A model generated the notes under the pieces. That model saw only the letters and a list, made by a program, of their open reading frames with translations. It did no database searches and was not told where the DNA came from. A stretch of DNA of 64,000 bases, from NCBI GenBank assembly GCA_049975205.1, contig JBNGDL010000007.1, positions 36,952 to 100,951 on the forward strand. Direction: 5' to 3'. Below are positions 1-64,000 of this stretch, piece after piece. The translations under genes were made by a program, and so were the position numbers. Numbering within the stretch: position 1 is the stretch's first letter; every line of letters starts with the position of its first letter. Source of the stretch: Anaerolineae bacterium (lineage in GTDB: Bacteria > Chloroflexota > Anaerolineae > B4-G1 > SLSP01).

Positions 1-2
1 AG

Positions 3-194
3 TTGGCTCGGCTCGAGGCGTTCCTAGGTCTTGAGCTGGCGCGGATTCCGGTCAAGTCGGAGGCCGTGGGCCGCTGGCGGTCCGACACGGGTACGACGTA
101 CTACGATTTCCTGGCGCCCGCCATGGCGCAGTATGGGTACGAGATACCCAGCGACGCCCAGGCGGAGGAAGAAGAGTTGCTGAAGCGAGCATGA
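3..194 (+). CDS. 3' end of a gene truncated by the window edge; weak resemblance to sulfotransferase-family C-termini
   Basis: Open frame runs in from the window edge, with the stop at 192-194. The tail LEAFLGLE...KSEAVGRWR resembles the conserved C-terminal block of bacterial sulfotransferases. Only 63 aa are visible. Confidence 0.3.
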   Translation: MARLEAFLGLELARIPVKSEAVGRWRSDTGTTYYDFLAPAMAQYGYEIPSDAQAEEEELLKRA

Positions 195-207
195 GTGGAG
201 GTTCACG

Positions 208-1200
208 ATGTTGAGAGTCGGTGTGATTGGGATGGGCCCGATTGGTAATCGACACGCAATGATTCACCAAGAGGATGATCTGGTAGAGTTGGTTGGTGTC
301 TGTGACATCATCGAGGAGCGGGCGGATGCGGCGGCGGAGCGCTTTGGTGTCCCAGCGTTCTACGACGCGCAAGAGATGCTTGATGCGCTGTCGCCGGATT
401 TGGTCAGTATCACGACGGCGGGGTACGAGAACGGCAGCGATCACTACGAGCCCACGTTGCAGGCGTTTGAGGCTGGTTGCCACGTTCTTGGAGAGAAGCC
501 AATCTGCAATGAGATTACCAAGGCCGAGGAGATGGTGGCCAAGGGTCGGGAGAAGGGGCTTTGTTATGGCATCGATCTGAACCACCGGTTCACGAAGGCG
601 GCTCAGATCGCTAAGCAGTGGCAGAACGAGGGGCTGCTCGGAGACCTGCTCTTTGTGAATATGGCGATGTGGATTATGAACCCTAACGAGAGCTCGCCTC
701 ACTATATGATCAAGTCGCTCCATCCCCATACGGTGGATGTGATGCGCCATTTCTGTGGCGACGTCGAGGCGGTGCAGTGCTTCGCGACGAAGGCACCGGG
801 ACGCAGGATCTGGTCGACGGCTTCGTTTAATGTGAAGTTCAAGAATGGCGCTGTCGGGACGCTCAGTGGTTCCTATGACATCGAGCGTGGACATCCGATG
901 GAGCGGTGCGAGGTCGCCGGGACGAAAGGACGGTTCGTGTTGGAGGACATGTGGCGACAGGTCACGCTCTATCCCGCCGGCGACTTCATCAAGCAGCAGT
1001 ACACGAACCCGGTCTTTGGCGGGCATCGCGACTTCGAAGACACCTTCCGCAATCGCATTCATACCTTCCTGAAGCAGGTTAGTGAGGGCGTGGACCCAGA
1101 GGACATCGATGCCTCCGGCGCGGATGGTCTGGCAGCGCAGAAGGTGCTCCAGGCGGCGATCGATTCCCTTGAGACCGGCTCCGTGGTCACCCTGGAGTAA
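208..1200 (+). CDS. Gfo/Idh/MocA family NAD(P)-dependent oxidoreductase
   Basis: 330 aa. N-terminal Rossmann motif RVGVIGMGPIGNRH and the family EKP motif (CHVLGEKPICNE). Tightly packed with the next gene. Confidence 0.85.
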   Translation: MLRVGVIGMGPIGNRHAMIHQEDDLVELVGVCDIIEERADAAAERFGVPAFYDAQEMLDALSPDLVSITTAGYENGSDHYEPTLQAFEAGCHVLGEKPICNEITKAEEMVAKGREKGLCYGIDLNHRFTKAAQIAKQWQNEGLLGDLLFVNMAMWIMNPNESSPHYMIKSLHPHTVDVMRHFCGDVEAVQCFATKAPGRRIWSTASFNVKFKNGAVGTLSGSYDIERGHPMERCEVAGTKGRFVLEDMWRQVTLYPAGDFIKQQYTNPVFGGHRDFEDTFRNRIHTFLKQVSEGVDPEDIDASGADGLAAQKVLQAAIDSLETGSVVTLE

Positions 1201-1203
1201 GCT

Positions 1204-2265
1204 ATGACGACGAAAATCGGCATCGGTGTGATCAGCTTCGCTCACGGCCACGCCCAGGCCTACTGCCAGCGGATGCTCACCTACGACGATGTGAAGCTCG
1301 TCTCGTGCTGGGATGACAACGAGACCCGTGGGGCAGAGGCAGCGAGTGCCTATGACATGCGCTACACGCCGCATCTCGAGGATGTGCTAAATGATCCTGA
1401 AATCCAAGGTGTGATCGTTACGTGCGAAACGAACCGTCATCGTGAGATGGTCGTCGCTGCGGCGGAGGCGGGCAAGGACATACTCTGTCAGAAGCCGATG
1501 GCTCTGACGCTGGAAGACTGCGATCGGATGACGGAAGCTGCCGAGAAGGCCGGCGTCAAGTTCGTGATGGCCTATCAGATGCGCCACGACCCTTCCAATC
1601 AGAAGATCAAGGAGGTGGTGGAGAGCGGTGTCCTCGGTCAGATCAGTCTCTTGCGGCGTCGTCACTGCATCCCAGTGCTCTTCAGCGAGGCGTTCGTGAA
1701 CGGTCCGACGAAGTGGCACCTCGATCCTGAGAAGAACATGGGCATGTTCATGGACGATGCGTCTCATGCGACGGACTTCATTCACTGGATTATGGGACGC
1801 CCCATCAGCGTCATGGCCGAGATCGACAATACTGTCACGGACGTGGCGCCGGACGACACGGGCGTCGCTATTTATCGGTATGCCAGTGGCGCGATGGTAG
1901 TTCTGGTCAATTCGTCGGTCACGCTGGCAGGGGAGAACACAACCGAGGTCTACGGTGACCAGGGCGTGCTCCTGCAATATTACGATGACGCCGTCTCGAC
2001 GCATCTGGCGCCGCCGGACGCGGTCGCGCTAAAGCTGTACACGCGCGTGAATCCGCAGTGGCAGGGCCTAGGGATCCCGATACCATCCAGCCACGGCGAA
2101 CGCATCGCGGGAGTCCCGCGATCGTTCGTCGATTGCATCAAGGAAGACACTGAGCCACCGGTCACGGCCGAGGATGGTCGTGTCTCGGTGGAGATGGTCC
2201 TGGGGGCCTATCAGTCCGCCCGTGAAGGACGTCGTGTAACGTTTCCGTTGAAGCAATTAGCGTGA
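1204..2265 (+). CDS. Gfo/Idh/MocA family oxidoreductase
   Basis: 353 aa. Motifs IGIGVISFAHGHAQAY and ILCQKPMALT (an EKP-type motif). Starts 4 nt after the preceding stop. Confidence 0.85.
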   Translation: MTTKIGIGVISFAHGHAQAYCQRMLTYDDVKLVSCWDDNETRGAEAASAYDMRYTPHLEDVLNDPEIQGVIVTCETNRHREMVVAAAEAGKDILCQKPMALTLEDCDRMTEAAEKAGVKFVMAYQMRHDPSNQKIKEVVESGVLGQISLLRRRHCIPVLFSEAFVNGPTKWHLDPEKNMGMFMDDASHATDFIHWIMGRPISVMAEIDNTVTDVAPDDTGVAIYRYASGAMVVLVNSSVTLAGENTTEVYGDQGVLLQYYDDAVSTHLAPPDAVALKLYTRVNPQWQGLGIPIPSSHGERIAGVPRSFVDCIKEDTEPPVTAEDGRVSVEMVLGAYQSAREGRRVTFPLKQLA

Positions 2266-2275
2266 GGAGGTTATT

Positions 2276-3079
2276 GTGAAGCTTGGAGTCAATTCTGTGC
2301 TGTTTGGTGCTTTTGATATGGAGACTGCCTTCAAGTATACGGCGATGGCCGGCTACGACGGCATTGAGCTATCGGCCATCGACGGCATGAGCGAGCATAT
2401 GGTGCTCGATCGTTGGCAAGCGCTGGCGCCAGAGATCAAGCGACTCTCGAAGGATTATGGGCTGGAGCTTCTGGCCATGGAGCAGCCCTCTCAGGATCCG
2501 GTGCGGATGGAGACGGCGTTCCAGGCTGCGGCTGAGATTGGGATACCGGTGATCAACTGCGGTCCGGGCGGTAAGGCGGATGACGAGTCCAGCTTCCAGC
2601 AGATGGTCGACACACTGGGTAAGCTCTCTGAGATGGCCGAGCGGTATGGGGTGACGCTTTGCGTCAAGGCGCACGTGGGCGCGGCGATCTATAACACTCG
2701 CACCACGCTGCGCGCTATGGAGGCGATTAGCTCTCCGGCGTTTGGGATCGACATGGACCCGTCACACATTTGGAGATCTGGTGAGGATCCTGTTGAGGCG
2801 ATAGCCGCGGTGATCTCGCGTGTGAAGCACGTGCACATCCGAGACTGCAAAGGCCGTGGCCCGCGTCCTGGCGAGCCAGCGATGCAGGCCAACGGTCGGG
2901 GCGACATCAACTTGGTGGGGTATCTACGCGTACTTCACGAGCATGGCTACGACGGCCCTGTCGACCTTGAGATCATAGGAACGAAGGCGCAAGCCTACAC
3001 CTTGGAGCAGTGCTGCGTGATCGCAGCGGAGAGCCGCGGTCACATGCAGGCATCCTTGCAGGCCTGTGGTGCTCGCTAG
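2276..3079 (+). CDS. Sugar phosphate isomerase/epimerase (xylose isomerase-like TIM barrel)
   Basis: 267 aa. Motifs AGYDGIELSAIDG, VKHVHIRDCKG and YDGPVDLEI are typical of the AP_endonuc_2/xylose-isomerase-like TIM-barrel family. Confidence 0.8.
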   Translation: MKLGVNSVLFGAFDMETAFKYTAMAGYDGIELSAIDGMSEHMVLDRWQALAPEIKRLSKDYGLELLAMEQPSQDPVRMETAFQAAAEIGIPVINCGPGGKADDESSFQQMVDTLGKLSEMAERYGVTLCVKAHVGAAIYNTRTTLRAMEAISSPAFGIDMDPSHIWRSGEDPVEAIAAVISRVKHVHIRDCKGRGPRPGEPAMQANGRGDINLVGYLRVLHEHGYDGPVDLEIIGTKAQAYTLEQCCVIAAESRGHMQASLQACGAR

Positions 3080-3259
3080 GCGTCCCATCGGCGATCCTGC
3101 AGCACTCCGTGGTCGTTGTCTGGGGAGAAGGCTGTCCAGCCTCCTCCCCATTCTCTGCGGATCCTGCCCGAGGTTTCTCCGACCACGTCAGGAGAAAGGA
3201 CCGTTCTGTTGACGTCGAGCGTGAGGATTTGCAGTAGTGCGGGCACGCGCACGGTTCCC

Positions 3260-4966
3260 ATGGGCCGGACGGCTCACATCGACGTCGTGCTCGATGGCCT
3301 CCCGGAGACTGCGTTCGGCTACGTCCTGCTTCCCTTCGTGAACGGGCGGCGCTGGGGCGCCCACGAACTGGTGTCGACAGAGCGAACAATCGCACTGCAT
3401 CTACCGCTTCCCGACCCAGGCCCTGCGTTCGTGGAGGTTGTGCTTCTGGCCTCGGATACCGAACATTGGATGGGTCTCTCAGACCCCAGTCTGTTGATGG
3501 TGGGGCAGCGGATCCCGGCCTATGGCGTACACAGCAATGTCCTGCACGTTGAGGTTGTCTGGCGGGATTTCCCGGCCCGGAAACCATTGGAGACGCTCTT
3601 CTGTATGCAGTGGGAGCCCTGGTTCACGACGGGCATAGCCCATTGGCGTACGGCCCAGTCCGTGCCTATGGTCGGGTTCTACGACTCCTTCAACGCTGAC
3701 GTGACGCGGCAGCACATCCTGTGGTTCATGGACCTCGGTGTGGACTTCATCATGCCGGACTGGTCCAACCACATCTGGGGCTGCGATCACTGGGACGAGC
3801 GCAGCGGTGGTGTGAACAGGATCCTTCACGCGACCGAGTTGACACTGGAGGTGCTCGCTTCTATGCGAGACGAGGGGCTGCCGGTGCCGAAGGTTGCCCT
3901 TATGCCTGGCCTGAGCAACGGTCCGCCCGCGACGATGGGAGCGCTCAATGAGGAGCTTGCCTGGGTCTACCACACCTATCTGCGTAATCCGCGTTTCGCA
4001 GGCCTCTGGCAGGAGCTTGAGGGCAAGCCGCTCGTCGTCGTTCTCGATACGGGGGCCGTCGCGCATCCTGACGGCACAGCTGCGTCGGCGTTCGAGATTC
4101 CCTTCTTTCAACAGACACTGGGGATGAGCGATGACGAGCTCGATGCCTTCCGTGCCGAGCAGCCCCCGGTTGATGATGCACACTTCACCGTCCGGTGGAT
4201 GTCGTCACAGAATCAGACGACGCGCCACCACGAACTGGGCTACTGGTCGTGGATGGACGGCGTTGCAGATCCGCCGGTGACCTACAGGGACGGTGAGGCC
4301 GAGGCTGTGACGGTGACGCCGTCGTTCTTCAATGCGCAGGGGTGGACGGGTCCGCTGGCGCGAGGCCGCCGTGGCGGCGCGACGTATCTGGAGACGTTCC
4401 GGCAGGCCCTTGCGCACCGCCCTAAGGTCGTCCTCCTGCACCAGTTCAATGAGTTCACAGGACAGCAAGAGGGCCAGGGCTATGGGCCGAACAATTCGAT
4501 CTACGTCGATACCTATAGCGTGGAACTCAGCGATGACCTAGAACCTGTTTCCCTCACCGCGCCGGGCTATCGGGGCGATGGCGGATGGGGCTTCACTTAT
4601 CTGAACCTCACACAGGCCCTGATGGCTCTTTATCGGGATGGCGCGGAGGCAGTCGGAACCCTGCTCGCCGTGAGCCAGCCATTGCGGGGCGCGACGGTGC
4701 GTGGCCTGAGCTTGGCTGTGGTTTGGTCTGTTCTTGGGAAACCTGTAGAAGCTTTCATAGTCTCCTTAGATGGGCAGGTCGTTGGGGAGCACGTGCAGGG
4801 CACGGTGTTCGAGCACTCGCTCTCGGATGTGGCCTCAGGCCCTCATGTGGTAACCGTCACGGCAAAGGGGGCGATGACGCGGTATCCGCTGTCTCAGACG
4901 GAGCTGGATGAGCCGCTGTCGGCGCCGATCCCGGTAAGGGTCACTGTGCCTTTCCGGGTGGATTAG
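3260..4966 (+). CDS. Uncharacterised protein, putative GH99/WbsX-like TIM-barrel glycoside hydrolase-like domain plus C-terminal Ig-like region
   Basis: Long ORF 3116-4966. ATG at 3260 (MGRTAHIDVV...). An alternative TTG at 3209 is preceded by GGAGAAAGGA. The block LWFMDLGVDFIMPDWSN ... GKPLVVVLD ... LLHQFNEFTGQQEG resembles the NEW-x-EG signature of GH99-like enzymes. No signal peptide. Confidence 0.45.
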   Translation: MGRTAHIDVVLDGLPETAFGYVLLPFVNGRRWGAHELVSTERTIALHLPLPDPGPAFVEVVLLASDTEHWMGLSDPSLLMVGQRIPAYGVHSNVLHVEVVWRDFPARKPLETLFCMQWEPWFTTGIAHWRTAQSVPMVGFYDSFNADVTRQHILWFMDLGVDFIMPDWSNHIWGCDHWDERSGGVNRILHATELTLEVLASMRDEGLPVPKVALMPGLSNGPPATMGALNEELAWVYHTYLRNPRFAGLWQELEGKPLVVVLDTGAVAHPDGTAASAFEIPFFQQTLGMSDDELDAFRAEQPPVDDAHFTVRWMSSQNQTTRHHELGYWSWMDGVADPPVTYRDGEAEAVTVTPSFFNAQGWTGPLARGRRGGATYLETFRQALAHRPKVVLLHQFNEFTGQQEGQGYGPNNSIYVDTYSVELSDDLEPVSLTAPGYRGDGGWGFTYLNLTQALMALYRDGAEAVGTLLAVSQPLRGATVRGLSLAVVWSVLGKPVEAFIVSLDGQVVGEHVQGTVFEHSLSDVASGPHVVTVTAKGAMTRYPLSQTELDEPLSAPIPVRVTVPFRVD

Positions 4967-5082
4967 GCGCCTTGACAGAATGAACGCGGCTGTTGACCTG
5001 GAGGGTGGGCCGCAAAGTTGGATGTGACGATTTGCCCGTGGGCTGAGAATCAGGGATGGGGCGACGACAGGGAGAATCGAGA

Positions 5083-7116
5083 ATGCCAGTCTACCGAAAT
5101 GCTAGCTATGGTGGTGAGTCCATTGTCTTGAAGAATGCACACCTGCGCCTGGAGCTGCACAAGCGCCTAACCGGATGGGGATGGGGCGAGATCTTCGACG
5201 GGGAGGGCAGATGTGTCGCCATCTTGGACCACCTCGGAGAGGTGCTGCTCCGCGATCAGGAGATACCAATGCGGCTCGAGGCTCAGGAGGTCCGACAGGC
5301 GTCCGACGCTGAGGGCGACACGCTCGTTTTTGAGGTCGCCTCGCTGATCGTGCAGGACAAGCTGAAGGGGACCTCCTTTGAACCGTGGATCACCTATCCA
5401 CTCGACATGCGTATTGTAGAGGGTGAGGTCCGAATCACGTTGCTAAAGGACGAACCCGTAATCAGACTTGGCCAGCGGTTCGTCGTTAATGGCAACGTTT
5501 ATGCCCGCTATGTAAGGGGTCCGTGGCTCAAGGTTGGGCAGGACACTTTCGGCACGGCGAAAGATGACGCCATCTTCCCCGGGGTTGAATGGTTGGTGGA
5601 TGAGGAGTGGTCCAGTGGGAGCGACTGGTTTAAGGATCCCTGGGCCAGGAAATGGGTGCCGCATCCAAACAAGGTCGCGGCGCCGGTGATGGCGGTGAGC
5701 TATCAAAGTACCGGCATCGGGCTTGCGTGGGATCCTAATCAACGGGCCACCGGCTGGTTCAACTACCGCTACCAGTTTCCTCAGCCGGTCTTCGCGTCGC
5801 CGAATTTCGTCGATCGGTTCAATAACCACCTGATGGGATTGATGGTGCCAGACGTTGACGTTGAGGCGCATGAGAACCAGGTCTACGCCGACCCTCCGCT
5901 GGAACTCCACCCTGGGCAACGGATCGAGTTCGAGACGGAGATCTTCCTCTCCAAGGGGACTAGCCTGAACGTCGTGGTGGACTTCGTCAAGCGCCACGGA
6001 ATGCCTGAGCCGCCTGAGCCTCGATGGCCCCTGACGGAGGCCCTGGATCGTATCGCCCGGGCCTATACGACCCACCTCTGGCATCCGGGTCGCGGCTTTG
6101 GGATGCCCCAGCGAGACGCCATCGGGCCGCGCGTGCCGCGCTTCGTGGAGCGGTATCTTGAGACTCATGGTGAAGGCGACCTGGCAAAGGCACTTTCCGA
6201 GAAGGTAGCCTGGTGTGAGGCGCATGGGGGGCATCACGCCGATCGTTGGGAGCTGGTCAAGGGGGAGGGCCGCGAGGAGTGGCTCGCGCGGGGCGAAGAG
6301 CTACTCGGTTACCAACGGCCCGATGGGTCTTTCCCCTTTGACCCTGATGGGTTGCACTACCAGAAAGATGACTTCGTTGTGGCGCGGGAGTTCCTCGAAC
6401 CGATGGGGCTCGCCGGCGATACTGCATTGGATATCACGATCCTGCCGGCGATGGAGCTCCTGAAGTTGGGCGAGGTCACGGGTCGGAGCGAGTTCACCGA
6501 GGGTGCACGGAAGGCGCTGGACTTCTGCATGTCAATGGAGCGCCCCGAGGGCGGCGACTTCTGGGAGACGCCACTCCACGCCCCGAATCTCTTGGCGGCG
6601 GGGCACGCTGCCAATGCGTACGTCGTGGGCTACCGGACGTTCGGTGACAAGCGCTACCTCGAGAAGGCAGTCCACTGGATCCGGTCGCTGCTTCCCTTCA
6701 CGCATCTCTGGCAGCCCAAGGGCATGCCGATGATGTACAATACTAAGCCCTGTCTCTGTTCTAGCGATTGGTACTTCGCCAATTGGGTTCGCGATCACGT
6801 GCAGTGGGAGGTGCTGGAGACCTTTGCACAGTCCGAGAGCCTGGGTATCGACTGGGCAGAGATCGACCGTGAGCTCGACTGGCATACCTATCAGAAGGGT
6901 ATCACGATCGCAGCCCTTCGTTGGATGGTCGACCACGAGGAAGAGCACTGGCTGCCCCACAACCTTCCCTCGACTTACGCCGACTATGAACGGGGTGTTT
7001 TCGACGACTGCTTCGCCGATACGCATAACAGCACGACGGGCAACTATGGAGGGATGGTGATCATGCCCGACGTGATCGCGGTGAACCTGATGGCGGTGAT
7101 GGAACGGGAAGGGTAG
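5083..7116 (+). CDS. Uncharacterised large cytoplasmic protein (N-terminal beta-rich region plus probable alpha/alpha-toroid C-terminal half)
   Basis: ORF 5056-7116. ATG at 5083 has GGAGA 7 nt upstream; the ATG at 5056 is also possible. The C-terminal half has toroid-like repeats (LGYQRPDGSFPFDPDG; ERPEGGDFWETPLHAPNLLAAGHAANAY). No family recognised with confidence. Confidence 0.4.
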   Translation: MPVYRNASYGGESIVLKNAHLRLELHKRLTGWGWGEIFDGEGRCVAILDHLGEVLLRDQEIPMRLEAQEVRQASDAEGDTLVFEVASLIVQDKLKGTSFEPWITYPLDMRIVEGEVRITLLKDEPVIRLGQRFVVNGNVYARYVRGPWLKVGQDTFGTAKDDAIFPGVEWLVDEEWSSGSDWFKDPWARKWVPHPNKVAAPVMAVSYQSTGIGLAWDPNQRATGWFNYRYQFPQPVFASPNFVDRFNNHLMGLMVPDVDVEAHENQVYADPPLELHPGQRIEFETEIFLSKGTSLNVVVDFVKRHGMPEPPEPRWPLTEALDRIARAYTTHLWHPGRGFGMPQRDAIGPRVPRFVERYLETHGEGDLAKALSEKVAWCEAHGGHHADRWELVKGEGREEWLARGEELLGYQRPDGSFPFDPDGLHYQKDDFVVAREFLEPMGLAGDTALDITILPAMELLKLGEVTGRSEFTEGARKALDFCMSMERPEGGDFWETPLHAPNLLAAGHAANAYVVGYRTFGDKRYLEKAVHWIRSLLPFTHLWQPKGMPMMYNTKPCLCSSDWYFANWVRDHVQWEVLETFAQSESLGIDWAEIDRELDWHTYQKGITIAALRWMVDHEEEHWLPHNLPSTYADYERGVFDDCFADTHNSTTGNYGGMVIMPDVIAVNLMAVMEREG

Positions 7117-7213
7117 GAAGCAGAGGGGTAGGGGAGAAGTGATAGGCGACAAGAGATTGAGGATTGAGGCTTTGTGGGTATGAGGGAATTCCGTATACTC
7201 GGGGAGAGATAGG

Positions 7214-8974
7214 ATGGCAAGACACGATTTGTTCAGTGATACGTGGGTCGCGACGGACGCGCTGGGACGAGAATTGCCCGGATTTAGCGTGTGTGGGGCG
7301 CCGCGAGAGAACCGGTTTGTCGGTATCTTCTACTTCATCGCCCGAGGCTACACAGGGCCGGAGCCGCCACGCGATGTCACCAAGCTCCTGGCAGAGAATC
7401 CGGAGCGCCCGCAGTTCTGGCCTGGCTTCTCGCATCACTGGGGCGAGCCTGAATACGGGTATTATCGGTCGACCGATCGCTGGGTCATCCGCAAGCATGC
7501 CTATGCGCTCGCGGACGCCGGGGTCGATACGCTGATCTTTGATGTGACGAACGATCGAACCTTCCCCGAGTGCTATGAGGCCGTCTGCGAGGTCTTCCGC
7601 GATGTCCGGGGAGAAGGGGAGCCGACGCCAGACATCTGCTTCCTGGCGAGTGAGCGATCCGCCTATGAGCTCTGGGAGAGCCTCTACAGCAAGGGGCGCT
7701 ACGCCGATCTCTGGTTCCAGTGGAAGGGCAAGCCCCTGCTCCTTTTTGGGCAGCATGGTGAAGTCCGCGGCGACATGAACGACGTCATATTCGCCCCCCA
7801 CATTCAGGAGTTTTTCACGCTCCGCCGGAGCTGGGCTTGGGATTCGCTCTCTTGGTATGGTGATGAAGGTCACCATCGTTGGCCTTGGGTGGCACACTAT
7901 CCTCAATGCATCGGATGGGATGAGCAAGGGGTGCCGGAGCAAGTCCCGGTTGCCATCGGGCAACATCCACTCTCCGGCATCGGTCGGAGTTTTCACAATG
8001 GTCACCAGCCCGAGACGGACAAGTTCGACGTCACGCCCTACACTGCCGACGGGCTGCACTTCGAGGAGCAGTGGGAGCGGGCATTGGAGGTCGATCCTGA
8101 GTTTGTCTTCATCACAGGCTGGAACGAGTGGACGGCAGGGGCGATGGTGTGCGACGATCCGTCGTATGAGGCGCTGCAAGCCAAGTGGAGCTTCTTCCCT
8201 GGCGCGGAGCTAGGGCGGGCTGGCAAGCCGTTGAAGGTCGGCGATATCTACTTCATCGACCAGTACAATCAGGAGTTCAGCCGAGACGCCGAGCCGATGC
8301 GCGGCGGGCATACTGACAATTACTACTATCAGATGATAGCGAATATCCGCCGCTACAAAGGGGTCAGACCGCTGCCACAAGTACCTGGGCCGCAGAGCAT
8401 CGACCTGGATGGCTCCTTTGACCAGTGGACGGAGGTGGAGCCTGCGTACCGAGAGCATCTCTACGATACGCTACACCGGCACGAACCAGGGTGGGGCAGC
8501 GCCGGGCCTTACGTCGATACTACGGGGCGCAACGAGTTCGCTCTGCTCAAGGTGGCGCACGACGCTGACATGGTCACTTTCTACGCGCGGACCCGTGGCC
8601 CGATATCGCCCTATACCGATCCGTATTGGATGCTCCTCTTCGTGAATGGCAACCAAGACAAGGCAACGGGCTGGGAGGGCTACGACTTTGTCGTGAATCT
8701 TGACGTGCTCGACGGCAGCCGGACCACGGTGAAGGCGAGCGACGGCGGCTGGGACTGGCACACGGTCGGGGAGGCGCAGTACAGAGTGGAGGGCAACCAG
8801 CTTATGGTGGCGGTTCCGCGAAGGTTGCTCGGTCTAGAGAAAGACCCGATGGCCTTCGATTTCCATTGGGCGGACAATATCCGCGGCAGTGGCGATATCG
8901 CAGATTTCTTCGTGGGTGGTGATAGCGCCCCGCCGCGGCGTTTTGATTACCGGTACCAGGTCTCAGGGAGCTAG
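7214..8974 (+). CDS. Uncharacterised GH99/WbsX-like glycoside hydrolase-like protein
   Basis: 586 aa. N-terminal FVGIFYFIARGY, then ADAGVDTLIFDVTND, WKGKPLLLFG and FVFITGWNEWTAGAMV (NEW motif). Distant paralog of the 3260-4966 product. Confidence 0.45.
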   Translation: MARHDLFSDTWVATDALGRELPGFSVCGAPRENRFVGIFYFIARGYTGPEPPRDVTKLLAENPERPQFWPGFSHHWGEPEYGYYRSTDRWVIRKHAYALADAGVDTLIFDVTNDRTFPECYEAVCEVFRDVRGEGEPTPDICFLASERSAYELWESLYSKGRYADLWFQWKGKPLLLFGQHGEVRGDMNDVIFAPHIQEFFTLRRSWAWDSLSWYGDEGHHRWPWVAHYPQCIGWDEQGVPEQVPVAIGQHPLSGIGRSFHNGHQPETDKFDVTPYTADGLHFEEQWERALEVDPEFVFITGWNEWTAGAMVCDDPSYEALQAKWSFFPGAELGRAGKPLKVGDIYFIDQYNQEFSRDAEPMRGGHTDNYYYQMIANIRRYKGVRPLPQVPGPQSIDLDGSFDQWTEVEPAYREHLYDTLHRHEPGWGSAGPYVDTTGRNEFALLKVAHDADMVTFYARTRGPISPYTDPYWMLLFVNGNQDKATGWEGYDFVVNLDVLDGSRTTVKASDGGWDWHTVGEAQYRVEGNQLMVAVPRRLLGLEKDPMAFDFHWADNIRGSGDIADFFVGGDSAPPRRFDYRYQVSGS

Positions 8975-9117
8975 GGTATCGGGCACATCTATGGGAGCGA
9001 TCGCCAGAGCCGCGGAGCCCCCGTAGTCTCCCCCTGAGGGGGCAAATCGCGTAGCTAAGACGCCGCCGCTTGCACTGCGGCTGCCACTAACCTGTCGTAC
9101 CATCAAGGAGAAGTCAA

Positions 9118-10200
9118 GTGTCTCGAAAACTCGGTATTGGTCTGATTGGCCTGGGCGAGATCGCCTACGCATCAACGGGTGGTGTGCTGAAGAGGACACC
9201 TAACGTGGAGATGGTAGTGGGTATGGATCCGTTGCCCGAGATCGCTGCCTCTTACGAAGAGCGCTTCGGGATCCCGTGCTCCACATCCTTGGAGGATGTC
9301 CTGGGAAATCCGAAGGTCGACGCCGTGGTCATTTCGACGCCCCACGATACGCACGTCCCCCTTGGCGTGCAAGCTGCGCAGGCTGGCAAGCACGTGGTGG
9401 TCGAGAAGCCGATATCCACGACGCTGGAAAGCGCGAAGGCCCTGATTGCTACCTGTCGGGAAGCGGGCGTCATGCTCTCCTCGAAGGAGGGGAGCGTGCG
9501 CTACCAGCCGGCAACGGCAAAGGCCAAGGCGCTTATCAGCGATGGCGTGATCGGCGAGGTGATGGCCACGCACGTCTTCGGCGCCGCCAACAAGCCAGAT
9601 AGCTATTGGACGGGTGGGTATACCGGGCGGGTGCAGACCACTTGGCGCAAGTCGAAGCGCGAGTCAGGTGGCGGCATCCTCATCATGAACTACATCTACG
9701 ACATCTACCGGCTGCGTTATCTTACCGGTCTTGAGGTCACGCGTGTCTTCGCAGAGTATGATACTTACCGGACGCCGGTCGAAGTTGAGGATTTCATTGC
9801 GGTCACGCTGCGCTATACCAACGGTGCGCTAGGTACGTTCATGGCCGGCTCTTGCGCGCCAGGGGCATCGAAGAGCGGCATACGGGGCACGCGGGCAGCC
9901 GGTAACCGCATATTCGGCACGGCTGGGCAGATCGTGTTTGAGGACAACGACCTGCTTATCTATACAGAGGTCGGCGGTGACGGCCTAGAGGCCGGGACGT
10001 GGACCCAATTATGTTTCGACCACGGCTTCGACGACGGGGCCTACGTGACCTACTTCCAGCGTTTCGCAGAAGCGGTATTCGAGGATCGCGAGCCAGACGT
10101 TCCCGGCGAGGAAGGTGTGCGGGACCTTGAGGTCTTTCTGGCTGCCTACCGCTCGGGCGAAACCCACCAGCCGATTCAGTTGCCTTTGGAGGATCGATGA
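9118..10200 (+). CDS. Gfo/Idh/MocA family oxidoreductase
   Basis: 360 aa. Motifs LGIGLIGLGEIAYAS and KHVVVEKPISTT. GTG start preceded by AAGGAGAAG. Confidence 0.8.
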   Translation: MSRKLGIGLIGLGEIAYASTGGVLKRTPNVEMVVGMDPLPEIAASYEERFGIPCSTSLEDVLGNPKVDAVVISTPHDTHVPLGVQAAQAGKHVVVEKPISTTLESAKALIATCREAGVMLSSKEGSVRYQPATAKAKALISDGVIGEVMATHVFGAANKPDSYWTGGYTGRVQTTWRKSKRESGGGILIMNYIYDIYRLRYLTGLEVTRVFAEYDTYRTPVEVEDFIAVTLRYTNGALGTFMAGSCAPGASKSGIRGTRAAGNRIFGTAGQIVFEDNDLLIYTEVGGDGLEAGTWTQLCFDHGFDDGAYVTYFQRFAEAVFEDREPDVPGEEGVRDLEVFLAAYRSGETHQPIQLPLEDR

Positions 10201-11417
10201 GCAACGCCTTGGCTGCGGATCCAGACCTGATCGCTCTGCGCTCTGAGCTGGGAGAAGAGGACGCCTTGATGCGTCGGGGCATTTTCACGGAGCCCGACAC
10301 GAAGCGAGACTACTTCACCGGCTATGCTTATCAGACGCTCTATGACTGGGACCAGTACTTTGAGAGCATCGTTCAGATCTATATGGGATGGCCGAGTACT
10401 TACATCAAGAACGGCGTGACGATCTTCCTGGATCATCAGCAGCCCACCGGCCTGATCTCGCGGTCCGTGCCCAGCAACGAGTACCATGACCCAGAGCACG
10501 TCAAACCCTTCCTGTCGCAGATCGCGGTGTTGGTTGTGAAGGCCTACGGCGAGACTGAATGGATTCTCAACGACCGCTACTTCCCGCGCCTCCGCAAGTA
10601 CCTCGACTATTGGCTGGAGGAGATGGATAGCACGGGGGACGGGCTCAGTGAGTGGATGAGTGCACCCCACACAGGGATGGACAACCAGCACGAGCGCTGC
10701 GGTTATTGGCTGGACCGATTCTCCGAGGGTGTGGATCTGAATGCCTATCTTGTTCGAGAGTGCAAGGCTTTCGCGAGCCTGGCCACGCAGGCCGGCGAGG
10801 AGGGGATCGCGACGGCATACCGGCAAAAGGCTGAGGCCCTGGCGGCGCGGATTCGCGCACAGCTATGGAGTGAGGAGGATGGCTTCTTCTACGACGGAAA
10901 CGCACGTTATGGTGAGACCACGAAGAGCCAGCACGCAGGGTGGGGGGCCATGAACCAGGTCAATGAGTCTCGGATTCGAGTAAAGTCGGTCGCTGCCTTC
11001 GCCGCCCTGTGGGCCCAGGTCGCCACGCCAGAGCAGGCCCGGCACATGGTCTTCGAGCATCTCTTCAACCCGCGTGAGTTCTGGACACCTTTTCCCGTCG
11101 CGGCGCTGGCGAAGACCGAGCGGTGGTACAGTCGCGACCACTATCCAGCGGATCTTGGGTGTAACTGGCGCGCGATGGTTTGGATTCCAACCAACTACAT
11201 GATCTATCAGGGGCTGCGGAGCTACGGCTATGGCCAACTTGCCTCGCTTGTCGCATACGTCACGCACGACTTGGTGAAGCGATCTGGAAATCGGGAGTAC
11301 TATGATGCTGAGACGGGAGAGGGACGGGGCCTCGATCCGTTCTGGGGATGGTCCCTTCTCGGACACTTCATGCCGTACGAAGAGAGCGCCGATGAGTTGA
11401 TCACAGCGCTGGAGTAG
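10197..11417 (+). CDS. (alpha/alpha)6-barrel glycoside hydrolase, GH63/MGH1/trehalase-like
   Basis: 406 aa. DYFTGYAYQTLYDWDQYFESIVQIY is typical of GH63-like and mannosylglycerate-hydrolase-like enzymes. ATGA 4-nt overlap with the upstream oxidoreductase. Confidence 0.6.
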   Translation: MSNALAADPDLIALRSELGEEDALMRRGIFTEPDTKRDYFTGYAYQTLYDWDQYFESIVQIYMGWPSTYIKNGVTIFLDHQQPTGLISRSVPSNEYHDPEHVKPFLSQIAVLVVKAYGETEWILNDRYFPRLRKYLDYWLEEMDSTGDGLSEWMSAPHTGMDNQHERCGYWLDRFSEGVDLNAYLVRECKAFASLATQAGEEGIATAYRQKAEALAARIRAQLWSEEDGFFYDGNARYGETTKSQHAGWGAMNQVNESRIRVKSVAAFAALWAQVATPEQARHMVFEHLFNPREFWTPFPVAALAKTERWYSRDHYPADLGCNWRAMVWIPTNYMIYQGLRSYGYGQLASLVAYVTHDLVKRSGNREYYDAETGEGRGLDPFWGWSLLGHFMPYEESADELITALE

Positions 11418-11491
11418 GTTGTCCTGAGTTGGGCACAAGGACATCAGAGGTACGAGGGTTGTGTAGTTAGTAGGCGAACAGGAGGATACGC

Positions 11492-12934
11492 GTGGAAAGA
11501 GACCGTAGGCCGAAGCCTCGGATTGGTTACTTCGGGAGTGGTCTAGCGGCCTATTGGCCCCAATTCCCTGATCTGAAGCCCGCCGTCCTCACGACGATGG
11601 ACCGGCACGTGGCGAAGTTGGAGGCGATGGGCTGCGAGGTCGTTCAGGGCGGGTTGGTCGATCGTCCTGAGCGCAGCATCGAGGTAGGAGAGCTGTTCGC
11701 CCGAGAACGGGTCGATCTCGTGATCGGCGAGATTATGACCTACACGGCCTCCCACATGCTTGTGCCGATCGCGCAGCGCAACATCGCGCCCTACCTGACC
11801 TTAGCCCTGCAGATGGTGCCCACCGTGGACTACGAGACGATGGGAACGGAGGACTTCACACTCATCGGGGCGGCGATGACGGCTCCTGAGGTGTCGTGCG
11901 CCTTCCAGCGGTGCGGACTGCCCTTCCACTGTGTCGTCGGGGGTGACTTCGAGGAGCGGGTCTGGGTCGAGGTCCAAGAATGGATTGAGGCTGCGGCGAC
12001 CAAGCGCGCGCTGATGAACAGCCGTCTTGGGTATCTAGGGCATTACTATCCGGGAATGCTCGACATGTACACCGATTTCACGATGCATCAGGGGCGTCTG
12101 GGAACGCATGTCGAGATCCTTGAGATGTGCGACCTGGCCGCGCGCGTCGAGGCGGTGACGGAGGATGAGATTGACGCCAAGGTGGCTGAGGCCGAGGCGA
12201 TGTTTCACATGCCGCCTCCGGGCTACGATGCCATTACTGAGCAGGTGAACCCGATGGATCTCCGATGGGCTGCGCAGGTAGCGTGCGCAGAGGATCGACT
12301 CGTTGCAGATTTCGACCTCGACGGGCTTGCCTATTACTATCGAGGCTGGGACAATAACCTCTACGAACGTATTGGTGCCTCGATGATCCTGGGCAACTCA
12401 ATATTGACCGCGCGCGGCATCCCCTGTGCGGGTGAGGCCGATCTGAAGACCTGTGTGGCGATGTTTATCCTGGAGCACTTCAACGCCGGGGGTTCCTTCT
12501 GTGAGCTCTATCTGCTGGACTTTGAGGGCGGTTTTGTGGTGGCCGGCCACGATGGGCCGGGCCACATTGGTATTGGGAACAAGAAACCGATTCTGCGCGG
12601 GATGAAGCTGTTCCACGGCAAAGCGGGCCACGGCGTCTCCGTTGAGTTCAACGTCAAGAACGGACCGGTCACCATGCTGGGGCTCACCCAGACCGGCGAT
12701 GGGCGCTTCAAGTTAGTGGCCGCGGAGGGTGAGTCGGTCCCTGGACCCATTCTCCAGATCGGGAACACAAACACGCGGGTGAAGTTCGGCGACATGAGCC
12801 CAGGTGAGTTTGGCCAGGCGTGGACGGAGACCGGCTCGACGCACCACTTCGCGCTGGGCGTGGGACACCAGCTGGGCGAGATTCGGAAGTTGGCCGAGTT
12901 ACTTGATATCGAGTTGGCAGTTGTAACCGGCTGA
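11492..12934 (+). CDS. L-arabinose isomerase-like / L-fucose isomerase superfamily sugar isomerase
   Basis: 480 aa. The N-terminal RIGYFGSGLAAYWPQFPDL and LGYLGHYYPGMLDMYTD blocks resemble the AraA family. The size matches AraA (about 500 aa). Confidence 0.6.
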   Translation: MERDRRPKPRIGYFGSGLAAYWPQFPDLKPAVLTTMDRHVAKLEAMGCEVVQGGLVDRPERSIEVGELFARERVDLVIGEIMTYTASHMLVPIAQRNIAPYLTLALQMVPTVDYETMGTEDFTLIGAAMTAPEVSCAFQRCGLPFHCVVGGDFEERVWVEVQEWIEAAATKRALMNSRLGYLGHYYPGMLDMYTDFTMHQGRLGTHVEILEMCDLAARVEAVTEDEIDAKVAEAEAMFHMPPPGYDAITEQVNPMDLRWAAQVACAEDRLVADFDLDGLAYYYRGWDNNLYERIGASMILGNSILTARGIPCAGEADLKTCVAMFILEHFNAGGSFCELYLLDFEGGFVVAGHDGPGHIGIGNKKPILRGMKLFHGKAGHGVSVEFNVKNGPVTMLGLTQTGDGRFKLVAAEGESVPGPILQIGNTNTRVKFGDMSPGEFGQAWTETGSTHHFALGVGHQLGEIRKLAELLDIELAVVTG

Positions 12935-13016
12935 ACGGATAGAGAGAATGTCGAAGATGTGGGCCGGCCACGCTGGCCCAAACAATGACTCTTCGGGAGA
13001 TGCAGAGGAGGAAACT

Positions 13017-14504
13017 ATGGCAAAGATCACGATCAACCCCAATGACATTGTCGCCACGATCAACCCCAACATCTACGGGCATTTCGCTGAGCACCTGGGT
13101 CGATGCATCTACGAGGGGATCTGGGTGGGGGAGGACTCTGCCATCCCGAACACCGGGGGCATCCGCAACGACGTTGTGGCGGCACTGAAAAAGCTTAGGC
13201 CGCCCGTCATCCGCTGGCCCGGCGGCTGCTTCGCCGACGACTATCACTGGGAGGATGGCGTAGGACCTCGCGAGGATCGCCCGCGCCGCGTCAATATTCA
13301 CTGGGGCGAGGTCGTCGAGCCCAACAGCTTCGGCACCCAGGAGTTCGTCCGCTTGTGCCGGATGGTGGGTGCGGAGCCCTACATCGTCGGCAACGTCGGG
13401 TCCGGCACGGCGCAGGAGCTGCGGGAGTGGGTGGAGTACTGCAACTTCGACCAGGAGAGCACGCTGGCGCAGCGAAGAGCGGCGGACGGCAGCCCCGAGC
13501 CCTTGGATGTCAGGTATTGGGGCGTGGGTAACGAGAACTGGGGCTGTGGCGGCAGTTTCTCGCCGGAGGACTACTGCACGGAGTTCAGGCGGTTCGCGAC
13601 GTTCGTGCGAGGCTTTGGCAATGAGCTGTTCGTGATCGCCTGTGGCCCCTCGGGCAACGACATCGAATGGACGGTGCGGTTCTTCCGCAAGCTGCGCAAA
13701 GACTACTGGGATTTCCGCAACATTCACGGGTTCGCGGCGCATTACTACTGCGGTACCGCCGGAACGGCCACGGCGTACACGGTGGATCAGTGGTACGAAC
13801 TCATCGCCAAAGGGCTGCAGATGGAACCACTCGTGGTCCAGCAGCGGGCAGCCATGGATGCCTACGATCCTGAGCGCAAGATCGGGCTCATCGTCGACGA
13901 GTGGGGAACGTGGCATCCGGTGGAGCCGGGCACGCATCCGCGTTTTCTCTATCAGCAGAACACACTGAGGGACGCTCTCGTGGCCGCAACGACGCTGGAT
14001 ATCTTCAACCGTCACGCAGACAAGGTCGCGATGGCCAACATCGCTCAGACGATCAATGTTCTCCAGGCGATGATTTTGACGCAGGAAGACAAGATGTTGG
14101 TAACGCCGACGGGACACATCTACGAGATGTATGCTCCTCACCAGGGTGGATCCTCGGTGCGTATGACCGTTGAGTCCGAGGCCGTGAGCTATCAGTCAGA
14201 CGATGGCGAAGGAGACCTACCTCTTGTCTCGGGCAGCGCGTCTCTGAAGGGGAACCAACTCTTTGTGACGCTCACGAACAGCCACGCTGAAGAAGAGGTC
14301 GAGGTCGCTGTGGAGCTGCTGGGCGGCGCGGTTGCTGATGGTGTGAAGGCACGCGTACTGACCGGGGAAATCCACGCGCATAACACATTTGACCGTCCAG
14401 AAGCTGTCCAGCCGACCTCGATGGCGCTAGCTGCGAATGGTGCAACCTTCACCATCCGGTTGCCGGCGGCTTCGGTGACGGCGGCGACGCTGGCGCTCAG
14501 CTAG
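13017..14504 (+). CDS. abfA: alpha-L-arabinofuranosidase, GH51
   Basis: NPNIYGHFAEHLGRCIYEGIWVGE, VRYWGVGNENWGCGG (acid/base Glu region) and GLIVDEWGTWH (nucleophile region). ATG at 13017 is preceded by GAGGAGG; the ORF extends up to 12948. Confidence 0.85.
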   Translation: MAKITINPNDIVATINPNIYGHFAEHLGRCIYEGIWVGEDSAIPNTGGIRNDVVAALKKLRPPVIRWPGGCFADDYHWEDGVGPREDRPRRVNIHWGEVVEPNSFGTQEFVRLCRMVGAEPYIVGNVGSGTAQELREWVEYCNFDQESTLAQRRAADGSPEPLDVRYWGVGNENWGCGGSFSPEDYCTEFRRFATFVRGFGNELFVIACGPSGNDIEWTVRFFRKLRKDYWDFRNIHGFAAHYYCGTAGTATAYTVDQWYELIAKGLQMEPLVVQQRAAMDAYDPERKIGLIVDEWGTWHPVEPGTHPRFLYQQNTLRDALVAATTLDIFNRHADKVAMANIAQTINVLQAMILTQEDKMLVTPTGHIYEMYAPHQGGSSVRMTVESEAVSYQSDDGEGDLPLVSGSASLKGNQLFVTLTNSHAEEEVEVAVELLGGAVADGVKARVLTGEIHAHNTFDRPEAVQPTSMALAANGATFTIRLPAASVTAATLALS

Positions 14505-14686
14505 ATATCGGAAGTCTCTGAGTCAAACGAAGCTGCCTCGATCTGAACGAGCAGCGCACGGCGCGGTTGTCCCAGGCCCCGGGGATCCGATCCCTGGTCG
14601 CTGGGGCTTGGGCAGCCGTGTGAAGCCGGGCGCTTACGCATCCGGTCACTAGAGGAGCTTGCGTCGTCAGTTGCTCGCCACCGAGG

Positions 14687-16261
14687 TCACGGCTCGTCGC
14701 CGGTCGGCGGTGCGACGTCGAGCAGCGTCTGCTGGCCGAAGGGTGTCCCTGGCGCAACCCCGGTCACCCTGACGAGGGTCCCGATGTCGGCCCAGTTGTA
14801 GAGGGTTTCGGCGTCCCCGATGTCCAGAATGATGCAGCCGTAGGAAGCCGGATATCCCAGAACCCCCTTTGAAAGCCGGAGTCCGTAGGACGTGATTGGC
14901 AGCTCGTGGATGCCGTTGTAGAAATCCTCGCGCTCCTCGTAGAAAGCCATGAAATACGGCATATCCAGACTCCAACGCTGGGCAAAGGCCATCTCCTCCT
15001 TGAAGAGGATTTGGAACTGCCCCGCGAGCGTCGGTGTTGTAGAGATGCCGCTGGAGACTCGGAACTCATAGACTAACGTCTCCTCTTCGTAGGCCCGTAG
15101 GGTCTGGGTGGGGAGATCGATCTCGATGCGTTTTCCTCGGACCAGTGGATGTGGGAAGAGGATGTCGATTGAGGGAACCGTGATCACTTGCCCCACATCG
15201 ATGAGGCCTGGGTCGACCTCCGGGTTGACCCGCTCTAGCTGCCATTGGGAGAACCCGTGGTTGTAGGCAATATCATAGAAGGTGTCGCCTAGCTGGACAA
15301 TGTAGGTCTTGGGCGGATGGCGCACCTCAGCGTAGACGGGGTTGTTTGCATTCGATCGTATAGCATCTGCCACCCGCGCGCTCGTCGCCTCCACGTCAAG
15401 AAGGCGTTCCTCGCCGAGTTGAGGGGCGATCGTCCCGACCCAAGTACGGATGGCATTGGTATCATATCTGAGGCGGAACCCGCCCTCATCCTGCACGACG
15501 CGCAGCCACTGGGCGATCTGATCTCGCTCAGCGGTGAACTCCGCGTAGTAACCTCCTTGCTCTGGATCCCCCGTCAGGGGATCCTGGACGACGAGCGTCA
15601 GAGACTCAGACAGCCTTGCCTCGATCTGGCTCTGTGTCGGCTCTGCCGTGGCTATGGCGGGCGGCACAACATCAAGCGTCAACTCGACACGCCCGGCGCC
15701 CTCACGTAACGCGGTCAGAGTCTGAGCGGTAGCTGCCTCGACGTCCAATTCCTGACCGTCATGTGCAGGCCCACTGCGCACCTGGCCTCCCAGGATGGTG
15801 AGACTAGCATTACGAGGCGCTATCTTGACAGCCGCCGCGATTTCCTCGATGTAGGCTTGGACGCGTGCCGGATCGGCTGGTGAGATGGGTACGGTGATCG
15901 AGACCTGCGATGGTCTGAGGACGAGGATTGCTCCTAACCACCACGGTCGGTCACGACCGATCTGGTAGGCGGCGTCGACCGCTGCATCGAGGTCGTAGCT
16001 CTGACCAGCCCTGGCCCACGTCAGGTCCCATACCTCCTCGCCGGCGACGATGGTCACCGCGAGATCCTTGGGCACGGGGAGTGCGGAGGCTAGGCGCGAA
16101 CGGGCCGCTGCGACGGTTAGGTCGCCAACGTCTATGCCCTGAATTGACACACCGGGGTAGATTCGATCCCGGTAGTGCGCGCCCACCGACACAGCTGCGC
16201 CCAGAGCGCCAAGTACGGCGAGGACCAATAAGCCTGCTGCGATCCTGCGAAGGGTCTGCAC
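14687..16261 (-). CDS. L,D-transpeptidase (YkuD domain) with LysM and N-terminal PG-binding-like region, membrane anchored
   Basis: 524 aa with a GTG start. N-terminal TM (IAAGLLVLAVLGALGAAVSV). LysM (YIVQLGDTFYDIAYNHGFSQWQLERVNP). YkuD catalytic region (NGIHELP ... ASYGCIILD). Confidence 0.8.
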   Translation of the reverse strand: MQTLRRIAAGLLVLAVLGALGAAVSVGAHYRDRIYPGVSIQGIDVGDLTVAAARSRLASALPVPKDLAVTIVAGEEVWDLTWARAGQSYDLDAAVDAAYQIGRDRPWWLGAILVLRPSQVSITVPISPADPARVQAYIEEIAAAVKIAPRNASLTILGGQVRSGPAHDGQELDVEAATAQTLTALREGAGRVELTLDVVPPAIATAEPTQSQIEARLSESLTLVVQDPLTGDPEQGGYYAEFTAERDQIAQWLRVVQDEGGFRLRYDTNAIRTWVGTIAPQLGEERLLDVEATSARVADAIRSNANNPVYAEVRHPPKTYIVQLGDTFYDIAYNHGFSQWQLERVNPEVDPGLIDVGQVITVPSIDILFPHPLVRGKRIEIDLPTQTLRAYEEETLVYEFRVSSGISTTPTLAGQFQILFKEEMAFAQRWSLDMPYFMAFYEEREDFYNGIHELPITSYGLRLSKGVLGYPASYGCIILDIGDAETLYNWADIGTLVRVTGVAPGTPFGQQTLLDVAPPTGDEP

Positions 16262-16315
16262 CTGTTTTCCTTTCGTCTTCTGGCGACCCTGGCTCTGCCG
16301 CCACGAGATGGGGTG

Positions 16316-16343
16316 ATTATACCGAATCGATGAGAGCGGACAA
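16316..16343 (-). promoter_or_regulatory. sigma70-type promoter for the L,D-transpeptidase gene
   Basis: On the minus strand: TTGTCC (16343-16338), 16-bp spacer, TATAAT (16321-16316). It lies about 55 nt upstream of the GTG start at 16261. Confidence 0.4.
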
Positions 16344-16482
16344 TCAGATCGCGGGTTTGTAGCCCTCGGACGTCATCATTGGTGACCTGGGAGGCCCCGC
16401 CCAGCACTAGGTGGCGTCGAAATGTGCCTCTATGCCACGGGGCCTAGTCGGAGCCGGGCGTGTCCGTCCGGCCTGGATGAAG

Positions 16483-16517
16483 TAGGCCTCCCGGAGATCC
16501 ACCCTCTGGGAGGCCTA
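16483..16517. terminator. Strong GC hairpin between the GH2 and L,D-transpeptidase genes
   Basis: TAGGCCTCCC(GGAG)...(CTCT)GGGAGGCCTA gives a stem of 10-14 bp. The T-rich run (ATTTAT) follows only on the plus strand, although both flanking genes are on the minus strand. Confidence 0.3.
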
Positions 16518-16554
16518 TTTATGAACTTGCCGCTGTCTGCGGCCTACCGGCGCC

Positions 16555-18885
16555 TCAGGCGACGACCTGAATCGTTGACTGAGCGGCCTCCAGGCCATCA
16601 GCCTGTGCGCGGAGGGTGATCTCGCCGGGCGTACCATTGGACTTGACGACGACGAGACAACGTCCCTCGTATGCGCTACGCTGATTGCCACGATAGCGTT
16701 CCTCGCTCAGAGGGTCGCCATTGCCTACAGCCGCGATGGTGCCCTCACCCTGCACTGTGAAGAAGATCTCGTGATCCGCCTTCGGATGGCGACGTCCCAA
16801 CTCGTCGACGACCTCGACGGTAACGAAGCTCAAGCTTCCCGGCTCGGCGGCGAGCTCCTCATGGTCAGGCGTCAGCCGGATACCCACGGCTTCGTCGACC
16901 GTGTGGACCTCCCACTTGGCGACGCGCTGATCCCCTTCGTAGGCAATGGCGGTCAGGGACCCCGGTTCGTAAGGGACGTCGAAGGTCGCGATGAAGCGTT
17001 TGTCACGCCCTGCCGGCTTCTTGCCCAGGGATCGATCGTTGAGATAGAGCTCTACCTGCTCGAAGGCGGAGTAGACGTCGACCTGGAAGGTCTCGCCCTC
17101 GTGCCCCGGCCAGGTCCAGTCGGCACTGACCAACGGCCATCCCCAATAGCTGATGACGGGCTCCTTGCCCTCAGGGTGCGGGGCATGGACCGCGATATAG
17201 AGCTGGTTTCCAGTCCCCCAGAGGATGTCGCGGTAGAAGGACTGAGGTCGCTTGAAGCCGCAGAGATCGAGGTCGCCGCAGTTGGCCTGATGCCACGGGT
17301 AGTCGCCGAGGAAGGTACGTCCTTCATCCTCATAGTAGACGCGCCCTATACCGGCCTCCCCCAGATAGTCGAGCGAGGTCCAGACGAAGTCGCCGATGAC
17401 GTAAGGCAGCTCCTCGACGGCTTCCCAGTGCTCCAGGGCCTCGCCAGCTGTGGACTCAGAGCCGTACATAATGCGGTCCGGGTGGCGATCGTGGTCGGGC
17501 CGATACTGCTTCTCCTGATAGTTGTACCCGCCGACATCGAGGGCAGAGAAGATGGCGTCGGTATCTGACCAAGGCCAACGGTCGTGACCGCCGTTGACTG
17601 CAGCCGTGACCGGGCGTGTCGGGTCCACCTCACGGATGCGATTGGCGAGTTGTTGCGCAATTGTTGCGCCGTCAGAGCGACCATTGCGCTCGTGGACCTC
17701 GTTACCGATGCTCCACATGATGATGCTGGGGTGGTTGCGGTCGCGGAGAAGCATGCTGTCCAGGTCGCGTTGCCACCAGTCCGCGAAGGCGACGTGGTAG
17801 TCGTAGGGGTTCTTGCCTTCACGCCAGCAGTCGAAGGCCTCGTCAATGACGAGCATCCCTAGGCGATCGCAGGCGTCCAGGAAGGCGGGCGCTGGTGGGT
17901 TGTGCGCGCACCGGATGGCGTTGTAGCCATTGGCCTTAAGTCGCTCGACCTTCCGCTCCTCGGCACGATCGTAAGAGGTCGCACCCATCACCCCGTCGTC
18001 GTGATGGACGCAGCCACCGCGAAGCTTCATCTCCTGTCCGTTGAGCAAGAAGCCCTTCTTGGCATCGAAGGCGATCGATCGGATGCCGAAGGGGGTCGTC
18101 GTCGTGTCCACGACCTCGTCGTCGACTACGATCTCTGTTATGAGGCTGTAGAGGTGTGGCGCTGCTGGCGACCAGAGCCGCGGCATCGCGACCTCGAGCC
18201 GCTGGTGCACGACGCTCTGAGTACTGGCTTCGAGTCGGAGCACCGCTTCGTCGCTGGCGAGGATGGCACCCTCGGGCGCCACCACGTGGGAGCGCGCGAG
18301 CACGGGCTTTTCGGTGTCCCCCTCGTTGACGAGCGTGGTCCCGACGGAGACGTCCGCGACGTCCTCCGAGACGGAGGGCGTCGTCACGTAGACGCCCCAA
18401 TGGCCTACGTGCACTGGATTGGCGACGTAGACCCAGACATGCCGGTAGATGCCCGACCCCGAGTACCAGCGGCTGTTGAGTTGGCAGTCGTTGTCGACCT
18501 TAACGGTCAGAACGTTCTCCTCTCCGATCTTGAGATAGGGCGTAAGGTCATAGTGAAAGCTGGTGTAACCGTATGGATGTCGACCGAGGAGATTGTGGTT
18601 GAGCCAAACTTCGGCGTTCATATAGACGCCCTCAAACTCAATCGTGACCTTCTTGCCCTGCCACTCAGCCGGGGCATTGAAGGTCTTGCGATACCAGCCG
18701 CGACCCATCTGGAAGTAGCCGCCCGAGGCCTTGCTAGGGGCGAGCGGCGTTCGGTCCAGCTCTACGCTCCAGTCGTGGGGTAGATCGACGACGCGCCAGG
18801 TCGAGTAGTCCGGTTCGCGCCATCGAGCGCCTTCCGGTTCGCCAAGATGGAATCGCCACCTGCTGTCGAAACTGAGTTGCTGCAT
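16555..18885 (-). CDS. Glycoside hydrolase family 2 (beta-galactosidase/beta-glucuronidase-like)
   Basis: 776 aa. NAIRCAHNPPAPAFLDACDRLGMLVIDEAF and HPSIIMWSIGNEV (acid/base Glu). The N-terminal sugar-binding and Ig-like arrangement is typical of GH2. Confidence 0.85.
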   Translation of the reverse strand: MQQLSFDSRWRFHLGEPEGARWREPDYSTWRVVDLPHDWSVELDRTPLAPSKASGGYFQMGRGWYRKTFNAPAEWQGKKVTIEFEGVYMNAEVWLNHNLLGRHPYGYTSFHYDLTPYLKIGEENVLTVKVDNDCQLNSRWYSGSGIYRHVWVYVANPVHVGHWGVYVTTPSVSEDVADVSVGTTLVNEGDTEKPVLARSHVVAPEGAILASDEAVLRLEASTQSVVHQRLEVAMPRLWSPAAPHLYSLITEIVVDDEVVDTTTTPFGIRSIAFDAKKGFLLNGQEMKLRGGCVHHDDGVMGATSYDRAEERKVERLKANGYNAIRCAHNPPAPAFLDACDRLGMLVIDEAFDCWREGKNPYDYHVAFADWWQRDLDSMLLRDRNHPSIIMWSIGNEVHERNGRSDGATIAQQLANRIREVDPTRPVTAAVNGGHDRWPWSDTDAIFSALDVGGYNYQEKQYRPDHDRHPDRIMYGSESTAGEALEHWEAVEELPYVIGDFVWTSLDYLGEAGIGRVYYEDEGRTFLGDYPWHQANCGDLDLCGFKRPQSFYRDILWGTGNQLYIAVHAPHPEGKEPVISYWGWPLVSADWTWPGHEGETFQVDVYSAFEQVELYLNDRSLGKKPAGRDKRFIATFDVPYEPGSLTAIAYEGDQRVAKWEVHTVDEAVGIRLTPDHEELAAEPGSLSFVTVEVVDELGRRHPKADHEIFFTVQGEGTIAAVGNGDPLSEERYRGNQRSAYEGRCLVVVKSNGTPGEITLRAQADGLEAAQSTIQVVA

Positions 18886-18906
18886 TCGTTTTGCCTCCGA
18901 TTTTGC

Positions 18907-20001
18907 CTATAGAGAGATGTCTTCCTGTGCGAGTACCTGTAGAAAAGCCCGTGCGCGCTCTGGATCCCGGAAAGTGCCCCTAGCTTGCTGGATGACAAGC
19001 ATGAACCCTTGCCCACCCAGATTCCGCACAATGGTTCTGGCCCCTTCTGGGGATACGAAGACTTGGCAGAGCTTGCCCCCGTCGCGGATGCGCTTGAGGA
19101 GGGGTAGCCATTTGTGGGGCGGCGGCTGGCCATCACCGGGGATCCATTGGATGCCCCGGAGCCGCTCGATCGAGAGGAGCAGGTCAAGGTGGGGAATCTC
19201 GCCCTTGCCGTCGAGATGGTAGAAGCCGTGGTCGAGGTACTCACAGCAAGCGACCAGGTCCGGCATCACGAAGCGTTCGAACATCGCCGGCGAGATCATA
19301 TAGGAGAAGTCGCATTGAAGCATGTAGGTCTTGCCTGGCGACCAGATCGGCGTCCAGCAAGATGTGCCGCGGCAGCGAGGCTGGATCAGGTGATGTTGCT
19401 CGTCATAGTAGCGGAGCCACAGCTCCGTGATCCGGGCAACCAGGCGGTCGACTTCGTCTGGGTGATCGATGAGGTCGAAGAGCAAACCCTCTGTTCCGCG
19501 GAAGGATGCGAGGATGTCGAGGTTGCCGCCGAGATCAGTATGGCCGACTTGGACCAGACCCTCCCACCGCTCCGCGATGGCGCGGGTCAGCGCTTGCACG
19601 CGCTGCCACCAGGTGTTGTTGGCGTCATAGTGAAAGTCGAGGGCCTCCACGGGTTGTGGCTCGGACGTGCTGAACCAGACAGTCTCGGAGGGCTCGCTCA
19701 CACTATGCACCTCAGCGCCGAGGAAGCCCGCCATGATGCCGGGGCCGAAGTTCAGCCACCACTGCGGAAATGCATCGGCGTAGTAGCGCGTCGCCGCCAG
19801 CGCCGGAGCGTGGCGGTCCACGATCTCGTCCGGCTTCATCTCTAGGGGATAGTTGCTAAGGAATTCATATTGGAGCGTAGGCGGAACCGGATCCGTTTCC
19901 GCCAGGTAGACCAGGGGTCGCTCCAGCTCCCCGGCCCACCAGGCGAGCGTGTCCCGCTCGACGCGCTCCCAATCTTCGTGCGTGAAATGTAGATCTGACA
20001 T
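18907..20001 (-). CDS. Uncharacterised protein; possibly uroporphyrinogen-decarboxylase-like (URO-D/MtaA-like) fold
   Basis: ORF extends to 20094, but the ATG at 20001 (MSDLHFTHEDW) has GAGGAG upstream, and a promoter-like TTGACA-16-TACACT lies inside the longer extension. The family call rests on weak recollection of similar proteins annotated as URO-D-like. Confidence 0.3.
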   Translation of the reverse strand: MSDLHFTHEDWERVERDTLAWWAGELERPLVYLAETDPVPPTLQYEFLSNYPLEMKPDEIVDRHAPALAATRYYADAFPQWWLNFGPGIMAGFLGAEVHSVSEPSETVWFSTSEPQPVEALDFHYDANNTWWQRVQALTRAIAERWEGLVQVGHTDLGGNLDILASFRGTEGLLFDLIDHPDEVDRLVARITELWLRYYDEQHHLIQPRCRGTSCWTPIWSPGKTYMLQCDFSYMISPAMFERFVMPDLVACCEYLDHGFYHLDGKGEIPHLDLLLSIERLRGIQWIPGDGQPPPHKWLPLLKRIRDGGKLCQVFVSPEGARTIVRNLGGQGFMLVIQQARGTFRDPERARAFLQVLAQEDISL

Positions 20002-20066
20002 ACGCTCCTCTTCCAATGTCGAGGCGCTGAACGGACCAGCGCCTCGTTCGCCGTCCACACGGCTAG

Positions 20067-20094
20067 AGTGTATGGTTAGCTGGAAAGGTGTCAA
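20067..20094 (-). promoter_or_regulatory. sigma70-type promoter for the 18907-20001 gene
   Basis: Minus strand: TTGACA (20094-20089), 16 bp, TACACT (20072-20067). About 60 nt upstream of the ATG at 20001. Confidence 0.45.
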
Positions 20095-20112
20095 CTTGTC
20101 AGCTTACGAGCG

Positions 20113-20141
20113 TTGACAATGCCCTCTTGCCGACGTAAGAT
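20113..20141 (+). promoter_or_regulatory. sigma70-type promoter for the GH29 fucosidase operon
   Basis: TTGACA (20113-20118), 17-bp spacer, TAAGAT (20136-20141). Implies a leader of about 120 nt before the ATG at 20269. Confidence 0.55.
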
Positions 20142-20268
20142 GACGTCGACTCCGGGTACAACCCGGGAGCAAGGCCATCGTTCCGCGTCGTAGCGGTCTC
20201 GGCAAGCGCTGGCGCTGCGACGAGACAGCAGACTGGGAGAACCACCACGCGATCGGGAGGACGCGACT

Positions 20269-21660
20269 ATGAGAGCCTACGAAGCAGACTGGGAGTCCCT
20301 TCTACGCTACACGGTCCCTGACTGGTTCAAGGATGCCAAACTCGGCATCTTCATCCACTGGGGCGTCTACGCGGTGCCAGCATACCAGAATGAGTGGTAT
20401 CCCCGCAATATGTACATCGAGAGCAGCCCCGAATACATCCACCATCGTGAAACGTGGGGCCCGCAGGACGCGTTTGGCTATAAGGACTTTATTCCGATGT
20501 TCAAGGCCGAGAGTTGGGACCCACAGGCCTGGGTGGACCTGTTTCAGGCTGCGGGTGCTAAGTATGTGGTGCCGGTGGCAGAGCACCACGACGGATTTCC
20601 GATGTATGATAGCGCCTTCACGAACTACAACGCGGCTAGGATGGGGCCCTGTCGCGATATCGTTACCGAGTTGGCGGGCGCGGTGCGTCAAGCCGGTCTG
20701 AAGTTCGGGGTCTCCTCGCATCGTGCCTTCAATGCACGCTACTACACGTTCTCCGAGGCGTTCGACACAAACAACCCCGATCATCACAAGCTCTATGGGA
20801 TTCCGCGGAAGGCCGAGGAGCCGGTGAGCTATCCGTTCATTCTGGACTGGTACGCGCGGACCCGGGAGCTGGTGGACAGGTTCTCACCGGACGTCCTTTG
20901 GTTCGACTTCGGTTGGCACCGCGATGAGTTCGAGCCATGGCGTCCGCGAGTCGTGGCCTATTACTATAACCACGCCCTCGCGCACGGATATGAGCCGGTG
21001 CTGCAGTACAAGGACAAGATACCTGCCGGTGTCGCAGTTCTGGATATCGAGCGCGGGAAGCTTGACTCAATCCGCGAGGATACCTGGCAGACCGACACCT
21101 CGGTCAGTTATAGGTCGTGGTGCTATATCAAGGAGGACGTGTTCAAGAGCGCGACCGTCGTGATCCACGACTTGGTGGACATCGTCAGCAAGAACGGCAA
21201 TCTCTTGCTCAACGTCGGTCCCAAGCCGGACGGTACGTTCCCTCAGGAGGTCGAGGATCTCCTGCAGCGTGTTGGGGCTTGGCTGAGGATCAACGGCGAG
21301 GCGATCTATGGGACCCGACCCTGGATCACATTCGGCGAAGGGCCTACCGGCGTGCCTGAGGCGTTCCGAGAAGACGACCAGGAGCCATTCTCGGCCCAAG
21401 ACGTGCGCTACACACGGAAGGGCGACATGCTCTTTGCGATCCTGATGGGCTGGCCTGGTCAGAAGATTACGCTGAAATCTCTGCAACAGGCGGACGCGTT
21501 AGGACAGCGTGGGATAGCCAAGATCACGATGCTGGGTGCCGACGGCGAGCTTCCTTGGGCCTGGGATGGGGGCGGCCTGACGGTCAAGTTGCCGGAAGTG
21601 CCGCCTTGTGAGCACGCCTACGTGCTGAAGATCGTGCCGAGACAGACGGGGGATTTATGA
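20269..21660 (+). CDS. alpha-L-fucosidase, GH29
   Basis: 463 aa. DWFKDAKLGIFIHWGVYAVPAY and YVVPVAEHHDGFPMYDS are hallmark GH29 blocks. No signal peptide. Confidence 0.85.
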   Translation: MRAYEADWESLLRYTVPDWFKDAKLGIFIHWGVYAVPAYQNEWYPRNMYIESSPEYIHHRETWGPQDAFGYKDFIPMFKAESWDPQAWVDLFQAAGAKYVVPVAEHHDGFPMYDSAFTNYNAARMGPCRDIVTELAGAVRQAGLKFGVSSHRAFNARYYTFSEAFDTNNPDHHKLYGIPRKAEEPVSYPFILDWYARTRELVDRFSPDVLWFDFGWHRDEFEPWRPRVVAYYYNHALAHGYEPVLQYKDKIPAGVAVLDIERGKLDSIREDTWQTDTSVSYRSWCYIKEDVFKSATVVIHDLVDIVSKNGNLLLNVGPKPDGTFPQEVEDLLQRVGAWLRINGEAIYGTRPWITFGEGPTGVPEAFREDDQEPFSAQDVRYTRKGDMLFAILMGWPGQKITLKSLQQADALGQRGIAKITMLGADGELPWAWDGGGLTVKLPEVPPCEHAYVLKIVPRQTGDL

Positions 21661-22478
21661 AACGTGTAGCCGTAGCGGGGAGCTTCGACGATCTACGATC
21701 CTCGCATGTCCGCTTCCTCCACGAAGCGTCGCGCCATGGAGAGCTCTGGGTCTGGCTATGGTCGGACGCTGTCGCTGCGGCGGTCGATGGGAGGCCTCCG
21801 AAGTTCCCAGAGCCTGAGCGACGGTACATGCTCGAAGCTATCCGCTATGTTGATCGGCTCGTGCCGGTCGTTCAGCAGGCCGACCCCGATGCCTTGCCAC
21901 AGGTAGACACCTGGGAGCCTGATATATGGATGGTACCTCACGCTGAGGATAGCGTCGCGAAGCGAGCCTTCTGTGCCAGTGCGGGGATTGAGTATGTCGT
22001 TGTTCCAGACGACCGGCTGGTGGGCTTCCCTGTGCCCGCTGTCAAGCGGTGGGAGCGGCCTACACCGCGGAAAAAGGTGATCGTGACGGGCTGTTATGAC
22101 TGGCTTCACTCTGGTCATGTTCGGTTCTTCGAGGAGGCGGCGGAGCTAGGTGACGTATACGTCGCCGTTGGTAACGATGAGAGCGTCCGCCATCTGAAAG
22201 AGGAAGGACATCCGCTGCTCGGAGAAGCTGAGCGCCTCTACATGGTGCAGTCCATCCGCTATGTCACCCAGGCAGTCCTCACTAAAGGGATTGGCTGGAT
22301 GGATGCAGCGCCGAATGTCGCCGAGATCCGCCCGGATATCTATGTCGTCAATGAGGACGGCGACAAGCCGGAAAAGCGCGCCTTCTGTGCCGAACGCGGC
22401 CTCGAGTACGTCGTGCTGAAGCGGAAACCCAAGGAAGGGCTGTCCCCCAGGTCGAGCACCCGGTTGCGGGGCTTCTGA
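21657..22478 (+). CDS. Tandem cytidylyltransferase-like (CTP_transf_like) two-domain nucleotidyltransferase
   Basis: 273 aa. Domain 1 reads VAVAGSFDDLRSSHVRFLHEA (HxGH degenerated to RSSH). Domain 2 reads VIVTGCYDWLHSGHVRFFEEAAELG (intact HSGH). ATGA overlap with the fucosidase stop. Confidence 0.7.
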   Translation: MKRVAVAGSFDDLRSSHVRFLHEASRHGELWVWLWSDAVAAAVDGRPPKFPEPERRYMLEAIRYVDRLVPVVQQADPDALPQVDTWEPDIWMVPHAEDSVAKRAFCASAGIEYVVVPDDRLVGFPVPAVKRWERPTPRKKVIVTGCYDWLHSGHVRFFEEAAELGDVYVAVGNDESVRHLKEEGHPLLGEAERLYMVQSIRYVTQAVLTKGIGWMDAAPNVAEIRPDIYVVNEDGDKPEKRAFCAERGLEYVVLKRKPKEGLSPRSSTRLRGF

Positions 22479-22491
22479 AGTCGTATATCAT
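22464..22491 (+). promoter_or_regulatory. Candidate promoter at the head of the STK/FHA/PP2C cluster
   Basis: TTGCGG (22464-22469), 16 bp, TATCAT (22486-22491). Overlaps the 3' end of the upstream gene. Weak -35. Confidence 0.25.
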
Positions 22492-22644
22492 AGGGTACCG
22501 TCTTCCCGGAGTTCCTTCGCCCCGACGACCCGCGGCTCACGTCGGCTCCGCTGTGACACTCAGGGAGATCGGTGATCGCGTGGCCGAAACAGGGTGCTCA
22601 GAGGCACATCAAGGCACCGCAACTCGAAAGCAAGGTGCGAGATC

Positions 22645-24243
22645 GTGGCGACGGAACGACCTGCGTCTCGTCTGCATCCGCTGTCTGCCGGCACCCTCCA
22701 TGAGCATTATCAGATACTGGAGGGATGGGAGCTGGCGGAATCGGCCTACTATGATGCGGTAGACCTCATCTGCACGCAATCTGAGTGCGGAACGCGTCAT
22801 GGCTCCGTACCAGGAGATGGGCTTTGCCTTCGCTGCCGGACACCCCTTGAGACGGTGCTGATCCACGAACGGGGTCCTATTCCGGGAGATCCGCTTTCCG
22901 CTGAGAAAATCGACCTGCTGTTGCGGCTGGGACAGGCGGGCCACCCGCATGTGCTTACCCAACGTGAAATTCTCTCGTCGCCGCGAGCTACTTGGGCTGT
23001 TGGGGTGCACCCGGGTCACTGGGGTGTCCTGGTTCGCGGGCGTCGTCCCCGGAGCTCGGAGGACGCTGTGGGCATCGTGGCCCAGGTGGCTAAGGCCATG
23101 ACCTATTTGCACCAGCAAGGCCTGGCCTTGGCGGGGCCAGAGCCCTCAGATTGGGAGGCGACGGTAGAGAAGGTGATCACGCTTGGGGGCGCGGGTGCTG
23201 TGAAGCTGGCTGACCTGAGTGGATGCACCGTGCTGCGCGGGGCGTCGCGATCACAGCAGATCGCCGGTGACGTAGCTTTCCTGGGCCGCCTGTTGTTGTA
23301 CCTGACATCAGATGTGGAAGGCATACCCTCACATCCCTCGCTGGCAGCCCCTGCGCTGTGCCCCTACGTCGCGCAGGCTCTGCAGGGGGCGTATGCTACC
23401 CCAATGGCCCTTTTGAACGATCTCACCTCGACGCCGGCACCGGCTTTGACGGCGCGACCGCTGACCCCGAACCACGGTCAGGCCTCAGATCCGGGCCGGA
23501 AGCACAGCCACAACGAGGATGCTGTCGTCACCTTTACCTACAACAAGGAGCTTCAGGGGCGCTCCGTGCCCATCGGCTTCTACTTGGTGGCGGACGGCAT
23601 GGGAGGCCATGCGGCCGGCGACGTTGCGAGCCGGACGGTCAACGAGATTGTGACAGAGTGGGTCCTGAGGACGAAGGTCTTGCCAGACCTTGCGGGCAGG
23701 ACACGCCTGCTGGGCAGCGACGGTCCGGCGGAGGAGCTGCTGACACAAGCGGTCAAGGCCGCAAACGCGGCCCTGGTTCGACAGGCCAAGGCTTCAGGGA
23801 GCGATCTGGGATCGACGGTGACCGCCGCGTTGATCCTCGGCAACTGCGCTACGATCGTGAATGTGGGTGACAGCCGCACCTACCTACTGCGCGATGGGGT
23901 TCTGAAGCAGATTACCGAGGACCATTCTCTCGTTGCCAGGCTGGTCGATGCGCAGATCATAGAGCCCGATCAAGTGCGCAGCCATCCCCAGCGCAACCAG
24001 ATCTATCGAAGCCTAGGCCATCACGAGGAAGTCGCGGTTGACACCTTCGACCTTGTCCTCCGGCGCCACGATCGCCTGATTCTCTGTTCTGACGGATTGT
24101 GGGAGATGGTCCCGGACGCGCGGATTCAGCAGATCGTTGAGGAGTCCCGAAGCCCACAGCAGGCCTGCTATGCCCTCGTCGCGACAGCCAATGAGGCCGG
24201 TGGCGATGACAACATCTCGGTGGTTATTGTGGCTATGGAGTAG
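22645..24243 (+). CDS. Zinc-ribbon pseudokinase fused to PP2C-family Ser/Thr phosphatase
   Basis: ORF opens at 22594 (GTG). The GTG at 22645 has AAGGTG 7 nt upstream. The N-terminal kinase-like fold lacks a G-loop and has a CxxxC...CxxC insert (CTQSEC...CLRC). The catalytic loop is replaced by LALAGPEPSDW. The C-terminal PP2C is intact: GRKHSHNEDAVV, ADGMGGHAAGDVAS, VGDSRTYLL, CSDGLWEMV, GGDDNISVVIV. Confidence 0.75.
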   Translation: MATERPASRLHPLSAGTLHEHYQILEGWELAESAYYDAVDLICTQSECGTRHGSVPGDGLCLRCRTPLETVLIHERGPIPGDPLSAEKIDLLLRLGQAGHPHVLTQREILSSPRATWAVGVHPGHWGVLVRGRRPRSSEDAVGIVAQVAKAMTYLHQQGLALAGPEPSDWEATVEKVITLGGAGAVKLADLSGCTVLRGASRSQQIAGDVAFLGRLLLYLTSDVEGIPSHPSLAAPALCPYVAQALQGAYATPMALLNDLTSTPAPALTARPLTPNHGQASDPGRKHSHNEDAVVTFTYNKELQGRSVPIGFYLVADGMGGHAAGDVASRTVNEIVTEWVLRTKVLPDLAGRTRLLGSDGPAEELLTQAVKAANAALVRQAKASGSDLGSTVTAALILGNCATIVNVGDSRTYLLRDGVLKQITEDHSLVARLVDAQIIEPDQVRSHPQRNQIYRSLGHHEEVAVDTFDLVLRRHDRLILCSDGLWEMVPDARIQQIVEESRSPQQACYALVATANEAGGDDNISVVIVAME

Positions 24244-24330
24244 GGGCGGAGGTTGCGCACCGCGGCGTAAGGCGATGCGGCGCCCATGGAAGATCGTGAC
24301 CAGGTAGTCTAGGGGGAGGAGGGGCGGCCC

Positions 24331-26208
24331 ATGCTGCAACCTAATACGCAACTTCAAAACCGGTATCTCATCCGCCGTCGCATTGGGGGAGGCGGGATGG
24401 GGACTGTGTACATCGCCGAAGACATGCGGCTACAGGGACGTCAGTGTGCCGTGAAGGAGATGTCACCTAGCGCCCTTGCGCCACAGGATCGAGAGTGGTC
24501 CATCGAGGCCTTCCGGCAGGAGGCTCAGATGCTCGCCCAGCTTCGCCATCCCGGCTTGACCGCCGTGACCGACTTCTTTGGGGAGGGTGGCAACTGGTAC
24601 CTCGTCATGGATTACGTCGAGGGCAAGACGCTGGCCACGAAGCTCTCGGAGGCACCAGAGGGGCGTTTCCCGGTCCAGGAGGCTCTGCGCATCGTTCGAC
24701 AGCTCTGTGACGTCCTCGAGTATCTTCACAACCAGCCATCACAGGTCATATTCCGCGATCTGAAGCCTGGGAATGTCATGGTCACCGCTGAGGGCCAGGT
24801 GAAGCTGATCGACTTCGGCATCGCGCGCTTCTTTAAGCCGGGCAAACAAGCCGACACCGCGCTACTCGGAACGCCGGGATATGCTGCGCCGGAGCAATAT
24901 GGTGGTCTGGGTCAGAGTGGGCCACAGACGGATATCTACAGCCTCGGCGTGCTCCTGTGTCACATGGTGACAGGCTTTGATCCCGTCAGTGCCATGAGTC
25001 CGTTCCCTATCCCTGACCCGACCTCGTTGATGCCGGGTATACCCCCGCGCATTGCCGCCACTATCGTTCGAGCGACCCAGTTGCGCCCGGAGCTCCGGTA
25101 TCGTAGTATCGCCGAGATGCGCGACGACCTCTTCCCACCCTCGTTCGTTCCCTATAAACCGCCTACGGAACGCCAGAGGACGCAGGTCATGCAGCCTTCC
25201 GCGCCGAGTGAGGCCGGTTCTGATCGGAAGCGGTTGCGGATGGCGCTGCTAGCGGGAGGGGCAGGTATCGCGTTGCTCGGCATCTGTGTTGGCCTTGGGG
25301 TGTTCGTCGTCTGGCCTTATCTCAGGCCCGACGCGACGGTCACGCCGACCGTGACGCCGACCCAAGCCGCTGCCACAGCCACATTCGAGGCCACGGCCAC
25401 GGTGGGTGCCACCGCCTCAGAGGAGTCGGTAACGCCAACAGAAACGCCGGCTGAGGTCGACACGGATACACCGCCGCCTCCCGTGGTAAAGGTTGATCAG
25501 GATAGCCTTGGGCTCTCGGTTCAGGGGAGGGCGCTGGCCGTCACCACGATCGGCTACGAGGACGGCGCCGACATTGTCGTGGTCGGGAGCATTCAGGGGG
25601 ATCAAGCTGGCACGCGAGACTTGGTCCAGGCACTGATCGACCACTACCGCTCGAATGAGGGCGACATACCGATGGGTGTAATGTACCACTTCGTGCCTTC
25701 CATCAACCCTGATGGCCTTACCTTGAACTCCCGCTACAACGCGCGCGACGTAGACCTCAACCGCAATTGGGGCTCTAGTGATTGGCTGCGCGACGCCGCC
25801 GTGCCGGGATACCCTGAGGGGAAGCCCGACGCGGGAGGCGCGGCACCCTTCTCGGAGCCCGAGACCCAGGCGCTGAGGGACTATCTGCTCTCTCTAAGGT
25901 CGTCTTCCGATAGGCTGCGCGTGATGATCCTACACTCCTCAGTGCGTCGTGACAAAGGTGAGGTCTATCCGGGCGGAGCCACGGCGCTGGACGCAGCACA
26001 GTCCTACGCCAACGTGACCGGCTATGACGTCGAGTATGCCTGGGCGGAGTATGTGACCTCCGGCGAGGCTGTGACCTGGTGTGAGGAGCAGTCTATCGTG
26101 TCCATTGATGTCGTCATTCCCGGATCGCAGACGCCGAGCACGAAGGTCATTGGAGATCGGACGCTGCTGCAGATCACGCTTGATGCCGTCAGGACCCTCG
26201 GTCAGTAA
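24331..26208 (+). CDS. Ser/Thr protein kinase - TM - extracellular M14 carboxypeptidase-like domain (zinc ligands substituted)
   Basis: 625 aa. Kinase motifs GGGGMGTVYIAED, CAVKEM, FRDLKPGNVMV, IDFGIARFF, GTPGYAAPEQ. One TM (LLAGGAGIALLGICVGLGVFVVW), then a T/P-rich linker. M14 blocks are VVVGSIQGDQAGT (in place of HxxE), SINPDGL, DVDLNRNWG and FSEPETQAL. Confidence 0.8.
   Translation: MLQPNTQLQNRYLIRRRIGGGGMGTVYIAEDMRLQGRQCAVKEMSPSALAPQDREWSIEAFRQEAQMLAQLRHPGLTAVTDFFGEGGNWYLVMDYVEGKTLATKLSEAPEGRFPVQEALRIVRQLCDVLEYLHNQPSQVIFRDLKPGNVMVTAEGQVKLIDFGIARFFKPGKQADTALLGTPGYAAPEQYGGLGQSGPQTDIYSLGVLLCHMVTGFDPVSAMSPFPIPDPTSLMPGIPPRIAATIVRATQLRPELRYRSIAEMRDDLFPPSFVPYKPPTERQRTQVMQPSAPSEAGSDRKRLRMALLAGGAGIALLGICVGLGVFVVWPYLRPDATVTPTVTPTQAAATATFEATATVGATASEESVTPTETPAEVDTDTPPPPVVKVDQDSLGLSVQGRALAVTTIGYEDGADIVVVGSIQGDQAGTRDLVQALIDHYRSNEGDIPMGVMYHFVPSINPDGLTLNSRYNARDVDLNRNWGSSDWLRDAAVPGYPEGKPDAGGAAPFSEPETQALRDYLLSLRSSSDRLRVMILHSSVRRDKGEVYPGGATALDAAQSYANVTGYDVEYAWAEYVTSGEAVTWCEEQSIVSIDVVIPGSQTPSTKVIGDRTLLQITLDAVRTLGQ
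25330..25482 (+). repeat. Low-complexity Thr/Pro/Ala-rich extracellular linker-coding tract (kinase)
   Basis: Encodes DATVTPTVTPTQAAATATFEATATVGATASEESVTPTETPAEVDTDTPPPP, between the TM helix and the M14-like domain. Confidence 0.6.
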
Positions 26209-26219
26209 GGAGCGAGTCT

Positions 26220-27092
26220 ATGCGATGCCCTAACTGCGGCCAAGAGAACCGCGTGGGAGCGAGGTTCTGCGGGCGGTGCGGTCAGCCCCTATCGACTAAG
26301 CCGCCTCTGGAACTCACGGAGGCTGCTTCTCGTTGCCCAGTCTGCAACAGCATCCTCAAACCGGATGCGCGCTTCTGCCCGCAGTGCGGCACCGCTATCT
26401 CCGCTCCTCGAGATGGGGTTCCAGCGCCGACGCCGCCGGCCCACACCGTGAGGGCCGGTGAGAGAGCTCTGCCGACGGTCACGCCCGCACCAGCGATCGT
26501 GAGCCCTCAAGCTGCGCCCGAGGCCAGTCGGGTGGAGGAACAGTCACGAGCTCGCGTGCGGCGCCGCCCTGCCTGGCTCGTCGGGGTCGTGATGGCGCTG
26601 CTCTCAGGGGCTGTGTTTTTCTGCCTCGTGATGGGGCTCGCTCTTCTGCCAGCCTTTGGGAGGTCGGTGCCGCCGTCGCCGGAGGTCGATCCCTCGCAAG
26701 CCGATTTGACGATCCTGGTGAGGGAGGCGTACATCAGCGATATGCTCGCCCAGGCGCTGCCGGAGGGGGTACAGGGGGATGCTGTTGTGGATGTGCAGCC
26801 CGGAAACAAGCTCGTCACGACGATCGGCTTCGATCTCCTGTTCATCGACCTTGAGGTGATTGTCCACGCCGGGATCGGGGTTGAGGGTGGTGAGATCCAG
26901 GTCTGGGTGGACCGCGTGGAGACCGGCGGACACGACATCCTTGAACTGCTCAACGTTAATCAGGTCGATCTCGGGCAGAACATCACAGGCGCGATCCAAC
27001 AGGGACTCGAAGATGAACTGGGCCCAGGTTCGCGGTTGCTGACGATTGTCACAGACGACACCAACGTGATCCTGACGGCGCGATGGGAGTAG
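26220..27092 (+). CDS. Double zinc-ribbon - TM - extracytoplasmic domain protein
   Basis: 290 aa, AAGGAG RBS. MRCPNCGQENRVGARFCGRCG and CPVCNSILKPDARFCPQCG. Pro-rich linker, TM (WLVGVVMALLSGAVFFCLVMGLALL) and an ecto-domain of about 150 aa, possibly DUF2993/LmeA-like (weak). Confidence 0.6.
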   Translation: MRCPNCGQENRVGARFCGRCGQPLSTKPPLELTEAASRCPVCNSILKPDARFCPQCGTAISAPRDGVPAPTPPAHTVRAGERALPTVTPAPAIVSPQAAPEASRVEEQSRARVRRRPAWLVGVVMALLSGAVFFCLVMGLALLPAFGRSVPPSPEVDPSQADLTILVREAYISDMLAQALPEGVQGDAVVDVQPGNKLVTTIGFDLLFIDLEVIVHAGIGVEGGEIQVWVDRVETGGHDILELLNVNQVDLGQNITGAIQQGLEDELGPGSRLLTIVTDDTNVILTARWE

Positions 27093-27098
27093 ACGGCG

Positions 27099-27680
27099 AT
27101 GACGCAGATTAGGGGTGGAGGACTGCTTCGGAATCGGTGGTTTGTGGCGTTGGTTGGGGCGGTCCTGGGGTTCTTCGTCGGCGTCGCCCTGGCGGCTGGT
27201 GTTCTGCTGCTGCTGCATGGCGACCCAGAGTCCTTACCAGGCACGTCGCCCGCAGCGGTCTACGATATTCAGGCCGTGGTTGAGGAGCGCTATATCAACC
27301 GCATCATGGTTCAGAGCGCCAACGAGATGGCGGGCCCAGTTTCCCTCTCGGCGGGCAAGATGGACATTCGACCGGGCGGGGTAGCTGACTTCGTCGTGCG
27401 CATTGATGTTGGTCCGCTTCAGCCAGTCTTCGAGGGTAGGGTAGGGTTTAGGGCCACGGAAGACGGTAGCAGCATCGAGGTAGTGCTGCTGGATGCCCGA
27501 TTCGGGAGGCTGCAGCTGAACCGGCTCGTGCCCGATGGCGTGTTGGACGACATCAACGCAGACATCAAGCGGCTCTTGGTCGACAAGATTGGGTCGCAGG
27601 GTCTCTACGTCCTGGACGTGCAGAGTGATGAGACAACGCTCATTCTCCATCTGGGCAGGGAGCCACAGGCTATCCCTTGA
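27099..27680 (+). CDS. Single-pass membrane protein, ecto-domain distantly paralogous to that of the preceding gene
   Basis: 193 aa. N-terminal TM (WFVALVGAVLGFFVGVALAAGVLLLL). The following domain repeats the pattern of the upstream ecto-domain (EERYINRIM... vs REAYISDML...; C-terminal ...TTLILHLG vs ...TNVILTARW). Confidence 0.5.
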   Translation: MTQIRGGGLLRNRWFVALVGAVLGFFVGVALAAGVLLLLHGDPESLPGTSPAAVYDIQAVVEERYINRIMVQSANEMAGPVSLSAGKMDIRPGGVADFVVRIDVGPLQPVFEGRVGFRATEDGSSIEVVLLDARFGRLQLNRLVPDGVLDDINADIKRLLVDKIGSQGLYVLDVQSDETTLILHLGREPQAIP

Positions 27681-27717
27681 CGGGACAAGGTTTTGACAGG
27701 AATGAGGAACGACCGTC

Positions 27718-30528
27718 ATGATTCGCTGTGAGCAGTGCGGCGCACTGAATCGCTCCGAGGCGCATTACTGCACGAAGTGCGGATCAGCGCTGGGGGCTGT
27801 GGCACCGGCTGATCCGCCCTCACTGTGTCCTCACTGCGGGGTCCCGCTGCGCCCAGAATCGCGTTTCTGCCCTGCCTGCGGTCGAACCGTCGCAGGCGTG
27901 ACGGTGGCCCAGGATGGGAGTATCCACGAGCAGAAGATCGTTGTTCGTTGGCCTGGCGGCGAGTCCGAGGAGCACGCTCTCGACAAGTCGGTGGTACACA
28001 TCGGGCGGGCACCGGACAACGACATCGTCCTCAACTTCCCCACGGTCTCGGGACACCATCTCGCACTTGACGTCACGCCAAGTGACGTGAGGGTCACGGA
28101 CCTCAACAGCACGAACGGGACGATGCTGAAAGGACGCTTGATCACACCCCGTTCTCCGCATCCTTGGAGAGAGGGCGAGACCCTGCGTGTGGGCGATGTC
28201 TGGGGTAACTCCATCAGCATTGTGCTGAAGGGCGCGGCGGCCCCGGCTCTCCATACCTATCCGCTGGGTATGCACCGCCTCGCGCAGCACGCCCGCATCC
28301 TGATTGGGCGCGATCCGGCGAGCCAGATCACGCTTGATCATCCCACGGTCTCGCGCCGCCACGCCGAGATCGTGCGACAGGAGGGCGGGCACGCCATCCG
28401 CGATCTGGGCAGCGTCAATGGCACCTTTGTGAACGGGCAGCGGGTCCTAGATGTCGTCCGGCTGCAGGAGGGCGACGTCATCCAGTTGGGACCGTACAAG
28501 ATGGTCTACGACGGGGACGCTGACCGGCTCTCGACCTCGGTGAGCCAGGGCCACCGATTGGATGCGATCGGGCTCGGCGTAGAGGTCGGTGGTGGTCGCA
28601 TGATCCTGCAGGACGTCTCGCTCTCCGTACAGGGAGGCGAGTTCGCGGCGCTGGTCGGCGGCAGCGGTGCGGGCAAGAGCACGCTCCTCAAGGCGATGAA
28701 CGGCTTCCGACCCGCGACCCACGGTCGGATGCTGATCGATGGGGAGCTGCTTTATCCAAATCTGGCGGCCTATCGGACCTTGATGGGCTATGTGCCACAG
28801 GATGACATCATCCACAAGACGCTGCCGGTGCGGAGCGCGCTGTGGTACTCGGCGCGGCTACGTCTGCCTGATGCGACGTCGGCCGAGATCGAGGAGCGGA
28901 TCGACCGTGTCCTCGAGTTGGTGGAGCTGACAGCGCACCAGCACAAGCCGGTTCGGGTGCTGAGCGGCGGGCAACGCAAGCGCGTCAGCATCGCGGTGGA
29001 GCTCCTGGCAGATCCCGATCTCCTCTTCCTGGACGAGCCGACCTCCGGATTGGATCCCGGGCTCGAGAAGAAGATGATGTACGATCTCAACCGGCTGGCC
29101 GATCAAGGACGGACGGTGGTGCTGGTCACGCACGCCACCGCGAACATCGAGCAATGCGATCACGTCGGCTTCTTGGAGCGAGGGAACCTCGCCTACTACG
29201 GCCCTCCCAATGAGGCTATCGCCTTCTTCAAGGCAAGAGACTTTGCTGATATCTACCTGAAGCTGTCAGAACCGGTCGACGGTTTCAGAGGAGCTCTTCC
29301 CTCGGAACTGAGGCCCTATTGGGACGCGATTCAGGCGCGACTACCCGAGGAGGCAAGAGGTCAATCGCCTGGGGTCTGTACTGCAGGGCTTCTCTGGGCG
29401 CAACACTACCGCGCAAGCGACCTTCACCAACGTTACGTCGTGAACAGGCAGGCGCGCTTGGACGCAGCTCGGCCTGGGATGGAAGCGGCGCCTGCGCGCC
29501 GCAAGCGGACTCGAGACTCGGTTCTGCGTCAGCTTGTTGTGCTTGTCCGGCGCCAGTTCGATCTGATCCGTCACGACCTGCGCACGCTGTTCATCCTGCT
29601 TTTGATGATGCCGCTCATTGCCGTTTTGTTTATGCTGGTAAGTGACAAGACGGCGTTCGTCGGGGGCGCGGCGACGGAGGCAAGTCTCAAACAGGAGCTT
29701 CTGCAGGCCCTCAATGTGACTCGGGAGGATGATCTGTCCTCCGTGGTGCTCGACGGGGAGGATCTGGAGCGATCTGCCGACTACATGCCCTACGCCGATG
29801 CGAAGACGCTGGTCACCATGCTCGGGCTTGCCTTGACGCAGGCGGGCACCTTCGGGGCCGCCTATGAGATAGTAAAAGAACGCCCGATCTTCCGTCGCGA
29901 ACGGTCCGTCAACCTCCGGGTGGGGGCGTACGTATTGTCCAAGGCTTTGGTGCTCGGCGTCTTTGCGGTCATCCAGGTAGCCAGCGTGCTCGGTGTGCTG
30001 GCGCTGAAGCTGGATCTGGGCATCGATCCTATTCTGGATATCTTTGCCTTCGGCGCCGCGGAGCTCTTCGTGACACTGCTTATCGCGGTTGTCGCCAGCA
30101 TTATGTTCGGCTTGTTCATCTCGGCCGTTGTGCCTAGCCAGGACGTGGTGCTCTACATCATCCTGATCCAGCTCTTTACCCAGATTATCCTCTCGGGCAC
30201 ACTCTTCCCACTGGGGGACAATCCGGCGTCCAAGCTCGTGCCGTCTTACTGGACGATGGATGCGATGGGTGCTACCGTGGACCTGCGGAAGTTGAACGAC
30301 GAGGGCCGGGTCTGCAAGATATGGGAACAGAAGGATGTTCCCACGGCGGAGGGCACGCGGATGACGCAACGGGGGATCGTGTGCGAGACGGCGGCGATCA
30401 AGAACCTAGACCTGCCCTGGAAGCACGACGCGGAGCATCTCTTGACAGCGTGGGGCGCCCTCGGTGCACAGGCCCTGGTTTGGATGGCTGCTACCATGGT
30501 GGTGCAATCGAGAGTCAAAGGCGACTAG
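27718..30528 (+). CDS. ZnR-ZnR-FHA-FHA-ABC ATPase-ABC2 permease fusion (Rv1747-like FHA-regulated ABC exporter)
   Basis: 936 aa. Zn ribbons CEQCGALNRSEAHYCTKCG and CPHCGVPLRPESRFCPACG. FHA1 is VVHIGRAPDNDIVLNFPTVSGHHLAL...NSTNGT. FHA2 is ILIGRDPASQITLDHPTVSRRHAEI...GSVNGT. Walker A GGSGAGKST, signature LSGGQRKR, Walker B LLFLDEPTSGLD. Multi-TM ABC-2-type C-terminal half. Confidence 0.85.
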   Translation: MIRCEQCGALNRSEAHYCTKCGSALGAVAPADPPSLCPHCGVPLRPESRFCPACGRTVAGVTVAQDGSIHEQKIVVRWPGGESEEHALDKSVVHIGRAPDNDIVLNFPTVSGHHLALDVTPSDVRVTDLNSTNGTMLKGRLITPRSPHPWREGETLRVGDVWGNSISIVLKGAAAPALHTYPLGMHRLAQHARILIGRDPASQITLDHPTVSRRHAEIVRQEGGHAIRDLGSVNGTFVNGQRVLDVVRLQEGDVIQLGPYKMVYDGDADRLSTSVSQGHRLDAIGLGVEVGGGRMILQDVSLSVQGGEFAALVGGSGAGKSTLLKAMNGFRPATHGRMLIDGELLYPNLAAYRTLMGYVPQDDIIHKTLPVRSALWYSARLRLPDATSAEIEERIDRVLELVELTAHQHKPVRVLSGGQRKRVSIAVELLADPDLLFLDEPTSGLDPGLEKKMMYDLNRLADQGRTVVLVTHATANIEQCDHVGFLERGNLAYYGPPNEAIAFFKARDFADIYLKLSEPVDGFRGALPSELRPYWDAIQARLPEEARGQSPGVCTAGLLWAQHYRASDLHQRYVVNRQARLDAARPGMEAAPARRKRTRDSVLRQLVVLVRRQFDLIRHDLRTLFILLLMMPLIAVLFMLVSDKTAFVGGAATEASLKQELLQALNVTREDDLSSVVLDGEDLERSADYMPYADAKTLVTMLGLALTQAGTFGAAYEIVKERPIFRRERSVNLRVGAYVLSKALVLGVFAVIQVASVLGVLALKLDLGIDPILDIFAFGAAELFVTLLIAVVASIMFGLFISAVVPSQDVVLYIILIQLFTQIILSGTLFPLGDNPASKLVPSYWTMDAMGATVDLRKLNDEGRVCKIWEQKDVPTAEGTRMTQRGIVCETAAIKNLDLPWKHDAEHLLTAWGALGAQALVWMAATMVVQSRVKGD

Positions 30529-30553
30529 GGACAGACGCAACGGGAGAAATCGG

Positions 30554-31189
30554 ATGATGCGACGTCGATGGGCGTGGAGTGTCGCACTGATCAGTGTGCT
30601 GTTGTCCACGGGGTGCGAGGCCGAACCTGTGACCCCCGCGACGCCCCGTCCCACGCTAACGGCAACGCCAACGGCGACAGAAAGGGCAACGGTCACCCCG
30701 ACACCTTCGCCGACAGCGGTGCCTACAGTGACGCCTGCGCCCCGGGCGACCTCGACGGCAAAGCCGACATCCACTGCCACGGCGACGTCAACGCCCCGAC
30801 CGAGGGCGCCCTCGCCGGAGTCCTTGGCCACGCAGTATCCTCAGCTTGCCCCAATCTTGAACAATACAGAGGTGAGCACGGTCTACAAGGAGCTCGCTGT
30901 GGCCTGGGAGGCGCAAGGACAGCAAGGCGTGCTCGCCGTGGCGCGGGACCGGGGCCTCTTGACGCCTGAGGGGGACATTCGTGCGACGCTTGTACTGGAC
31001 ACGGAGGATTCAACAGCTACGGTTGCGCGGTTGCAGTCATTGGGGATAGAGGTGCTGGGGACCCAGGGCGAGCGGGTCCAGATCGCCATACCCCAGGGCC
31101 TCCTGATGGCGGGTGCGAATGACCCCGGTAGCGCCCTGAATCAGCTGAGCGGCCTGGAGCACGTCGTAGGTGTCGAACCGCCGGGCTGA
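30554..31189 (+). CDS. Lipoprotein with Thr/Pro-rich linker and a domain paralogous to the pro-like N-domain of the downstream S8 protease
   Basis: ATG at 30554 (MMRRRWAWSVALISVLLSTGC, lipobox-like STGC); the ORF extends to 30464 but that would overlap the ABC gene. The C-terminal 120 aa align with residues of about 60-185 of the 31615-33969 product (YPQLA, TVYKE, RGLLTP.G, TLVLDT, G.EV, QL..L.HV). Confidence 0.65.
   Translation: MMRRRWAWSVALISVLLSTGCEAEPVTPATPRPTLTATPTATERATVTPTPSPTAVPTVTPAPRATSTAKPTSTATATSTPRPRAPSPESLATQYPQLAPILNNTEVSTVYKELAVAWEAQGQQGVLAVARDRGLLTPEGDIRATLVLDTEDSTATVARLQSLGIEVLGTQGERVQIAIPQGLLMAGANDPGSALNQLSGLEHVVGVEPPG
30629..30815 (+). repeat. Low-complexity Thr/Pro/Ala-rich linker-coding tract (lipoprotein)
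   Basis: Encodes TPATPRPTLTATPTATERATVTPTPSPTAVPTVTPAPRATSTAKPTSTATATSTPRPRAPSP. The ACG/CCG/GCG-rich nucleotide repeats also generate a spurious G/V/A-rich antisense ORF. Confidence 0.6.
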
Positions 31190-31209
31190 GCTGTGCTGAG
31201 GAGGAGGCG

Positions 31210-31305
31210 ATGACGCTGGCACCGGGAACGCTCCTGCAGCAACGCTACCGCATCATGTCGTTGTTGGGGGTGATCCCGAGTTCTCTTGTCCCGATATCGC
31301 TCTGA
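31210..31305 (+). pseudogene. 31-codon stub of a Ser/Thr kinase N-terminus (truncated before the glycine-rich loop)
   Basis: Strong RBS GAGGAGG at 31201-31207, then ATG. MTLAPGTLLQQRYRIMSLLG matches the start of the intact kinase (MLQPNTQLQNRYLIRRRIG). The frame then diverges (VIPSSLVPISL) and stops at 31303-31305. No kinase core follows in any frame. Confidence 0.5.
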
Positions 31306-31614
31306 GCCAGTCCCCCCCGACGCCGGTCAGCGGATTCGGGAAGATATGGTGCACAGAATCGAATTCCGTCAGGGCCTGGGGGACGCAACCGAGGTCGAAC
31401 ACGGCTTTGGGGCGACTCTCCAGATCTTTGAGCAAGGGGCCGTGTTTCGTACGGACACCGGCACGACCTACGTTCTTCGCGACAACGGTACCCGGATAAG
31501 TCGGCAATGTCAGGGCTCGGTCTGGACCAGGTTGCAGCGGTATTGGGCTTGGTGGGAAGTGGTTGTTCTTTTCATCTGAGTATTGAGGGTTGTGCATAGC
31601 CAGAGGCTGAAGAT

Positions 31615-33969
31615 ATGCGTGGACAACGACGACGGCTGATTAGGACATTGTTGGTCAGTGGCGGGATTCTATTGGTTCTTGGCATCCTTGTAGGGGTCGC
31701 GCTGCTCACGAATGCGTTTTCGTGGTCTTCCGAGCGGACGCGCCGGGAGCTTCTGGCCGATGGCCCTGGAATCGAGCTGACACCGCCGATAGCGATCGAC
31801 GACCTCGCGGAGGCTTATCCTCAACTGGCTTCCGTGCTGAGTGACCCGGAACTGGCGACGGTGTACAAGGAGTTCGTGGTGGCGTATCAGGAGGGCGGGG
31901 TCGAGGCTGCTTCCGAGCTGGCGAAGAGCCGGGGCTTACTCACCCCCGATGGGCAGCATCTGCGCGTGACGCTTGTCCTCGACACTGACGCGCCACAGCC
32001 GCTCGTTGATCAGTTGGAAGGTGTTGGTGTGGAGGTGGTCAGTGCATTTCGTGATCGTGTCAATATCGCCGTGCCGGTCGCCCTGATCGAGCAGGCGATG
32101 CAATCGGAGGATGTCGATAGCGTCTTCCAGCAACTCACCGAGCTTCAGCACGTGATCGCAGTGCGTTTGCCAGGTCAACGGCAGTCCGACCAGCAGACGG
32201 AGCAGGGCGAGGGGGTCCGCGCGGTTGGCGCGGAAGTTTGGCACCAGGCAGGTTTCACCGGTGCTGGGCTGCGGGTCGGCATACTCGATTTGGGTTTTGC
32301 AGGGTACCGACGCCTCCTGGGGCGTGAGCTTCCTGACAATGTCGAGGTGGAGACTTTCGGATGGATTGACGACAAGGAGGTCCACGGGACTGCCTGTGCC
32401 GAGATTGTGCACGAGCTCGCGCCCGATGCGACCCTATATCTCGCCTGGTATGATGGCAGTGATGCCGCAATGGGGGAGGCTGTCGCATGGCTGCGAGGTC
32501 ATGAAGTCGACATCATCAGCCATTCAGCCGGGAGCGTGCTCAGCCCGCGAGATGGCACGGGTTGGGACGCAGAGTTGGTTGATGAAACTGCCGCGACGGG
32601 TGTGCTTTGGGTAAACTCTGCGGGCAATGAAGCAGATGTCCATCACCGGGCGACCTTCATCGATCAGGACGGTGATGGCTATCATGATTTTGAACTCGAC
32701 ACGTCGCTCCTTCCAATCTACAACGAGGGGGATCTGCGCGTCTTTCTTGTCTGGCACGAAGATTGGGAACGGCCCACCGAGGATCTTGAGCTGTTTGTTT
32801 TCGATGCCGACGGCAACGTGCTGGCCTCCTCTGAAGATCTGCAGGATGGGGGCTTGGGACAGCAACCCGCCGAATGGGTGGTTATGCAGTCCTCGGCGTC
32901 GGTGGTCTATGCTGCCGTCTACGCCTATGATGTCGATCGCGCGATGGGCTTTGATCTTTTTGCGATCGGTCCCGGGGTCGAGATCAAGGACCCGGTCCCG
33001 GCCTATAGCGTAAACTCCCCTGGTGACGCCGTTGGGGCTTTGACCGTCGGGGCAGTGGACTGGGAGGATGACCGCCTCGCCCGCTACAGCTCTCAGGGGC
33101 CGACTACTGACGAGCGCCTGAAGCCCGAGATCTCGGGTCCGACGAGGATTTCGGGCATTACCTATGGGGCCCACGGCTTTGATGGAACGTCGGCGTCGGC
33201 GCCGCACGTGGCCGGTGTGGCTGCACTGGTGTGGCAAGCTTACCCGAGCTACACGCGACAGGAGCTGACCGATCTGCTTCTGACGTCGGCCAAGGATCTG
33301 GGACCGGCCGGGCCTGACACCGGTTACGGGTTTGGACGCCTGCAGCTGCCCCCGCCGCCCAATGCTGCGGCGGTCATCGCCAGCCCCGAAGCGCCCGCCG
33401 ACGAAGCCACTGAGACGCCGACCACAGACGTCACGCCAACGCCGGTCGCCTTTGCATTACCTGCTCCTGAGAATGACACGGATGACCGGCGGCAGAGGCC
33501 TCTCGTCTTAGTGGGGCTTCTCGTGGGAGGCCTGAGCATTGGGGGCACGGGGCTCCTTGCCATCGGCGGCTACCTTCTTCTGAGCGAACTAAGGACCCGG
33601 TCGACGCCATCATCAGAGCCGCCGAGGCCTGCTCCGCCTTTGGCAGTGGCGCCGGCGCGGCCGATGCGGCCTTCAGAGAGGCCCGCCGAGGGGCCCTCGC
33701 TGCCATCCACAGAGCGATGGGAGACAGACCAGGGCGACTTGAGGACGCCGGATGCTCATTCTGCCAAGCGGCCGACATCCAAGTCAGAATCTGAGACACA
33801 CTGTCCTTCCTGCGGGGCTCCGTTGCGATCGGGGGCTCGGTTCTGCCCCGGGTGTGGCACGCGTCTGGCGATCGCTTCGAATCCGGCTTTCTGCCGTCAC
33901 TGTGGTGCCGCGTTGCGAGAGGACAGCCGGTTCTGCCCGAAGTGCGGCCTGCCGGTCGATCGGCGCTGA
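31615..33969 (+). CDS. Membrane-anchored subtilisin-like (S8) serine protease with N-terminal pro-like domain, second TM and cytoplasmic double zinc-ribbon tail
   Basis: 784 aa. N-terminal TM (LLVSGGILLVLGILVGVALL). Catalytic triad contexts VGILDLGF (Asp), HGTACAEIV (His), GTSASAPHVAG (Ser), with oxyanion NSAGNE. TM2 is LVLVGLLVGGLSIGGTGLLAIGGYLLL. Tail motifs CPSCGAPLRSGARFCPGCG and CRHCGAALREDSRFCPKCG. Confidence 0.85.
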   Translation: MRGQRRRLIRTLLVSGGILLVLGILVGVALLTNAFSWSSERTRRELLADGPGIELTPPIAIDDLAEAYPQLASVLSDPELATVYKEFVVAYQEGGVEAASELAKSRGLLTPDGQHLRVTLVLDTDAPQPLVDQLEGVGVEVVSAFRDRVNIAVPVALIEQAMQSEDVDSVFQQLTELQHVIAVRLPGQRQSDQQTEQGEGVRAVGAEVWHQAGFTGAGLRVGILDLGFAGYRRLLGRELPDNVEVETFGWIDDKEVHGTACAEIVHELAPDATLYLAWYDGSDAAMGEAVAWLRGHEVDIISHSAGSVLSPRDGTGWDAELVDETAATGVLWVNSAGNEADVHHRATFIDQDGDGYHDFELDTSLLPIYNEGDLRVFLVWHEDWERPTEDLELFVFDADGNVLASSEDLQDGGLGQQPAEWVVMQSSASVVYAAVYAYDVDRAMGFDLFAIGPGVEIKDPVPAYSVNSPGDAVGALTVGAVDWEDDRLARYSSQGPTTDERLKPEISGPTRISGITYGAHGFDGTSASAPHVAGVAALVWQAYPSYTRQELTDLLLTSAKDLGPAGPDTGYGFGRLQLPPPPNAAAVIASPEAPADEATETPTTDVTPTPVAFALPAPENDTDDRRQRPLVLVGLLVGGLSIGGTGLLAIGGYLLLSELRTRSTPSSEPPRPAPPLAVAPARPMRPSERPAEGPSLPSTERWETDQGDLRTPDAHSAKRPTSKSESETHCPSCGAPLRSGARFCPGCGTRLAIASNPAFCRHCGAALREDSRFCPKCGLPVDRR

Positions 33970-34011
33970 TGTGATCCTCAGGGAGTCTTCGGGACGGTAA
34001 GCCTGAAGGAT

Positions 34012-34040
34012 TTGTGCTTTGCTGAGATCGATACTATCGT
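34012..34040 (+). promoter_or_regulatory. Candidate internal promoter upstream of the second pseudokinase-PP2C gene
   Basis: TTGTGC (34012-34017), 17 bp, TATCGT (34035-34040), in a locally GC-poorer 170-bp gap. Confidence 0.25.
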
Positions 34041-34138
34041 AGGTGGGTAACATGGTCTGCAAGGGGGATCCTTGGAACAGGTAACGGGCAACGGGTTCTT
34101 CGTTTCGCTTTCTCAGCGCAACCTTACATATCCCTTTT

Positions 34139-35887
34139 TTGGTGCTCTTGGGGCTCTTGTTTGTCTTGACCACCGTCGTCTTGGCAAGGCGACTTCGCAG
34201 ACGACGTGTCTCTTCGAAGACGACGCCGGAGGCAACCTCTGCAGCCGCGACACGCCAGGGTGGGGGGACCAAGCAGCTAGCGGGGACGCCTGAAGCGTCG
34301 CATCCCGATCTAAGCGGCGGCTTTTCAGCACTGGCTGAAGGTACTGTGCTTAACAACCGCTACGTGATACGTGAGGTCCGTGGATCAAGCGGCAGCCACG
34401 CGGTCTACCTGGCTGAGGATCTCTACCCGGTCAAGATGTGTCCGGCATGCCGTGGCGTGGCATCAGACGCGGATGAGATTCGGTGCACATATTGTGGGGC
34501 CGATCTGTCCGAGATCTCCCCAGCTCAGCTCAGGTATCTCGTGCAGGAGCGGGACGATCCTGCGGCGTTCAGCTCTGAAGGCCAGTTACTCCAGCTTGAC
34601 CTGAGGCATCCGGGCCTGTTGCTGCCGGTTGCGGTCTTCGTGGAAGCTCCTCACGGTCCCAAGCGGGCTTATCGTGTTATGCCCGAGTTCTCCCCGCCGC
34701 TTGTGAAGACCGTGCCCGGTCCACGTGACTTGGCCCAGACGCTCTCGTGGGGTGTCTCGTTGGCGAAGGCTCTCGCTTATCTGCATCAGCACGATGTTGC
34801 CCTTGGTTCTGTGGATATCGACCACGTCTCGGTTGATGGCGACAGAGCATGGTGGTCGGGGCTGACCCGCGTCACGATCTTGTCCGCTGAGGAGCGTGCC
34901 TCTATCCGTGAGGCGCACGCCGTCGATGTGCAGAAGCTGGCGACCTTGTTGGTACAGCTGGGGACAGGAAGGGCTAACGCGGCTCTGCCCGAGAGCTGGC
35001 CTGATGCTCTGAACCAGTTGATCACCAAGGCACACCGTGAGCCTGCGAAGGTGAGCGCTGCGGAGTTTGCTGTTATGCTGGAGCACCTGTTGGAACAAGT
35101 GCGGGAGCCTAAGCGCGTGACGCTGGTGGTCGGGCAGTGCACGGATGTGGGTTCCATTCGCTCTGTCAATGAGGATACTCTTCTCTCGGTCGACCTCGGG
35201 GCGATCCATCGCCTGCGAGATCAGGCGGCGGGGCTTTTTCTCGTCGCCGATGGTATGGGTGGGCACGACGCAGGGGATGTGGCCAGCCAGTTGACGGCTC
35301 GGACAATTGGGGAGCTGACAACAGAGGAAGGGACCCGCCCCATTTCCTCCCGTCAGCTGTTCTCCGACCCGGCAGGGTGGCTGTTGACTGCGGTCCGGCA
35401 GGCCAACCAGGCGGTATATGAGGAGCGGATGGCTGCGAAATCTGACATGGGCACGACGCTCGTCGCGGCGCTCGTGATGGGTGCGCGGGCGACAATTGCT
35501 AACGTGGGAGACAGCCGCTGTTATCTGCTCAGCAACCGTGGCATCACCCAGGTCACGGTGGACCACTCGCTGGTGGAGCGGCTGGTGGCGACTGGTCAGA
35601 TCACGCGTGAGGAGGCGGCTGTGCATCCTCAGCGTCACGTCATCTACCGCGTGATCGGCGATAGGCCGGAGGTGGAGATCGATCTCTTCGAGCAACCGAT
35701 GCAGGTCGACGAAGCGTTGTTGCTCTGCTCCGACGGGTTGAGCGGCATGGTGTCTGACGAGACGATCTGGCGGATCTGGATGGCTGCAGCCTCTCCCCAA
35801 GATGCTTGCATCCGCTTGGTCGCGGCTGCGAATAGGGCCGGCGGCGAGGATAACATCACCGCCGTGATCGTTCAAGTGCGGACCTGA
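34139..35887 (+). CDS. Zinc-ribbon pseudokinase fused to PP2C phosphatase (paralog of 22645-24243), possible N-terminal membrane anchor
   Basis: 582 aa from a TTG at 34139; alternative starts are GTG 34142 and GTG 34346. Kinase-like LNNRYVIREV..AVYLAED, insert MCPACRG...RCTYCG, alphaC-like EGQLLQLDLRHPGL. The catalytic loop is replaced by ALGSVDIDHV and there is no DFG. The PP2C is intact: SIRSVNEDTLL, ADGMGGHDAGDVAS, VGDSRCYLL, CSDGLSGMV, GGEDNITAVIV. Confidence 0.75.
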   Translation: MVLLGLLFVLTTVVLARRLRRRRVSSKTTPEATSAAATRQGGGTKQLAGTPEASHPDLSGGFSALAEGTVLNNRYVIREVRGSSGSHAVYLAEDLYPVKMCPACRGVASDADEIRCTYCGADLSEISPAQLRYLVQERDDPAAFSSEGQLLQLDLRHPGLLLPVAVFVEAPHGPKRAYRVMPEFSPPLVKTVPGPRDLAQTLSWGVSLAKALAYLHQHDVALGSVDIDHVSVDGDRAWWSGLTRVTILSAEERASIREAHAVDVQKLATLLVQLGTGRANAALPESWPDALNQLITKAHREPAKVSAAEFAVMLEHLLEQVREPKRVTLVVGQCTDVGSIRSVNEDTLLSVDLGAIHRLRDQAAGLFLVADGMGGHDAGDVASQLTARTIGELTTEEGTRPISSRQLFSDPAGWLLTAVRQANQAVYEERMAAKSDMGTTLVAALVMGARATIANVGDSRCYLLSNRGITQVTVDHSLVERLVATGQITREEAAVHPQRHVIYRVIGDRPEVEIDLFEQPMQVDEALLLCSDGLSGMVSDETIWRIWMAAASPQDACIRLVAAANRAGGEDNITAVIVQVRT

Positions 35888-35930
35888 CCGCCGGTGCTGA
35901 ATCAAGACAGAAGACATGGAGGCAGTTGAG

Positions 35931-37913
35931 ATGCGCATACGGCGTGTGCTGTCGACCTTCATCTGTCTCGCATCCCTGCTGTCGGCGATGCCGACGGCAG
36001 CACAGGAGGGCGTGCCCGAGCCTCCGGTCGTGGACATCCTTGGGACGCCGGATACCCGCTCCCAGCCCCCAAACGCTCATCTCTATGTGTCCGTCGTAGA
36101 CCGGCTCACAGGCCGTGCGTTTCTCGATCTGGAGCCAGCGAATTTCGCGGCCCAGGTCTCTGAGGTAGACGTTGAGACCGCAGTCGAGATAGACACGACC
36201 GGACTGGCTGTGGTCATGGTGATCGACCGTGGCGGGATAGCCCAGCGGGGTGATCCCAGGATCGGTCGGAGCGTTGACCTTGCATCCGCGTTGCTCGAGA
36301 TGCTGACGGTGGACGGGACTGCCACGGCGGATATGGTGGCGCTCATCGGCATCCGCGGCGAGGAACAAGGCGGACTCACGCCAGTCATCAACTTCACAGA
36401 CTACGATCCGAACGTAATCAGCAACGCCTTTGATGGGCTGCGTACAGAGGTTGTGAACGAAACGACGCCCCTTTATGACGGGCTCGACAGAGCGATAGCG
36501 TGGATCACCGATAACCCCGATCCTCAGATACGCGAGAAACTGGTACATCGACGGCGGATCATCCTGGTCTTCTCCGACGGGATAGATCGGGACTTCAGTG
36601 ACGAGTCCCACGAGACTCTGATCGTCAATCAAGCTGCGGAGAACGATATCCTCATCTATGCTGTCCAAATGAGTGACCGGGGTCGGACGGGTGATTCCAT
36701 AAGCCTAAGTGCCATGGCCACACAGACTCAGGGAGCGCTGTTCGTGCACAGTCCGGAGAGTCACGAGGAGGTCCTCGCCCGTCTGCAGGATATCACGACC
36801 CAACGGGAGGCCTACCGCCTGACCTTTCCTCTGATCCGGCCTCAAGGCCTGTACCAGGTGGAGATTCAGGTGCTTGATACGCCAGGTGGGTCAGCTTCGG
36901 ATGCTGAGAGCATCACGTCTCACCTGGAGAGGCCAGGTATCGCGTGGGTCGCACCTCCGGAGCTTCAGATTGTCGTGCCCTATTCCGAGACAGCGCTGGG
37001 GTTCCTGCCCACATCGATCCCGTTGAGCGTCCAGATGAGTTTCAAGGATGGCGCTTCGCGAGAGCCGGAGCAGGTCTCGTACTTCGCGAACGAGCAGCGC
37101 ATTGGTCTTACAAGTGCCGGTCCGGACTACGCTTTTGAATGGGACGTCGCGGATCTCGAGACGCCGGCGACCGAGCCGGTCACGCGAACCTTCACCCTGA
37201 TTGCTCGCGCGACCGATCCCTATCTCGAGGAGCCTATTGCGACGGAGCCGCTGGACATCCAGATTACGTGGGAGCAGAAAGAGGAGACGCTGAAGACGGT
37301 CACAGAGGATGTCGCCAGCAGCGTGGCGCTGAACTGGTGGGTCCTCCCACTCTTCGGCGTGCTGGCAGTGGGTATTGTCGTGCTCGCCGTGCTGCTGATT
37401 CGGACCCGAGGTCAGGTGGCGAAGCAGGTCGTGAAGGGTACCACGGCTGTCGTGAGAGGGGTCACACAACGGTTAGGCGCTGGCGGTGGGTTGCCCGCTG
37501 CACGGGGGAAGCTTGTCGTGACGCGAGGACCTCGCACGGGGACTGAGTTCCGTCTGGCAACGAGCTTGGTGCGGGTCGGGCGAGATCCTGAGTACAGCGA
37601 CTTCGCACTGCACGACCAATACGTGTCCAACCCTCACTTCTCCGTGATCGAGGAGGGAGGGCAGTTCTATATCCGGGATGAGGAGAGTACCAACCAGACC
37701 CGTCTTAATGGCGCAGTCGTCCCTGCGAATCAGCGGATCGTTCTGCCCCCGGATGCCGTCATCGATGCAGGCCAGACGCGTCTCCAGTTTCGTCGGTTGG
37801 GTGGCGAGACGCGGCTCATCAGCGCTCGCGCACAGAAGACGGAGCGAGGCAGCTCGGGGCAAGACGAGGCCAATGCGCCAACGCAGCGAGCAGGCCCAGG
37901 TTTCCGCCCGTAG
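35931..37913 (+). CDS. Secreted vWA-like domain - TM - cytoplasmic FHA domain protein
   Basis: ATG at 35931 has GGAGG 8 nt upstream; the ORF opens at 35916. Signal peptide MRIRRVLSTFICLASLLSAMPTAAQ. vWA-like strands VVMVIDRGGIA (MIDAS DxSxS not conserved) and IILVFSDGIDRDF. TM is WWVLPLFGVLAVGIVVLAVLLI. FHA is LVRVGRDPEYSDFALHDQYVSNPHFSV...ESTNQTRLNG. Confidence 0.75.
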   Translation: MRIRRVLSTFICLASLLSAMPTAAQEGVPEPPVVDILGTPDTRSQPPNAHLYVSVVDRLTGRAFLDLEPANFAAQVSEVDVETAVEIDTTGLAVVMVIDRGGIAQRGDPRIGRSVDLASALLEMLTVDGTATADMVALIGIRGEEQGGLTPVINFTDYDPNVISNAFDGLRTEVVNETTPLYDGLDRAIAWITDNPDPQIREKLVHRRRIILVFSDGIDRDFSDESHETLIVNQAAENDILIYAVQMSDRGRTGDSISLSAMATQTQGALFVHSPESHEEVLARLQDITTQREAYRLTFPLIRPQGLYQVEIQVLDTPGGSASDAESITSHLERPGIAWVAPPELQIVVPYSETALGFLPTSIPLSVQMSFKDGASREPEQVSYFANEQRIGLTSAGPDYAFEWDVADLETPATEPVTRTFTLIARATDPYLEEPIATEPLDIQITWEQKEETLKTVTEDVASSVALNWWVLPLFGVLAVGIVVLAVLLIRTRGQVAKQVVKGTTAVVRGVTQRLGAGGGLPAARGKLVVTRGPRTGTEFRLATSLVRVGRDPEYSDFALHDQYVSNPHFSVIEEGGQFYIRDEESTNQTRLNGAVVPANQRIVLPPDAVIDAGQTRLQFRRLGGETRLISARAQKTERGSSGQDEANAPTQRAGPGFRP

Positions 37914-38006
37914 TAGCGAGGATGCCGTAGCCCTGTCGGCGTTGACAAGGATCGCGCCATTTAGGTGTGAAAGGGATCTGCGGTTGAATTCAGAGGAGTT
38001 GATTCT

Positions 38007-38939
38007 ATGCCAATCTGTCCGAATTGTGGAGCACAACAGCCGGAGGGAGCTACCTTCTGCGACGAGTGTGGCGCGGCTTTAAGACGCCCCGCGGTCTCCT
38101 ATCCTGCGCCCTCGTCCAAAGACCAGGGTCGAACCGTTGTAGGCTCCAGCATGGCCGCAGGGCCGCGCCTCTGCCCGGTCTGTGGTGCGCGTAACGCTTC
38201 ACAAGACCCTTTCTGCACGAACTGCGGGGCCTCGCTCAGCGAGGAGCCCGCTCCCGCCCAGCGCGGACCCTGTGCGATGGATGGGGTGACGGTCATAGCA
38301 CCCGCTGGGGCAGGGGGGCGACCGGAGAAGCTCGGTCCTACTCCCGGTGCGGGTTCTGTTCAGGGTGGTTTGGTCTGTGGTCAGTGCGGTGCGTTGCTGG
38401 AGCCCGACAGTGCCTTCTGTGATATGTGTGGGGCGCCGGTGAGTCGTGTGTCGCCGCCCTCCGGTGACGAGACCGCGCTGTCGTCCCCTCCCGCCTCGGA
38501 TCAGGCTCCAGTCTACGAACCGACCGTCGCATCACAGGAGCGGGGATGGCAGGCGTCGGCGGGAGGAGCGCTGCAAGCGCCAACGCCCTCCGACGACGCG
38601 CTACGCCCGAAGCCTCAGGGTGCGCTGGTGGTGCGCGGGAGCAACGTCACGCTCGATCTTGTGTCAGGGACGCTGGTATGGGTGATCGGTCGCGAGGATC
38701 CACTGAGTGGTATCTTCCCGGACATCGATCTTACAGACCACGGGGGGGACGAGGGTGGTGTCTCCCGCAAGCACGCACGGATTCAGGTACAGGGCCAGCG
38801 GTTCTACGTCGAGGACCTGAATAGCACGAACCATACTTACCTGAACCGCGAACTGCTGACGCCGGGATACACCTATCCGCTCCGGGATGGCGATGAGTTG
38901 TGCTTTGGACGCGTGAAAGTGATCTTCAGGTCTTCCTAG
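38007..38939 (+). CDS. Triple zinc-ribbon - FHA domain protein
   Basis: 310 aa, GAGGAG RBS. CPNCGAQQPEGATFCDECG, CPVCGARNASQDPFCTNCG and CGQCGALLEPDSAFCDMCG. C-terminal FHA is VWVIGRED...GGVSRKHARIQV...DLNSTNHTYLN. Confidence 0.8.
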   Translation: MPICPNCGAQQPEGATFCDECGAALRRPAVSYPAPSSKDQGRTVVGSSMAAGPRLCPVCGARNASQDPFCTNCGASLSEEPAPAQRGPCAMDGVTVIAPAGAGGRPEKLGPTPGAGSVQGGLVCGQCGALLEPDSAFCDMCGAPVSRVSPPSGDETALSSPPASDQAPVYEPTVASQERGWQASAGGALQAPTPSDDALRPKPQGALVVRGSNVTLDLVSGTLVWVIGREDPLSGIFPDIDLTDHGGDEGGVSRKHARIQVQGQRFYVEDLNSTNHTYLNRELLTPGYTYPLRDGDELCFGRVKVIFRSS

Positions 38940-40028
38940 ATGTTCAGACTCAGGTCGATGGAGAGCTACGTAGCACACGTCTCCCGTGAGATGGATGACG
39001 CCCTTCGCCGGGCGCGGTCCGGCGGCGCAGGGGGCGCGAGAGCCCGCTTTGACATAGCCACAGACCGGATGATCATCTTCGGAGACCTTCATCGTGGCGC
39101 CCGGAATGCAGCGGATGACTTCCGCCAGAATGAACGTGCGTACTGCGCTGCCCTTGCGTACTACTTCAGAATGGGACATCGCCTCGTCGTGCTAGGTGAT
39201 GCTGAGGAGCTGTGGGAGGAGTCGCCTGCGACCATTCTCAGCGAGTACCGGCACACGCTGGAGCTAGAAGCTCAGTTCCACCGCGACGGCCGTTACTGCC
39301 GCGTGTGGGGCAACCACGACGATGAATGGCAGTATGAGCCACGCGTCCGTCTGCTGCTCGATCCAATCTATGGCGGTCGGCCACTGAATATCTACGAGGC
39401 GCTGTTCGTAGATGTCGAGGACGACGGCAACCGGTTAGGCTCCCTGTTTCTGGTCCACGGACACCAGGGCGATACGAAGAGCAGCCAGTGGTCCTGGCTC
39501 TCGCGGCGCGTCATCCGGTATCTTTGGCGCCCCTTCCAGCGCTTCACTGGCGCCTCCGTGAACACGCCAGCAACGAGCTGGGATCTCCGGGATAGGCTGA
39601 ACCAAGCGATGTATGCCTGGTCTGTGAAGGAGAAGAGTTTACTGCTGGTTGCTTCCCATACGCACGAGCCAGTTTTCAAGTCCCGTTCGCACGAGGCACA
39701 GATCAAAGAGCACCTTGCGGCGCTTGAGGCTGAGGCTGGAAAGGTTCCAAGTCGTGAACAGCGAGAGGAGATGGCCCGCCTGCAGGCCCGGCTAGAGTGG
39801 GTCAGGATGAAGACACAGGAGTCCGGGGGGCAAAGAAACGGCATCCACTTCCAGCTGCCGTGCTACTTCAACCCGGGTTGTTGCTGCTATGACGATGGCG
39901 ATATCACGGGGATCGAACTCGCAGAGGGTCAGATTCGCCTGATCCGTTGGCCCGATGAAGACAATGAGCCCTGTCCTCATATCCTCGCTGCGGATTCCCT
40001 GAGGGAGGTCTTTAGGGACTGCTCCTGA
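38940..40028 (+). CDS. Calcineurin-like metallophosphoesterase (possible PPP-type protein phosphatase)
   Basis: 362 aa. Motifs IIFGDLHRG, VVLGDAEELWE, WGNHDDEW, LVHGHQGD, ASHTHEP. The ATG directly abuts the TAG of the upstream FHA gene (TAGATG). Confidence 0.7.
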   Translation: MFRLRSMESYVAHVSREMDDALRRARSGGAGGARARFDIATDRMIIFGDLHRGARNAADDFRQNERAYCAALAYYFRMGHRLVVLGDAEELWEESPATILSEYRHTLELEAQFHRDGRYCRVWGNHDDEWQYEPRVRLLLDPIYGGRPLNIYEALFVDVEDDGNRLGSLFLVHGHQGDTKSSQWSWLSRRVIRYLWRPFQRFTGASVNTPATSWDLRDRLNQAMYAWSVKEKSLLLVASHTHEPVFKSRSHEAQIKEHLAALEAEAGKVPSREQREEMARLQARLEWVRMKTQESGGQRNGIHFQLPCYFNPGCCCYDDGDITGIELAEGQIRLIRWPDEDNEPCPHILAADSLREVFRDCS

Positions 40029-40109
40029 TGACGATCAGACACCTTGGGTCCCCCGTCTGGTGATCGCATCCGTTTTAGGGTAGCTGATTGATTGGCAGAG
40101 GTAGCAGAA

Positions 40110-40130
40110 AGCCCGGCGAGAAGCCGGGCT
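40110..40130 (-). terminator. Rho-independent terminator downstream of tRNA-Glu; may also stop the plus-strand cluster
   Basis: 8-bp stem AGCCCGGC/GCCGGGCT with a 5-nt loop. On the minus strand it is followed by TTTCTGC. It lies 7 nt beyond the tRNA 3' end. Confidence 0.5.
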
Positions 40131-40137
40131 TGATCGT

Positions 40138-40215
40138 TGGTGCCCCCAACGGGATTCGAACCCATGTACCAGGCTTGAAAGGCCTGTGTCCTAGACCAGG
40201 CTAGACGATGGGGGC
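40138..40215 (-). tRNA. tRNA-Glu (anticodon UUC), CCA encoded
   Basis: Reverse complement GCCCCCATCGTCTAGCCTGGTCTAGGACACAGGCCTTTCAAGCCTGGTACATGGGTTCGAATCCCGTTGGGGGCACCA. It folds with a 7-bp acceptor stem, a D-arm typical of tRNA-Glu, anticodon loop CUUUCAA (UUC), T-loop TTCGAAT and a 3' CCA. Confidence 0.9.
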
Positions 40216-40229
40216 CAGTCACTGTGGCT

Positions 40230-40257
40230 ATCGTAACACAAAGCACGCCCCTGTCAA
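40230..40257 (-). promoter_or_regulatory. sigma70-type promoter for tRNA-Glu
   Basis: Minus strand: TTGACA (40257-40252), 16 bp, TACGAT (40235-40230). The -10 ends about 14 nt before the mature tRNA 5' end. Confidence 0.55.
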
Positions 40258-40280
40258 GCAGCCTTGAGTTGCGGATTTGG

Positions 40281-40308
40281 TTGACACGCGATTCGAGTAT
40301 GTTACCAT
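40281..40308 (+). promoter_or_regulatory. sigma70-type promoter for RNase J
   Basis: TTGACA (40281-40286), 16 bp, TACCAT (40303-40308). Back to back with the tRNA promoter. Leader of about 180 nt before the ATG at 40498. Confidence 0.5.
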
Positions 40309-40497
40309 GCCGTGGTACTCGTTGAGGTGTGCATTTTTAATTGAATGTGGATTACTCCGCGGCCCGGGTGGTGTGAAGACCGGGCTGAGCGCTCTCAAGG
40401 ACTCTGTATCTCCCCGCCTGTATGGTCAGGTGCGGTTGTCCTGGTAAGAATCAACAGGGGCGCGGCGGACACTACGGTCATTATTGAAGGTGAGTCT

Positions 40498-42147
40498 ATG
40501 GAACGTTTGCAGATCGTTCCCCTGGGTGGACTAGGGGAAGTCGGTAAGAATATGATGGCCTTGGAATATGGGCGCAACATCCTCATCATCGACGTGGGTA
40601 TGATGTTTCCGGAGTCCGATATGCCCGGTGTGGACTACATCATCCCGGACTATCGGTATCTTCGGGGGAAGGCGGACCGGATTCGAGGTGTCGTGATCAC
40701 CCACGGTCATGAGGATCACATCGGAGCGCTGCCGCATTTTCTTCAGGAGTTCAATGCGCCCGTCTACGCGACCAAGCTGACCCGAGGCTTGATCGAGGTG
40801 AAGCTCCGCCGGGATCTCCAAAAACAGGTCAAGCTGCAGACGATGCAGCCTGGTGATGTGCTGCACATAGGGCCCTTTCGAGTCGAGCCTTACCACGTTT
40901 GCCACAGCATCCCGGATACTGTCGGACTGGGCATCACGACGCCGGTGGGCTTGGTTGTCCACAGCGGAGACTTCAAGTTCGACAATACGCCGGTCGACGG
41001 CTGGCCGACGGACATCGCCAAGCTGGCGGAGTTCAGCCAGCGCGGGGTGCTTGTGCTTCTGGCAGACAGCACCAACGCCGACCATCCAGGTCGGACGCTG
41101 TCGGAGCAGTCACTGAACACGACCTTGGCCGATGTGTTCCGCCCCGCCAAAGGACGCGTGATTGTTGCGACGTTTGCCTCACTGATCTCGCGCATTCAGC
41201 AGGTCATGGAGGTTGCCCAGAGCTTTGGTCGGAAGGTGGCGGTTGCAGGCACCAGCATGGCCAAGAATGTGCGAATGGCCAAACAGCTGGGCTATCTGGA
41301 TGTGCCGGACGATCTGATCCTCCCGCTTCAGGAGATCAACCGCCTTCCGCCTCATCAGGTGACCATCATCGCCACAGGTGCTCAGGGCGAGCCGCGCTCG
41401 ATCATGGGCCGCTTAGCCACGGGACGTCACTCATCACTCCGCATTATCCCTGGCGACACGGTGGTGCTGTCATCGCACACGATTCCGGGCAATGAAGAGA
41501 CCGTTCATCGCGTGATCAACCGGCTCTTCCAGAAGGGTGCGCACGTGGTCTACCATCCTGTTGCCCCGGTTCACGTCTCGGGGCATGCAAGCCAGGAGGA
41601 GCAGAAGTTTCTGATCAGCGTCCTGCGTCCGAAGTTCTTCGTTCCGATTCACGGAGAGCTGCGACATCTCAATCTCCACGCCTCGTTGGCTCGAGAGGTA
41701 GGTGTGCCGAAGGAGAACATCGCCGTCGTCGAAAATGGCTACATTCTACGCTTCTCCGAAGACGAGATGGAGATTGGGGAACGGGTGCCCGGGGGTTATG
41801 TCTTCGTCGATGGCACGTGGGTAGGCGACGCGATCAGCCAAGATCTGATCCGTCGTCGTGAAGAGCTGGCGGAGACAGGTGTCTGCTCGGTGGCCTTTGT
41901 CTACGACGAGGCGACCGGTCGGATCGTGGGCGAACCGACGATAACCGGTCGGGCGATTGCGAGCAATGATGTTATGGAGAGGCTGATTCCGGATCTCGTT
42001 GAAGTGCTGGATTCGGCGATGCGCGGGATCAGCCAGAACACGCCTGCATCAACGGTCGAGCAGATGGTTGAGAGAGCCATCTCGGACTTTTTCTACCGCC
42101 ATGCGAGAAACCGCCCTGAGGTGATCGTTCAGGCTATCGCGGTGTAA
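40498..42147 (+). CDS. rnj: Ribonuclease J (metallo-beta-lactamase / beta-CASP)
   Basis: ATG at 40498 (MERLQIVPLGGLGEVGKNMMALEYG) after GAAGGTGAG. VITHGHEDHIGALPH motif. The length and C-terminal domain fit RNase J. The ORF extension back to 40345 is non-homologous. Confidence 0.9.
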   Translation: MERLQIVPLGGLGEVGKNMMALEYGRNILIIDVGMMFPESDMPGVDYIIPDYRYLRGKADRIRGVVITHGHEDHIGALPHFLQEFNAPVYATKLTRGLIEVKLRRDLQKQVKLQTMQPGDVLHIGPFRVEPYHVCHSIPDTVGLGITTPVGLVVHSGDFKFDNTPVDGWPTDIAKLAEFSQRGVLVLLADSTNADHPGRTLSEQSLNTTLADVFRPAKGRVIVATFASLISRIQQVMEVAQSFGRKVAVAGTSMAKNVRMAKQLGYLDVPDDLILPLQEINRLPPHQVTIIATGAQGEPRSIMGRLATGRHSSLRIIPGDTVVLSSHTIPGNEETVHRVINRLFQKGAHVVYHPVAPVHVSGHASQEEQKFLISVLRPKFFVPIHGELRHLNLHASLAREVGVPKENIAVVENGYILRFSEDEMEIGERVPGGYVFVDGTWVGDAISQDLIRRREELAETGVCSVAFVYDEATGRIVGEPTITGRAIASNDVMERLIPDLVEVLDSAMRGISQNTPASTVEQMVERAISDFFYRHARNRPEVIVQAIAV

Positions 42148-42221
42148 TGGCATCTTGCATCAGGCAGCTGGGCATCGGGTTCCAGGGTCGAGCTGACCGT
42201 GTACCACCACAATAATACACA

Positions 42222-43397
42222 ATGGTTCACATCCTCGTTGCCTACAAGCAGTTTCCCGCCTCCTCCGTAGGCCACGCTGGGGGCGAGTCGCTCTACGCTC
42301 TGATGCGCGAACTCCGCGCCCGCGGACATCAGCTGTCCCTGGTGGCCCGGATCGCGGATGATGAGCTCGACCACCTCGATGAGGTTTGTGCCCTTTGCGA
42401 GCACGTTTACACGGTTCCCCATCATAGGACGCAACCAGGTCCCCGCCTACTGGCATTTGTGCGGAGCTATCTTGCCCTGCGGGGCGCGATCCGGCGCGCG
42501 ATACGGGAGACGAAGCCGGACTTTCTCCACGTTGAGACGACGCAGACGGCGATTGCAGCGCTCGGGCTGAGACGCCCTCCCGCCTCCTACCGCACCCAAG
42601 ATGTGAACTGGCATCTGTTGGAGCAGCGCGCCGCCCGTCTCTCCGGTCTGCGGCGCCTGATCGTCCAGGGGATGGGCCGTATCCTGAGGCGGTTGGAGCC
42701 CTGGATCTGCCGTCAGTACGATCTGATGTTGGCGATTTCCGAGGGAGATCGGCGCTTGCTTGCGCCGGCGTGCGGGGGTCATCGGATACTGATCGTGCCT
42801 CTGGCCCCCGCAGTCACTTCTGACTCCTCTGGCTCTCCGGCTGTCGATGGGGAGGCCAACGTCCTTTTTGTGGGCGCTATGTCGCGGGACCACAACGTGG
42901 ACGGCGTCACGTGGTTTCTGGATCGTGTCTGGGATCGCATCTCTGAAACAGTGCCCAATGCCCGCTTCTACGTCGTGGGTGGGAGCCCGCCGGACTCGCT
43001 GGTTGCCCGCGCTGACGGGAAACGCGTGGTCGTGACAGGGTACGTGGACGATCTCAGCTCGTGGTACCGTGCGGCAGCCGTCTTCGTGTCGCCGCTGTTG
43101 GTCGCGGGTGGGCTGCTGCAGAAGGTGTTGGATGCAATGGCCCTGGGGGTTCCGGTTGTGGCAACACCCGTCTCAAATCACGGGGCCTCGGCGGTGCCTG
43201 ACGAGCATCTGCTACTTGCGGATGAGCCGGCGGCCTTCGCTGATGCGGTGGTGCGTCTGCTGAGGGACCCCGCGCTAAGGGCCCGTCTTGGTGCTGCGGC
43301 ACGTCAGTTCGTGTCCCGGCACTACGACCTCGGGCCAGCGATGGACCGGTGGGAGACCGAAGTCCACGCCTTGGTCGGGGGCGGTCGCGCCGACTGA
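42222..43397 (+). CDS. Glycosyltransferase family 4 (GT-B, GT1 superfamily)
   Basis: 391 aa. C-terminal GGLLQKVLDAMALGVPVVATP block and overall GT-B organisation. Confidence 0.75.
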   Translation: MVHILVAYKQFPASSVGHAGGESLYALMRELRARGHQLSLVARIADDELDHLDEVCALCEHVYTVPHHRTQPGPRLLAFVRSYLALRGAIRRAIRETKPDFLHVETTQTAIAALGLRRPPASYRTQDVNWHLLEQRAARLSGLRRLIVQGMGRILRRLEPWICRQYDLMLAISEGDRRLLAPACGGHRILIVPLAPAVTSDSSGSPAVDGEANVLFVGAMSRDHNVDGVTWFLDRVWDRISETVPNARFYVVGGSPPDSLVARADGKRVVVTGYVDDLSSWYRAAAVFVSPLLVAGGLLQKVLDAMALGVPVVATPVSNHGASAVPDEHLLLADEPAAFADAVVRLLRDPALRARLGAAARQFVSRHYDLGPAMDRWETEVHALVGGGRAD

Positions 43398-43488
43398 GGC
43401 GCGCCGGTAAGTCGCGTGCCTCGCAGCGCCGAGGTTCAAGGCCCGGACGCCGGCGAAGGGGTGCGGGTCTGTCTGGTTTGAGTCTGCG

Positions 43489-43497
43489 TGGTATAAT
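43489..43497 (+). promoter_or_regulatory. Extended -10 element upstream of the first LCP gene
   Basis: TGGTATAAT (TGn plus a perfect TATAAT at 43492-43497), 38 nt upstream of the ATG at 43536. No clear -35. Confidence 0.35.
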
Positions 43498-43535
43498 GAC
43501 GCCCGAGTTGGTATCCTGAGTCTCGTTATTGAACT

Positions 43536-44924
43536 ATGGAAGGTATGGTGAGAGGATCTAGATCAGCAGGGCGAAAGCAAGGTGCGCCAGTTATCGTAAC
43601 GGCGATTCTACTGACGTTGCTTATCGCTATCGGCATTGCGGTTGTGCTGTTTGTTGTCTCTTGGGTCAGGGCGAGCTTCGCGACGCCCGGTATCACGCCC
43701 AGTCTACCGGAGAATACGCAGCCCAGCGAGAATGTCAGTTACAGCTTCGGGCAGCTTCTGCCCACCTGGAGCGGCAAGGATCGTGTCACGGTGCTACTCT
43801 TGGGCGTGGACGAGCGCTCGCAAGAGACCGGACCCTGGCGAACCGATACGATGATGCTGTTGACGATTGACCCACCGACCAAACAGGCCGGGATCCTGTC
43901 GATTCCTCGAGACTTGTGGGTTCCGATCCCGGGCCACAAGGACGGGCGGATCAACACGGCGCACTTTCTGGGCGATCTTTATGGGTATCCCGGAGGGGGG
44001 CCAGCGCTTGCCGTGGAGACCGTGGAGTACAACTTCGGCATCCCGGTCAACTACTACGTGCGTGTCAACTTCGAGGCGTTCGTGACGCTGGTTAACCGGA
44101 TCGGCGGCATCGATGTCTACGTCGAGGAGACCATCAACGACCCTCTCTATCCGGACCACAACTACGGCTACGATCCCCTGTACATTGAGGAGGGATGGCA
44201 TCACTTCGACGGGGAGATGGCGTTGAAGTATGCGCGGACACGGCACGCCAGCAATGACTTCGATCGAGCCCGGCGACAACAGCAGGTGATGATGGCCATC
44301 CTGGATCGCGTTACGACCTACGAGCTCCTACCCGACCTCGCTCGGAACGCCTCTGGCATCTACCGGACGCTTGAGTCCTCTGTTGCTACCGATATCGCGC
44401 TCGATCAGATGCTTGCGCTGGCGAACCTGGCTGTGGACGTCAAGAAAGAAGAAGTCCGTTCTGCCGTGATTGATCAGACGTGCACGGAGCCCTATGTCAC
44501 GCCTGACGGTGCCCAGGTTCTGATACCCATGCGAGACTGCATGCGTGAGATACGCGATTATGTCTTTGTTGCCACGCCGCGGACTGAGGCTGGTCAAGAT
44601 GCGACGGCCGTTCCACTGTCGACACCGACGCCAGAGATAGCGTCCATCGCGGTGCTGAACGGGACGACGCAAGCTGGGTTGGCGGGATCGACGGCTGACT
44701 ATCTGAGAACGCATGGGCTCACGATAGATCGGGTGGCCAACGCGGACCGGCAGGACTATGCAAGCACGCTCATCGTCCTCAATCACGATAAACCCCAGAC
44801 GGTCGCTAAGCTGCTCAAGGCGCTCGAGCTGCCGGGGACGGCTACGGTGCAGGGAGACGATCCGGCGTCGCCGTACGACATCGTCGTAGTGCTCGGGATT
44901 GATTTCGAGGTGCCAGAGCCTTGA
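43536..44924 (+). CDS. LytR-CpsA-Psr (LCP) family glycopolymer phosphotransferase
   Basis: 462 aa. N-terminal TM. VTVLLLGVDERSQETGPWRTDTMMLLTID, ILSIPRDLWVPIPG, ALKYARTRH. C-terminal LytR_C-like region. Confidence 0.85.
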   Translation: MEGMVRGSRSAGRKQGAPVIVTAILLTLLIAIGIAVVLFVVSWVRASFATPGITPSLPENTQPSENVSYSFGQLLPTWSGKDRVTVLLLGVDERSQETGPWRTDTMMLLTIDPPTKQAGILSIPRDLWVPIPGHKDGRINTAHFLGDLYGYPGGGPALAVETVEYNFGIPVNYYVRVNFEAFVTLVNRIGGIDVYVEETINDPLYPDHNYGYDPLYIEEGWHHFDGEMALKYARTRHASNDFDRARRQQQVMMAILDRVTTYELLPDLARNASGIYRTLESSVATDIALDQMLALANLAVDVKKEEVRSAVIDQTCTEPYVTPDGAQVLIPMRDCMREIRDYVFVATPRTEAGQDATAVPLSTPTPEIASIAVLNGTTQAGLAGSTADYLRTHGLTIDRVANADRQDYASTLIVLNHDKPQTVAKLLKALELPGTATVQGDDPASPYDIVVVLGIDFEVPEP

Positions 44925-44993
44925 ACTCCGTAACGCTCATGGTATCCACCGCAGGATCTAGGTCCATACCGATGGGAGCTTGCGAGGGAGCCG

Positions 44994-46397
44994 ATGGCTG
45001 AAGCTGCGAAAGATAGGGTCACAGAAGCTCGGCTGCCCTATAAGCCTCTGATCCGACTGGGGTTGGTGCTGATCTACCTGATCGGTACAGCAGTCTCAGC
45101 CTATATAGTTTTCGTGCGGGTCCGGGACGAGATAGCCGGCTCTGATCTTCTGCCGGACTTCACGATTGGGAAACCGACGGATCAGGAGAGCCCCAATGTC
45201 GAGCGTGTGGAGGGCGAGGCGCTTCCCATCTGGACCGGGACCGACCGCGTTACGGTGCTGATTTTGGGCATCGATGAGCGGCAACAGACCGAGGACTTCT
45301 GGCGCACCGATACGATCATCTTGGCCACGCTGGACCCGGTGACGATGCAGGCTGGGGTGCTGTCCATACCTCGTGACCTCTGGGTTCCCATTCCGGGCTA
45401 TACGGAGAACCGGATCAACACGGCTCACTTCATTGGCGACTCTCAGGACCATCCCGGTGGCGGGCCGGCTTTGGCTGTGGAGACAGTGGAGTACAACCTC
45501 GGTGTCGAGATTGATTACTACGTCCGCGTGAACTTCCAGGCCTTCATCGAAATCGTGGATCGCATCGGCGGCATCGAGATCGACGTGCCCGAACCGATTG
45601 ACGATGACTGTTATCCTACGGCGGACTACGGCTGTGAGCGGCTACATATTGACGCCGGGAAGCAGCATTTTTATGGTGAGATGGCGTTGAAGTATGCGCG
45701 GGTTCGGAATCTGTCGAGTAGCGACTTCGATCGTGCGAGACGCCAGCAGCAGGTCATCCGAGCCATTCTGGAGCGTGTCAGCGATAGGAAGATGCTGCCG
45801 CAGCTTGCGAGCCAGGCGCCAGAGATGTGGCGCGTCATGGAGGATTCGGTCAAGGTGGACCCCGATCTCCAGCTTGACGAGATCATAGCTTTGGCCAACC
45901 TCGTCATGACTAAGATGGATATGGACGATATCCGTTTTCGTGTGATCGATGAGAGCTGCACGCTCTTTGCTGAGACACCCGATGAGATGCAGGTCCTTGT
46001 CCCGCTGCGCGACGAGATCCGAGAGGTCCGCGATGAGGTCTTTGGCCTGAAGGCAGGGACTGATCAGCGTGAGACGGTGGAGGACGAGGACGCGACCGTT
46101 GCAGTGCTTAACGGGACGCTGACGCCAGGTCTAGCCTATGCTACGACGCAGTTTATTGAGGCCAACGGCATCAGTGTGGCGGACTACAGCAATGCCGATC
46201 GGCAGGACTACGATTCGTCGCTGATCATCCTAAATAGGGATAAGCCGATGACGGCTCAGAAACTGGTATCGATGCTGGAGCTGCCGCAGTCTGCAGTGGT
46301 CAACGGTGCGAATCCGTCTGCCGTCTACGATGTTGTCGTGATCCTGGGCTCGGACTACGTGGGGCACCAGGAGCTCGAGGAAGGGGATGCGCCGTAG
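44994..46397 (+). CDS. LCP family protein (tandem paralog)
   Basis: 467 aa. VTVLILGIDERQQTEDFWRTDTIILATLD, VLSIPRDLWVPIPG. The core is highly similar to the upstream LCP gene. Confidence 0.85.
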   Translation: MAEAAKDRVTEARLPYKPLIRLGLVLIYLIGTAVSAYIVFVRVRDEIAGSDLLPDFTIGKPTDQESPNVERVEGEALPIWTGTDRVTVLILGIDERQQTEDFWRTDTIILATLDPVTMQAGVLSIPRDLWVPIPGYTENRINTAHFIGDSQDHPGGGPALAVETVEYNLGVEIDYYVRVNFQAFIEIVDRIGGIEIDVPEPIDDDCYPTADYGCERLHIDAGKQHFYGEMALKYARVRNLSSSDFDRARRQQQVIRAILERVSDRKMLPQLASQAPEMWRVMEDSVKVDPDLQLDEIIALANLVMTKMDMDDIRFRVIDESCTLFAETPDEMQVLVPLRDEIREVRDEVFGLKAGTDQRETVEDEDATVAVLNGTLTPGLAYATTQFIEANGISVADYSNADRQDYDSSLIILNRDKPMTAQKLVSMLELPQSAVVNGANPSAVYDVVVILGSDYVGHQELEEGDAP

Positions 46398-46457
46398 GCA
46401 TTCCATTGGCGTAGACCACATAAGAAGGACAAGACCCCTGCCTGCGCGGGGGTCGTT

Positions 46458-48299
46458 TCATTCCTCTGGGGCCACAGCCGTGCCCAACGGCTTCATCACG
46501 ATGTAGTGGAACCCGTTCATAGGCACGTGTTCCACGAGCCCATAGTGCTCGCCGATCGCGGCTAAGACCGGTGGCGGATAGAACTGAGCGCGCATGATGA
46601 CCAAGCCGAAGGCCTTCTCACGAATCATGCTCTCCAGGGCTGTGGTATCTAGGAGGCCGTTGTTGTAGAGATTGAGCAGCTGGGTGGGGTTTGTGATCAC
46701 GGGCTTCCCCGCCAGCATCGTGAAGGCAGCCTCCTCACTGAGCACCGGGAGGTCGGTTGACCTGACGTGCTCCATGATTCTGGCACCGCCTTCGTAGTCG
46801 CGGGGCAACATCAGGTGGCCAACTTGCGTGTACCCCACCGCGTCGTAATAGGCATAGTCTGCGTAGGCTGACTGTCCAGCCACACCGAGAGCGCGGGCGA
46901 TAGGCCCCCAGATCGGCCCTGCGGTCGGCAGATGGAGCATGCGCGTGGTCTGAACCAGGATTAGCAGGGGCACGAGAACAAAGACTGCTCCGTGCCACCG
47001 AGGGCGAGTCGTAACGACCCAAGCGCTCAGCTTGCCAAGAGCAAAGCCTGAGAGGATGATCGCTGCGGCAACGGAGGTCACCCAGTATGCCTCTCCCGCA
47101 CCCCATTTGCCGGACATCGCTCCGGTCCCCAGCGCGGCGAGGAACCAGAGGGTGTAGATGGAGATCTGGCCAACATAGACCTCGTAGATGACCACCGCTG
47201 CGGCTAGCAGGACGAACACGGTGTGAATCTTCAGCCACGATCGCGTGAGTCCGATTAGTTGAGGATAAAAATAGGTATTTACGTTGGCAGAGATCGTATT
47301 GATCCACCAGTACCCGTCGGTAAGCTCGTTGATCAAGAGAAAGACTGTGGCGAATGCCAAGCCAAAGGCTGCGACCGTGACAACCGCTCGGCGTGGCTTC
47401 AGCAAGAATAGGTAGGCGAAGACGGCAGCTGCCGTGAAGACTGCAAGCTGCTTGGAATACCCTGCTAAGAAGAGACAAGACAGACCGAGGAGCAGGTATC
47501 CTTTTCTTTGAGGTGTGCTACTTTGCGCGCGCCCGACAGCGCCGGCGATGAAATAGACGCAGAGGACCTCGAAGAAGACCATGGTCAGGTGCTGGCGACA
47601 CAGGGGGCCAACGTGGTAGACGAAGTTGGAGGCCAGGTAGGAAAGACCGGAGGCGACAGGAATGAAGATGCCCCCGGTCCTGCGTCGCACCGTCATGCCA
47701 ATCATCACAGCTGTAAGGAGCGTGATGGTGAAGGCAAGCACCCGACCTGAGAGCAGCGTCTCTCCAAAGATCGGGAAGACCGCGATGTTCATCAAGTGGA
47801 AGACCGGGGGATAGTTGGAAGCGTAGAAGGGATAGGTGTCTGGATCTTGGTAGGGCCATCTCCCCTGACTGTGCAGGACTGCGTCGTACAGCTCAAAGCT
47901 CTCGCCCTGATCGTAGTCGTAGGGCCATCGGAACAGATCCACGGCGTAGGTTACGTAGACGAGGAGATATGCCAGGAGTGCCAGGATCGCCAGTCCTCGG
48001 AGTAGCCAGCCCGACCAGCGATAGGGTGAGGGCACAGGATTCACCGCCTCGAGCAGGTCAGGGTCGATGCGGTCATTTGGCTCCCCTTCGATAGCGGCAG
48101 GCCGGTCGCCCAGGCGCAACAGAGGAATGCCGGCGGCTGCGATGACCACTCCAACAAGCAGCAGTGCCAGCTCCAGAGGTCCGATGCCGCTCCATGCGCC
48201 GAGGCCGAGTCGACCGACCAGCAGCAGCGCGGCAACCGCGCCGACGCCCAGAGCAATGAGGAGCCAACCTAGCTGTCGCTTTGTGATCATCGCGGGCAT
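46458..48299 (-). CDS. Polytopic membrane protein, GT-C-type (ArnT/PMT-like) glycosyltransferase candidate
   Basis: 613 aa. At least 10 hydrophobic spans, an acidic first loop (WPYDYDQGESFELYD) and a C-terminal soluble domain. The family is assigned by architecture only. Confidence 0.5.
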   Translation of the reverse strand: MPAMITKRQLGWLLIALGVGAVAALLLVGRLGLGAWSGIGPLELALLLVGVVIAAAGIPLLRLGDRPAAIEGEPNDRIDPDLLEAVNPVPSPYRWSGWLLRGLAILALLAYLLVYVTYAVDLFRWPYDYDQGESFELYDAVLHSQGRWPYQDPDTYPFYASNYPPVFHLMNIAVFPIFGETLLSGRVLAFTITLLTAVMIGMTVRRRTGGIFIPVASGLSYLASNFVYHVGPLCRQHLTMVFFEVLCVYFIAGAVGRAQSSTPQRKGYLLLGLSCLFLAGYSKQLAVFTAAAVFAYLFLLKPRRAVVTVAAFGLAFATVFLLINELTDGYWWINTISANVNTYFYPQLIGLTRSWLKIHTVFVLLAAAVVIYEVYVGQISIYTLWFLAALGTGAMSGKWGAGEAYWVTSVAAAIILSGFALGKLSAWVVTTRPRWHGAVFVLVPLLILVQTTRMLHLPTAGPIWGPIARALGVAGQSAYADYAYYDAVGYTQVGHLMLPRDYEGGARIMEHVRSTDLPVLSEEAAFTMLAGKPVITNPTQLLNLYNNGLLDTTALESMIREKAFGLVIMRAQFYPPPVLAAIGEHYGLVEHVPMNGFHYIVMKPLGTAVAPEE

Positions 48300-48356
48300 T
48301 ATAGCCGGTCATCTCAGACCCGCAAGGCGCCGATCAGACTAGTCAAGAATCTCAGT

Positions 48357-48373
48357 ATTGACAATCGGTCAAT
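48357..48373. promoter_or_regulatory. Perfect inverted repeat ATTGAC-N5-GTCAAT overlapping the -35 (candidate PadR operator)
   Basis: ATTGACAATCGGTCAAT at 48357-48373. A third ATTGAC lies at 48398-48403 and a GACTAGTC palindrome at 48337-48344. Confidence 0.35.
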
Positions 48374-48386
48374 AGTACGATATGAT
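48358..48386 (+). promoter_or_regulatory. sigma70-type promoter of the padR / NifX-like / MinD-ferredoxin operon
   Basis: TTGACA (48358-48363), 17 bp, TATGAT (48381-48386). Very short leader to the RBS GAGGAGG (48391-48397). Confidence 0.55.
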
Positions 48387-48404
48387 TATAGAGGAGGATT
48401 GACT

Positions 48405-48815
48405 ATGCCGTGGGGAGGGAAACGCAGAGGTCGAGGCTACGGCCCCAAGCGCCGTTGGGGGAGGCGGATCCGTATCGTTGAGCCAATGATGCTGTTATTG
48501 CTGGCTGAGGAGCCGACGCATGGTTATCGCCTTGTCGAGCGGCTGGCGGAGCGGTACGGTATCGAGAATCTTCCCCCCCAGACCGTCTATCGCATTCTGC
48601 AGGAGATGGAAGAACGGGGCTGGGTGTCTTCAGACTGGGATCTCGAGGGGGCTCAGGGCCCTCCGAAGAAGGTATATCGGCTCGAGCCTGCGGGCAGGGC
48701 CGCGCTAGATGCATGGTCTGGTGAGATTGAGGAGTTGCGTAGCATGCTGGGGAGTTTCCTCAGCGATCACGCGCATATTAGACTGAACACAACAGAGGAG
48801 GCGGAGACGAGATGA
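48405..48815 (+). CDS. PadR family transcriptional regulator
   Basis: ATG at 48405 lies 7 nt after GAGGAGG; the track ORF opens at TTG 48399. LLLLAEEPTHGYRLVERL, TVYRILQEMEERGWVSS, KKVYRLEPAGR. Confidence 0.85.
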   Translation: MPWGGKRRGRGYGPKRRWGRRIRIVEPMMLLLLAEEPTHGYRLVERLAERYGIENLPPQTVYRILQEMEERGWVSSDWDLEGAQGPPKKVYRLEPAGRAALDAWSGEIEELRSMLGSFLSDHAHIRLNTTEEAETR

Positions 48816-49189
48816 AGATAGCAATTGGTGCATACGGTCCGGGCGAGCAGGCGATGATCGACCCCCGATTTGGACGTTGTGCGTATTTTGTGTTCGTGGA
48901 CACTGATAGCGGCGCTGTGGACTCACAGCCGAACGACGGTCTGGCAAGCGCCCACGGGGCGGGCGTCCAAGCGGCCCAGGTCGTTATCCAGTCGGGCGCT
49001 GATGCTGTGATTGCCGCGCGGGTCGGGCCTAATGCGTTTCAGGTGTTGCGCTCAGCGGGTGTGAGAGTCTACCAGGCGCAAAGCATGTCGGTTGAGGAAG
49101 CGGTGGCGGCGCTGAAGGCGAACCGGCTTGTTGAGGTCGGTCAACCAAGCGGACCCGGACACTTTGGGGGAGGAGGGAGGCGACGCTAG
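48812..49189 (+). CDS. NifB/NifX-family (MTH1175/orange-protein-like) domain protein
   Basis: 125 aa. MKIAIGAYG...DPRFGRCAYFVFVD is typical of the dinitrogenase FeMo-cofactor-binding-like domain (PF02579-type). ATGA overlap with padR. Confidence 0.75.
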   Translation: MKIAIGAYGPGEQAMIDPRFGRCAYFVFVDTDSGAVDSQPNDGLASAHGAGVQAAQVVIQSGADAVIAARVGPNAFQVLRSAGVRVYQAQSMSVEEAVAALKANRLVEVGQPSGPGHFGGGGRRR

Positions 49190-49191
49190 GA

Positions 49192-49554
49192 ATGCCACTG
49201 ACAGATGGACAGGAAGAAACTTCCAGGGCAGAGAGGCGCTCGACGGAGATTGTTGAGGTTAGAGGAGCTCCAATCGTGCCACTGGATGAACGGGAGGCCA
49301 CTCTGGTTAGAGAACAGCACACCCGAGCAGCTGATATCGCTCGCCAGGTGCTGGGTTTCCTATCCAACGTCGCCCAGCTAGCGCTGAAGATCGTGGAGGA
49401 TCGATCCGTGACTCCGGTGGAATCTCCGCAACAGTCGGCAGCCGTCCAGCCCGAGCGTACCCCCGAGCGCCCACTCGGTGTGCGATGTGGAGGCCCAGGG
49501 CAAGGGGGGCGGCAACAGCGACGTCGAAGGCGTGGAGCTAAGCAAGATCAATAG
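49192..49554 (+). CDS. Hypothetical protein with Arg/Gly-rich C-terminal tail (coding status uncertain)
   Basis: 120-aa ORF filling the gap between two NifX-like genes and starting 3 nt after the previous stop. No recognised motif. DUF5320-type proteins occupy this position in similar loci, but the sequence does not clearly match. Confidence 0.35.
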   Translation: MPLTDGQEETSRAERRSTEIVEVRGAPIVPLDEREATLVREQHTRAADIARQVLGFLSNVAQLALKIVEDRSVTPVESPQQSAAVQPERTPERPLGVRCGGPGQGGRQQRRRRRGAKQDQ

Positions 49555-49574
49555 CAGTCAAAGGAGAAAGCTTG

Positions 49575-49967
49575 ATGCGAATCGCAGTCTCTTCAGAAGA
49601 TAATCGCGGCCTTGAGGCTCAGGTCGCCCAGCATTTTGGTCGATGTCCTTACTTCACCTTTGTGGATGTGGAGGATGGCGCCATTCAAGAGGTGCGTGTC
49701 CTGGACAATCCTCATTACCACGATCATCGTCCGGGTGCGGTCCCGGATTTCGTGAAGGCGTACGATGCCACGATGATCATTGCGGGCGGTATGGGACGGC
49801 GAGCTGTGGCGCTGTTTCAGCAGGCCGGCATAGAGGCTTATACCGGTGCTGACAGCACCGTGCGGCGCTCCTTAGAGTCGGCCATGGGCGGCGAGCTAGA
49901 GGACGCCACACCTTGTCCCGGCCGAGGGGGCGACGCGTGTGATGAGCACGGGAGCCACAGTCACTGA
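49575..49967 (+). CDS. NifB/NifX-family (orange-protein-like) domain protein
   Basis: ATG at 49575 lies 8 nt after AAGGAG. MRIAVSSEDNRGLEAQVAQHFGRCPYFTFVD ... IIAGGMGRRAVALFQQAGIEAY. Confidence 0.8.
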   Translation: MRIAVSSEDNRGLEAQVAQHFGRCPYFTFVDVEDGAIQEVRVLDNPHYHDHRPGAVPDFVKAYDATMIIAGGMGRRAVALFQQAGIEAYTGADSTVRRSLESAMGGELEDATPCPGRGGDACDEHGSHSH

Positions 49968-50091
49968 TGATGCAAACTACGAGGGCTGTCAAGGGGCCTA
50001 TTGTCCTGGCCCTAAATCGCGCTTCTACCCGGCTCAGGGGACGGGTTGCGGGTGACTGCCTATGCGGCGGTGGGTGCAGGGAGGCAGCGGC

Positions 50092-50985
50092 ATGCGCATA
50101 GCTATTGCGAGTGGCAAGGGTGGCACCGGCAAGACGACGATTGCGGTGAGCCTCTTTCTCACCCTGGCGGAGCAAACGGTGCACGGCTCGGATGCAGTGT
50201 GCCAGCTGTTGGACTGTGACGTCGAGGAACCAAACGCGGCGATCTTCGCGAAGCCCGTCATTGAGGGCTCTGAGGAGGTCGGGATACGCCTGCCGGAGGT
50301 GGATTTCGACCTCTGTACCTACTGCGGGCGCTGCGCTGAGGTCTGCGCTTACCACGCCATCGCGGTCTTCGGCGATCAGCTCTTGATCTTCCCGCAGCTA
50401 TGTCACGGGTGCGGCAGCTGCACGCACAACTGCCCCGAGGGCGCCATTCACGAGGTCTTGAGTCCGACAGGGACGCTCTCGTGGGGGACGATTCGGGAGC
50501 AGCCGGCACTTCGCTTCGGACAGGGCGAGATGATAGTCGGGGAGGCAATGGCAACACCCATTATTCGACAACTCAAGCGCAAGATGCGGAGCGTTTCCCG
50601 CGAGTCGGTCACCATCCTTGACGCTCCTCCTGGCAACGCCTGCCCGGTGGTTGAGACGATGCGTGGTGCGGATTTCGCGCTGCTTGTTACAGAACCTACG
50701 CCTTTTGGGCTTCATGATCTGCGCATCGCCGTTGACGTGGCGAGCGAGGAGTTGGGTGTCCCCGTGGGCGTGGTCATCAACCGGGATGGAGTGGGGGACG
50801 GCAGCGTTGACGAGTTTTGCGCAGAACGTGGGGTTCCAATCCTACTTCGCATTCCTCTCGATCGCCGCATAGCTGAGACCTATGCGGATGGTATCCCTCT
50901 GGTGGAAGCCCTTCCTGAGTATCGATCAGAGTTTGCCGATCTCTATGCAAGCGTGGTTGCGTTGATCGAGGGGAGGGACCGATGA
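50092..50985 (+). CDS. MinD/ParA-superfamily P-loop ATPase with inserted 2x[4Fe-4S] ferredoxin domain (COG1149-type)
   Basis: ATG at 50092 after AGGGAGG. Deviant Walker A IAIASGKGGTGKTT. Cluster motifs CTYCGRCAEVCAYHAI and CHGCGSCTHNCPEGAI. Confidence 0.85.
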   Translation: MRIAIASGKGGTGKTTIAVSLFLTLAEQTVHGSDAVCQLLDCDVEEPNAAIFAKPVIEGSEEVGIRLPEVDFDLCTYCGRCAEVCAYHAIAVFGDQLLIFPQLCHGCGSCTHNCPEGAIHEVLSPTGTLSWGTIREQPALRFGQGEMIVGEAMATPIIRQLKRKMRSVSRESVTILDAPPGNACPVVETMRGADFALLVTEPTPFGLHDLRIAVDVASEELGVPVGVVINRDGVGDGSVDEFCAERGVPILLRIPLDRRIAETYADGIPLVEALPEYRSEFADLYASVVALIEGRDR

Positions 50986-51884
50986 CGGACACGATGAGAC
51001 AACTCGTGATCTTAAGCGGAAAAGGGGGGACGGGAAAGACGACGATTGCTGCGGCGCTTGCGCACCTGGCGTCCCAGGAGATCTCGTTGAGCCTCGCCGA
51101 TGCCGACGTTGATGCCGCAAATCTGGAGCTTCTCCTGGCGGCGGAGCGTCTTGCGTCTCACGACTTCATGGGAGGAGACATCGCTGAAATCAATGCCGAT
51201 CTATGTATTGGCTGCGGCGCTTGTTTTGATGCCTGTCGATTTGATGCGATCAGCTTCGTGGAAGATGAGGGCGTCTACGCCGTTGATGACACCGCTTGTG
51301 AGGGGTGTGCTGCGTGCTTCTATCGATGTCCTGTATCAGCGATCACGATGACCACTGAACTGGGTGGGTACTGGTACGAGTCGGAGACTCCATATGGACC
51401 GCTGTATCATGCACATCTGCTCGCTGGGGCAGAGAACTCGGGTAAGCTGGTCACTATGGTAAAGCAGCAAGCGAGGCTCCGAGCACTGGATGACAGCCGC
51501 CGTCTCGTTCTCGTCGATGGACCGCCTGGCATTGGCTGCCCGGTCATCTCCGCGCTCTCCGGTGCGGATGTGGCACTGATGGTCGTTGAGCCGACGCTCT
51601 CCGGCGTTCATGATCTGAGCCGAGTCGTGGGAGTGGCTGACCACTTTGACGTGCCCTCGTTTGTGGCACTCAACAAGGTAGATCTGAGCCCAAGACGCGC
51701 TGAAGAGATCGAGGCGTACTGTGAAGACCAGGGTGTCCCCATCGTAGCCCGCATTCCATACGACACGGTGATGACCGAGTCTATGGTTCAAGGGGTGCCG
51801 GTGACCGCGTATACGGATGGGCCGGTTTCGCAGGCCTTGGCACAAGGCTGGTCCATCATTCGAGACAAGTTGGGGCTGGTCTAG
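50982..51884 (+). CDS. Second MinD/ParA-type ATPase with inserted ferredoxin domain (COG1149-type)
   Basis: 300 aa. VILSGKGGTGKTT, CIGCGACFDACRFDAI, CEGCAACFYRCPVSAI. ATGA overlap with the upstream paralog. Confidence 0.85.
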   Translation: MTDTMRQLVILSGKGGTGKTTIAAALAHLASQEISLSLADADVDAANLELLLAAERLASHDFMGGDIAEINADLCIGCGACFDACRFDAISFVEDEGVYAVDDTACEGCAACFYRCPVSAITMTTELGGYWYESETPYGPLYHAHLLAGAENSGKLVTMVKQQARLRALDDSRRLVLVDGPPGIGCPVISALSGADVALMVVEPTLSGVHDLSRVVGVADHFDVPSFVALNKVDLSPRRAEEIEAYCEDQGVPIVARIPYDTVMTESMVQGVPVTAYTDGPVSQALAQGWSIIRDKLGLV

Positions 51885-51968
51885 GCAGCGCTTCGTGGTG
51901 ATTCGGCACTGTGTCGACTGATCGGGGCTGATCGCGGCTGGTCGCTAGGACGGATGCATCATGTGGTG

Positions 51969-51996
51969 GTGACAGGAAGCCAGACTTTGGTATAAT
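51969..51996 (+). promoter_or_regulatory. Promoter for the DUF59 / FmdB gene pair
   Basis: GTGACA (51969-51974), 16 bp, TGG-TATAAT (extended -10, TATAAT at 51991-51996). RBS GGAGGT and the ATG at 52012 follow closely. Confidence 0.5.
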
Positions 51997-52011
51997 ACCG
52001 GTGGAGGTCAT

Positions 52012-52317
52012 ATGGACACCGATACGACCATACGAGAGCGGATATTGATGCGGTTGGTCGACGTTATCGACCCTGAGACTGGTGTCGATGTGCTGCGGAT
52101 GCGGTTGGTCGAGGATCTTTCGGTTGACGAGAAGGGGGGCGTCGTCACCTACCGTTTTCGACCGTCCTCGCCGCTGTGTCCGTTGGCGCACAGCCTTGCT
52201 TTGGACATCAAGCGGGCTATAGCCTCGGTCGAGGGTGTGAAGGAGCAGCAGATAGAGGTTGCTGGCTATGTGAGAGCCGAGGAGCTCACCGAGATGATCA
52301 ATCGTGTGAGCGTCTAG
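52012..52317 (+). CDS. DUF59/MIP18-family Fe-S assembly protein (SufT/PaaD-like)
   Basis: 101 aa. VDVIDPETGVDVLRMRLVEDL and a conserved Cys (SSPLCPLA). Has its own promoter-like element upstream. Confidence 0.75.
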   Translation: MDTDTTIRERILMRLVDVIDPETGVDVLRMRLVEDLSVDEKGGVVTYRFRPSSPLCPLAHSLALDIKRAIASVEGVKEQQIEVAGYVRAEELTEMINRVSV

Positions 52318-52365
52318 CGGACTTATCACAGTCTACGTGTAGGCGACGTCTTCGGAGAGTGCTAG

Positions 52366-52605
52366 ATGGCGATTTACGAATACCAGTGTGAGGATTGTGG
52401 GGTGCAGTTCGAGGCGCGAAGAGCTATGAAGGATGCTGACGCGCCGATTGCCTGCCCTGAATGCGGTGGCTATCACGCGAAGCGTGGTCTGTCGCTGTTT
52501 TTCTCCGCACGGGGCGGTGGCGGCAACGGTGGACTGTCAGAGAGCGCCAGCAGCGGCTGTGCTTCCTGCAGCAGTCATTCGTGCTCAACCTGTGGAGGCC
52601 ACTGA
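52366..52605 (+). CDS. FmdB-family zinc-ribbon protein with Cys-rich C-terminal tail
   Basis: 79 aa. MAIYEYQCEDCGVQFE...IACPECGG is the canonical FmdB/CxxC_CxxC_SSSS ribbon. The tail is GCASCSSHSCSTCGGH. Confidence 0.8.
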   Translation: MAIYEYQCEDCGVQFEARRAMKDADAPIACPECGGYHAKRGLSLFFSARGGGGNGGLSESASSGCASCSSHSCSTCGGH

Positions 52606-52687
52606 ATCCAGCACCTATTTTCCCCGAAAAATGACATCGCCCTCACTTTATGTGAGGGCGGTGTGCTGTGACCGGTGAGTTCCTTAG

Positions 52688-53455
52688 TCAACTGAGGTTC
52701 AGGAACCGGCGGATCAAGCGGACAGTCTCATCTTTCCCCTGGTATCCGCTGCTATAGAAGCCGGTCAGGGGAATCAGTTCGCCTTGACGCGTCATCAGCT
52801 CCACACGATAGGTGTCACTATCGTCGTCGCTGCTCACACCCACGTGCGCCTCTACGATATCGTCCAGTAGATAGGTGCGCGTCTTTGCCCCCGTCAGCGT
52901 GGCTCGAGAGCGAGTCAGCGTGCCTTCGGCCAAACTGAAGGTCCAGCTTGTCTTGGTCGCGCGGACACCACCGATGGTCAACCCTAGGCCGACGAGGCCA
53001 ATGACCCCGCTTACGATCAGACCGGTGATGCCTCTGTCGCTGATCCTCAGGCTTGGCTGCGCCGCGTCGGCCAGAAAGGCGTTGATCTCCTCCGCCACTG
53101 AGGCGCGGTGCCGGTAGTTGGAGCCAGAGTGACTCGTCAGGGGAATGCGGCCCGAGGCGGTCTCTAGGACGACTTGGTAGAGGGCGTCGCCGTCGCTGTC
53201 TTCGTGCTCGTCTACGACAGCGGTCGTGAGCTCCGGAAGCGGCTGCCAGTTCATCCTGGCCCCAAGGAGGGATCGCTCTATGGCGCACCGGGGCGAGCCC
53301 GACGGCGTGCGCTCGCACACGAGGTCAGCGCTGCGTCCAAGGAAGTAGATCCAGAGAGGGGTGGACAGGATCAGGAGGATGCCCAGTATCAAGAGTAGGG
53401 GGCCACTCCGCGCGCGCAGCTTCAGGGTCTGATCGTCAAACTGCAGGATCTTCAT
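52688..53455 (-). CDS. Membrane protein with internally duplicated TM-plus-soluble module
   Basis: 255 aa. Two hydrophobic spans (LLLILGILLILSTPLWIYFL; GLIVSGVIGLVGLGLTIGGV). Each is followed by a module of about 90 aa ending ...YQVVLETASGRIPLT... / ...YRVELMTRQGELIPLT... Confidence 0.55.
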   Translation of the reverse strand: MKILQFDDQTLKLRARSGPLLLILGILLILSTPLWIYFLGRSADLVCERTPSGSPRCAIERSLLGARMNWQPLPELTTAVVDEHEDSDGDALYQVVLETASGRIPLTSHSGSNYRHRASVAEEINAFLADAAQPSLRISDRGITGLIVSGVIGLVGLGLTIGGVRATKTSWTFSLAEGTLTRSRATLTGAKTRTYLLDDIVEAHVGVSSDDDSDTYRVELMTRQGELIPLTGFYSSGYQGKDETVRLIRRFLNLS

Positions 53456-53646
53456 CGCCGCCCCACTTTCGGTTTGTGCTTGGTTTTGTCTGCGGGCGCA
53501 CCTTCAGTATACGCCAGGAAGGGCCCACCTGCAAGACCCAGTTGTGCAGATAACGGCGCGAAGCTAGTCGTCTGTGTGTTTTGCAGTAAACTGAGGCCGC
53601 ATATGGCAATCAGAGCGTGCTCAAATGACCTCGTGGAGGACTAGTG

Positions 53647-54618
53647 ATGACCTCATCCTACTTCATTGCCGTTGATCTGGGTGGGACTCAAATACGAACG
53701 GCTCGCTTCACTGAAGACGGCCAGATGGAGGAGCGCTATGCCACTGCGACCAAAGCAATGGAGGGGTTTGATCCGGTATTCGAGCGCGTGATCTCCGCGA
53801 TACGGCAGGTATGGCCATCAGAGGGCGTGGTTGTCGCCGTGGGGCTGGGGGCCCCGGGTCCACTCAACTTCAAACGCGGAGTGTTGCGTTTTGCTCCCAA
53901 TCTCCCCGGGTGGGTGAACGTGCCCCTGCGCGATCTGTTGCTTGAGGAGCTGGGCTTGCCCTCGTTTGTGGGCAATGATGCCGATGTTGCGGCGCTGGCC
54001 GAGCACCGCTTTGGCGCTGGCAAGGGCGTCGCTGACATGATTTACATGACAATCAGCACCGGGATCGGTGGCGGTATGATCTTCAACAACCGGCTCTTTA
54101 CGGGCGGCAATGGGTTGGGGGGCGAGGTTGGGCATATGGCCATCGATCCAAGTGGTCCAAAGTGCAGTTGCGGCAATGTCGGATGCCTTGAGGTGCTGGC
54201 GTCGGGGACGGCCATCGGCAGGCGAGCCAGGCAGCGAATTGCGGCGGGTGAGGCTTCGGTGCTCTTGGATTGGGTAGACGGCGATCTCTCACGGATCACA
54301 GCGAAACAGGTGAGTCGGGCTGGTCAAGAGGGCGATGCACTGGCCGTCTCTGTCTTCCGCGAGGCGGGTCTCTATATTGGCTCTGCGCTCGTTAGCCTTA
54401 TGTATATGCTGAACCCCTCTCTCTTTGTCCTGGGGGGCAGCGTTACGCTGGCGGGCGACCTCCTCTTTGGCCCTATCTGTCAAACGGTAAACGCGCGTGC
54501 GCCCTTGGCCTATCGGGAGCAGACACGCATCGTTCGGGCGGAACTGGGCGGTGACGTTGGTCTCTGGGGTGCCTTCGCACTCTGCCTGATGGAACTGGAC
54601 CTTGCTACGCCGCCATAA
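53647..54618 (+). CDS. ROK family sugar kinase (glucokinase-like)
   Basis: FIAVDLGGTQIRTA (ATP-binding), GIGGG, and the ROK zinc motif CSCGNVGCLEVLASG. ATG at 53647 lies 6 nt after GGAGGA; GTG at 53644 is also possible. Confidence 0.85.
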   Translation: MTSSYFIAVDLGGTQIRTARFTEDGQMEERYATATKAMEGFDPVFERVISAIRQVWPSEGVVVAVGLGAPGPLNFKRGVLRFAPNLPGWVNVPLRDLLLEELGLPSFVGNDADVAALAEHRFGAGKGVADMIYMTISTGIGGGMIFNNRLFTGGNGLGGEVGHMAIDPSGPKCSCGNVGCLEVLASGTAIGRRARQRIAAGEASVLLDWVDGDLSRITAKQVSRAGQEGDALAVSVFREAGLYIGSALVSLMYMLNPSLFVLGGSVTLAGDLLFGPICQTVNARAPLAYREQTRIVRAELGGDVGLWGAFALCLMELDLATPP

Positions 54619-54668
54619 TGTGGCATCCTCCAGGTCGATGTACAGGTAACCTCAGATAATAGCGTGGG

Positions 54669-56483
54669 GTGACTATCATGTCGCGTTTGCTGATCGTGTT
54701 AAGTGTGGTTGAGTTGATCGCGGTTGTGGCCTTGGGATGGCTCCTCGGCCCGGGGCTGGAATCGCGCTTTGTTCCCGGTGTCTGGGTCTGGGATCTCTCG
54801 TTGGGACGGATGACACCGGATCAAGCCTCTAGCTATCTCGAGACAACCCTCCCTTTGCGCCAGCCAAGCATCGTCCTCCTGGGCCCCGAGGGACAGCGGT
54901 GGTCCTATTCACCGGCTGACTTGGGTATCTCTGTCAACACGGAAGCCACGCTCAGCCGAGCCTACGAGGCGGGACATACGGCGGAGGGGCGTCACGTCTT
55001 CTCAGAGCGGCTCTCTGTGATGCTGGATGGGACTCGGCTATCGCCTGTGCTAGCGTGGGACCCCCAGGTTGCGCGACAGGCAGTGGAAGCGGTGGCTGCG
55101 GAGCTCTCGCGTCCTGCGGAGGATGCTGCCGTCCGGCTCGAGGGGTCTGACGTCCGCCTGGAGCCTGGGGGTCTTGGACGCCGCGTCGAGGTCTCACGGA
55201 CACTCGAGCTGCTCGTTCCACACCTCTATGCGCTGGAACCCGCCGAGATTGTGCTGCCGGTCACGGAACTTGCGCCCGCGATTAGCGATGATCAAGCGCA
55301 GCAGGCGTTGAGTATGGCGGAAGAGATTCTGGAGAGCCCTCTGACGTTGCTGGTCCCAGATCCAGAGGAGGGTGATCCCGGACCGTGGACCGTGGATCCC
55401 GATGTGCTGGCCGACATGCTGATTATCCACATCGAAGAGGGCAACGTGCAGGTGGGGCTGCAGGGGGCTGCTCTAGCGCAGTACCTCGGTCCGCTAGCGA
55501 CGGCGCTCTACCGAGATCCCGTCGATGCTACGTTCGAGTTCGATAGCAATAGCATTGAGCTGAGGGTCACCAACCCCAGCAAGATGGGCCGCGAAGTTGA
55601 CGTCGCAGCCTCGGTCAACCGCATCAATGAGATGCTTCAGGCGGGTGAGCATTGGGTGCCGCTGGTGATCAACGAGATTCCGCCAGAGACACCGGACACG
55701 GTCACAGCGGCGGACCTGGGTATCACTGAGTTAGTCGCCGTGGGCGAGTCCTACTTCACGGGGTCATCGTCGGCCCGCGACCGCAACATTCGGCTCGGCG
55801 CGTCAAAGTTCGACGGCATTCTTGTCAAGCCCGGCCAGCTCTTTTCGTTCAATGAGTATCTCGGAGAGGTCACGTCTGAGGCCGGCTACGACGAGTCCTA
55901 CGTGATCATCGGCAATGAAACGGTTCTAGGCGTTGGGGGCGGTATCTGTCAGGTGGCGACAACGGCGTTCCGAGCTGCCTACTTCGGTGGGTATCCGATC
56001 ATCGAGCGCTGGCCCCACGCGTACCGTGTGGGCTACTACGAGCTGGGGGGCTTTGGGCCGGGGTTTGACGCCACAGTCTATTCCCCGCTGGTCGACCTGA
56101 GATTCGAGAATGACACGCCCTATCACATCCTGATTCGGACGGAAGTGGATGCGGCAAACGCTCGGTTGCGGTTTCTGTTTTACAGCACCTCTGATGGGCG
56201 GACCGTCGAGCAAATCGGTCCAGAGTCCGGGGATCCCGTACCAGCAGGCCCTCCTGTCTATGAGTACGATCCCTCGATGCCAGCCGGTGCGGCGACCCAG
56301 ATTGAGCAGTCCCACAGCGGTCTGACAGCCATTCTCGGACGGGTGGTGCGAGATGCGGAGGGGAACGTGATGTACGAGGATGAGTTCGTGAGTGAGTTTG
56401 TGCCGTGGTCTGCGCGCTTCAAGTTTGGGCCTGGCTATACACCGCCTGCGACCGCCGAGGTCATCGGTACTCCAGAACCGTAG
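54669..56483 (+). CDS. VanW-domain protein with N-terminal TM and PG-binding-like region
   Basis: 604 aa. TM is LLIVLSVVELIAVVALGWLL. The C-terminal VanW block is GGGICQVATTAFRAAYFGGYPIIERWPH. Alternative ATG at 54678. Confidence 0.75.
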   Translation: MTIMSRLLIVLSVVELIAVVALGWLLGPGLESRFVPGVWVWDLSLGRMTPDQASSYLETTLPLRQPSIVLLGPEGQRWSYSPADLGISVNTEATLSRAYEAGHTAEGRHVFSERLSVMLDGTRLSPVLAWDPQVARQAVEAVAAELSRPAEDAAVRLEGSDVRLEPGGLGRRVEVSRTLELLVPHLYALEPAEIVLPVTELAPAISDDQAQQALSMAEEILESPLTLLVPDPEEGDPGPWTVDPDVLADMLIIHIEEGNVQVGLQGAALAQYLGPLATALYRDPVDATFEFDSNSIELRVTNPSKMGREVDVAASVNRINEMLQAGEHWVPLVINEIPPETPDTVTAADLGITELVAVGESYFTGSSSARDRNIRLGASKFDGILVKPGQLFSFNEYLGEVTSEAGYDESYVIIGNETVLGVGGGICQVATTAFRAAYFGGYPIIERWPHAYRVGYYELGGFGPGFDATVYSPLVDLRFENDTPYHILIRTEVDAANARLRFLFYSTSDGRTVEQIGPESGDPVPAGPPVYEYDPSMPAGAATQIEQSHSGLTAILGRVVRDAEGNVMYEDEFVSEFVPWSARFKFGPGYTPPATAEVIGTPEP

Positions 56484-56552
56484 GGGCGTGCTGGGAAAGA
56501 GAAGACTCCCACCCGCTCGGGTGGGAGTCTGTGCTAGAGCGTTTGGGGTGGT

Positions 56553-57686
56553 CTAGACGCCCGGTACCTGATCAGCCTGCTTTACCCATGCCTGGATCTC
56601 GAAGTTGACCTTCTGGACGAAGCTATTAGGAGGGAGATTCGCACCTTGCGCGTATTCCAGCTCCTTGATGCGTGCCTTGACCCGAATCGCGGTCGTCTCA
56701 AGGATGATCTCTTGACCCGGGCGCATCTGGACGACCTCACCTTTGGGTTCTAGCTTGGCCATAAGATCCGAATCGTTGTAAGCGTACTCGCTAGCCAGGA
56801 CCTTCGTCACGGTCCGGATGTCGCTCTTGTCGAAAAGCCAGGCCTCGAAGGCAGTGACCTTCTTGGGATCGCCAGCACCGAGGGTCTCCGAAATGCCAAT
56901 GCCGCACTCACCCAGGAAGTCAGATCCAATCTCAATGCTGAAGGACGGGTCGAAATAATCGTCGCCCAAGACGTAGGGGGTGTTAAATGACTTGACAGGC
57001 TCTTCCTCTGTGCCTGTCACTTCCGCCGCACCCATGGGCACCGTTCTGCGGTCCGCGACTGCAGATTCCTTCTGCGGCGCGCCTTCGCGTTGTCGACCGA
57101 CAAACATGTACCAGCCCACCCCCGCTGCACCCACGACAAGCAGCACGAGAGCTAGAATGCCCACGATCCGCAATATTCTGGCGAGCGGCGTAACGCTCGT
57201 GGTGTCCTCCTCCGCGGCGGGCGCTTCCTCCGGAACCAGTCCTTGTTCTTGCGCCGCCATCTGCTGCAAGCGACTGAGCGGTGACACGTAGCTGCCAAGC
57301 TCGTATTGTGCCGCGTTGTCAAGCGAGTCCTGGATATCCTCTGTGAGGAGGTCCTCTTCTGCTAACCAGGGGACGTTGTTGACCCGAACGCCCTCGTAGT
57401 TCGCCAGGTCGAGTCCCAGGCGTGATTGGAGCAATTCTAGGTCGTTGGTCCGGAAATACTCCTCGGAGGCGTAGGCGAGATAGGCTGACTTGTAGCGCTC
57501 GTGGAGGTGACCCGGCGTCGCATTGCTCCATTCGACGGGGAAGATCCACCAACCAAGCACAAACCACCCTATGAGGACACCAACGATCAAACCAATGAGG
57601 GCCTTATACCTGTCCCATACGGGCTGGATCTTGACCATCGTCTGGGCGAAGACCGAGAAGCCCGTGGCGAGAAGTTTGTCAAACAT
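56553..57686 (-). CDS. Hypothetical bitopic membrane protein
   Basis: 377 aa. Two TM segments (LIGLIVGVLIGWFVLGWWIF; IVGILALVLLVVGAAGVGWYMFV) and a conserved-looking C-terminal soluble domain. No family recognised. Confidence 0.5.
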   Translation of the reverse strand: MFDKLLATGFSVFAQTMVKIQPVWDRYKALIGLIVGVLIGWFVLGWWIFPVEWSNATPGHLHERYKSAYLAYASEEYFRTNDLELLQSRLGLDLANYEGVRVNNVPWLAEEDLLTEDIQDSLDNAAQYELGSYVSPLSRLQQMAAQEQGLVPEEAPAAEEDTTSVTPLARILRIVGILALVLLVVGAAGVGWYMFVGRQREGAPQKESAVADRRTVPMGAAEVTGTEEEPVKSFNTPYVLGDDYFDPSFSIEIGSDFLGECGIGISETLGAGDPKKVTAFEAWLFDKSDIRTVTKVLASEYAYNDSDLMAKLEPKGEVVQMRPGQEIILETTAIRVKARIKELEYAQGANLPPNSFVQKVNFEIQAWVKQADQVPGV

Positions 57687-57843
57687 AAGCTAGCCTCCAG
57701 GTATGAGTGGCGTGGATTTCTTTAACCTTGCTACAAGATTACCATACATCTTGTGTAATTGCAAGTAGTTACGATTATCTGCAATGTGGTTTTTTCTGCA
57801 ACTCTGCAAGCCATCATCCCTCTATGAACTGACGACCGATTCC

Positions 57844-57871
57844 TTGACCGACCTTTGGCTGGCGGTATAAT
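57844..57871 (+). promoter_or_regulatory. Promoter for the O-antigen-ligase-like gene; nearly leaderless
   Basis: TTGACC (57844-57849), 16 bp, TATAAT (57866-57871). The ATG at 57883 is only 11 nt past the -10 and there is no RBS. Confidence 0.5.
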
Positions 57872-57882
57872 CGCTTCACATT

Positions 57883-59406
57883 ATGATGATCGCTTGGCGT
57901 ACGCTGCTTCAGAACCTCATAGAGGGTAGTCCTCTTCGCTGGCTGGTGTTTAGCCGTCATCGCTGGATACTGGTTGCGGTCGCGGTGCTGTTGCTTGCCC
58001 TGGTCAGCGTGGGAGGAGGCTGGCTCATCGCGGAGCTCGGGGCGATCCCCGTAGCCGTGCTGGTTGCCGGTTTTGTGTACGTCATCTGGGTGCTTTACGA
58101 TCTGGAAGTGGCCTATCTCGGCGTGATTGCCGTGGTCGCCTTACTCCCGTTTGCCTCTCTGCCGTTCAGTATCGGGTTCACGCCGACGTTTCTCGATCTC
58201 ACGCTCCTATCTCTGTTTGGCGCATGGCTCCTGGCTTTCCTCTTGAGTGATGAACAGCGACTGGTCGCCACACCCGTTGGCGGGAGCGTCCTGGCCTTTG
58301 CCTTATTTGCGGTTGTTGCCTTTGTGGCCGGGCTCTCCCACGGGTCCCTCACGACCTATCTCATCCGTCATTTTGCGGAGACGCTGATGAGCATCGGGAT
58401 CTTCTTCCTGGTGGTCAATACGGTGCAGGATGTGGGTCGGCTTGGACGCCTGGTCCGCTGGCTGATTCTGGGAACGTCGGCTGCTGCAGCGCTGGGAATT
58501 GTGCTCTATCTCATCCCTGAGGAGCTGGCCATTCGTGCGCTGTCGGCGCTTGGGCGCTTTGGGTATCCGACCGGGCCCGGCGTCATCTGGTACATTCGCG
58601 ATGATCCCAGTTTGATGAAACGCGCGACATCGACTTCGATCCACCCCAACGTGTTGGGCAGCCTGGTCAACTTTGGGATTGCCCTTTCTATCCCGCAGTT
58701 GTTCGCCAAGCGCCCCGTGATCCCGAAGGTCCCGCTCCTAGGGCTTCTTGGGATTCTGGGGGGAGCGCTTGTCTTGACGGTGTCACGAAGCGCTATGCTG
58801 GGGGTAGCGTGCGCGGTCCTCGCTATCAGTGTGATGCGCTATCGCACACTCCTGCCCTTGATGGCGGTGGCGGTGATACTTTTCTTGCTGCTGCCCTATA
58901 CTCAAGGGTTGGTTGTCCATTTCATGGAGGGATTTCAGCGGCAAGATCTCTCCACGCAGATGCGTATGGGGGAGTACAAGGATGCCTTGATCCTGATCCG
59001 GCGCTATCCTGTGTTCGGGGTTGGCTTTTCCGGTGCGCCTGATTTGGACATTTATGTGGCGGTGGCCAGCCTTTATCTGATCATCGCTGCGCAGATGGGG
59101 TTAGTGGGTCTGTTGGCCTTTCTGGTTGTCCTGGGGATGGTGTTGTGGCGCTTCTGGAGCCGGCGAACCCAGATTGAGGCCCATCCAGACTTGGAGCCCC
59201 TATGGTTCGGGGTCCACGCCGCGATTATTGGCGGTGTCGTAAGCGGGATCTTTGACCACTACTTCTTCAGCTTGGATTTTCACAATTCAGTGACGCTCTT
59301 CTGGCTCCTCGTTGGGCTGGCGACAGCTGCCACGGAGCTGGTTGACGCTGGTGTCCGGGCTAGGGAACAGGCGCATGGACGAGCTGTCGGCGCTGACGGC
59401 GGCTGA
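57883..59406 (+). CDS. O-antigen ligase/polymerase-like (Wzy_C domain) polytopic membrane protein
   Basis: 507 aa, at least 10 TM spans. The LVLTVSRSAMLGVA block is typical of the Wzy_C/O-antigen ligase family. Confidence 0.7.
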   Translation: MMIAWRTLLQNLIEGSPLRWLVFSRHRWILVAVAVLLLALVSVGGGWLIAELGAIPVAVLVAGFVYVIWVLYDLEVAYLGVIAVVALLPFASLPFSIGFTPTFLDLTLLSLFGAWLLAFLLSDEQRLVATPVGGSVLAFALFAVVAFVAGLSHGSLTTYLIRHFAETLMSIGIFFLVVNTVQDVGRLGRLVRWLILGTSAAAALGIVLYLIPEELAIRALSALGRFGYPTGPGVIWYIRDDPSLMKRATSTSIHPNVLGSLVNFGIALSIPQLFAKRPVIPKVPLLGLLGILGGALVLTVSRSAMLGVACAVLAISVMRYRTLLPLMAVAVILFLLLPYTQGLVVHFMEGFQRQDLSTQMRMGEYKDALILIRRYPVFGVGFSGAPDLDIYVAVASLYLIIAAQMGLVGLLAFLVVLGMVLWRFWSRRTQIEAHPDLEPLWFGVHAAIIGGVVSGIFDHYFFSLDFHNSVTLFWLLVGLATAATELVDAGVRAREQAHGRAVGADGG

Positions 59407-59491
59407 TCTCAACTCTTGTGCTTTGATTGGCCTTAGAGTATACTTGGTGCAGTTGGTCTAATCTAAACACTGTCTTATCAGGAGGCCCTCG

Positions 59492-60610
59492 ATGAAACTC
59501 TCTTGCCTTCAGGAAAACCTCGCTAAGGGATTGAGCATTGCCGGTCGGGCCGTGCCGTCTCGCACGACGATGCCGATACTGGGGAACGTGCTCTTGGCCA
59601 CCGACCATGGTCAACTGAGGCTGGCTGCTACAAACATGGAGCTCAGCATTGTGCATTGGGTCGGTGCGCGGGTCGAGACTGAGGGCGAGATCACCGTACC
59701 AGCCCGGAATTTCATCGACTTGACGAATTCTCTGCCGCCCGATCAGGTGAACCTGACGCTGGATGAATCGACGCTGACCATGAAGCTGCAATGTGGCTCG
59801 GTCAACGCTAGTTTCCGGGGCATCTCGGCCGACGAGTTTCCATTGGTTCCGGAGGCCGATGATGATAACGGCGTCCACGTGGAGGCGGGTGATCTGAACA
59901 CGGGCTTGGTGCAGGTTACCTTTGCTGCCTCCACGGACGAAAGCCATCCGGTCTTGACCGGTGTCTTGGCGGAGTTCGAGGGCAACGCCTTGACGTTGGC
60001 GGCAGCCGACGGCTTCCGGCTGTCGATGCGCCAGATACCGTTGATCGAACCCGTGCCCGCGCCCTTAAGCGTCATCATCCCAGCTCGGGCGTTGGGTGAG
60101 CTGATGCGGATCATTGGTGGGCTGGAGGAGCCGATCAAGATCTCGACCACCCGGCCTCACAACCAGATCCTGTTCCAGATGCCCAGCACGGTGCTGAACT
60201 CGCAATTGATTGACGGGAGCTTCCCAGATGTACGCAGGATCATCCCTTCTTCCCACCGGACTCGCGTCGTCGTAGGGCGGGAGGAGATCCTTCAGGCCTG
60301 CAAGCGTGCTGCGATCTTTGCGCGCGACGTGGCCAACATCGTGACTCTGAGCATAGGCGATGACACGCTGACGGTTGCGGCGGACTCTTCTGAGTCGGGG
60401 CAGGGCTCGACGCGGTTGATGGCGGACATCGAAGGGGACAAGCTGGACATCGCGTTCAACGTGCGTTTCCTTATTGACGTCTTCTCGGCACTGGACACAC
60501 CGCAGGTCTCTCTAGAGCTGAACTCCCCGACAAATCCCGGCCTGATCCGGGCGGTGGGGGACGACGCCTTTACACACGTGGTGATGCCGATGCACCTTGG
60601 GCGACGCTAG
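59492..60610 (+). CDS. dnaN: DNA polymerase III beta sliding clamp
   Basis: 372 aa. MKLSCLQENLAKGLSIAGRAVPSRTTMPILGNVLL, with three-domain length and C-terminal ...VMPMHLGRR. RBS AGGAGG. Confidence 0.9.
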   Translation: MKLSCLQENLAKGLSIAGRAVPSRTTMPILGNVLLATDHGQLRLAATNMELSIVHWVGARVETEGEITVPARNFIDLTNSLPPDQVNLTLDESTLTMKLQCGSVNASFRGISADEFPLVPEADDDNGVHVEAGDLNTGLVQVTFAASTDESHPVLTGVLAEFEGNALTLAAADGFRLSMRQIPLIEPVPAPLSVIIPARALGELMRIIGGLEEPIKISTTRPHNQILFQMPSTVLNSQLIDGSFPDVRRIIPSSHRTRVVVGREEILQACKRAAIFARDVANIVTLSIGDDTLTVAADSSESGQGSTRLMADIEGDKLDIAFNVRFLIDVFSALDTPQVSLELNSPTNPGLIRAVGDDAFTHVVMPMHLGRR

Positions 60611-60650
60611 GCGGTCCAAGATGTAAGTTGTTTGGGTTCTGGATTCGTCT

Positions 60651-60693
60651 GGAGGCAGGATGCCGAGGTGAGTGTATCCTGTCTCCGTTTTTT
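60651..60693 (+). terminator. Rho-independent terminator after dnaN
   Basis: 11-bp stem GGAGGCAGGAT / ATCCTGTCTCC (one G-U pair), 14-nt loop, then GTTTTTTC (T-run at 60688-60693). Confidence 0.6.
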
Positions 60694-60734
60694 CTTATGG
60701 GGTTGGCCACGCGCCAAAGACGGTTTCTTAGTCT

Positions 60735-63146
60735 ATGAGAAGAGAAGTATATCTGACCAGAATCGAGGCGCTGTCCCCCGATCGATTGCGTCGGGAGTGT
60801 GATCCCTCGATATTCACGTTCGACTCGACGGATGACCTGCCTTACGAACCCGGCATCATCGGCCAGGATCGGGCCGTGGAGGCGGTTCGGTTTGGCCTTG
60901 ATATCAGCAGTCCGGGCTTCAACATCTTCGTGATGGGTCCGACGAGTTCGGGTCGCCGCTCGATCATCAAGCGGATGGTTGAGGAGAAGGCTGCACAAGA
61001 GCCGGTTCCGGATGACTGGCTCTACGTGACGCGTTTCGCGGAGCCGGGATCGCCTCGTGCTTTGCAGGTGCCCCCAGGTAGGGGGCGGAAGCTCCGTGCG
61101 GCTATGGAGCGGTTTAGCGCGACGTTGCCGGAGCGACTGCAGCAGGCTTTTGACACCGACCGCTACGCGGGGGCGCGGGAGGAGTTAGAGCAGCAGTACC
61201 GGGCATTGGAGCGAGAGGCCCTGGCCTCGGTAGACGCCGCTTGTCGCGAGCGCGATTGCGTGCTCGTTCGATCGCCCTCCGGCTTGTATATCGCTCCCGT
61301 GCGGGATGGCGACCTCCTGTCACCTGAGGCGATCAGCCAACTTGGTGTGGGAGAGCAGTCGAAGGTTCAGGAGAACCTTGAGTACCTAGACGATCTTCTG
61401 GACGACGCTATGCGGCACTTGCGAGATCACGAGCGGCAGATTCAGGGGGACATTGATCGCCTCGATCGAGAGGTCGCTGACCACACGATCCGTCCTCTCC
61501 TAGAAGAGCTTCGCGCAGCCTATGCCGACCAACCCGGAGTCCTCTCCTTCTTGGAGGAAGTGCGGGAGGATATCCTTGCGAATGTCTCGTTCTTTCGCTC
61601 CGGTGATACGGTCAGAACAGATACCGAGGGTGGCTCGCTTCTCGATGTCCCCATCAGCAAACGCTACCGGGTCAACCTGCTCGTGGACAACAGCGAACTG
61701 CAGGGTGCGCCGGTGGTCTTGGTCGAGAGACCGTCTGTACAGCGATTCTTGGGAGCCGTCGAATATGACATGCGGTACGGCATGAGCGTGACTGACCATA
61801 CGCTGATCCGGGCCGGCGCTCTGCACAAGGCAAACGGTGGTTATCTGATCGTGGATGCGACAGGCCTTGTTGAGGATTTTGACGCCTGGACTGGGCTCAA
61901 GCAGGCACTCTCCAAACAGTCCGTGCGGGTTGAGTCGCCCGATGGTCAGCGGCTGATCCGGACGGTGACACCCGTTCCGGAGCCGATACCGCTCGAGGTG
62001 AAGGTCATCCTTGTGGGGTTGCCTGAGGCCTTCTACCGGCTTTACAGATTCGACGAGGACTTCGCCAAGTTCTTCAAAGTCCAGGTGGAGTTCCATACCG
62101 AGGTGGACCGCACTCTAGAGACCGAACGGGCTTACGGGCGTTTCATTCGCATGCTCTGCCATCGCGAGGACCTGCTTCCGTTCACGCCAGAGGCCACGGC
62201 GCGGATCGTGGAGTTTGGCTCGCGGTGGGTCGAGCATCAGGATCGTCTCAGCTCGCAGTTCGGACACATCGCCGACCTCGTGCGGGAGGCAGACTACTGG
62301 GCTCGCCAAGGTGGTGAGCAAGCCGTGCACCGCGCCGATGTGCAGAGGGCGCTCAAGCAACAGCGGCGACGTGTCGGCCTGCTGGAAGAGCTTTCTCTGC
62401 GAGCGATCCTGGAAGACCGTCTTGTCCTCATGACCCAGGGCGGTGCCGTTGGGCAGGTCAACGCGCTGACCGTGGTCAGTTACGGGAGCAGTAGCTACGG
62501 TGTACCTAGCCGCATCACGGCCCAGGCCTACGTCGGTCGCGGCAACGTCGTGGACATCCATCGCGAGATCGACCTCGGTGGCCCGATTCACACGAAAGGT
62601 GTCTTGACGCTGACGGGCTATTTCGGCGGTCAATACGGCGTCTCCCGTCCCTTGTCCATGGAGGCGAGCCTGAGCTTCGAGCAAGTGTACGAGGATCTCG
62701 AGGGGGACAGCGCCTCGTGCGCCGAGCTGTACGCTCTGATCTCGGCGGTTTCGGAGCTGCCCCTCCGTCAGGATTTGGCGGTGACGGGCGCCGTTGATCA
62801 GTACGGCCACGTGATGGCGATCGGTGGCGTGAACGAGAAGATAGAGGGATTCTTTGAAGTCTGCCGCGCACGTGGGCTGACGGGAACCCAAGGCGTCATT
62901 ATCCCGACGTCCAACGTGAAGAATCTCATGTTGGAGGAGGATGTGATCGAGGCCGTGCGGAAGGGCGAATTCCATATCTATCCTGTCGACACGGTGGATG
63001 AGGGATTGACGCTGTTGACGGGGAAGCTCGCAGGCGTACCAAATGCGTCAGGCGAGTTTCCCCCAGATACCGTACACGGGCGCGTCGCTCGCCGGCTTGA
63101 AGCCTTTGCCAAGTCCGACGACGGCGACCGAGGACCGAACAGCTAG
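60735..63146 (+). CDS. LonC-like protease: degenerate AAA-like domain with Lon-insertion coiled coil plus Lon S16 protease domain
   Basis: 803 aa. The P-loop reads VMGPTSSGRRSII (no Lys). A long coiled-coil insertion spans about residues 140-260. Protease Ser-Lys dyad contexts are LEGDSASCAELYALISAVS and IGGVNEKIEGF. Confidence 0.75.
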   Translation: MRREVYLTRIEALSPDRLRRECDPSIFTFDSTDDLPYEPGIIGQDRAVEAVRFGLDISSPGFNIFVMGPTSSGRRSIIKRMVEEKAAQEPVPDDWLYVTRFAEPGSPRALQVPPGRGRKLRAAMERFSATLPERLQQAFDTDRYAGAREELEQQYRALEREALASVDAACRERDCVLVRSPSGLYIAPVRDGDLLSPEAISQLGVGEQSKVQENLEYLDDLLDDAMRHLRDHERQIQGDIDRLDREVADHTIRPLLEELRAAYADQPGVLSFLEEVREDILANVSFFRSGDTVRTDTEGGSLLDVPISKRYRVNLLVDNSELQGAPVVLVERPSVQRFLGAVEYDMRYGMSVTDHTLIRAGALHKANGGYLIVDATGLVEDFDAWTGLKQALSKQSVRVESPDGQRLIRTVTPVPEPIPLEVKVILVGLPEAFYRLYRFDEDFAKFFKVQVEFHTEVDRTLETERAYGRFIRMLCHREDLLPFTPEATARIVEFGSRWVEHQDRLSSQFGHIADLVREADYWARQGGEQAVHRADVQRALKQQRRRVGLLEELSLRAILEDRLVLMTQGGAVGQVNALTVVSYGSSSYGVPSRITAQAYVGRGNVVDIHREIDLGGPIHTKGVLTLTGYFGGQYGVSRPLSMEASLSFEQVYEDLEGDSASCAELYALISAVSELPLRQDLAVTGAVDQYGHVMAIGGVNEKIEGFFEVCRARGLTGTQGVIIPTSNVKNLMLEEDVIEAVRKGEFHIYPVDTVDEGLTLLTGKLAGVPNASGEFPPDTVHGRVARRLEAFAKSDDGDRGPNS

Positions 63147-63199
63147 GTAGGTAGGCCCATTGGGCTTAGCGAGGACTCCCGAAGTAGAAGGAGCAGGAC

Positions 63200-64000
63200 A
63201 TGACGAATCTTCTGAGGAACCCGGGCTTTGAGGAGGGCTGGTGGCGGAAGACGGATGTTGGCCAATCCTATGCTGAGATCTTCGTGCCAGAGCATTGGGT
63301 GGCCTACTGGAAGGAAGGAATGCCCGTTCCGCACGATCCGAGCAACCAGTCCGGGTATGCCCGACCGGAGATGCACGTCATCAATCGGGAGGCCCCTTTC
63401 TTGGATCCGCTGCGTGTGAGAAGCGGCTCTCGGGCGACGAAGCTGTTCACCTTTTTCCGTGTCCACGATGCGGGGCTCTATCAGCAGGTCTCTGGGATTG
63501 AGCCCGGTGCCCGCCTGCGGGGCACGGGCTGGGCGCACGCTTGGTCAAGCACGGACGATGATCCAAGGACCAGTGACGGGGCCGGAAGCCAGCCTTATTT
63601 CATCCGGGCCTCGGAGTACGATCCAGGCGAGCACGGGCAAGAGGGTGGCCTGCGCAATGCAAGTTTCCGGGTGGGAATCGATCCTGCTGGGGGTACAGAC
63701 CCGTGGGCGGACAGCGTCGTCTGGGGCGAGGCAGCGCACATCTACAACATCTTTGCTCAGATCCCCCCGTTGGAGGTCACAGCTGAAGCCGACACGGTCA
63801 CGCTCTTCGTCAGGAGCTCAGTTCTGTGGCCCTTCAAGCACTGCGATGCCTATTTCGACGATATGAGAATGGACATCACGACGGACCCTGCCTCGCCGTT
63901 GCACGTCTCGATCAGGCCGGAGCGAGTTGTCGTTGGGGAGCCCTTCGAAGTCTCCGCTACGGGCGGCCTGGGAGCGGAGACGATCACGGTGAGCTTCACA
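63200..64000 (+). CDS. 5' part of a gene continuing past the window; CBM4/9-like carbohydrate-binding-type N-terminus
   Basis: Not in the supplied track because there is no stop in the window. Hand translation from the ATG at 63200 (AAGGAG at 63188-63193) is open to 64000. It begins MTNLLRNPGFEEGWW..., and the NPGFE start is typical of CBM_4_9-like beta-sandwich modules. Confidence 0.55.
   Translation, partial: MTNLLRNPGFEEGWWRKTDVGQSYAEIFVPEHWVAYWKEGMPVPHDPSNQSGYARPEMHVINREAPFLDPLRVRSGSRATKLFTFFRVHDAGLYQQVSGIEPGARLRGTGWAHAWSSTDDDPRTSDGAGSQPYFIRASEYDPGEHGQEGGLRNASFRVGIDPAGGTDPWADSVVWGEAAHIYNIFAQIPPLEVTAEADTVTLFVRSSVLWPFKHCDAYFDDMRMDITTDPASPLHVSIRPERVVVGEPFEVSATGGLGAETITVSFT

Follow-up and report, generated by a model that had tools for sequence, protein, structure and literature searches.

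A conserved phospho-Ser/Thr signalling neighbourhood with membrane-located products, probably composed of two recurrent modules, in an uncultured Anaerolineae bacterium

The actinobacterial fhaA-fhaB-pstP-rodA-pbpA-pknA-pknB cluster brings receptor kinases responsive to fragments of the cell wall together with FHA readers and a PP2C phosphatase. In the MviN/FhaA pair, a bacterial pseudokinase domain serves as the phospho-dependent docking site for an FHA protein. The threonine-phosphorylation pathway of the Pseudomonas aeruginosa type VI secretion system (T6SS) comprises PpkA, a kinase-TM-vWA protein, the PP2C phosphatase PppA, and Fha1. In Mycobacterium tuberculosis, PknF/Rv1747 is a kinase-regulated FHA-FHA-ABC exporter (PMC3138270, PMC8339232, PMC5549992). 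Related sets are described in Sulfolobus, with ArnA (zinc-finger-FHA), ArnB (vWA), the kinases ArnC and ArnD, and PP2A (PMC6509490, PMC7472852), and in Deinococcus radiodurans, where the DRA0331-DRA0334 operon encodes a vWA protein, a kinase, an FHA protein and an FHA-PP2C protein (bioRxiv 10.64898/2026.01.23.701218).

The cluster reported here, a run of about 17 kb in an uncultured Chloroflexota (Anaerolineae), is in our judgement a lineage-specific variant of known kinase/PP2C/FHA/vWA signalling and not a wholly novel kind of system. A literature search yielded no description of the ensemble, in agreement with the first-pass annotation of this DNA, which had not recognised it as a described system. 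The block occupies positions 22594-40028 of the window (the whole 64-kb stretch that was analysed) and contains, all on the plus strand, 11 intact genes and one decayed kinase gene. It encodes one Hanks kinase predicted to be active, two zinc-ribbon-bearing pseudokinase::PP2C fusions, a metallophosphoesterase, four FHA domains spread over three proteins (g05, g10 and g11), an apparent Rv1747-type FHA-FHA-ABC exporter, a membrane S8 protease, a vWA-TM-FHA protein, a lipoprotein and two bitopic proteins. Domains were called with Pfam and NCBIfam, topology was derived from a TM scan and AlphaFold2, and structures were compared with Foldseek. Pfam and a motif scan bore out the earlier inventory of kinase, PP2C, FHA, DZR, S8, M14, ABC and Metallophos domains and their places, and the catalytic motifs of the kinase, PP2C, FHA, ABC, S8 and metallophosphoesterase domains are intact.

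We consider it probable that this block is a lineage-conserved Anaerolineae/Thermoflexia phospho-Ser/Thr neighbourhood with membrane-located products, made of two recurrent modules, and not one indivisible switch. Module I (g01-g05) consists of a receptor kinase, a pseudokinase::PP2C, two bitopic proteins and the FHA-FHA-ABC exporter; Module II (g06-g12) consists of an S8 protease and a lipoprotein copy of its pre-catalytic domain, a core pair, an adaptor and an LpxH-like enzyme. The cluster probably controls cell-envelope functions.

Kinase, FHA and PP2C genes are abundant in Anaerolineae loci and g12-family genes occur in unrelated contexts elsewhere, as expected if unrelated signalling genes had come together by chance in a genome rich in Ser/Thr kinases. 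However, when the cluster's kinase, PP2C, FHA and DZR domains were used as tblastn queries, all matches in the window fell within 22.5-40 kb and none in its remaining 46 kb, and orthologue-level synteny extends over about 40 loci, the block being kept while the flanks vary from locus to locus. The synteny data thus already contradict chance juxtaposition, which we regard as hardly credible. In 35 of 40 Anaerolineae/Thermoflexia loci (counting only those with at least 700 bp of upstream sequence) g09 is directly followed by g10, and an FHA gene lies immediately 5' of g09 in 19 of 24 loci. Downstream, g10 is followed by g11-g12 in nine loci and by a kinase and/or PP2C gene in 24. The whole gene order is recovered by combining four overlapping relatives: L050 has g01-g02-...-g03-g04-g05 (54-72% identity), L011 has g05-g06-...-S8-g09-g10, L008 (like L001 and L005) has g06-kinase-...-S8-FHA-g09-g10-g11-g12, and L010 has g03-g04-g06-S8-g09-g10-g11-g12, eight genes with gaps of at most 50 bp. 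The distant loci L025, L027 and L040 carry FHA-FHA-ABC genes within 10 kb of g10, and in an independent, 99% identical assembly the upstream order is unchanged. The related loci are not near-clonal, with protein identities of 24-62%; all of them are MAGs from one class, and part of the synteny may therefore reflect shared ancestry instead of selection. The first-pass annotation had itself named loss of synteny in related genomes as the sign of random juxtaposition; the arrangement recurs in them, and this check thus does not speak against the cluster.

That annotation had read the block as a single operon-like machine, one phosphothreonine switch in which one kinase, three phosphatases and four readers gate export, proteolysis and adhesion. 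Such a machine would agree with the uniform strand, with junctions that mostly measure 6-93 bp (the g12 start codon abuts the g11 stop codon), with the recovery of the whole order from overlapping relatives and with the compact eight-gene run of L010. Yet the plus strand also carries the genes on either side, from 20269 to 46397, so that same-strand orientation is unremarkable here, and the short gaps claimed earlier hold for most junctions but not for those of 425 bp between g06 and g08, which houses the pseudogene, and of 169 bp between g08 and g09. Both contain terminator-like hairpins (31264-31279, after g06, and 33986-34009, after g08), at a frequency not above that of shuffled sequence. 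In relatives, moreover, the modules stand apart or recombined: L007 and L010 lack both the ABC gene g05 and g01, L002 has the core alone (FHA-g09-g10-kinase-PP2C) with unrelated genes upstream, and one MAG carries the g01-g05 part and the S8-g10 part on separate contigs. The single writer is a secondary state that reflects gene loss, since relatives carry 2-5 kinases per neighbourhood and the second kinase is a pseudogene here. Three erasers are unsupported because g12 appears nearest to LpxH, not to PPP protein phosphatases, and is not recognisable as a protein phosphatase; nor is almost every component a transmembrane fusion, g01, g11 and g12 being soluble. A single machine is therefore unlikely in our view, and export, surface proteolysis and adhesion are best treated as candidate gated outputs.

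Module I opens with g01 (22594..24243), a pseudokinase::PP2C fusion (Pfam PP2C 2e-16; NCBIfam Stp1_PP2C 6.9e-67). The start at 22464 given earlier is impossible because the reading frame does not open before 22576, and a GTG at 22594 is the first codon in it that can serve as a start. The protein is cytoplasmic, with a zinc ribbon internal to the pseudokinase and an intact PP2C part (DGMGG, CSDGL and GDDNIS motifs). Its N-terminal domain aligns with the kinase-like family but has neither the beta3 Lys nor the HRD motif, and the family has more than 1378 homologues, chiefly in Anaerolineae/Chloroflexota. The receptor Hanks Ser/Thr kinase g02 (24331..26208; Pkinase 7e-44, Peptidase_M14 1.4e-15) has the motifs GGGGMGTV, AVKE, FRDLKPGN, DFG and APE, from which its kinase domain is predicted to be active. 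A single TM helix (309-327) leads to an extracellular MpaA-like M14 domain (top PDB match MpaA 5hxd, 8e-7), in which IQGDQ stands in place of HxxE and Val in place of the catalytic Glu, both of which are kept in an M14-LysM paralogue adjoining the orthologous kinase in L050. Judged from these substitutions the ectodomain is predicted to be catalytically dead, and it is probably a sensor for a peptide or muropeptide.

The two bitopic proteins follow. In g03 (26220..27092; DZR 6e-14, TM scan) a cytoplasmic double zinc ribbon is joined through a TM helix (120-138) to an ectodomain of about 150 aa. Two of four orthologue ectodomains gave sub-threshold Pfam matches to LmeA (1.3e-4 and 0.027), with none in Pfam for the window's own g03, and the ectodomain may be LmeA-like, that is, lipid-binding. 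An N-terminal TM helix (21-39) and an ectodomain of about 150 aa make up g04 (27099..27680), which has no match in Pfam or NCBIfam; its orthologues (58-66% identity) lie immediately 3' of those of g03 in L007, L010 and L050, a constant pairing. Last comes g05 (27718..30528), which combines in one polypeptide a double zinc ribbon, two FHA domains, an ABC ATPase and an ABC-2 membrane domain (FHA 1e-40 in two stretches, ABC_tran 1e-29, ABC2_membrane 1e-15, DZR). Walker A, signature and Walker B motifs and the GR/SxxH/NGT motifs of both FHA domains are intact, the top NCBIfam match is TIGR00955 (ABCG/White type), and orthologues are 72% (L050) and 71% (L011) identical. On this architecture we class g05 as a putative exporter half-transporter of the Rv1747 type.

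Module II begins with g06 (30554..31189), a probable lipoprotein with a signal and Cys (MMRRRW...LLSTGC). It matches g08 in BLASTP (42% identity over 126 aa, E 6e-27), which identifies its C-terminal domain as a paralogue of the pre-catalytic N-terminal domain of g08, and its orthologues adjoin S8 or kinase genes in L001, L005, L007, L008, L010 and L011. With the 580-aa kinase of L029 as query, tblastn placed the second-kinase remnant noticed earlier, which comes from a receptor Ser/Thr kinase, at 31210-31492 (plus strand): residues ~17-46 of the query align to 31210-31269, 504-531 to 31269-31352 and 536-577 to 31367-31492. What is left is thus the N-terminal ~20 aa and C-terminal ~75 aa in three frames, with ~455 codons deleted internally, plus frameshifts, whereas L001, L005 and L008 have an intact kinase in this place 3' of g06. 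The ORF at 31286-31579 was rejected as a separate gene, being an artefact within the remnant, and the earlier count of 13 genes falls to 11 and a pseudogene. Next is g08 (31615..33969; Peptidase_S8 5e-32, DZR 1.5e-11), a subtilase of the S8 family that is anchored in the membrane. Its chain runs from an N-terminal TM helix through the pre-catalytic domain and a catalytic domain, in which the Asp/His/Ser triad is intact (LDLG, HGT and GTSASAP), to another TM helix (630-648) and finally a double zinc ribbon on the cytoplasmic side.

The core pair starts with g09 (34139..35887, start codon uncertain), again a pseudokinase::PP2C (PP2C 1e-14; NCBIfam Stp1_PP2C 1.3e-73, over cut-off). The PP2C is intact, while the pseudokinase has Lys to Gln, HRD Asp to Ser and DFG Asp to Ser substitutions and holds a zinc ribbon with four invariant Cys between beta2 and beta3. 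Two such fusions had been proposed, and they were confirmed by the PP2C matches and by the kinase-like fold of the g01/g09-type N-terminal domain family, which hhalign aligned to local Hanks kinases with 99.1% probability (E 1e-18); the domain profile also matches PknB and EGFR in the PDB. The N-terminus of g09 is homologous to a TM-FHA protein of L001 (E 1e-4), which indicates that its first ~60 aa (TM helix and linker) derive from the small TM-FHA gene found 5' of g09 in relatives. The signature protein of the conserved core is g10 (35916..37913; FHA 5e-10), consisting of a signal peptide, a beta-sandwich, a vWA domain, two further beta-sandwiches, a TM helix, a disordered linker and an FHA domain. 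VWA_2 scores under the Pfam cut-off (1.2e-4), though the vWA-like character noted earlier was upheld by the AlphaFold2 model (pLDDT 80.6), for which Foldseek found the bacterial vWA 4fx5, SpaC, ITIH1 and the FHA domains of GarA/OdhI. The first MIDAS motif reads DRGGI. The linker contains a T-x-x-L motif (GVTQRL) that is invariant across 16 members of the family (180 representatives at E<=1e-30) and has a local pLDDT below 50.

Downstream of g10, as in most loci, lies g11 (38007..38939; Zn_Ribbon_1 2e-19 in three stretches, FHA 9e-17), in which a linker joins three zinc ribbons to an FHA domain. It has six CxxC motifs together with the FHA motifs and is a putative soluble adaptor-type reader. 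The calcineurin-like metallophosphoesterase g12 (38940..40028; Metallophos 23.4 bits, cut-off 21.5) has all five motifs intact and invariant among orthologues. Its AlphaFold2 model (pLDDT 85) matched LpxH 6ph9 (target TM 0.58), purple acid phosphatase, SbcD and Vps29, with no PPP protein phosphatase among the top 50 Foldseek matches, placing it by predicted structure nearest to LpxH and not to the PPP type. The family is large, labelled LpxH/COG2908 in IMG and found in unrelated gene contexts in other organisms, and g12 may be a mere neighbour of the cluster.

Could the core regulate a secretion system or surface appendage, either like T6SS PpkA/PppA/Fha1 or as a T7SS with a mycosin-like protease, the vWA protein being a tip or anchor adhesin? 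The FHA domains match Yop-YscD_cpl and T6SS TagH/FHA models, the modelled ectodomain of g10 is similar to the pilus adhesin SpaC, and kinase, PP2C, FHA and vWA also occur together in the T6SS pathway. PpkA is itself a kinase-vWA fusion (PMC1262709). The top NCBIfam match of g08 is the T7SS mycosin (E 1e-20), but at 74 bits it falls well under the 279-bit cut-off. Genes for secretion ATPases (FtsK/EssC, ClpV), sheath, baseplate, Ecc and sortase are absent from the cluster, from 23 Pfam-scanned neighbouring ORFs of the window and from the called genes of the related loci read, and g10 is held by its own TM helix with no sortase signal. We find a secretion role doubtful. Less probable still, it seems, is a role in anti-phage defence or biological conflict, whether as a vWA/kinase-type system as defined by Kaur et al. 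2020 or as kinase-based defence. The PADLOC models PD-T4-6, mad6 (kinase-based defence), mad3 and subtilase do match g02, g05 and g08, Anaerolineae are filamentous, and vWA, inactive kinase and PP2C are themes of conflict systems in multicellular prokaryotes (PMC7159879). However, these matches are confined to generic kinase, ABC and S8 catalytic domains, g09, g10, g11 and g12 have no specific PADLOC match, and the cluster contains neither a MoxR, STAND or GTPase partner nor a nuclease or toxin effector domain. The vWA domain lies outside the cytoplasm, the GC content is like that of the flanks, no mobile-element genes were seen, and L007 and L055 have kept the chromosomal neighbour u2.

Returning to the conserved two-module neighbourhood, one may propose that the g02 kinase phosphorylates Thr residues in disordered cytoplasmic linkers, a candidate site being the invariant T-x-x-L immediately N-terminal to the g10 FHA domain. 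The exporter, the vWA receptor and the soluble adaptor would read these marks through their FHA domains, leading to assembly or activation of the membrane proteins, and the PP2C domains of g01 and g09 would erase them. According to this model, the dead kinase domains would steer the PP2Cs to the kinase or its substrates, and the shared cytoplasmic double zinc ribbons could act as common docking handles. A precedent for a kinase-gated FHA-ABC exporter is PknF/Rv1747 (PMC3138270, PMC8339232).

The present copy is a trimmed one. A kinase, an FHA domain and two N-terminal zinc ribbons have been lost from it, one of these ribbons being that seen in g01 orthologues. In a 99%-identical assembly, codon 123 of g01 (window 22960-22962) is a stop. 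Together, the kinase pseudogene, the lost FHA domain and this nonsense codon suggest that parts of the cluster may be non-functional here.

Compared with the known systems, the cluster resembles the actinobacterial one in grouping FHA readers, a PP2C phosphatase and receptor kinases, but it is not that arrangement, as had been stated: the 11 products include no RodA/FtsW or PBP, MurJ is absent too, the sensor is a dead M14 peptidase instead of PASTA repeats, and the pseudokinase is fused to a phosphatase and not, as in MviN, to a flippase. With T6SS threonine phosphorylation it shares the co-encoding of Hanks kinase, PP2C, FHA and extracytoplasmic vWA, the vWA lying outside the membrane and the phosphothreonine machinery inside; here, however, it is the FHA reader and not the kinase that carries the vWA, a pseudokinase is the fusion partner of the PP2C, and T6SS structural genes are absent. 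As in the Sulfolobus Arn set, a zinc-ribbon-FHA protein (g11) adjoins a vWA protein (g10) alongside a kinase and phosphatases, with a calcineurin-superfamily enzyme in both; in contrast, ArnB is a cytoplasmic vWA that binds ArnA directly while the g10 vWA is predicted to lie outside the cytoplasm, g12 does not resemble PPP/PP2A enzymes, and this bacterial cluster has no archaellum or other known target genes nearby. The Deinococcus operon likewise groups a vWA protein, a transmembrane Ser/Thr kinase, an FHA protein and a PP2C with a targeting domain, but that domain is an FHA and not a zinc-ribbon-bearing pseudokinase, its vWA protein is standalone and not a signal peptide-vWA-TM-FHA receptor, and it has neither ABC exporter nor S8 protease. 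Module I differs from PknF/Rv1747 in the extra N-terminal double zinc ribbon of g05, in an inter-FHA linker of about 20 aa (long, disordered and with two phospho-sites in Rv1747), in a kinase three genes 5' of g05 with a dead M14 ectodomain, and in the additional pseudokinase::PP2C and bitopic protein genes. By architecture, nevertheless, g05 shares with Rv1747 the order of two N-terminal FHA domains, ABC ATPase and ABC-2/ABCG-like membrane domain in one chain, its gene lies near that of a receptor Hanks kinase, and phosphothreonine-dependent regulation of the exporter is likely the common logic. A possibly LmeA-like g03 would also suit the glycolipid theme proposed for Rv1747.

The stretch between 22.5 and 40 kb of the window is, judged by its domain content and gene order, a real phospho-Ser/Thr signalling neighbourhood, conserved in relatives and directed at proteins of the membrane and surface. 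It lies on the plus strand between a cytidylyltransferase gene (21657-22478) and the tRNA-Glu(TTC) gene that marks its boundary (40138-40215, minus strand), and it holds 11 intact genes and one pseudogene. The first-pass annotation had counted 13 genes and had begun the first of them, g01, at 22464, which is impossible as the frame is closed until 22576. Its domain inventory, including the remnant of a second kinase, was right: Pfam, NCBIfam and a motif scan back the assignment of each product, and tblastn that of the remnant. Module I consists of a pseudokinase::PP2C fusion (g01, 22594-24243), a Hanks kinase with a TM helix and an M14 ectodomain (g02, 24331-26208), a double zinc ribbon protein with a TM helix and an ectodomain (g03, 26220-27092), a second protein with a TM helix and an ectodomain (g04, 27099-27680), and an exporter joining a double zinc ribbon, two FHA domains, an ABC ATPase and an ABC-2 membrane domain (g05, 27718-30528). 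Module II consists of a lipoprotein (g06, 30554-31189), the kinase pseudogene (31210-31492), an S8 protease between two TM helices with a double zinc ribbon at its end (g08, 31615-33969), a second pseudokinase::PP2C fusion (g09, 34139-35887), a receptor-like protein with a signal peptide, a vWA domain, beta-sandwiches, a TM helix and an FHA domain (g10, 35916-37913), a protein of three zinc ribbons and an FHA domain (g11, 38007-38939) and a metallophosphoesterase (g12, 38940-40028). The junctions are short, as had been claimed, with two exceptions of 425 bp and 169 bp. Co-orientation by itself is no evidence of an operon, because the same-strand run reaches far past both cluster ends. When the 64-kb window was searched by tblastn with the cluster's own domains, all kinase, PP2C, FHA and double zinc ribbon matches fell at 22.5-40 kb and none in the remaining 46 kb, a concentration that, in such a search, is not chance.

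The window has the look of a Chloroflexota (Anaerolineae) chromosome: its G+C content is ∼0.61 in the cluster and flanks alike, and the close homologues all come from Anaerolineae or Thermoflexia MAGs. A scan of the cluster for promoters and terminators found terminator-like sites to be no commoner than in shuffled sequence, and the tRNA-Glu at the cluster edge was the sole Rfam match. A promoter-like site close to consensus (TTGACA-16-TACGAT, preceded by TG; 40257-40230, minus strand) lies just upstream of this tRNA gene, and the gene that follows the tRNA encodes RNase J (40345-42147). Several cell-wall genes surround the cluster, namely two tandem LCP paralogues (LytR_cpsA_psr plus LytR_C, 43536-44924 and 44994-46397), an L,D-transpeptidase of PG_binding_4-LysM-YkuD architecture (14687-16261, minus strand) and a PG_binding_4-VanW protein (54669-56483). 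Two long minus-strand ORFs, 46458-48299 (613 aa) and 18907-20094 (395 aa), had no Pfam match at E<=1e-5. The AT skew of the window peaks (-0.269) at 58001-60000.

Conservation of the cluster was examined with g10 as the seed, which yielded 46 loci from GTDB species representatives and, in addition, metagenome contexts, annotated by BLAST against the window proteins. In 35 of the 40 loci for which 700 bp or more of upstream sequence is available, the g09 orthologue lies immediately upstream of g10, and in two more it is slightly farther away. Of the 24 loci whose upstream sequence reaches 900 bp or more, 19 have an FHA gene immediately before g09. What follows g10 takes one of two forms: in nine loci, the closest relatives, as in the window, it is g11 and g12, and in 24 others the downstream region starts with a short kinase and/or PP2C gene, in many cases followed by g11 and another kinase and, in L025, L027 and L040, by an FHA-FHA-ABC gene. 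The locus L010 has g03-g04-g06-S8-g09-g10-g11-g12 with gaps of at most 50 bp, and L007 adds to this g02 and the same upstream cytidylyltransferase as in the window. Three loci (L001, L005 and L008) carry g06-kinase-...-S8-FHA-g09-g10-g11-g12, and L011 carries g05-g06-(zinc-ribbon-TM protein)-S8-...-g09-g10. Module I is represented in L050, where a double-zinc-ribbon kinase is followed by g01 (63%), g02 (64%), an M14-LysM gene, two kinases, g03 (54%), g04 (62%) and g05 (72%). Synteny in related genomes is thus established, both by the core pair and by overlapping loci that together span the full gene order of the window while the flanking genes vary. A weaker core (a g10-like gene, a kinase and a PP2C) extends to the Caldilineaceae (L047).

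The first-pass annotation had proposed a single phosphothreonine switch. A conserved phospho-signalling set directed at the membrane and surface stands, but two linked modules fit better than one switch since the modules are found apart. Both g05 and g01 are absent from L007 and L010, and L002 has the core alone, with unrelated genes upstream. In the MAG that contains L050 and L028 the halves of the cluster are on separate contigs, which could be a mere assembly break.

The N-terminal domains of g01 and g09 are, by profile and residue comparison, pseudokinases. Aligned with the local kinases, the domain of the g09 family scores an hhalign probability of 99.1% (E 1e-18), and a PDB profile search with the pseudokinase domain returned PknB (8e-4) and EGFR (1e-5), as well as PknG and PDK1. 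In g09 the changes are Lys to Gln, Asp to Ser, Asn to His and, in the DFG motif, Asp to Ser. The g01 family has His in place of the beta3 Lys and has lost HRD, and the Asp of 'DLS' is still there. In both pseudokinases an inserted four-Cys zinc ribbon separates beta2 from beta3. The PP2C halves (Pfam 2e-16 for g01 and 1e-14 for g09) keep all metal-binding motifs; against the NCBIfam Stp1_PP2C cut-off of 230 bits g09 scores 247, and g01, at 225, is just short of it. The g01 family numbers more than 1378 homologues, and its members usually lie downstream of a kinase gene. In open-access text we found no description of this ensemble or of the pseudokinase::PP2C family. Fusions of PP2C and kinase domains have been described, in reverse domain order and with an active kinase (PMC1262709).

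The copy of the cluster in the window is, on comparison with its relatives, partly eroded. Residues 1-∼60 of g09 (TM helix and linker; 34139-34330) are homologous to the TM/linker of a small lipoprotein-TM-FHA protein whose gene precedes g09 in relatives (L001 7395-8171), and the FHA domain of this small gene and the N-terminal zinc ribbon of g09 itself are absent from the window. Since these two domains are missing while the TM/linker homology is kept, the alignment indicates that a deletion fused the small TM-FHA gene to g09. The g01 copy is without the N-terminal zinc ribbon and linker present in its orthologues. An independent assembly, L055 (Logan SRR24635347), shares 99% identity over 7.6 kb; there, g01 has a stop at codon 123 (window 22960-22962; L055 5176-5178), which removes most of the pseudokinase half. 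This may be either real erosion or an assembly error.

The kinase pseudogene tells a similar story. The first ∼30 kinase residues of a 580-aa receptor kinase in L029 match 31210-31269 and, after a gap of ∼455 residues, its C-terminal ectodomain matches 31269-31352 and 31367-31492, the three pieces being in three different frames. L001, L005 and L008 have an intact kinase here, following the g06 orthologue. We do not accept the ORF at 31286-31579 as a gene, since neither a Pfam match nor a homologue of the ORF itself was found and part of it coincides with the C-terminal piece of the kinase remnant. Given the pseudogene and the deletions in g09 and g01, which took an FHA domain and zinc ribbons, the proposed count of one writer and four readers describes a trimmed copy and not the design.

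The remaining writer, g02, is a Hanks-type (eukaryotic-like) Ser/Thr kinase (Pkinase 7e-44) that keeps the complete Hanks set (GGGGMGTV, AVKE, FRDLKPGN, DFG and APE in the motif scan). Its ectodomain (25480-26205) is M14-like (Pfam 1.4e-15) and closest to the murein tripeptide amidase MpaA (5hxd, 8e-7). The HxxE zinc motif has become IQGDQ and the catalytic Glu is Val, while the substrate-carboxylate NRN motif and the third His are retained. Because the first His, its Glu and the catalytic Glu are all replaced, the ectodomain is, by its residues, a pseudo-enzyme and not an M14 metallocarboxypeptidase. The kinase orthologue in L050 has lost the same residues, and the stand-alone M14-LysM paralogue adjoining it (L050 13940-15253) keeps all of them (His, Glu, His and Glu). 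In L007 the kinase orthologue has a beta-propeller-like ectodomain with WSPDG repeats in place of M14; the kinase thus stays constant while its sensor domain is exchanged. Beside the g01 orthologue, relatives carry three to five receptor kinase genes in a row (L051 1-12023; L050 8056-17966), with ectodomains as different as PD40/beta-propeller, FGE-sulfatase, M14 and double zinc ribbon. Such runs suggest a sensor array converging on one pseudokinase::PP2C.

All four FHA domains, two in g05 (Pfam 1e-40 over the two stretches), one in g10 (5e-10) and one in g11 (9e-17), have the GR, SxxH and N-x-T residues in the motif scan, and the model of the g10 FHA domain matches GarA/OdhI with a target TM of ∼0.9. 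The g10 family counts 180 mostly full-length representatives at E<=1e-30. An AlphaFold2 model and Foldseek confirm the vWA fold of g10. Metal binding by this domain is uncertain because the family invariably has DRGGI in place of DxSxS as the first MIDAS motif; of the other MIDAS residues, the Thr and the second Asp remain conserved. The disordered linker (pLDDT <50) that joins the TM helix to the FHA domain contains GVTQRL (37458-37475, residues 515-520), whose Thr and Leu at +3 are unchanged in all 16 aligned family members, which are otherwise 35-63% identical. T-x-x-L/I is a classic FHA ligand pattern. The linker TxxL is, by its conservation, a candidate phospho-switch site and FHA ligand.

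A hydropathy scan, together with the g10 model, places the M14 sensor, the g03 and g04 ectodomains, the lipoprotein, the S8 domain, and the vWA and beta-sandwiches outside the cytoplasm, and the kinase domain, both PP2C fusions, g11, g12, all FHA domains and all zinc ribbons inside it. Of the double zinc ribbons, those of g03, g05 and g08 occupy the cytoplasmic end of the protein and that of g11 is N-terminal; they share 30-50% identity with one another, and we infer that they may serve as a shared docking handle.

The g05 exporter has the layout of Rv1747, with two N-terminal FHA domains, an NBD and an ABC-2 membrane domain in a single polypeptide, and its ATPase is intact. In Rv1747 a long disordered inter-FHA linker carries the kinase phospho-acceptors T152 and T210, whereas that of g05 is short (∼20 aa) and its lone Thr is conserved only among close orthologues. 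A lead to the cargo comes from the ectodomain of g03. Orthologous ectodomains in L050 (18390-18869) and L007 (4680-5183) align end to end with positions 89-216 of the Pfam LmeA profile (PF11209), at 22.5 and 15 bits, below the cut-off of 27.3, and neither the window ectodomain (26640-27092) nor the L010 copy matches this profile. These sub-threshold alignments to a phospholipid-binding family hint at a lipid cargo. BLASTP detected no homology between the g03 and g04 ectodomains.

The g08 protease is an S8 subtilase (Pfam 5e-32) with an intact Asp-His-Ser triad; as a T7SS mycosin it was rejected, scoring 74 bits against an NCBIfam cut-off of 279. The C-terminal 125 aa of the g06 lipoprotein are paralogous to the pre-catalytic N-terminal domain of g08 (31615-32200; 42% identity, E 6e-27), and neither copy of this shared domain matches a Pfam family, Inhibitor_I9 included. 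From this paralogy g06 could act on the protease as a tethered inhibitor, as a chaperone or as a decoy, and it is plausible that the pair acts as an output or as a processing enzyme for ectodomains. In L001, a 1.8-Mb ENA contig, the S8 (4979-7308) and g11 (12206-13382) orthologues are each split in two ORFs, probably by long-read indel errors rather than as real pseudogenes.

Three erasers had also been proposed, of which two, the PP2C fusions, are recognisable. The third candidate, g12, is a calcineurin-superfamily enzyme (Pfam slightly above cut-off, five motifs intact, AlphaFold2 pLDDT 85), whose start codon abuts the g11 stop codon and which directly follows g11 in all nine of the closest loci with enough downstream sequence. 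A PPP-family protein phosphatase was rejected: the motifs are DLHRG, LGDAEELW and GNHD, against GDxHG, GDxVDRG and GNHE in the PPP set, and the model's top 50 matches in a Foldseek search of the PDB contain no PPP protein phosphatase. Among them are purple acid phosphatase, SbcD/Mre11, Vps29 and LpxH. The LpxH-lipid X complex (6ph9) gives the best target-normalised TM, 0.58, at just 14% identity, and purple acid phosphatase and SbcD have similar E-values; PDB sequence searches with the single sequence and with a profile gave no match. Many of the 904 family matches carry the IMG label LpxH/COG2908, and members elsewhere lie beside lytic transglycosylase and Usp genes (L053) or after a hydrogenase/complex-I-like operon (L054). 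Because of the Foldseek result, the family labels and these unrelated contexts, we leave g12 out of the phospho-protein erasers; as modelled, it is at least as likely to be a pyrophosphatase or phosphodiesterase acting on a small molecule or lipid.

From these parts we infer how the modules most probably work. In M. tuberculosis, an FHA-FHA-ABC exporter tied to glycolipid (PIM) levels is positively regulated by its neighbouring kinase through pThr-FHA contacts (PMC3138270, PMC8339232, PMC5549992). By analogy, Module I would be PknF/Rv1747-like, with the kinase acting on the exporter, and the dead MpaA-like ectodomain of g02 would report peptide or muropeptide ligands. A cell-wall theme is suggested by the M14-LysM paralogue next to the L050 kinase and by the L,D-transpeptidase, LCP and VanW genes near the cluster in the window. 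At the centre of Module II stand the vWA-TM-FHA receptor and the PP2C tethered to a pseudokinase. Once phosphorylated, the juxtamembrane TxxL would allow FHA domains, whether from g10 itself in trans, from g11 or from the small FHA protein now lost, to bridge receptors or recruit partners, and the PP2C would reset the phospho-state. A bolder reading, which we consider unlikely, is that the small FHA protein, the ZnR-inserted pseudokinase::PP2C and the signal peptide-vWA-TM-(TxxL)-FHA protein together form an undescribed transmembrane signalling device of filamentous Chloroflexota. Here an extracellular vWA would be coupled to pThr reading inside, as a counterpart of integrin-like outside-in/inside-out signalling, with the tethered phosphatase as its reset and with the FHA-ABC exporter and S8 protease as outputs that remodel the cell surface or filament cell-cell contacts.

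Ser/Thr phospho-signalling in Chloroflexota, the majority of whose members are uncultured, is nearly unstudied, and the cluster brings together a small number of parts that lend themselves to testing. Among these are a large phosphatase family fused to dead kinase domains, with more than 1,300 homologues and without description in the literature searched, and a receptor family in which an extracellular vWA is linked to an intracellular FHA reader through an invariant-TxxL linker. A kinase with a dead murein-peptide amidase as its sensor suggests an alternative to PASTA repeats for cell-wall sensing. If the analogy holds, Module I would be a second, phylogenetically distant instance of the PknF/Rv1747 design, which could help to tell general principles from mycobacterial specifics.

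Several known systems resemble this cluster. As the first-pass annotation had noted, it is not the actinobacterial fhaA-fhaB-pstP-rodA-pbpA-pknA-pknB arrangement, with no FTSW_RODA_SPOVE or transpeptidase domain found by Pfam in any product. It was also rejected as a defence system, its PADLOC matches being restricted to generic catalytic domains. The vWA-MoxR and vWA-ternary conflict systems (Kaur et al. 2020) are ruled out as well: their vWA is cytoplasmic, whereas that of g10 lies between a signal peptide and a TM helix, and the cluster has no NTPase besides the ABC ATPase (no MoxR AAA+, STAND or GTPase). The quartet of kinase, PP2C, FHA and vWA is met again in the T6SS threonine-phosphorylation pathway, in the Deinococcus DRA0331-0334 operon, in the archaeal ArnA/ArnB/kinase/PP2A network and in an actinobacterial theme noted by Kaur et al. 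No T6SS structural genes (TssA-M, Hcp, VgrG, ClpV) were found among the 11 products, in 23 neighbouring window ORFs searched with Pfam, or among the called genes of the related loci examined. Compared with these systems, the present cluster, without secretion-system, NTPase partner or effector genes, has as its own outputs an FHA-ABC exporter and an S8 protease, and it is set apart by two fusions: PP2C to a pseudokinase in which a zinc ribbon is inserted, and vWA to FHA across the membrane.

Follow-up and report, generated by a model that had tools for sequence, protein, structure and literature searches.

The window analysed here, a 64,000-nt stretch of an Anaerolineae contig, encodes on its forward (+) strand two proteins in which a zinc-ribbon pseudokinase domain precedes a PP2C phosphatase domain. 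The first, ORF1 (22645..24243, +, with an alternative start at 22594), was delimited from its reading frame, Pfam matches, and motif positions. Read from the GTG at 22594, it has 549 residues, and amino acid numbers for ORF1 are counted from that codon; the GTG at 22645 is in frame and has an AAGG ~7 nt upstream. Because residues 1–22 are disordered in the predicted model, both starts are possible. The pseudokinase domain (~aa 34–280; 22693..23433, +) runs in the order β1, β2, zinc ribbon, β3, αC, β4-5, αE, degenerate catalytic loop, β7-8, αF, αH, αI. It is followed by the PP2C/PPM domain (23464..24243, +), with its motifs HNED (from 23509), DGMGGH (from 23593), GDSR (from 23866), SDG (from 24085), and GGDDN (from 24199). 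The second protein, ORF2 (34139..35887, +; 582 aa), starts at one of the TTG/GTG codons at 34139–34181 and is a paralog; a first-pass annotation had proposed that the ORF1 architecture recurs here, and Pfam and alignment both return the same layout. ORF2 opens with a hydrophobic helix followed by RRLRRRR (34139..34207, +), a likely membrane anchor that would leave the remainder of the protein cytoplasmic. Hydrophobic N-terminal stretches occur in 13/86 family members, and where the stretch lies at the extreme N-terminus (P0011, P0024, P0051, P0055, and ORF2) an Arg-rich run comes directly after it. The ORF2 pseudokinase domain (34310..35140, +) was placed by hhalign with an ORF2-type profile, by alignment, and by the family HMM; its PP2C domain (35120..35887, +), placed by Pfam and alignment, carries VNED, DGMGGH, GDSR, SDG, and GGEDN. 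ORF1 and ORF2 belong to one Chloroflexota protein family and diverged from each other long ago; their PP2C halves are 47% identical, and BLASTP gave no alignment between their N-terminal halves.

The phosphatase half is readily recognised. Pfam PF00481 matched ORF1 at 60.9 bits (E 2e-16) and ORF2 at 55.3 bits (E 1e-14), against a gathering cut-off for PP2C of 20.3 bits (PF00481/PF13672 used), and the ORF1 domain matched mycobacterial PstP (1txo) both in sequence (phmmer E 1e-33) and in structure (Foldseek E 7.5e-23, TMt 0.88). In both ORFs, the Asp of GDSR and the acidic metal ligands of motifs I, II, VIII, and XI align with their counterparts in PstP, and all of the motifs that had been listed as retained (NED, DGMGG, GDSR, DG, and GGxDN) are present in ORF1; the last reads GGDDN there and GGEDN in ORF2. 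By its motifs, then, this half is intact and PstP-like, with all metal ligands, and it is predicted to be an active Ser/Thr phosphatase. The full-length model has a pTM of 0.85 and the linker between the domains is short (~12 residues) and conserved, from which the pseudokinase and PP2C would appear to be rigidly coupled.

The N-terminal half (~260 residues in each ORF) is blank in Pfam, which found no domain there in ORF1 or ORF2; neither reached the gathering score of PF00069 Pkinase, with no Pkinase match in either at E ≤ 0.01, although a few family members, P0032 for example, do reach it. A BLASTP comparison of the ORF1 N-terminal half with the neighbouring kinase (24331–26208) was not significant. 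Since BLASTP failed both between the N-terminal halves of the paralogs and against this kinase, profiles were needed. With hhalign, a profile of 36 family N-domains aligned to the window kinase over 234 columns (98.7% probability, E 4e-16), and an HMM built from 86 family N-domains, with no kinase inside, matched every locus kinase among the ORFs of the fetched loci (E 1e-17 to 1e-35), including residues 2–278 of the window kinase (E 4.5e-23). Against PDB sequences, the ORF1 N-terminal half gave weak matches that were kinases in 19 of 19 cases. That of ORF2 alone matched nothing, so the question of its fold was settled with hhalign and a subfamily profile (ORF2-type profile A6; 96.6%, E 6e-10). 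The AlphaFold (AF2) models were very confident (pLDDT 91–92), but the best 50 Foldseek matches of the full-length model in the PDB were all PP2C, and a separate N-domain model (pLDDT 91) was therefore needed. This model matched >1900 PDB chains at E ≤ 1e-3, of which the best 50 were all kinases or pseudokinases (E ~1e-8, TM 0.45–0.57), among them PknB, PknG, MviN (3otv), and TRIB2. The order of its secondary-structure elements fits the kinase fold, the N-lobe having β1-β5 and αC and the C-lobe its αE-αF-αH-αI core, and the structural core is kept in the HP motif of β4, the Leu-His that closes αE, and the Asp of αF. The N-terminal half is a Hanks-type protein-kinase fold, as the first-pass annotation had supposed, and profile (hhalign, family HMM) and AlphaFold/Foldseek comparisons agree on this. 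The helix YLHQQG that it had placed before the catalytic loop is found at aa 171–176; the proposed N-lobe start resembling L..RY.I fits ORF2, which has the RYVI form, but not ORF1, which reads L.EHYQI (HYQIL, aa 38–42).

Within this fold, the catalytic apparatus is gone. In ORF1, strand β3 reads VLIHER (22855..22872, +), with His91 at the position of the VAIK Lys in the family alignment. The YLHQQG end of αE leads into LALAGPEPSDW (aa 177–187; together 23104..23154, +) at the position of HRDLKPxN, a replacement noticed at first reading that alignment upholds: the HRD Asp has become Gly181 and the catalytic Asn a Lys. The glycine loop, likewise described as missing, is absent from both copies on alignment, and ~20 residues of activation segment are deleted from ORF1. 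At the DFG position, ORF1 has ADLS (aa 206–209; 23209..23220, +), with Asp207 kept and Phe and Gly gone; the statement that DFG survives as DLS is thus true of ORF1 but does not extend to ORF2, where the position reads GLT. The latter lies in WSGLT (from 34853), which stands in for DFG together with the strand that precedes it; further upstream are β3, YLVQER (from 34535), and YLHQHD-VALGSVDI (34778–34819). ORF2 lacks the glycine loop, the VAIK Lys (replaced by Gln), the HRD Asp, the catalytic Asn, the DFG Asp, and the activation segment/APE, and neither copy has an activation segment or αG. Catalytic Lys and Asp equivalents were also looked for on a correct alignment across the family, where the triad of Lys, HRD-Asp, and DFG-Asp is kept in 0/86 examined members. 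The HRD Asp occurs in 14/86 (P0032 keeps HRD) and the β3 Lys in 17/86. By the sequence definition, the N-domains of ORF1 and ORF2 are pseudokinases, and judging from these residues the domain is catalytically dead in both copies. Some pocket positions are nonetheless conserved—R/H/K at the β3 position in 64/86, Asp/Asn at the DFG position in 64/86, and the Glu after β3 in 72/86—so that purely passive docking is not assured and the domain may bind a nucleotide or other ligand.

Both copies also carry, in the β2-β3 turn of the N-lobe, an insert with two Cys-x(2-4)-Cys knuckles spaced by 10–20 residues that we assign from its sequence as a DZR-type ribbon (DZR / zinc_ribbon_2 pattern, predicted to bind zinc). 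In ORF1 its cysteines are C60/C65/C78/C81 (22771..22836, +), in the knuckles CTQSEC (22771–22788) and CLRC (22825–22836); in ORF2 the knuckles are CPAC (34439–34450) and CTYC (34484–34495). A pair of knuckles, CxxxC...CxxC, had been annotated in the N-lobe of ORF1, and both the insert and its position are confirmed, with the correction that the first knuckle is Cx4C; two extra residues at this point are seen in 7/86 members, the family norm being CxxC. The ribbon columns hold Cys in 67–77/86 members, the insert has at least four Cys in 70/86, and the ribbon is absent in 9/86; in the alignment of 36 sequences, three of the Cys are invariant and one is conserved at ≥90%. Pfam Zn_ribbon and DZR models did not match the internal ribbon of either ORF, while the ribbon columns of the family profile cross-matched the DZR ribbons of the protein at 38007–38939, and the predicted model shows short β elements at the ribbon.

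The fusion is widespread. Searching 1.8 billion proteins with a profile returned 192 matches at E ≤ 1e-3. Pfam, run on 149 of them, recognises 41 as kinases, and the N-domain is followed by PP2C in 108 of 154 proteins, which gives a family of at least 108 cluster representatives (residue counts rest on the 86 members examined and the hhalign profile on 36 N-domains). A word-indexed homologue search recovered 3 proteins from a single sequence and 15 from an alignment, and a search with a four-sequence alignment found 3 genome loci. Named family members are Chloroflexota, the placement in Chloroflexota/Anaerolineae coming from the names attached to homologues. Most members of the family have an extra N-terminal zinc ribbon, and two family copies per locus are seen in this window and in L010. 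That the architecture is a selected design and not decay, as first suggested from its recurrence, holds at the scale of the family: it is found with intact frames in at least 108 cluster representatives, and the triad is missing from all 86 members examined.

The surroundings of both genes are those of a phospho-signalling cluster of the vWA-STK-FHA-PP2C type, where PP2C, FHA, and vWA genes lie together with that of an active Hanks kinase. An active Hanks-type Ser/Thr kinase (24331..26208, +; Pfam Pkinase E 7e-44) with a transmembrane segment and an MpaA-like M14 ectodomain begins 88 bp downstream of ORF1; it is the only kinase match found in the window and the likely partner or target of ORF1. 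Its ectodomain has the look of a dead murein-peptide-amidase-like sensor domain. Further along, Pfam identifies a protein with a double zinc ribbon, two FHA domains, an ABC ATPase, and an ABC-2 membrane domain (27718..30528, +). This transporter resembles Rv1747, has counterparts close to the family genes of L003, L004, and L009, and probably belongs to the same module as a phospho-regulated part. Directly downstream of ORF2 lies a vWA protein with a C-terminal FHA domain (35916..37913, +; Pfam), a neighbour also seen after the family genes of L006 and L010, and then a protein with three zinc ribbons and an FHA domain (38007..38939, +; domain search). In the nine other loci examined, an active kinase was found on the same strand within ~6 kb in every case (9/9), mostly adjacent; FHA genes were present in 7/9 and vWA genes in 6/9, with none of either in the sequence covered for L001 and L011. 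In one cluster, P0058, an active kinase is naturally fused to a zinc-ribbon pseudokinase of the ORF1/ORF2 type. Cell-wall-related domains surround the module, and several of the neighbours carry extra double zinc ribbons.

A close analogue in layout is plant KAPP, which joins a KI-FHA domain to a PP2C phosphatase. The same arrangement is found in DRA0334 of Deinococcus radiodurans, whose N-terminal domain docks on kinases experimentally and which belongs to a vWA-STPK-FHA-PP2C operon, DRA0331-0334 (bioRxiv 10.64898/2026.01.23.701218). Like ORF1 and ORF2, both are PP2Cs with an N-terminal non-catalytic module, and the DRA0334 cluster shares vWA, active Ser/Thr kinase, and FHA genes with the window. 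The module of KAPP and DRA0334, which binds kinases and confers specificity, is an FHA domain, however, whereas that of ORF1 and ORF2 is a zinc-ribbon dead kinase whose docking we infer; Pfam found no FHA domain in either ORF, and membership in a KAPP-type group was rejected for that reason. Among bacterial pseudokinases, the described families are ActPs1-3 (including MviN), GLW, CP1, DYD, and DLHK (PMC12599244; bioRxiv 10.1101/2025.01.12.632604), which share with ORF1 and ORF2 a Hanks-type fold with degraded VAIK, HRD, and DFG. The activation loop is missing from ActPs3 (MviN) and αG from ActPs1, and ORF1 and ORF2 lack both; the partner domain is COG3899 in CP1, the MviN flippase in ActPs3, and PP2C here. 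MviN also has a kinase, an FHA protein, and a PP2C as its working partners. By their descriptions, the seven families are set apart from ours in having no reported phosphatase fusion or N-lobe zinc ribbon, and neither PP2C nor zinc is mentioned for them in the two papers. Those papers collected the families as homologues of PF00069, which misses ORF1 and ORF2. Neither of two published surveys of pseudokinases in bacteria, nor one that covers bacterial PP2Cs, describes our family, and a literature search for a bacterial pseudokinase-PP2C fusion found no description.

Other proteins combine a kinase-like fold and a phosphatase differently. Fusions of PP2C and kinase in Pseudomonas and Deinococcus (PMC1262709; PMC12088040) likewise place both folds on one polypeptide, but their PP2C is N-terminal and their kinase is Pfam-recognised and presumed active, the reverse of the order and state seen in ORF1 and ORF2. 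Kinetoplastid 'kinatases' (PMC2175518) do combine dead kinase domains with a live phosphatase, and a scaffold role has been proposed for them; they are eukaryotic, have LRRs and a DSP-class phosphatase in place of PPM, and differ in domain set and origin. In the mycobacterial PknF/Rv1747/PstP and PknB/FhaA/MviN/PstP systems (PMC8339232; PMC6554272), PstP is the protein to which the ORF1 PP2C is most similar, although PstP has a transmembrane-helix anchor and no kinase-like domain, and Rv1747 adjoins a Ser/Thr kinase as the 2xFHA-ABC transporter of the window does, although the latter has extra double zinc ribbons. The surrounding module has the appearance of a Chloroflexota version of the cell-envelope circuit that PknB/PstP/FhaA form in actinobacteria. 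PknG (7q52, 7mxj), among the best matches in both sequence and structure, also bears a Cys4 metal-binding module at its N-lobe, but there a rubredoxin precedes an active kinase domain, whereas in ORF1 and ORF2 the ribbon occupies the β2-β3 turn of a dead one.

Taking these observations together, we favour, at a probability of roughly 60%, a reading in which the pseudokinase domain docks the PP2C onto the active kinase or its partners, so that their marks are erased. The kinase at 24331–26208 would phosphorylate Thr residues on itself and on module proteins, for which the 2xFHA-ABC transporter, the vWA-FHA protein, and the zinc-ribbon FHA protein are candidate substrates, and the FHA domains of these proteins would read the marks that the pseudokinase-PP2C proteins remove. 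Specificity would come from the dead kinase domain, whose kinase-type surfaces could dock on the active kinase or on that kinase's partners and put PP2C at the right phospho-sites, taking the slot held by the kinase-interacting FHA domain in KAPP and Deinococcus DRA0334; the N-terminal module—an extra zinc ribbon in most members, the membrane anchor in ORF2—may localise the enzyme. Such a docking or allosteric role is supported by the adjacency to kinases, by the P0058 fusion, and by the KI-FHA-PP2C analogy. Counting against it, the deleted activation segment and αG take away surfaces that serve in many kinase-kinase and kinase-substrate contacts. A more ambitious version, which we hold to be doubtful, would make the family the eighth among bacterial Hanks-type pseudokinases and the first prokaryotic fusion of a dead kinase with a PPM phosphatase; one polypeptide would pair with the adjacent kinase in the manner of HER3 and EGFR, STRAD and LKB1, or JH2 and JH1 in JAKs, control it allosterically, and reset it by dephosphorylation. 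The N-lobe Cys4 ribbon, an element that the many other zinc-ribbon proteins of the locus would share, would then serve in assembly or respond to redox state.

The pseudokinase might instead act within its own chain, as an allosteric regulator or sensor of its PP2C that responds to a ligand, a metal, Cys4 redox state, or dimerisation and does not seek out a kinase. The N-terminal domains of RsbU, RsbP, and SpoIIE switch their phosphatase on and off in this manner. Such control of PP2C is well established (PMC8080068, PMC12143880), and the pTM and short conserved linker suggest a fixed domain interface, the pocket positions conserved across the family are non-random, and the Cys4 module sits on the N-lobe much as the rubredoxin domain does in PknG; set against the missing glycine loop, the 9/86 members without a ribbon, and a strict adjacency to active kinases for which a purely internal switch does not account, these points leave the idea somewhat unlikely. 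An internal switch and docking are not mutually exclusive. We consider it improbable that the protein serves as a phospho-scaffold, in which neighbouring kinases phosphorylate the pseudokinase or a Thr-rich pre-domain linker, the FHA proteins of the locus are recruited, and PP2C resets the assembly. In its favour, the window and 7/9 other loci have FHA genes, the Ser/Thr-rich ORF2 linker contains TKQL, an FHA motif of the pT-x-x-L type, and the MviN pseudokinase, whose structure 3otv is among our matches, recruits FhaA in mycobacteria (PMC12599244). Against it, we identified no Thr that is conserved through the family, ORF1 has almost no pre-domain linker, and the deleted activation loop is where such phosphorylation usually takes place. 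An atypical active kinase with migrated, WNK-like catalytic residues, which would make the protein a bifunctional kinase/phosphatase, could appeal to the DFG Asp of ORF1, the HRD of P0032, the occasional β3 Lys, and the existence of active-kinase and PP2C fusions in Pseudomonas (PMC1262709, PMC12088040), but the glycine loop, catalytic Asn, activation segment, and P+1/APE region are all missing; we find this very improbable and, with the triad in 0/86 members, reject it. Least credible of all is that the N-terminal half is no real kinase-like domain, a chance resemblance or the remnant of a decaying gene, as the blank Pfam result, the non-significant BLASTP comparison with the kinase, and the lack of a PDB sequence match for ORF2 might have suggested; the highly significant profile and structure comparisons (hhalign E 4e-16, family HMM E 4.5e-23, Foldseek best 50 all kinases) rule out chance, and intact reading frames conserved in at least 108 cluster representatives speak against decay, which we likewise reject.

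Few bacterial pseudokinases are known and these have hardly been studied. Bacteria also have a small number of PP2C phosphatases, and to the question of how these choose their substrates in the presence of many kinases, a dead kinase copy carried on the phosphatase offers a simple and testable answer, namely, specificity by kinase mimicry. The two-domain protein is a compact system for structural work. Surveys that start from Pfam Pkinase matches miss the pseudokinase-PP2C family, which therefore falls in their blind spot, and public records label its members only as "PP2C domain-containing", "SpoIIE family", "PrpC", or "PP2C phosphatase".

ORF1 occupies 22594 to 24243 of the + strand (549 aa, residues counted from 22594), and the GTG at 22645 that the first-pass annotation took as its start is in frame, with AAGG ~7 nt 5' of it. 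Its PP2C domain lies at aa 305-546 (Pfam PF00481, E 2e-16), and a Pfam scan of the first ~300 residues gave no match. The architecture said to recur at 34139-35887 (ORF2, 582 aa) does so with the same pattern—a C-terminal PP2C, at aa 345-580, preceded by a region without a match in the Pfam scan. Every motif quoted for ORF1 lies where it was placed, with two details revised: the knuckle pair is present, but its first knuckle is Cx4C, not CxxxC (just 7 of 86 family members have these two additional residues), and the L..RY.I-like domain start is found as RYVI in ORF2, ORF1 reading HYQI.

The N-half has a protein-kinase fold, as had been proposed. Single-sequence comparisons were weak and one-sided toward kinases: all 19 matches of the ORF1 N-half to PDB sequences at E <= 10 were protein kinases, the best being PknG (7mxj, E 0.0095), aligned across YLHQQG...DLS, and BLASTP against the window kinase (24331-26208) was not significant. 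Profile comparisons settle the predicted fold. An alignment of 36 family N-domains matched the window kinase domain (24331-25200) with 98.7% probability (E 4e-16, 234 columns), and a 13-sequence ORF2-type alignment, from which members with a direct kinase match were left out on purpose, did so with 96.6% (E 6e-10). An HMM built from 86 family N-domains alone matched residues 2-278 of the window kinase (E 4.5e-23) and each kinase of the related loci (E 1e-17 to 1e-35), E-values that apply to a small search set, the ORFs from the retrieved loci. With a four-sequence N-half profile, HMMER recovered 192 of 1.84 billion representative proteins at E <= 1e-3 (54 at E <= 1e-10); among 149 proteins from this search scanned with Pfam, ~104 had PP2C and 41 were Pfam-recognised protein kinases. 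Structure predictions agree: AlphaFold2 modelled full-length ORF1 with pLDDT 91.8 and pTM 0.85 (91.1 and 0.88 for the N-domain alone), and for the N-domain model Foldseek listed over 1900 matching PDB chains (E <= 1e-3). The top 50 (E ~1e-8, TM 0.45-0.57 across ~290 columns) were kinases or pseudokinases throughout, including RET, DAPK1, PAK1, PIM1, PknG, and S. aureus Stk1/PknB, as well as the MviN pseudokinase (3otv) and TRIB2.

Alignment with seven true kinases, together with the secondary structure of the AlphaFold2 model, gave the order of elements: β1 (HYQI), a turn that indeed lacks the glycine-rich loop, and β2 (AYYDAVD); a four-Cys ribbon spanning 25-35 residues, β3 (VLIHER), and αC; β4 with an HP motif, β5, and αE with YLH at its end; a degenerate catalytic loop, with a small additional helix in ORF1; β7 and β8, the latter ending in ADLS; and αF, αH, and αI, with αG absent. 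αF follows ADLS directly because ~20 residues of the activation segment and APE are missing. Degradation of the catalytic residues, also claimed earlier, is evident in ORF1, ORF2, and the 86 family domains—the β3 Lys is His in ORF1 and Gln in ORF2 (R 25, H 22, K 17 in the family), the HRD Asp is Gly and Ser (Asp in 14 of 86), the catalytic Asn is Lys and His (Asn in 11 of 86), and the DFG Asp is Asp and Gly (D 47, N 17). The structural core is, from the alignment, retained: αE still ends in Leu (82/86) and His (76/86), αF keeps its Asp (69/86), and the HP motif persists. The ribbon insert has at least four Cys in 70 of 86 members and is missing in nine. The Glu directly after the β3 Lys position (Glu92 of ORF1, 22867-22869; Glu137 of ORF2, 34547-34549) is kept in 72/86, placing it among the best-conserved residues of the dead domain and ahead of every former catalytic residue.

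The PP2C half is PstP-like (1txo; phmmer E 1e-33; Foldseek E 7.5e-23, TMt 0.88). Its metal-binding motifs (HNED, DGMGGH, GDSR, SDG, GGxDN) are intact in ORF1 and ORF2, as first described, and judged by sequence it would be a live enzyme. A search for homologues with the same fusion found the N-domain immediately before PP2C in 108 of 154 collected proteins scanned by HMM; across the family, the dead kinase fold, carrying its Cys4 insert, is tightly fused to a motif-intact PP2C. Wherever an organism is given it is a Chloroflexota or Anaerolineae MAG, and database names are just “PP2C domain-containing”, “SpoIIE family protein phosphatase”, or “PrpC”. ORF1 and ORF2 belong to two anciently diverged subfamilies: their PP2C halves are 47% identical, against 24-28% for the N-domains, and their N-halves give no BLASTP alignment. 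Two copies also occur at a second locus, L010. An additional CxxC...CxxC ribbon precedes the pseudokinase in 53 of 86 members, and a hydrophobic N-terminal stretch, which probably spans the membrane, takes its place in 13, including ORF2 (34139-34207). LVLLGLLFVLTTVVLARRLRRRR, the leader of ORF2, is genuine, since a hydrophobic stretch at the extreme N-terminus followed by an Arg-rich run recurs in P0011, P0024, P0051, and P0055, representative proteins found by search. The additional ribbon and hydrophobic segment are seldom found together, which suggests that the ribbon serves localisation; 2 of the 13 hydrophobic members also fit the ribbon pattern, a match that may be to the in-lobe ribbon.

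Pseudokinases, ribbon-PP2C proteins, PP2C-kinase fusions, and kinatases have all been described, so the parts and module are of known kinds. The seven bacterial pseudokinase families of the kinome atlas and a 2025 review were all gathered via Pfam PF00069 (PMC12599244; bioRxiv 10.1101/2025.01.12.632604) and, by their descriptions, have neither PP2C fusion nor ribbon insert, whereas the present family has both. A 2025 survey of bacterial PP2Cs placed zf-ribbon/DZR + PP2C in Chloroflexota, while finding Pkinase + PP2C chiefly in Pseudomonadota; ORF1/ORF2-type proteins were therefore probably tallied there as ribbon-PP2C, their kinase-like domain unseen. The known Pseudomonas PP2C-kinase fusions (PMC1262709; PMC12088040) differ in having an active kinase and the opposite domain order, and kinetoplastid “kinatases” join a pseudokinase to a DSP (PMC2175518). 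The searchable literature yielded no description of a Pfam-invisible, family-conserved kinase fold with a ribbon insert N-terminal to PP2C, and this combination appears undescribed.

Linkage of family genes to active kinases is invariable. The window kinase, the sole active Hanks kinase found in the window, lies 88 bp downstream of ORF1, and in all nine independent loci compared from other assemblies (L001, L003, L004, L006 to L011) an active kinase lies on the same strand within ~6 kb, mostly adjacent. One 600-aa protein from the representative search, P0058, carries a ribbon, an active kinase (GHGGFG, VALKE, HRDVKPAN, DFG), and a family-type zinc-ribbon pseudokinase (RLKET, HRRIRAEN, NFG), PP2C being absent; this natural fusion is a Rosetta-stone hint that active kinase and pseudokinase work together.

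The pseudokinase-PP2C fusion is a real feature; as to its function, we infer that the pseudokinase domain would target PP2C to the cognate kinase or that kinase's phospho-dependent assemblies, and that the N-terminal ribbon or membrane anchor would localise the protein. In a vWA-STPK-FHA-PP2C operon of Deinococcus, the N-terminal KI-FHA of DRA0334 has been shown to dock on kinases and confer specificity (bioRxiv 10.64898/2026.01.23.701218). DRA0334 is the best-supported analogy for such pseudokinase-guided targeting. Plant KAPP follows the same design. An intramolecular allosteric or sensor role is a less probable alternative, supported by confident inter-domain packing in the model and non-random pocket residues across the family, and it can coexist with docking. 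A third reading, less probable again, is an MviN-like phospho-scaffold recruiting FHA; FHA genes occur in 7/9 compared loci (vWA genes in 6/9). The Lys, Asp, and Asp triad is kept together in none of the 86 family domains, and residual kinase activity is unlikely.

Beyond kinase-phosphatase targeting, the wider module includes a double-zinc-ribbon protein (26220-27092) 3' of the window kinase, a ribbon-2xFHA-ABC transporter (27718-30528), an S8 subtilase that ends in a double zinc ribbon (31615-33969), and, after ORF2, two FHA proteins, one with vWA (35916-37913) and one with three ribbons (38007-38939), and, in the same gene run, a calcineurin-like phosphoesterase (38940-40028). The subtilase and calcineurin-like protein may serve the module as additional effectors or as a second phosphatase. 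The transporter, which recurs at L003, L004, and L009 (3/9), combines a double zinc ribbon, two FHA domains, an ABC ATPase, and an ABC-2 membrane domain, the architecture of mycobacterial Rv1747, a target of PknF regulation. DZR-type ribbons occur on kinases, FHA proteins, the ABC transporter, the S8 protease, an FtsK-like ATPase, and PP2Cs (in the window at 26220-27092, 27718-27890, 33790-33969, and 38007-38450; also in many genes of L003-L011) —almost all protein classes in the module—and look like a common assembly or localisation tag.

Besides a transmembrane segment, the window kinase has an ectodomain (about 25450-26208) related to murein peptide amidase MpaA (M14; 5hxd, E 9e-7). Aligned with 3l2n, an M14 peptidase, the ectodomain has QGDQ (near 25585-25600) in place of the zinc-binding HxxE and retains the substrate motif NRNW; by these residues it looks like a dead peptidase acting as a muropeptide sensor, a putative role comparable to that of the PASTA domains of PknB. 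A PD40 β-propeller takes this position in the L001 orthologue. Flanking envelope genes, for an L,D-transpeptidase (14687-16261; LysM, PG_binding_4) and a LytR-CpsA-Psr protein (43536-44924), fit a role in cell-wall signalling. The window, where the kinase is directly 3' of ORF1, has no homologue of a 149-165 aa protein conserved directly 3' of ORF1-type genes in four loci (L001 2748-3236, L003 11578-12042, L004 11914-12363, L011 11761-12258); this protein combines a transmembrane helix and a Ser/Thr/Pro-rich linker with a Cys-containing C-terminal domain (GLYxVCRRYC...) that looks LysM-like. In two loci (L006 459-9176, L011 16055-20392) the module adjoins type VII secretion-like genes, encoding an FtsK/SpoIIIE (EssC-like) ATPase, which bears a double zinc ribbon in L011, WXG100 proteins, and a YukD-FHA fusion.

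Follow-up and report, generated by a model that had tools for sequence, protein, structure and literature searches.

Ser/Thr signalling in bacteria is usually described in terms of a kinase, a PP2C phosphatase and an FHA reader. In PknG, a Cys4 rubredoxin module controls the activity of the kinase.

As for the docking of zinc ribbons, the best precedent is ArnA of Sulfolobus, which with ArnB forms a motility-repression module: in a cocrystal, its ZnF (C21, C24, C35, C38) docks on the vWA protein ArnB with no phosphorylation needed, whereas binding through its FHA domain follows phosphorylation by ArnC (PMC12852372, PMC6509490). Ribbons have been reported in other settings as well: an N-terminal, cytoplasmic ribbon pair was described on many unrelated membrane proteins, YARHG proteins included (PMC3355149), and ZnRs on DO-GTPases, along with a kinase-ZnR accompanied by PP2C and vWA, have been noted (Kaur et al. 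2020, PMC7159879).

How does the present locus compare with these systems? It lies in the window, i.e., the whole 64 kb stretch of Anaerolineae DNA analysed here, and it makes repeated use of one small zinc ribbon. No function is given for the Zn_Ribbon_1/DZR family in Pfam or in the literature found, and no description of the concentration of these ribbons on a signalling cluster, or of their split into an acidic and a basic class, was found in the literature.

Ribbons of the window and their hosts

A six-frame scan of the window with the relaxed pattern C-x2-C-x6-14-[FYW]-C-x2-C-G returned nine matches, all of them in frame, in plus-strand ORFs, between 26226 and 38432 (Table 1): two each on the 26220 protein, on the 27718 FHA-ABC exporter and at the C-terminus of the 31615 S8 protease, and three on the 38007 FHA protein. 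All nine ribbons on these four proteins are canonical, C-x2-C-x10-C-x2-C-G, and their numbers and places are those that the initial annotation had reported. Together with two divergent Cys4 ribbons, one in each pseudokinase-PP2C protein, they bear out the recurrence over six proteins that it had claimed, and the span of 22771-38440 that it had assigned to the motif is exact; its pattern holds only when relaxed, as the literal form matches just three of the nine. Shuffled DNA is expected to give 0.005 matches by chance, and residue-shuffled proteins 0. The four ribbon genes fall within a 9-gene span out of 47 genes (P=0.012), and none of the window's other 36 genes carries a ribbon.

Table 1. 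Ribbons and associated features of the cluster (positions in the window)
Feature	Position	Strand	Evidence or remark
Divergent Cys4 ribbon (CTQSEC...CLRC), N-lobe of pseudokinase-PP2C 22594-24243	22771..22836	+	family alignment A3
Active Ser/Thr kinase, TM, extracellular M14 (MpaA-like) domain; no ribbon	24331..26208	+	
Basic ribbon 1 (net +3), N-terminus of 26220 protein	26226..26282	+	PF13240/PF12773
Basic ribbon 2 (+2), 26220 protein	26334..26390	+	motif, Pfam, topology
Ribbon 1 (+1), ZnR2-FHA2-ABC-ABC2 exporter 27718-30528	27727..27783	+	motif, Pfam
Ribbon 2 (+2), FHA-ABC exporter	27826..27882	+	motif, Pfam, position match
Ribbon 1 (+3), cytoplasmic C-terminal tail of S8 protease 31615-33969	33802..33858	+	
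Ribbon 2 (+2), extreme C-terminus of S8 protease	33892..33948	+	motif, Pfam, position match
Acidic Cys4 ribbon (CPACRGVASDADEIRCTYC), pseudokinase domain of pseudokinase-PP2C 34139-35887	34439..34495	+	
Signal peptide, extracellular vWA, TM, cytoplasmic FHA protein; no ribbon	35916..37913	+	
Acidic ribbon 1 (-3), soluble ZnR3-FHA adaptor 38007-38939	38016..38072	+	PF13240; AF2 pLDDT ~91
Linker island G-R-T43-V-V-G, adaptor	38127..38144	+	family consensus P-T-[VA]-x-A
Ribbon 2 (+1 here; most homologues acidic), adaptor	38172..38228	+	motif, Pfam, AF2
Acidic ribbon 3 (-3), adaptor	38376..38432	+	motif, Pfam, AF2
FHA domain of adaptor, aa 205-310	38619..38936	+	Pfam FHA; AF2 pLDDT 94-98

The terminal ribbon is Pfam Zn_Ribbon_1/DZR (PF13240/PF12773). 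Membership in Pfam is decided by an HMM score over the curated gathering threshold, and all nine terminal copies on proteins 26220, 27718, 31615 and 38007 exceed it, with 47.5-69.1 bits for PF13240 (cut-off 25) and 39.9-60.9 bits for PF12773 (cut-off 27.3). Zn_ribbon_3 (PF13248) is grouped with these two as the closest known family. The Cys4 domain is ∼22 residues long; its four Cys, the predicted zinc ligands, are invariant, and AF2 gives confident hairpins. A search of the PDB with the ribbon profile yields weak matches only, to ArnA, DZANK1, eL40 and LysW, and the nearest PDB sequence relatives of a single ribbon are eL40, bL32 and RNA polymerase subunits, the eL40 type being RNA-binding. 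The same domain is also found on unrelated vWA, AIM24 and EcsC membrane proteins. Judged by its sequence, the motif is an already known, promiscuous cytoplasmic Pfam module, neither new nor cluster-specific. Of the idea that it might be specific to the cluster, what survives is the concentration on the cluster components; PF13240/PF12773 themselves are known on many unrelated membrane proteins.

The cytoplasmic placement claimed for the ribbons agrees with hydropathy and the positive-inside rule, from which the order ZnR-ZnR, TM, ecto domain is obtained for the 26220 protein and TM, ecto, TM, ribbons for the S8 protein. In the former, ribbon 2 is followed by a Pro-rich linker and then by the TM helix (aa 120-138); in the latter, a Pro-rich linker connects TM2 (aa 630-648) to ribbon 1. 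The basic ribbons are separated from the TM by 15-100 residues of flexible linker. Pro-rich linkers had been proposed throughout: this is true for 26220, S8 and 38007, but only weakly for the short linkers of the ABC exporter. As for the other members of the cluster, the 24331 kinase is likely the writer of the system, and PADLOC made no defence-system assignment, returning only generic kinase, ABC, subtilase and PP2C matches.

The soluble adaptor, 38007, deserves separate consideration. All three of its ribbons have the spacing C-x2-C-x10-C-x2-C, and in the AF2 monomer they are modelled with pLDDT 80-92 and the linkers with <50, which is a beads-on-a-string architecture. Across 94 homologues, the non-Cys surface residues of these ribbons are 85-97% conserved at an overall identity of ∼45-55%. 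Conservation extends to the Thr of the linker island, present in 82/94 homologues and surrounded by an Ala/Pro linker that is otherwise unconserved; T43 is a candidate phospho-acceptor and FHA ligand, its phosphorylation being suggested by this pattern. In the FHA domain, the pThr-binding residues G228, R229, S253, H256 and N275 are invariant, and Foldseek retrieves FHA matches only, to the domains of FhaA, GarA, OdhI and ArnA. A conserved Thr motif was also sought after the ribbons of the ABC exporter in 83 orthologues; none was found, and the GRTVAG of the window's exporter is not conserved among them.

Another case is that of the ribbons embedded in the two pseudokinase-PP2C proteins. The CxxC knuckles noticed there at the outset are real, and none of the 13 family members in alignment A3 lacks any of their four Cys; the spacing is C-x4-C-x13-C-x2-C at 22771-22836 and C-x2-C-x12-C-x2-C at 34439-34495, the latter ribbon being an insertion between beta2 and beta3. 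No Pfam ribbon hit was obtained on 22594 or 34139 at E<=0.01. The kinase fold of the family is settled because hhalign pairs it with active Ser/Thr kinases (probability 98.9%, E 1.7e-17, 223 columns) and because its top PDB matches are PknG and StkP, PknG being the best. In A3, conservation is missing from the columns opposite K42, R142-D143 and D161-F162-G163 of the active family; as the beta3 Lys, the HRD Asp and the DFG Asp are thus lost, the domain is a pseudokinase. Embedded as they are in the kinase N-lobe, its ribbons differ in structure from the terminal ones and come closer to the rubredoxin module of PknG.

Distribution and charge classes in related loci

Is the ribbon equally frequent on unrelated genes? 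A census of the window and 80 related Chloroflexota loci, in which unrelated ORFs of the same 80 loci served as a proxy for the genome background, answers in the negative: ribbons occur on 132/276 cluster-type genes (48%; FHA adaptors, PP2C, FHA-ABC exporters, S8 proteases and kinases) vs 6/393 genes at least 3 positions away (1.5%; Fisher p=8e-53), so that they are ∼30 times commoner on cluster genes than on neighbouring ones. By class, the share over the 80 loci is 78% for FHA adaptors, 70% for PP2C, 64% for S8 (9/14 orthologues), 58% for FHA-ABC and 23% for STK, and the ribbons of some kinases are C-terminal. Among homologues of the FHA-ABC exporter, one or two ribbons are present in 99/120. 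A metagenome sample gave 2/719, a value that shows just the general rarity of the motif, since the sample consists of 0.9 Mb around LonC-like genes and is taxonomically unmatched (39-45% identity, GC 33-72%).

Every ribbon of the window is closest to the ribbon at the same position of an orthologue elsewhere (for ribbon 1 of 26220, the top match is its counterpart in locus L001), and the similarity is 58.8 for the same class and position vs 48.0 otherwise. The ribbons are orthologous by position, and the fusions are therefore old. Homogenisation or co-evolution of the ribbons within a locus was not detected, their likeness being 47.9 vs 48.0 across loci (p=0.44). At the gene level, ribbon loss from the ABC exporter does not go together with ribbon loss from its neighbours (p=0.45); at the locus level, the same test gives p=0.0045, a value confounded by phylogeny and by the presence of the signalling cluster.

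The ribbons fall into two classes. Those of the soluble ZnR3-FHA adaptors are acidic and read F-C-[DE]-x-C-G, whereas those of membrane effectors and enzyme N-termini are basic and read N-R-x-x-A-R-F-C (also N-R-x-x-A-[RK]-F-C). In the loci, the mean charge of FHA-adaptor ribbons is -1.15 vs +1.6 to +2.5 on the others, and 20/21 loci have their more acidic ribbons on the adaptor. Database homologues repeat the split, with -1.82 (357 ribbons) vs +2.04 (182 ribbons; p=3e-81), and 99% of their adaptor ribbons have a net charge <=0; consistently acidic terminal ribbons are found only on the soluble adaptor. The initial annotation had suggested a common docking or clustering handle. With position-specific orthologues, distinct conserved surfaces and two charge classes, the ribbons are not one uniform handle.

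What the terminal ribbons may do

The terminal ribbons may be docking modules that hold the proteins of the cluster together, a role to which we give an even chance: the data fit it and do not prove it. We infer both that the ribbons dock and on what they do so. In favour are the enrichment on cluster genes, the orthology by position, the conserved surfaces, the charge split, the AF2 architecture, the ArnA precedent and the ArnB-like vWA neighbours of adaptors in related loci. Against it count the missing ArnB-like vWA in the window, the lack of within-locus likeness, the exporter ribbons that neighbouring genes do not track, the loci with a ribboned exporter but no signalling neighbours, the presence of the domain on unrelated membrane proteins and the RNA-binding ribbons among its PDB relatives. 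Flexible linkers attach the ribbons to the cytoplasmic ends of components of an envelope-associated Ser/Thr phospho-signalling cluster of Chloroflexota, a set that comprises the STK-M14 protein, the two pseudokinase-PP2C proteins, the ZnR2-FHA2-ABC exporter, the TM-anchored S8 protease, the ZnR2-TM-ecto protein, the vWA-TM-FHA protein and the soluble ZnR3-FHA adaptor. The terminal ribbons would act as weak, multivalent, phosphorylation-independent tethers between them, and a tight binding that can be switched would come from FHA-pThr contacts, set up by the kinase and removed by the PP2Cs; this two-site "loose/tight" logic has been demonstrated for archaeal ArnA-ArnB. The acidic three-ribbon adaptor would be the natural hub, and the basic ribbons would mark the membrane effectors and enzymes that it gathers. 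The ribbons of the pseudokinase N-lobes may serve another purpose, structural or regulatory, as in the rubredoxin module of PknG. A bolder version, which we regard as rather unlikely, is a heterotypic "zinc-ribbon code": every acidic ribbon, whether on the adaptor, where its conservation is position-specific, or in the pseudokinase insert, would have as partners the basic ribbons of a particular membrane effector or enzyme, so that one multivalent adaptor would gather exporter, protease, ecto-domain protein, phosphatase and kinase in a membrane-proximal cluster and FHA-pThr contacts would lock or release it.

Docking is not the only role that can be imagined. Do the basic ribbons simply bind anionic phospholipids, thereby holding the tails and the N-termini of soluble PP2C and kinases at the membrane, from which the acidic adaptor ribbons would stay away? 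The confinement of the consistently acidic terminal ribbons to the soluble adaptor would be in line with this, as would the occurrence of basic ribbons on membrane-anchored effectors and on enzymes acting at the membrane. However, proteins with a TM helix require no further anchor, their ribbons lie well away from it on the flexible linkers described above, no amphipathic or lipid-binding feature was identified, and the position-specific conservation of the acidic ribbons would be left unexplained; we consider membrane binding unlikely. Much the same low probability is given to a generic tag devoid of partners, i.e., a fast-folding cytoplasmic cap that determines the N-in topology of bitopic membrane proteins or stabilises or protects their termini; its abundance in the cluster would then reflect only the many membrane proteins present. 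The arrangement ZnR-ZnR-TM-ecto is indeed common on unrelated ecto domains (PMC3355149), and in several loci the ABC exporter keeps its ribbons although no signalling gene lies within 10 kb. A tag of this kind does not account for ribbons on the soluble adaptor and PP2C, at C-termini (S8 and some kinases) or inside a pseudokinase, for surfaces and charges that are class-specific, or for the contrast of 48% vs 1.5%, given that the neighbouring genes include many membrane proteins.

Redox or zinc sensing, in which the Cys4 sites would respond to oxidants or zinc and the loss of metal would alter signalling, is compatible with docking. Eleven such sites occur in one cluster, and PknG, the best PDB match, has its Cys4 aligned to the embedded ribbon; yet the cluster is without a redox-related gene and Cys4 ribbons are usually structural, so that such a switch is distinctly improbable. 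Still harder to credit is the binding of nucleic acids, by which the ribbons would tie their proteins to DNA or RNA, making them regulators tethered to the membrane or partners of the ribosome or RNA. For the ribbon pair, a role in membrane-tethered transcription factors was proposed in the YARHG paper (PMC3355149), most ribbons are basic, and the single-ribbon relatives listed above point in the same direction. Against it are the acidity of the adaptor ribbons, the nature of the hosts, which are protease, exporter, phosphatases and kinases rather than regulators, and the view of the ArnA authors, who saw a protein interface and no hint of DNA binding (PMC12852372).

What would follow if the terminal ribbons do dock? 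As a fourth recurrent wiring module, the ribbon would explain how a cluster keeps its specificity among many paralogous kinases, and it would bring membrane effectors and regulators together ahead of phosphorylation, which is what the ArnA ribbon does in archaea. It would also give a function to "zinc-ribbon domain-containing protein", among the most frequent annotations of uncharacterised proteins in Chloroflexota, Actinobacteria and Firmicutes. If the zinc-ribbon code were true, it would add a third, phosphorylation-independent layer to the wiring of bacterial Ser/Thr signalling. The acidic/basic split is a concrete pairing hypothesis that can be tested cheaply. Were the ribbons generic caps only, the finding would be an ordinary one.

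Comparison with described systems

PknG of M. tuberculosis and Corynebacterium resembles the pseudokinases in having a Cys4 (2x C-x-x-C-G) metal module on the N-lobe of a kinase fold, with Cys motifs that align to the embedded ribbon. However, the kinase domain that follows the module in PknG is active, whereas here the module sits between beta2 and beta3 of a dead kinase fold fused to PP2C. The exporter recalls Rv1747/PknF of Mycobacterium tuberculosis, where a single chain combines an NBD and an ABC-2 membrane domain with two FHA domains at its N-terminus and a Ser/Thr kinase gene is in the cluster (PMC3138270, PMC8339232): Pfam finds FHA x2, ABC_tran and ABC2_membrane in 27718, and the kinase gene lies on the same strand, 1.5 kb upstream. 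Descriptions of Rv1747 mention two FHA domains but no zinc ribbon; most Chloroflexota orthologues instead put two ribbons before the FHA domains.

The sharing of one small adaptor domain by several proteins of a neighbourhood is also a feature of the EADs of conflict systems (Kaur et al. 2020, PMC7159879), but these have other folds and a proposed homotypic pairing, and the cluster here is without the MoxR, DO-GTPase or GAP1 core of the NTP-dependent conflict systems. GarA and OdhI are among the closest FHA domains in sequence and fold, and the conserved Thr island in the disordered N-terminal part of the adaptor recalls their self-binding pThr motif; both proteins lack ribbons, and the phosphorylation of T43 in the adaptor is a conjecture.

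The comparison returns in the end to ArnA, which is retrieved from the PDB by the ribbon profile and by the adaptor alike (5a8i, 8s05_C). The sequence similarity is weak (E 3e-5 to 0.03), ArnA has one ribbon vs three in the adaptor, and the Chloroflexota system is bacterial and membrane-linked; in it, exporter, protease and ecto-domain protein have ribbons too, as do kinases and PP2Cs in relatives. In the window there is no ArnB-like cytoplasmic vWA, the vWA of the adjacent protein being extracellular, so that the only type of partner known from experiment is missing. In the related loci, an ArnB-like cytoplasmic vWA gene is next to 10/23 adaptors; counting genes up to two positions away, the figure is 13/23. 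In both systems, a single protein combines a C-x2-C-x10-C-x2-C ribbon with a disordered linker and an FHA domain, in a setting of kinase (ArnC/D for the Arn system), phosphatase and vWA.

The gene cluster and its zinc ribbons

The genes across 22594-38939 are all co-directional and form one gene cluster, the contents of which were assigned by Pfam and hydropathy (see the table; proteins are named by their start coordinates). A six-frame scan of the whole window, with a slightly relaxed version of the motif in the initial annotation, returned nine Cys4 ribbons (canonically C-x2-C-x10-C-x2-C-G), all within cluster ORFs at 26226-38432; the literal pattern recovered three of these nine. By chance, 0.005 matches are expected in shuffled DNA and 0 in residue-shuffled proteins, and the four ribbon genes are confined to a 9-gene span among the 47 genes of the window (P=0.012). 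The repetition described earlier is thus borne out, its coordinates proved exact, and the cytoplasmic placement of every copy agrees with the positive-inside rule.

Features of the gene cluster (window positions), with examples of ArnB-like genes from related loci
Feature	Coordinates	Strand	Remark
Pseudokinase-PP2C	22594-24243	+	
Active Ser/Thr kinase, TM, extracellular M14 peptidase-like domain	24331-26208	+	
Two ribbons, Pro-rich linker, TM, ecto domain without Pfam match	26220-27092	+	
TM and ecto domain paralogous to that of 26220	27099-27680	+	
Two ribbons, two FHA domains, ABC ATPase, ABC-2 permease (exporter)	27718-30528	+	
Lipoprotein	30464/30554-31189	+	start 30464 or 30554
TM, S8 protease, TM, Pro-rich tail, two ribbons	31615-33969	+	
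Second pseudokinase-PP2C	34139-35887	+	
Signal peptide, vWA, TM, FHA	35916-37913	+	
Three ribbons, FHA (adaptor)	38007-38939	+	
ArnB-like vWA genes, related loci	L011:4196-5479, L036:4092-5357, L032:8400-9662, L031:2737-3993, L037:3987-5228, L045:5370-6713, others		

The repeated motif is not new, but a known and widespread Pfam domain: all nine terminal copies are Zn_Ribbon_1 (PF13240), DZR (PF12773) or Zn_ribbon_3 (PF13248), well over the curated cut-offs. YARHG proteins were described in 2012 (PMC3355149) as having a pair of these ribbons on their cytoplasmic N-terminus, ahead of a TM helix and an ecto domain; the literature also mentions the ribbon domain together with SHOCT, and Kaur et al. 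2020 noted zinc ribbons both on DO-GTPases and on a kinase with linked PP2C and vWA genes. The literature search found no paper with a tested function for the bacterial ribbon domain. NCBIfam NF011149 (PRK14559), a curated 642-position "serine/threonine phosphatase" model met via 38007 and both PP2C proteins, aligns at positions 3-31 to ribbon 2 of 38007 and has a PP2C domain at its end, so that a ribbon-X-PP2C architecture appears to be already represented in a reference family. Outside the cluster, C-x2-C...C-x2-C occurs in plausible ORFs only at 52387-52464 (+; CEDCG...CPEC, in a short 78-aa ORF) and 9878-9919 (-), and both match the ribbon HMM poorly (<=4.7 bits).

The 24331 protein is the sole active Ser/Thr kinase of the cluster, and its M14 carboxypeptidase-like ecto domain has a below-threshold similarity to murein tripeptide amidase MpaA. 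PASTA kinases sense muropeptides; the ecto domain of 24331 might be a candidate sensor of peptidoglycan peptides. The 26220 and 27099 proteins have in common a paralogous ecto domain of ~150 aa (26640-27092 and 27230-27680) without a match in Pfam, NCBIfam or PADLOC, and this gene pair is kept beside the exporter in the related loci L001-L003. The lipoprotein (lipobox LSTGC) has its likely start, MMRRRW, at 30554; a start at 30464 would overlap the end of the ABC gene. In its C-terminal half, the lipoprotein (30554-31189) is a paralogue of the N-terminal domain in the adjoining S8 protease (31615-32200), and this half may serve as a free pro-domain or an inhibitor. Against the model for type VII secretion mycosins, TIGR03921, the protease itself scores below threshold (74 bits, cut-off 279) over aa 442-640, a stretch that reaches its C-terminal TM helix (630-648). 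Gene 38940-40028, which begins 1 base past the adaptor stop codon, gave no match in a Pfam search at 1e-5; by eye, it carries calcineurin-like metallophosphoesterase motifs (GDLHRG, GDAEELWE, GNHDDEW, VHGHQGD, SHTHEP) and may be an additional phosphoesterase of the operon.

Distribution, age and charge across related loci

Is the ribbon tied to the cluster, or is it a generic tag? For a census, 80 related loci were retrieved from Chloroflexota genomes with the FHA-ABC exporter (10 kb either side), and ORFs were labelled two ways, for window domains by phmmer and for ribbons by a ribbon HMM plus the Cys4 pattern; Pfam agreed with the ribbon calls in 22 of 23 proteins checked. In the window and these loci together, a ribbon is found on 132/276 cluster-type genes, on 24/311 unrelated ORFs at most 2 genes from a cluster-type gene (most of them additional proteins with two zinc ribbons (ZnR), a TM and an ecto domain, embedded in the same clusters), and on 6/393 ORFs at least 3 genes away (Fisher p=8e-53). 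By class, the share in the 80 loci is 78% for single-FHA proteins, 70% for PP2C, 64% for S8, 58% for FHA-ABC and 23% for kinases. The window has ribbons on 4/11 cluster genes (6/11 with embedded copies counted) and on 0/36 others. As another background, not matched in taxonomy, 0.9 Mb of metagenome contigs surrounding LonC-like genes gave 2 marginal cases in 719 genes. These figures speak against a motif equally frequent in unrelated proteins: the ribbon is enriched ~30-fold on cluster genes, yet not exclusive to them, and at a background of ~1.5% dozens of ribbon proteins are still expected per Chloroflexota genome.

With two exceptions, the best match of a window ribbon is the same-position ribbon of an orthologue in another locus, at scores of 76-127 versus at most 83 for any within-window pair; the exceptions are the second ribbons of the 26220 protein and the 38007 adaptor, both with their top-scoring matches on other proteins. 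Among 262 ribbons, similarity is 58.8 for the same class and position across loci, and 47.9 for different proteins of one locus versus 48.0 for different classes from different loci (p=0.44); this comparison gave no recent copying and no within-locus homogenisation. Position-wise similarity and the last two values together indicate that the "reuse" consists of old fusions, each kept separately.

A charge split by host protein adds to the initial annotation. Summed over 24 aligned positions, net charge in the related loci is acidic for ribbons of the soluble ZnR2-3-FHA adaptors (mean -1.15, 94% <=0); D/E follows the third Cys directly in 81% of them, and the two arginines are missing. The basic ribbons (+1.6 to +2.5; signature N-R-x-x-A-[RK]-F-C) are those of the ABC exporter, S8, 26220-type proteins, kinases, PP2C N-termini and orphan ZnR-TM-ecto proteins, and the adaptor has the more acidic ones in 20/21 loci with both kinds. 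Among database homologues, 357 ribbons of 120 adaptors average -1.82 (99% <=0; D/E after Cys3 in 305/357), versus +2.04 for 182 ribbons of 99 exporters (D/E in 2/182; p=3e-81; both sets are homologous families, so that p-values overstate independence). This direction persists from 38 to 100% identity. The window's adaptor ribbons have net charges of -3, +1 and -3, and its six other terminal ribbons +1 to +3; ribbons embedded in pseudokinases are acidic too.

Pseudokinases and the adaptor

The related knuckles reported in both pseudokinases were found at 22771-22836 and 34439-34495, their four Cys invariant in 13 family members (window and related loci). In 22594 and 34139 alike, the N-terminal half is a homologue of the active kinases in such clusters (hhalign 98.9%, E 1.7e-17), and the absence of the conserved beta3 Lys, HRD and DFG makes it a pseudokinase, with the ribbon inserted between kinase beta2 and beta3. 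PknG is the top PDB match to the family profile, and the embedded ribbon aligns to its Cys-x-x-Cys-Gly motifs. These ribbons are another use than the tethered terminal copies. Most pseudokinase-PP2C orthologues carry a canonical basic ribbon at the extreme N-terminus, absent from both window proteins (22594-22700, 34139-34220). The 34139 ORF, whose TTG start is uncertain, opens with a hydrophobic stretch, possibly a membrane anchor, and then RRLRRRR.

AF2 with the adaptor alignment predicts a beads-on-a-string protein, with pLDDT ~80-92 for the ribbons, 94-98 for FHA and <50 for the linkers. Within the family (homologues ~45-55% identical overall), each adaptor ribbon keeps a non-Cys surface of its own (85-97% conserved), and a lone conserved island, P-T-[VA]-x-A (with the Thr in 82/94 homologues; R-T43-V-V-G in the window), interrupts the otherwise free Ala/Pro linker. 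The public gene call for 38007, P0121, has 217 aa from an internal start and misses ribbons 1 and 2; since three ribbons are present in 118/120 of the proteins listed, most of which span 99-100% of the 310-aa ORF, the ATG at 38007 is to be preferred as the start.

Possible docking, its alternatives and the ArnA precedent

What, then, might the ribbons do? The best explanation, to which we give about an even chance, casts the terminal ribbons as protein-docking modules, weak and phospho-independent. Docking would pre-assemble or co-localise the effectors and regulators of the cluster, with the acidic multivalent adaptor as the hub and the switch supplied by FHA-pThr contacts. Cluster enrichment and experimental precedent favour this role, and to that extent the common docking handle first proposed is retained, although it is not uniform, given the acidic, basic and embedded kinds. 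Against docking, the known partner type is absent from the window, within-locus covariation is not seen, and ribbons are retained on exporters without signalling neighbours. A direct pairing of acidic with basic ribbons is attractive, speculative and, in our estimate, unlikely.

Other roles can be envisaged. The basic ribbons might bind an anionic membrane surface, or the ribbon might be a generic cytoplasmic cap or topology determinant; both are rather improbable, and to the same degree. Redox or zinc sensing, which is compatible with docking, is more doubtful still. Nucleic-acid binding was the guess made for the ribbon pair of YARHG proteins (PMC3355149), the authors of the ArnA work saw no hint of DNA binding (PMC12852372, PMC6509490), and we rate it the least probable.

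The precedent for docking is Sulfolobus ArnA (5a8i, 8s05_C), which PDB sequence searches retrieved both with the ribbon profile and with the full adaptor as query. It is the only solved ribbon-plus-FHA protein that those searches returned. Its Cys4 ribbon (C21, C24, C35, C38) is spaced as here and is joined to an FHA domain by a disordered linker. In a 2026 cocrystal, the ribbon docks on ArnB, a vWA protein, by way of its own C-terminal hairpin, in a phosphorylation-free "loose" complex; ArnC phosphorylates ArnB, and the FHA domain then binds to give the "tight" complex (PMC12852372, PMC6509490). In the related loci, the adaptor's neighbour is often a ~420-aa cytoplasmic vWA protein with a Thr-rich helical C-terminal tail (Pfam VWA; no TM), which matches ArnB (8s05_A, E 1.5e-4). 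Such genes number 27 in 20 loci, often as 2-3 paralogues; they adjoin 10/23 adaptors, lie at most 2 genes from 13/23, and also stand beside ZnR-ZnR-TM proteins. The window has no ArnB-like cytoplasmic vWA gene, and the vWA domain of its 35916 protein is extracellular.

The 27718 protein, which combines two FHA domains with an ABC exporter, belongs to the type of Rv1747, an exporter regulated by the kinase PknF (PMC3138270, PMC8339232). The system would be best classed as an extension of the ArnA-type ribbon-plus-FHA logic to a bacterial membrane cluster with several effectors.
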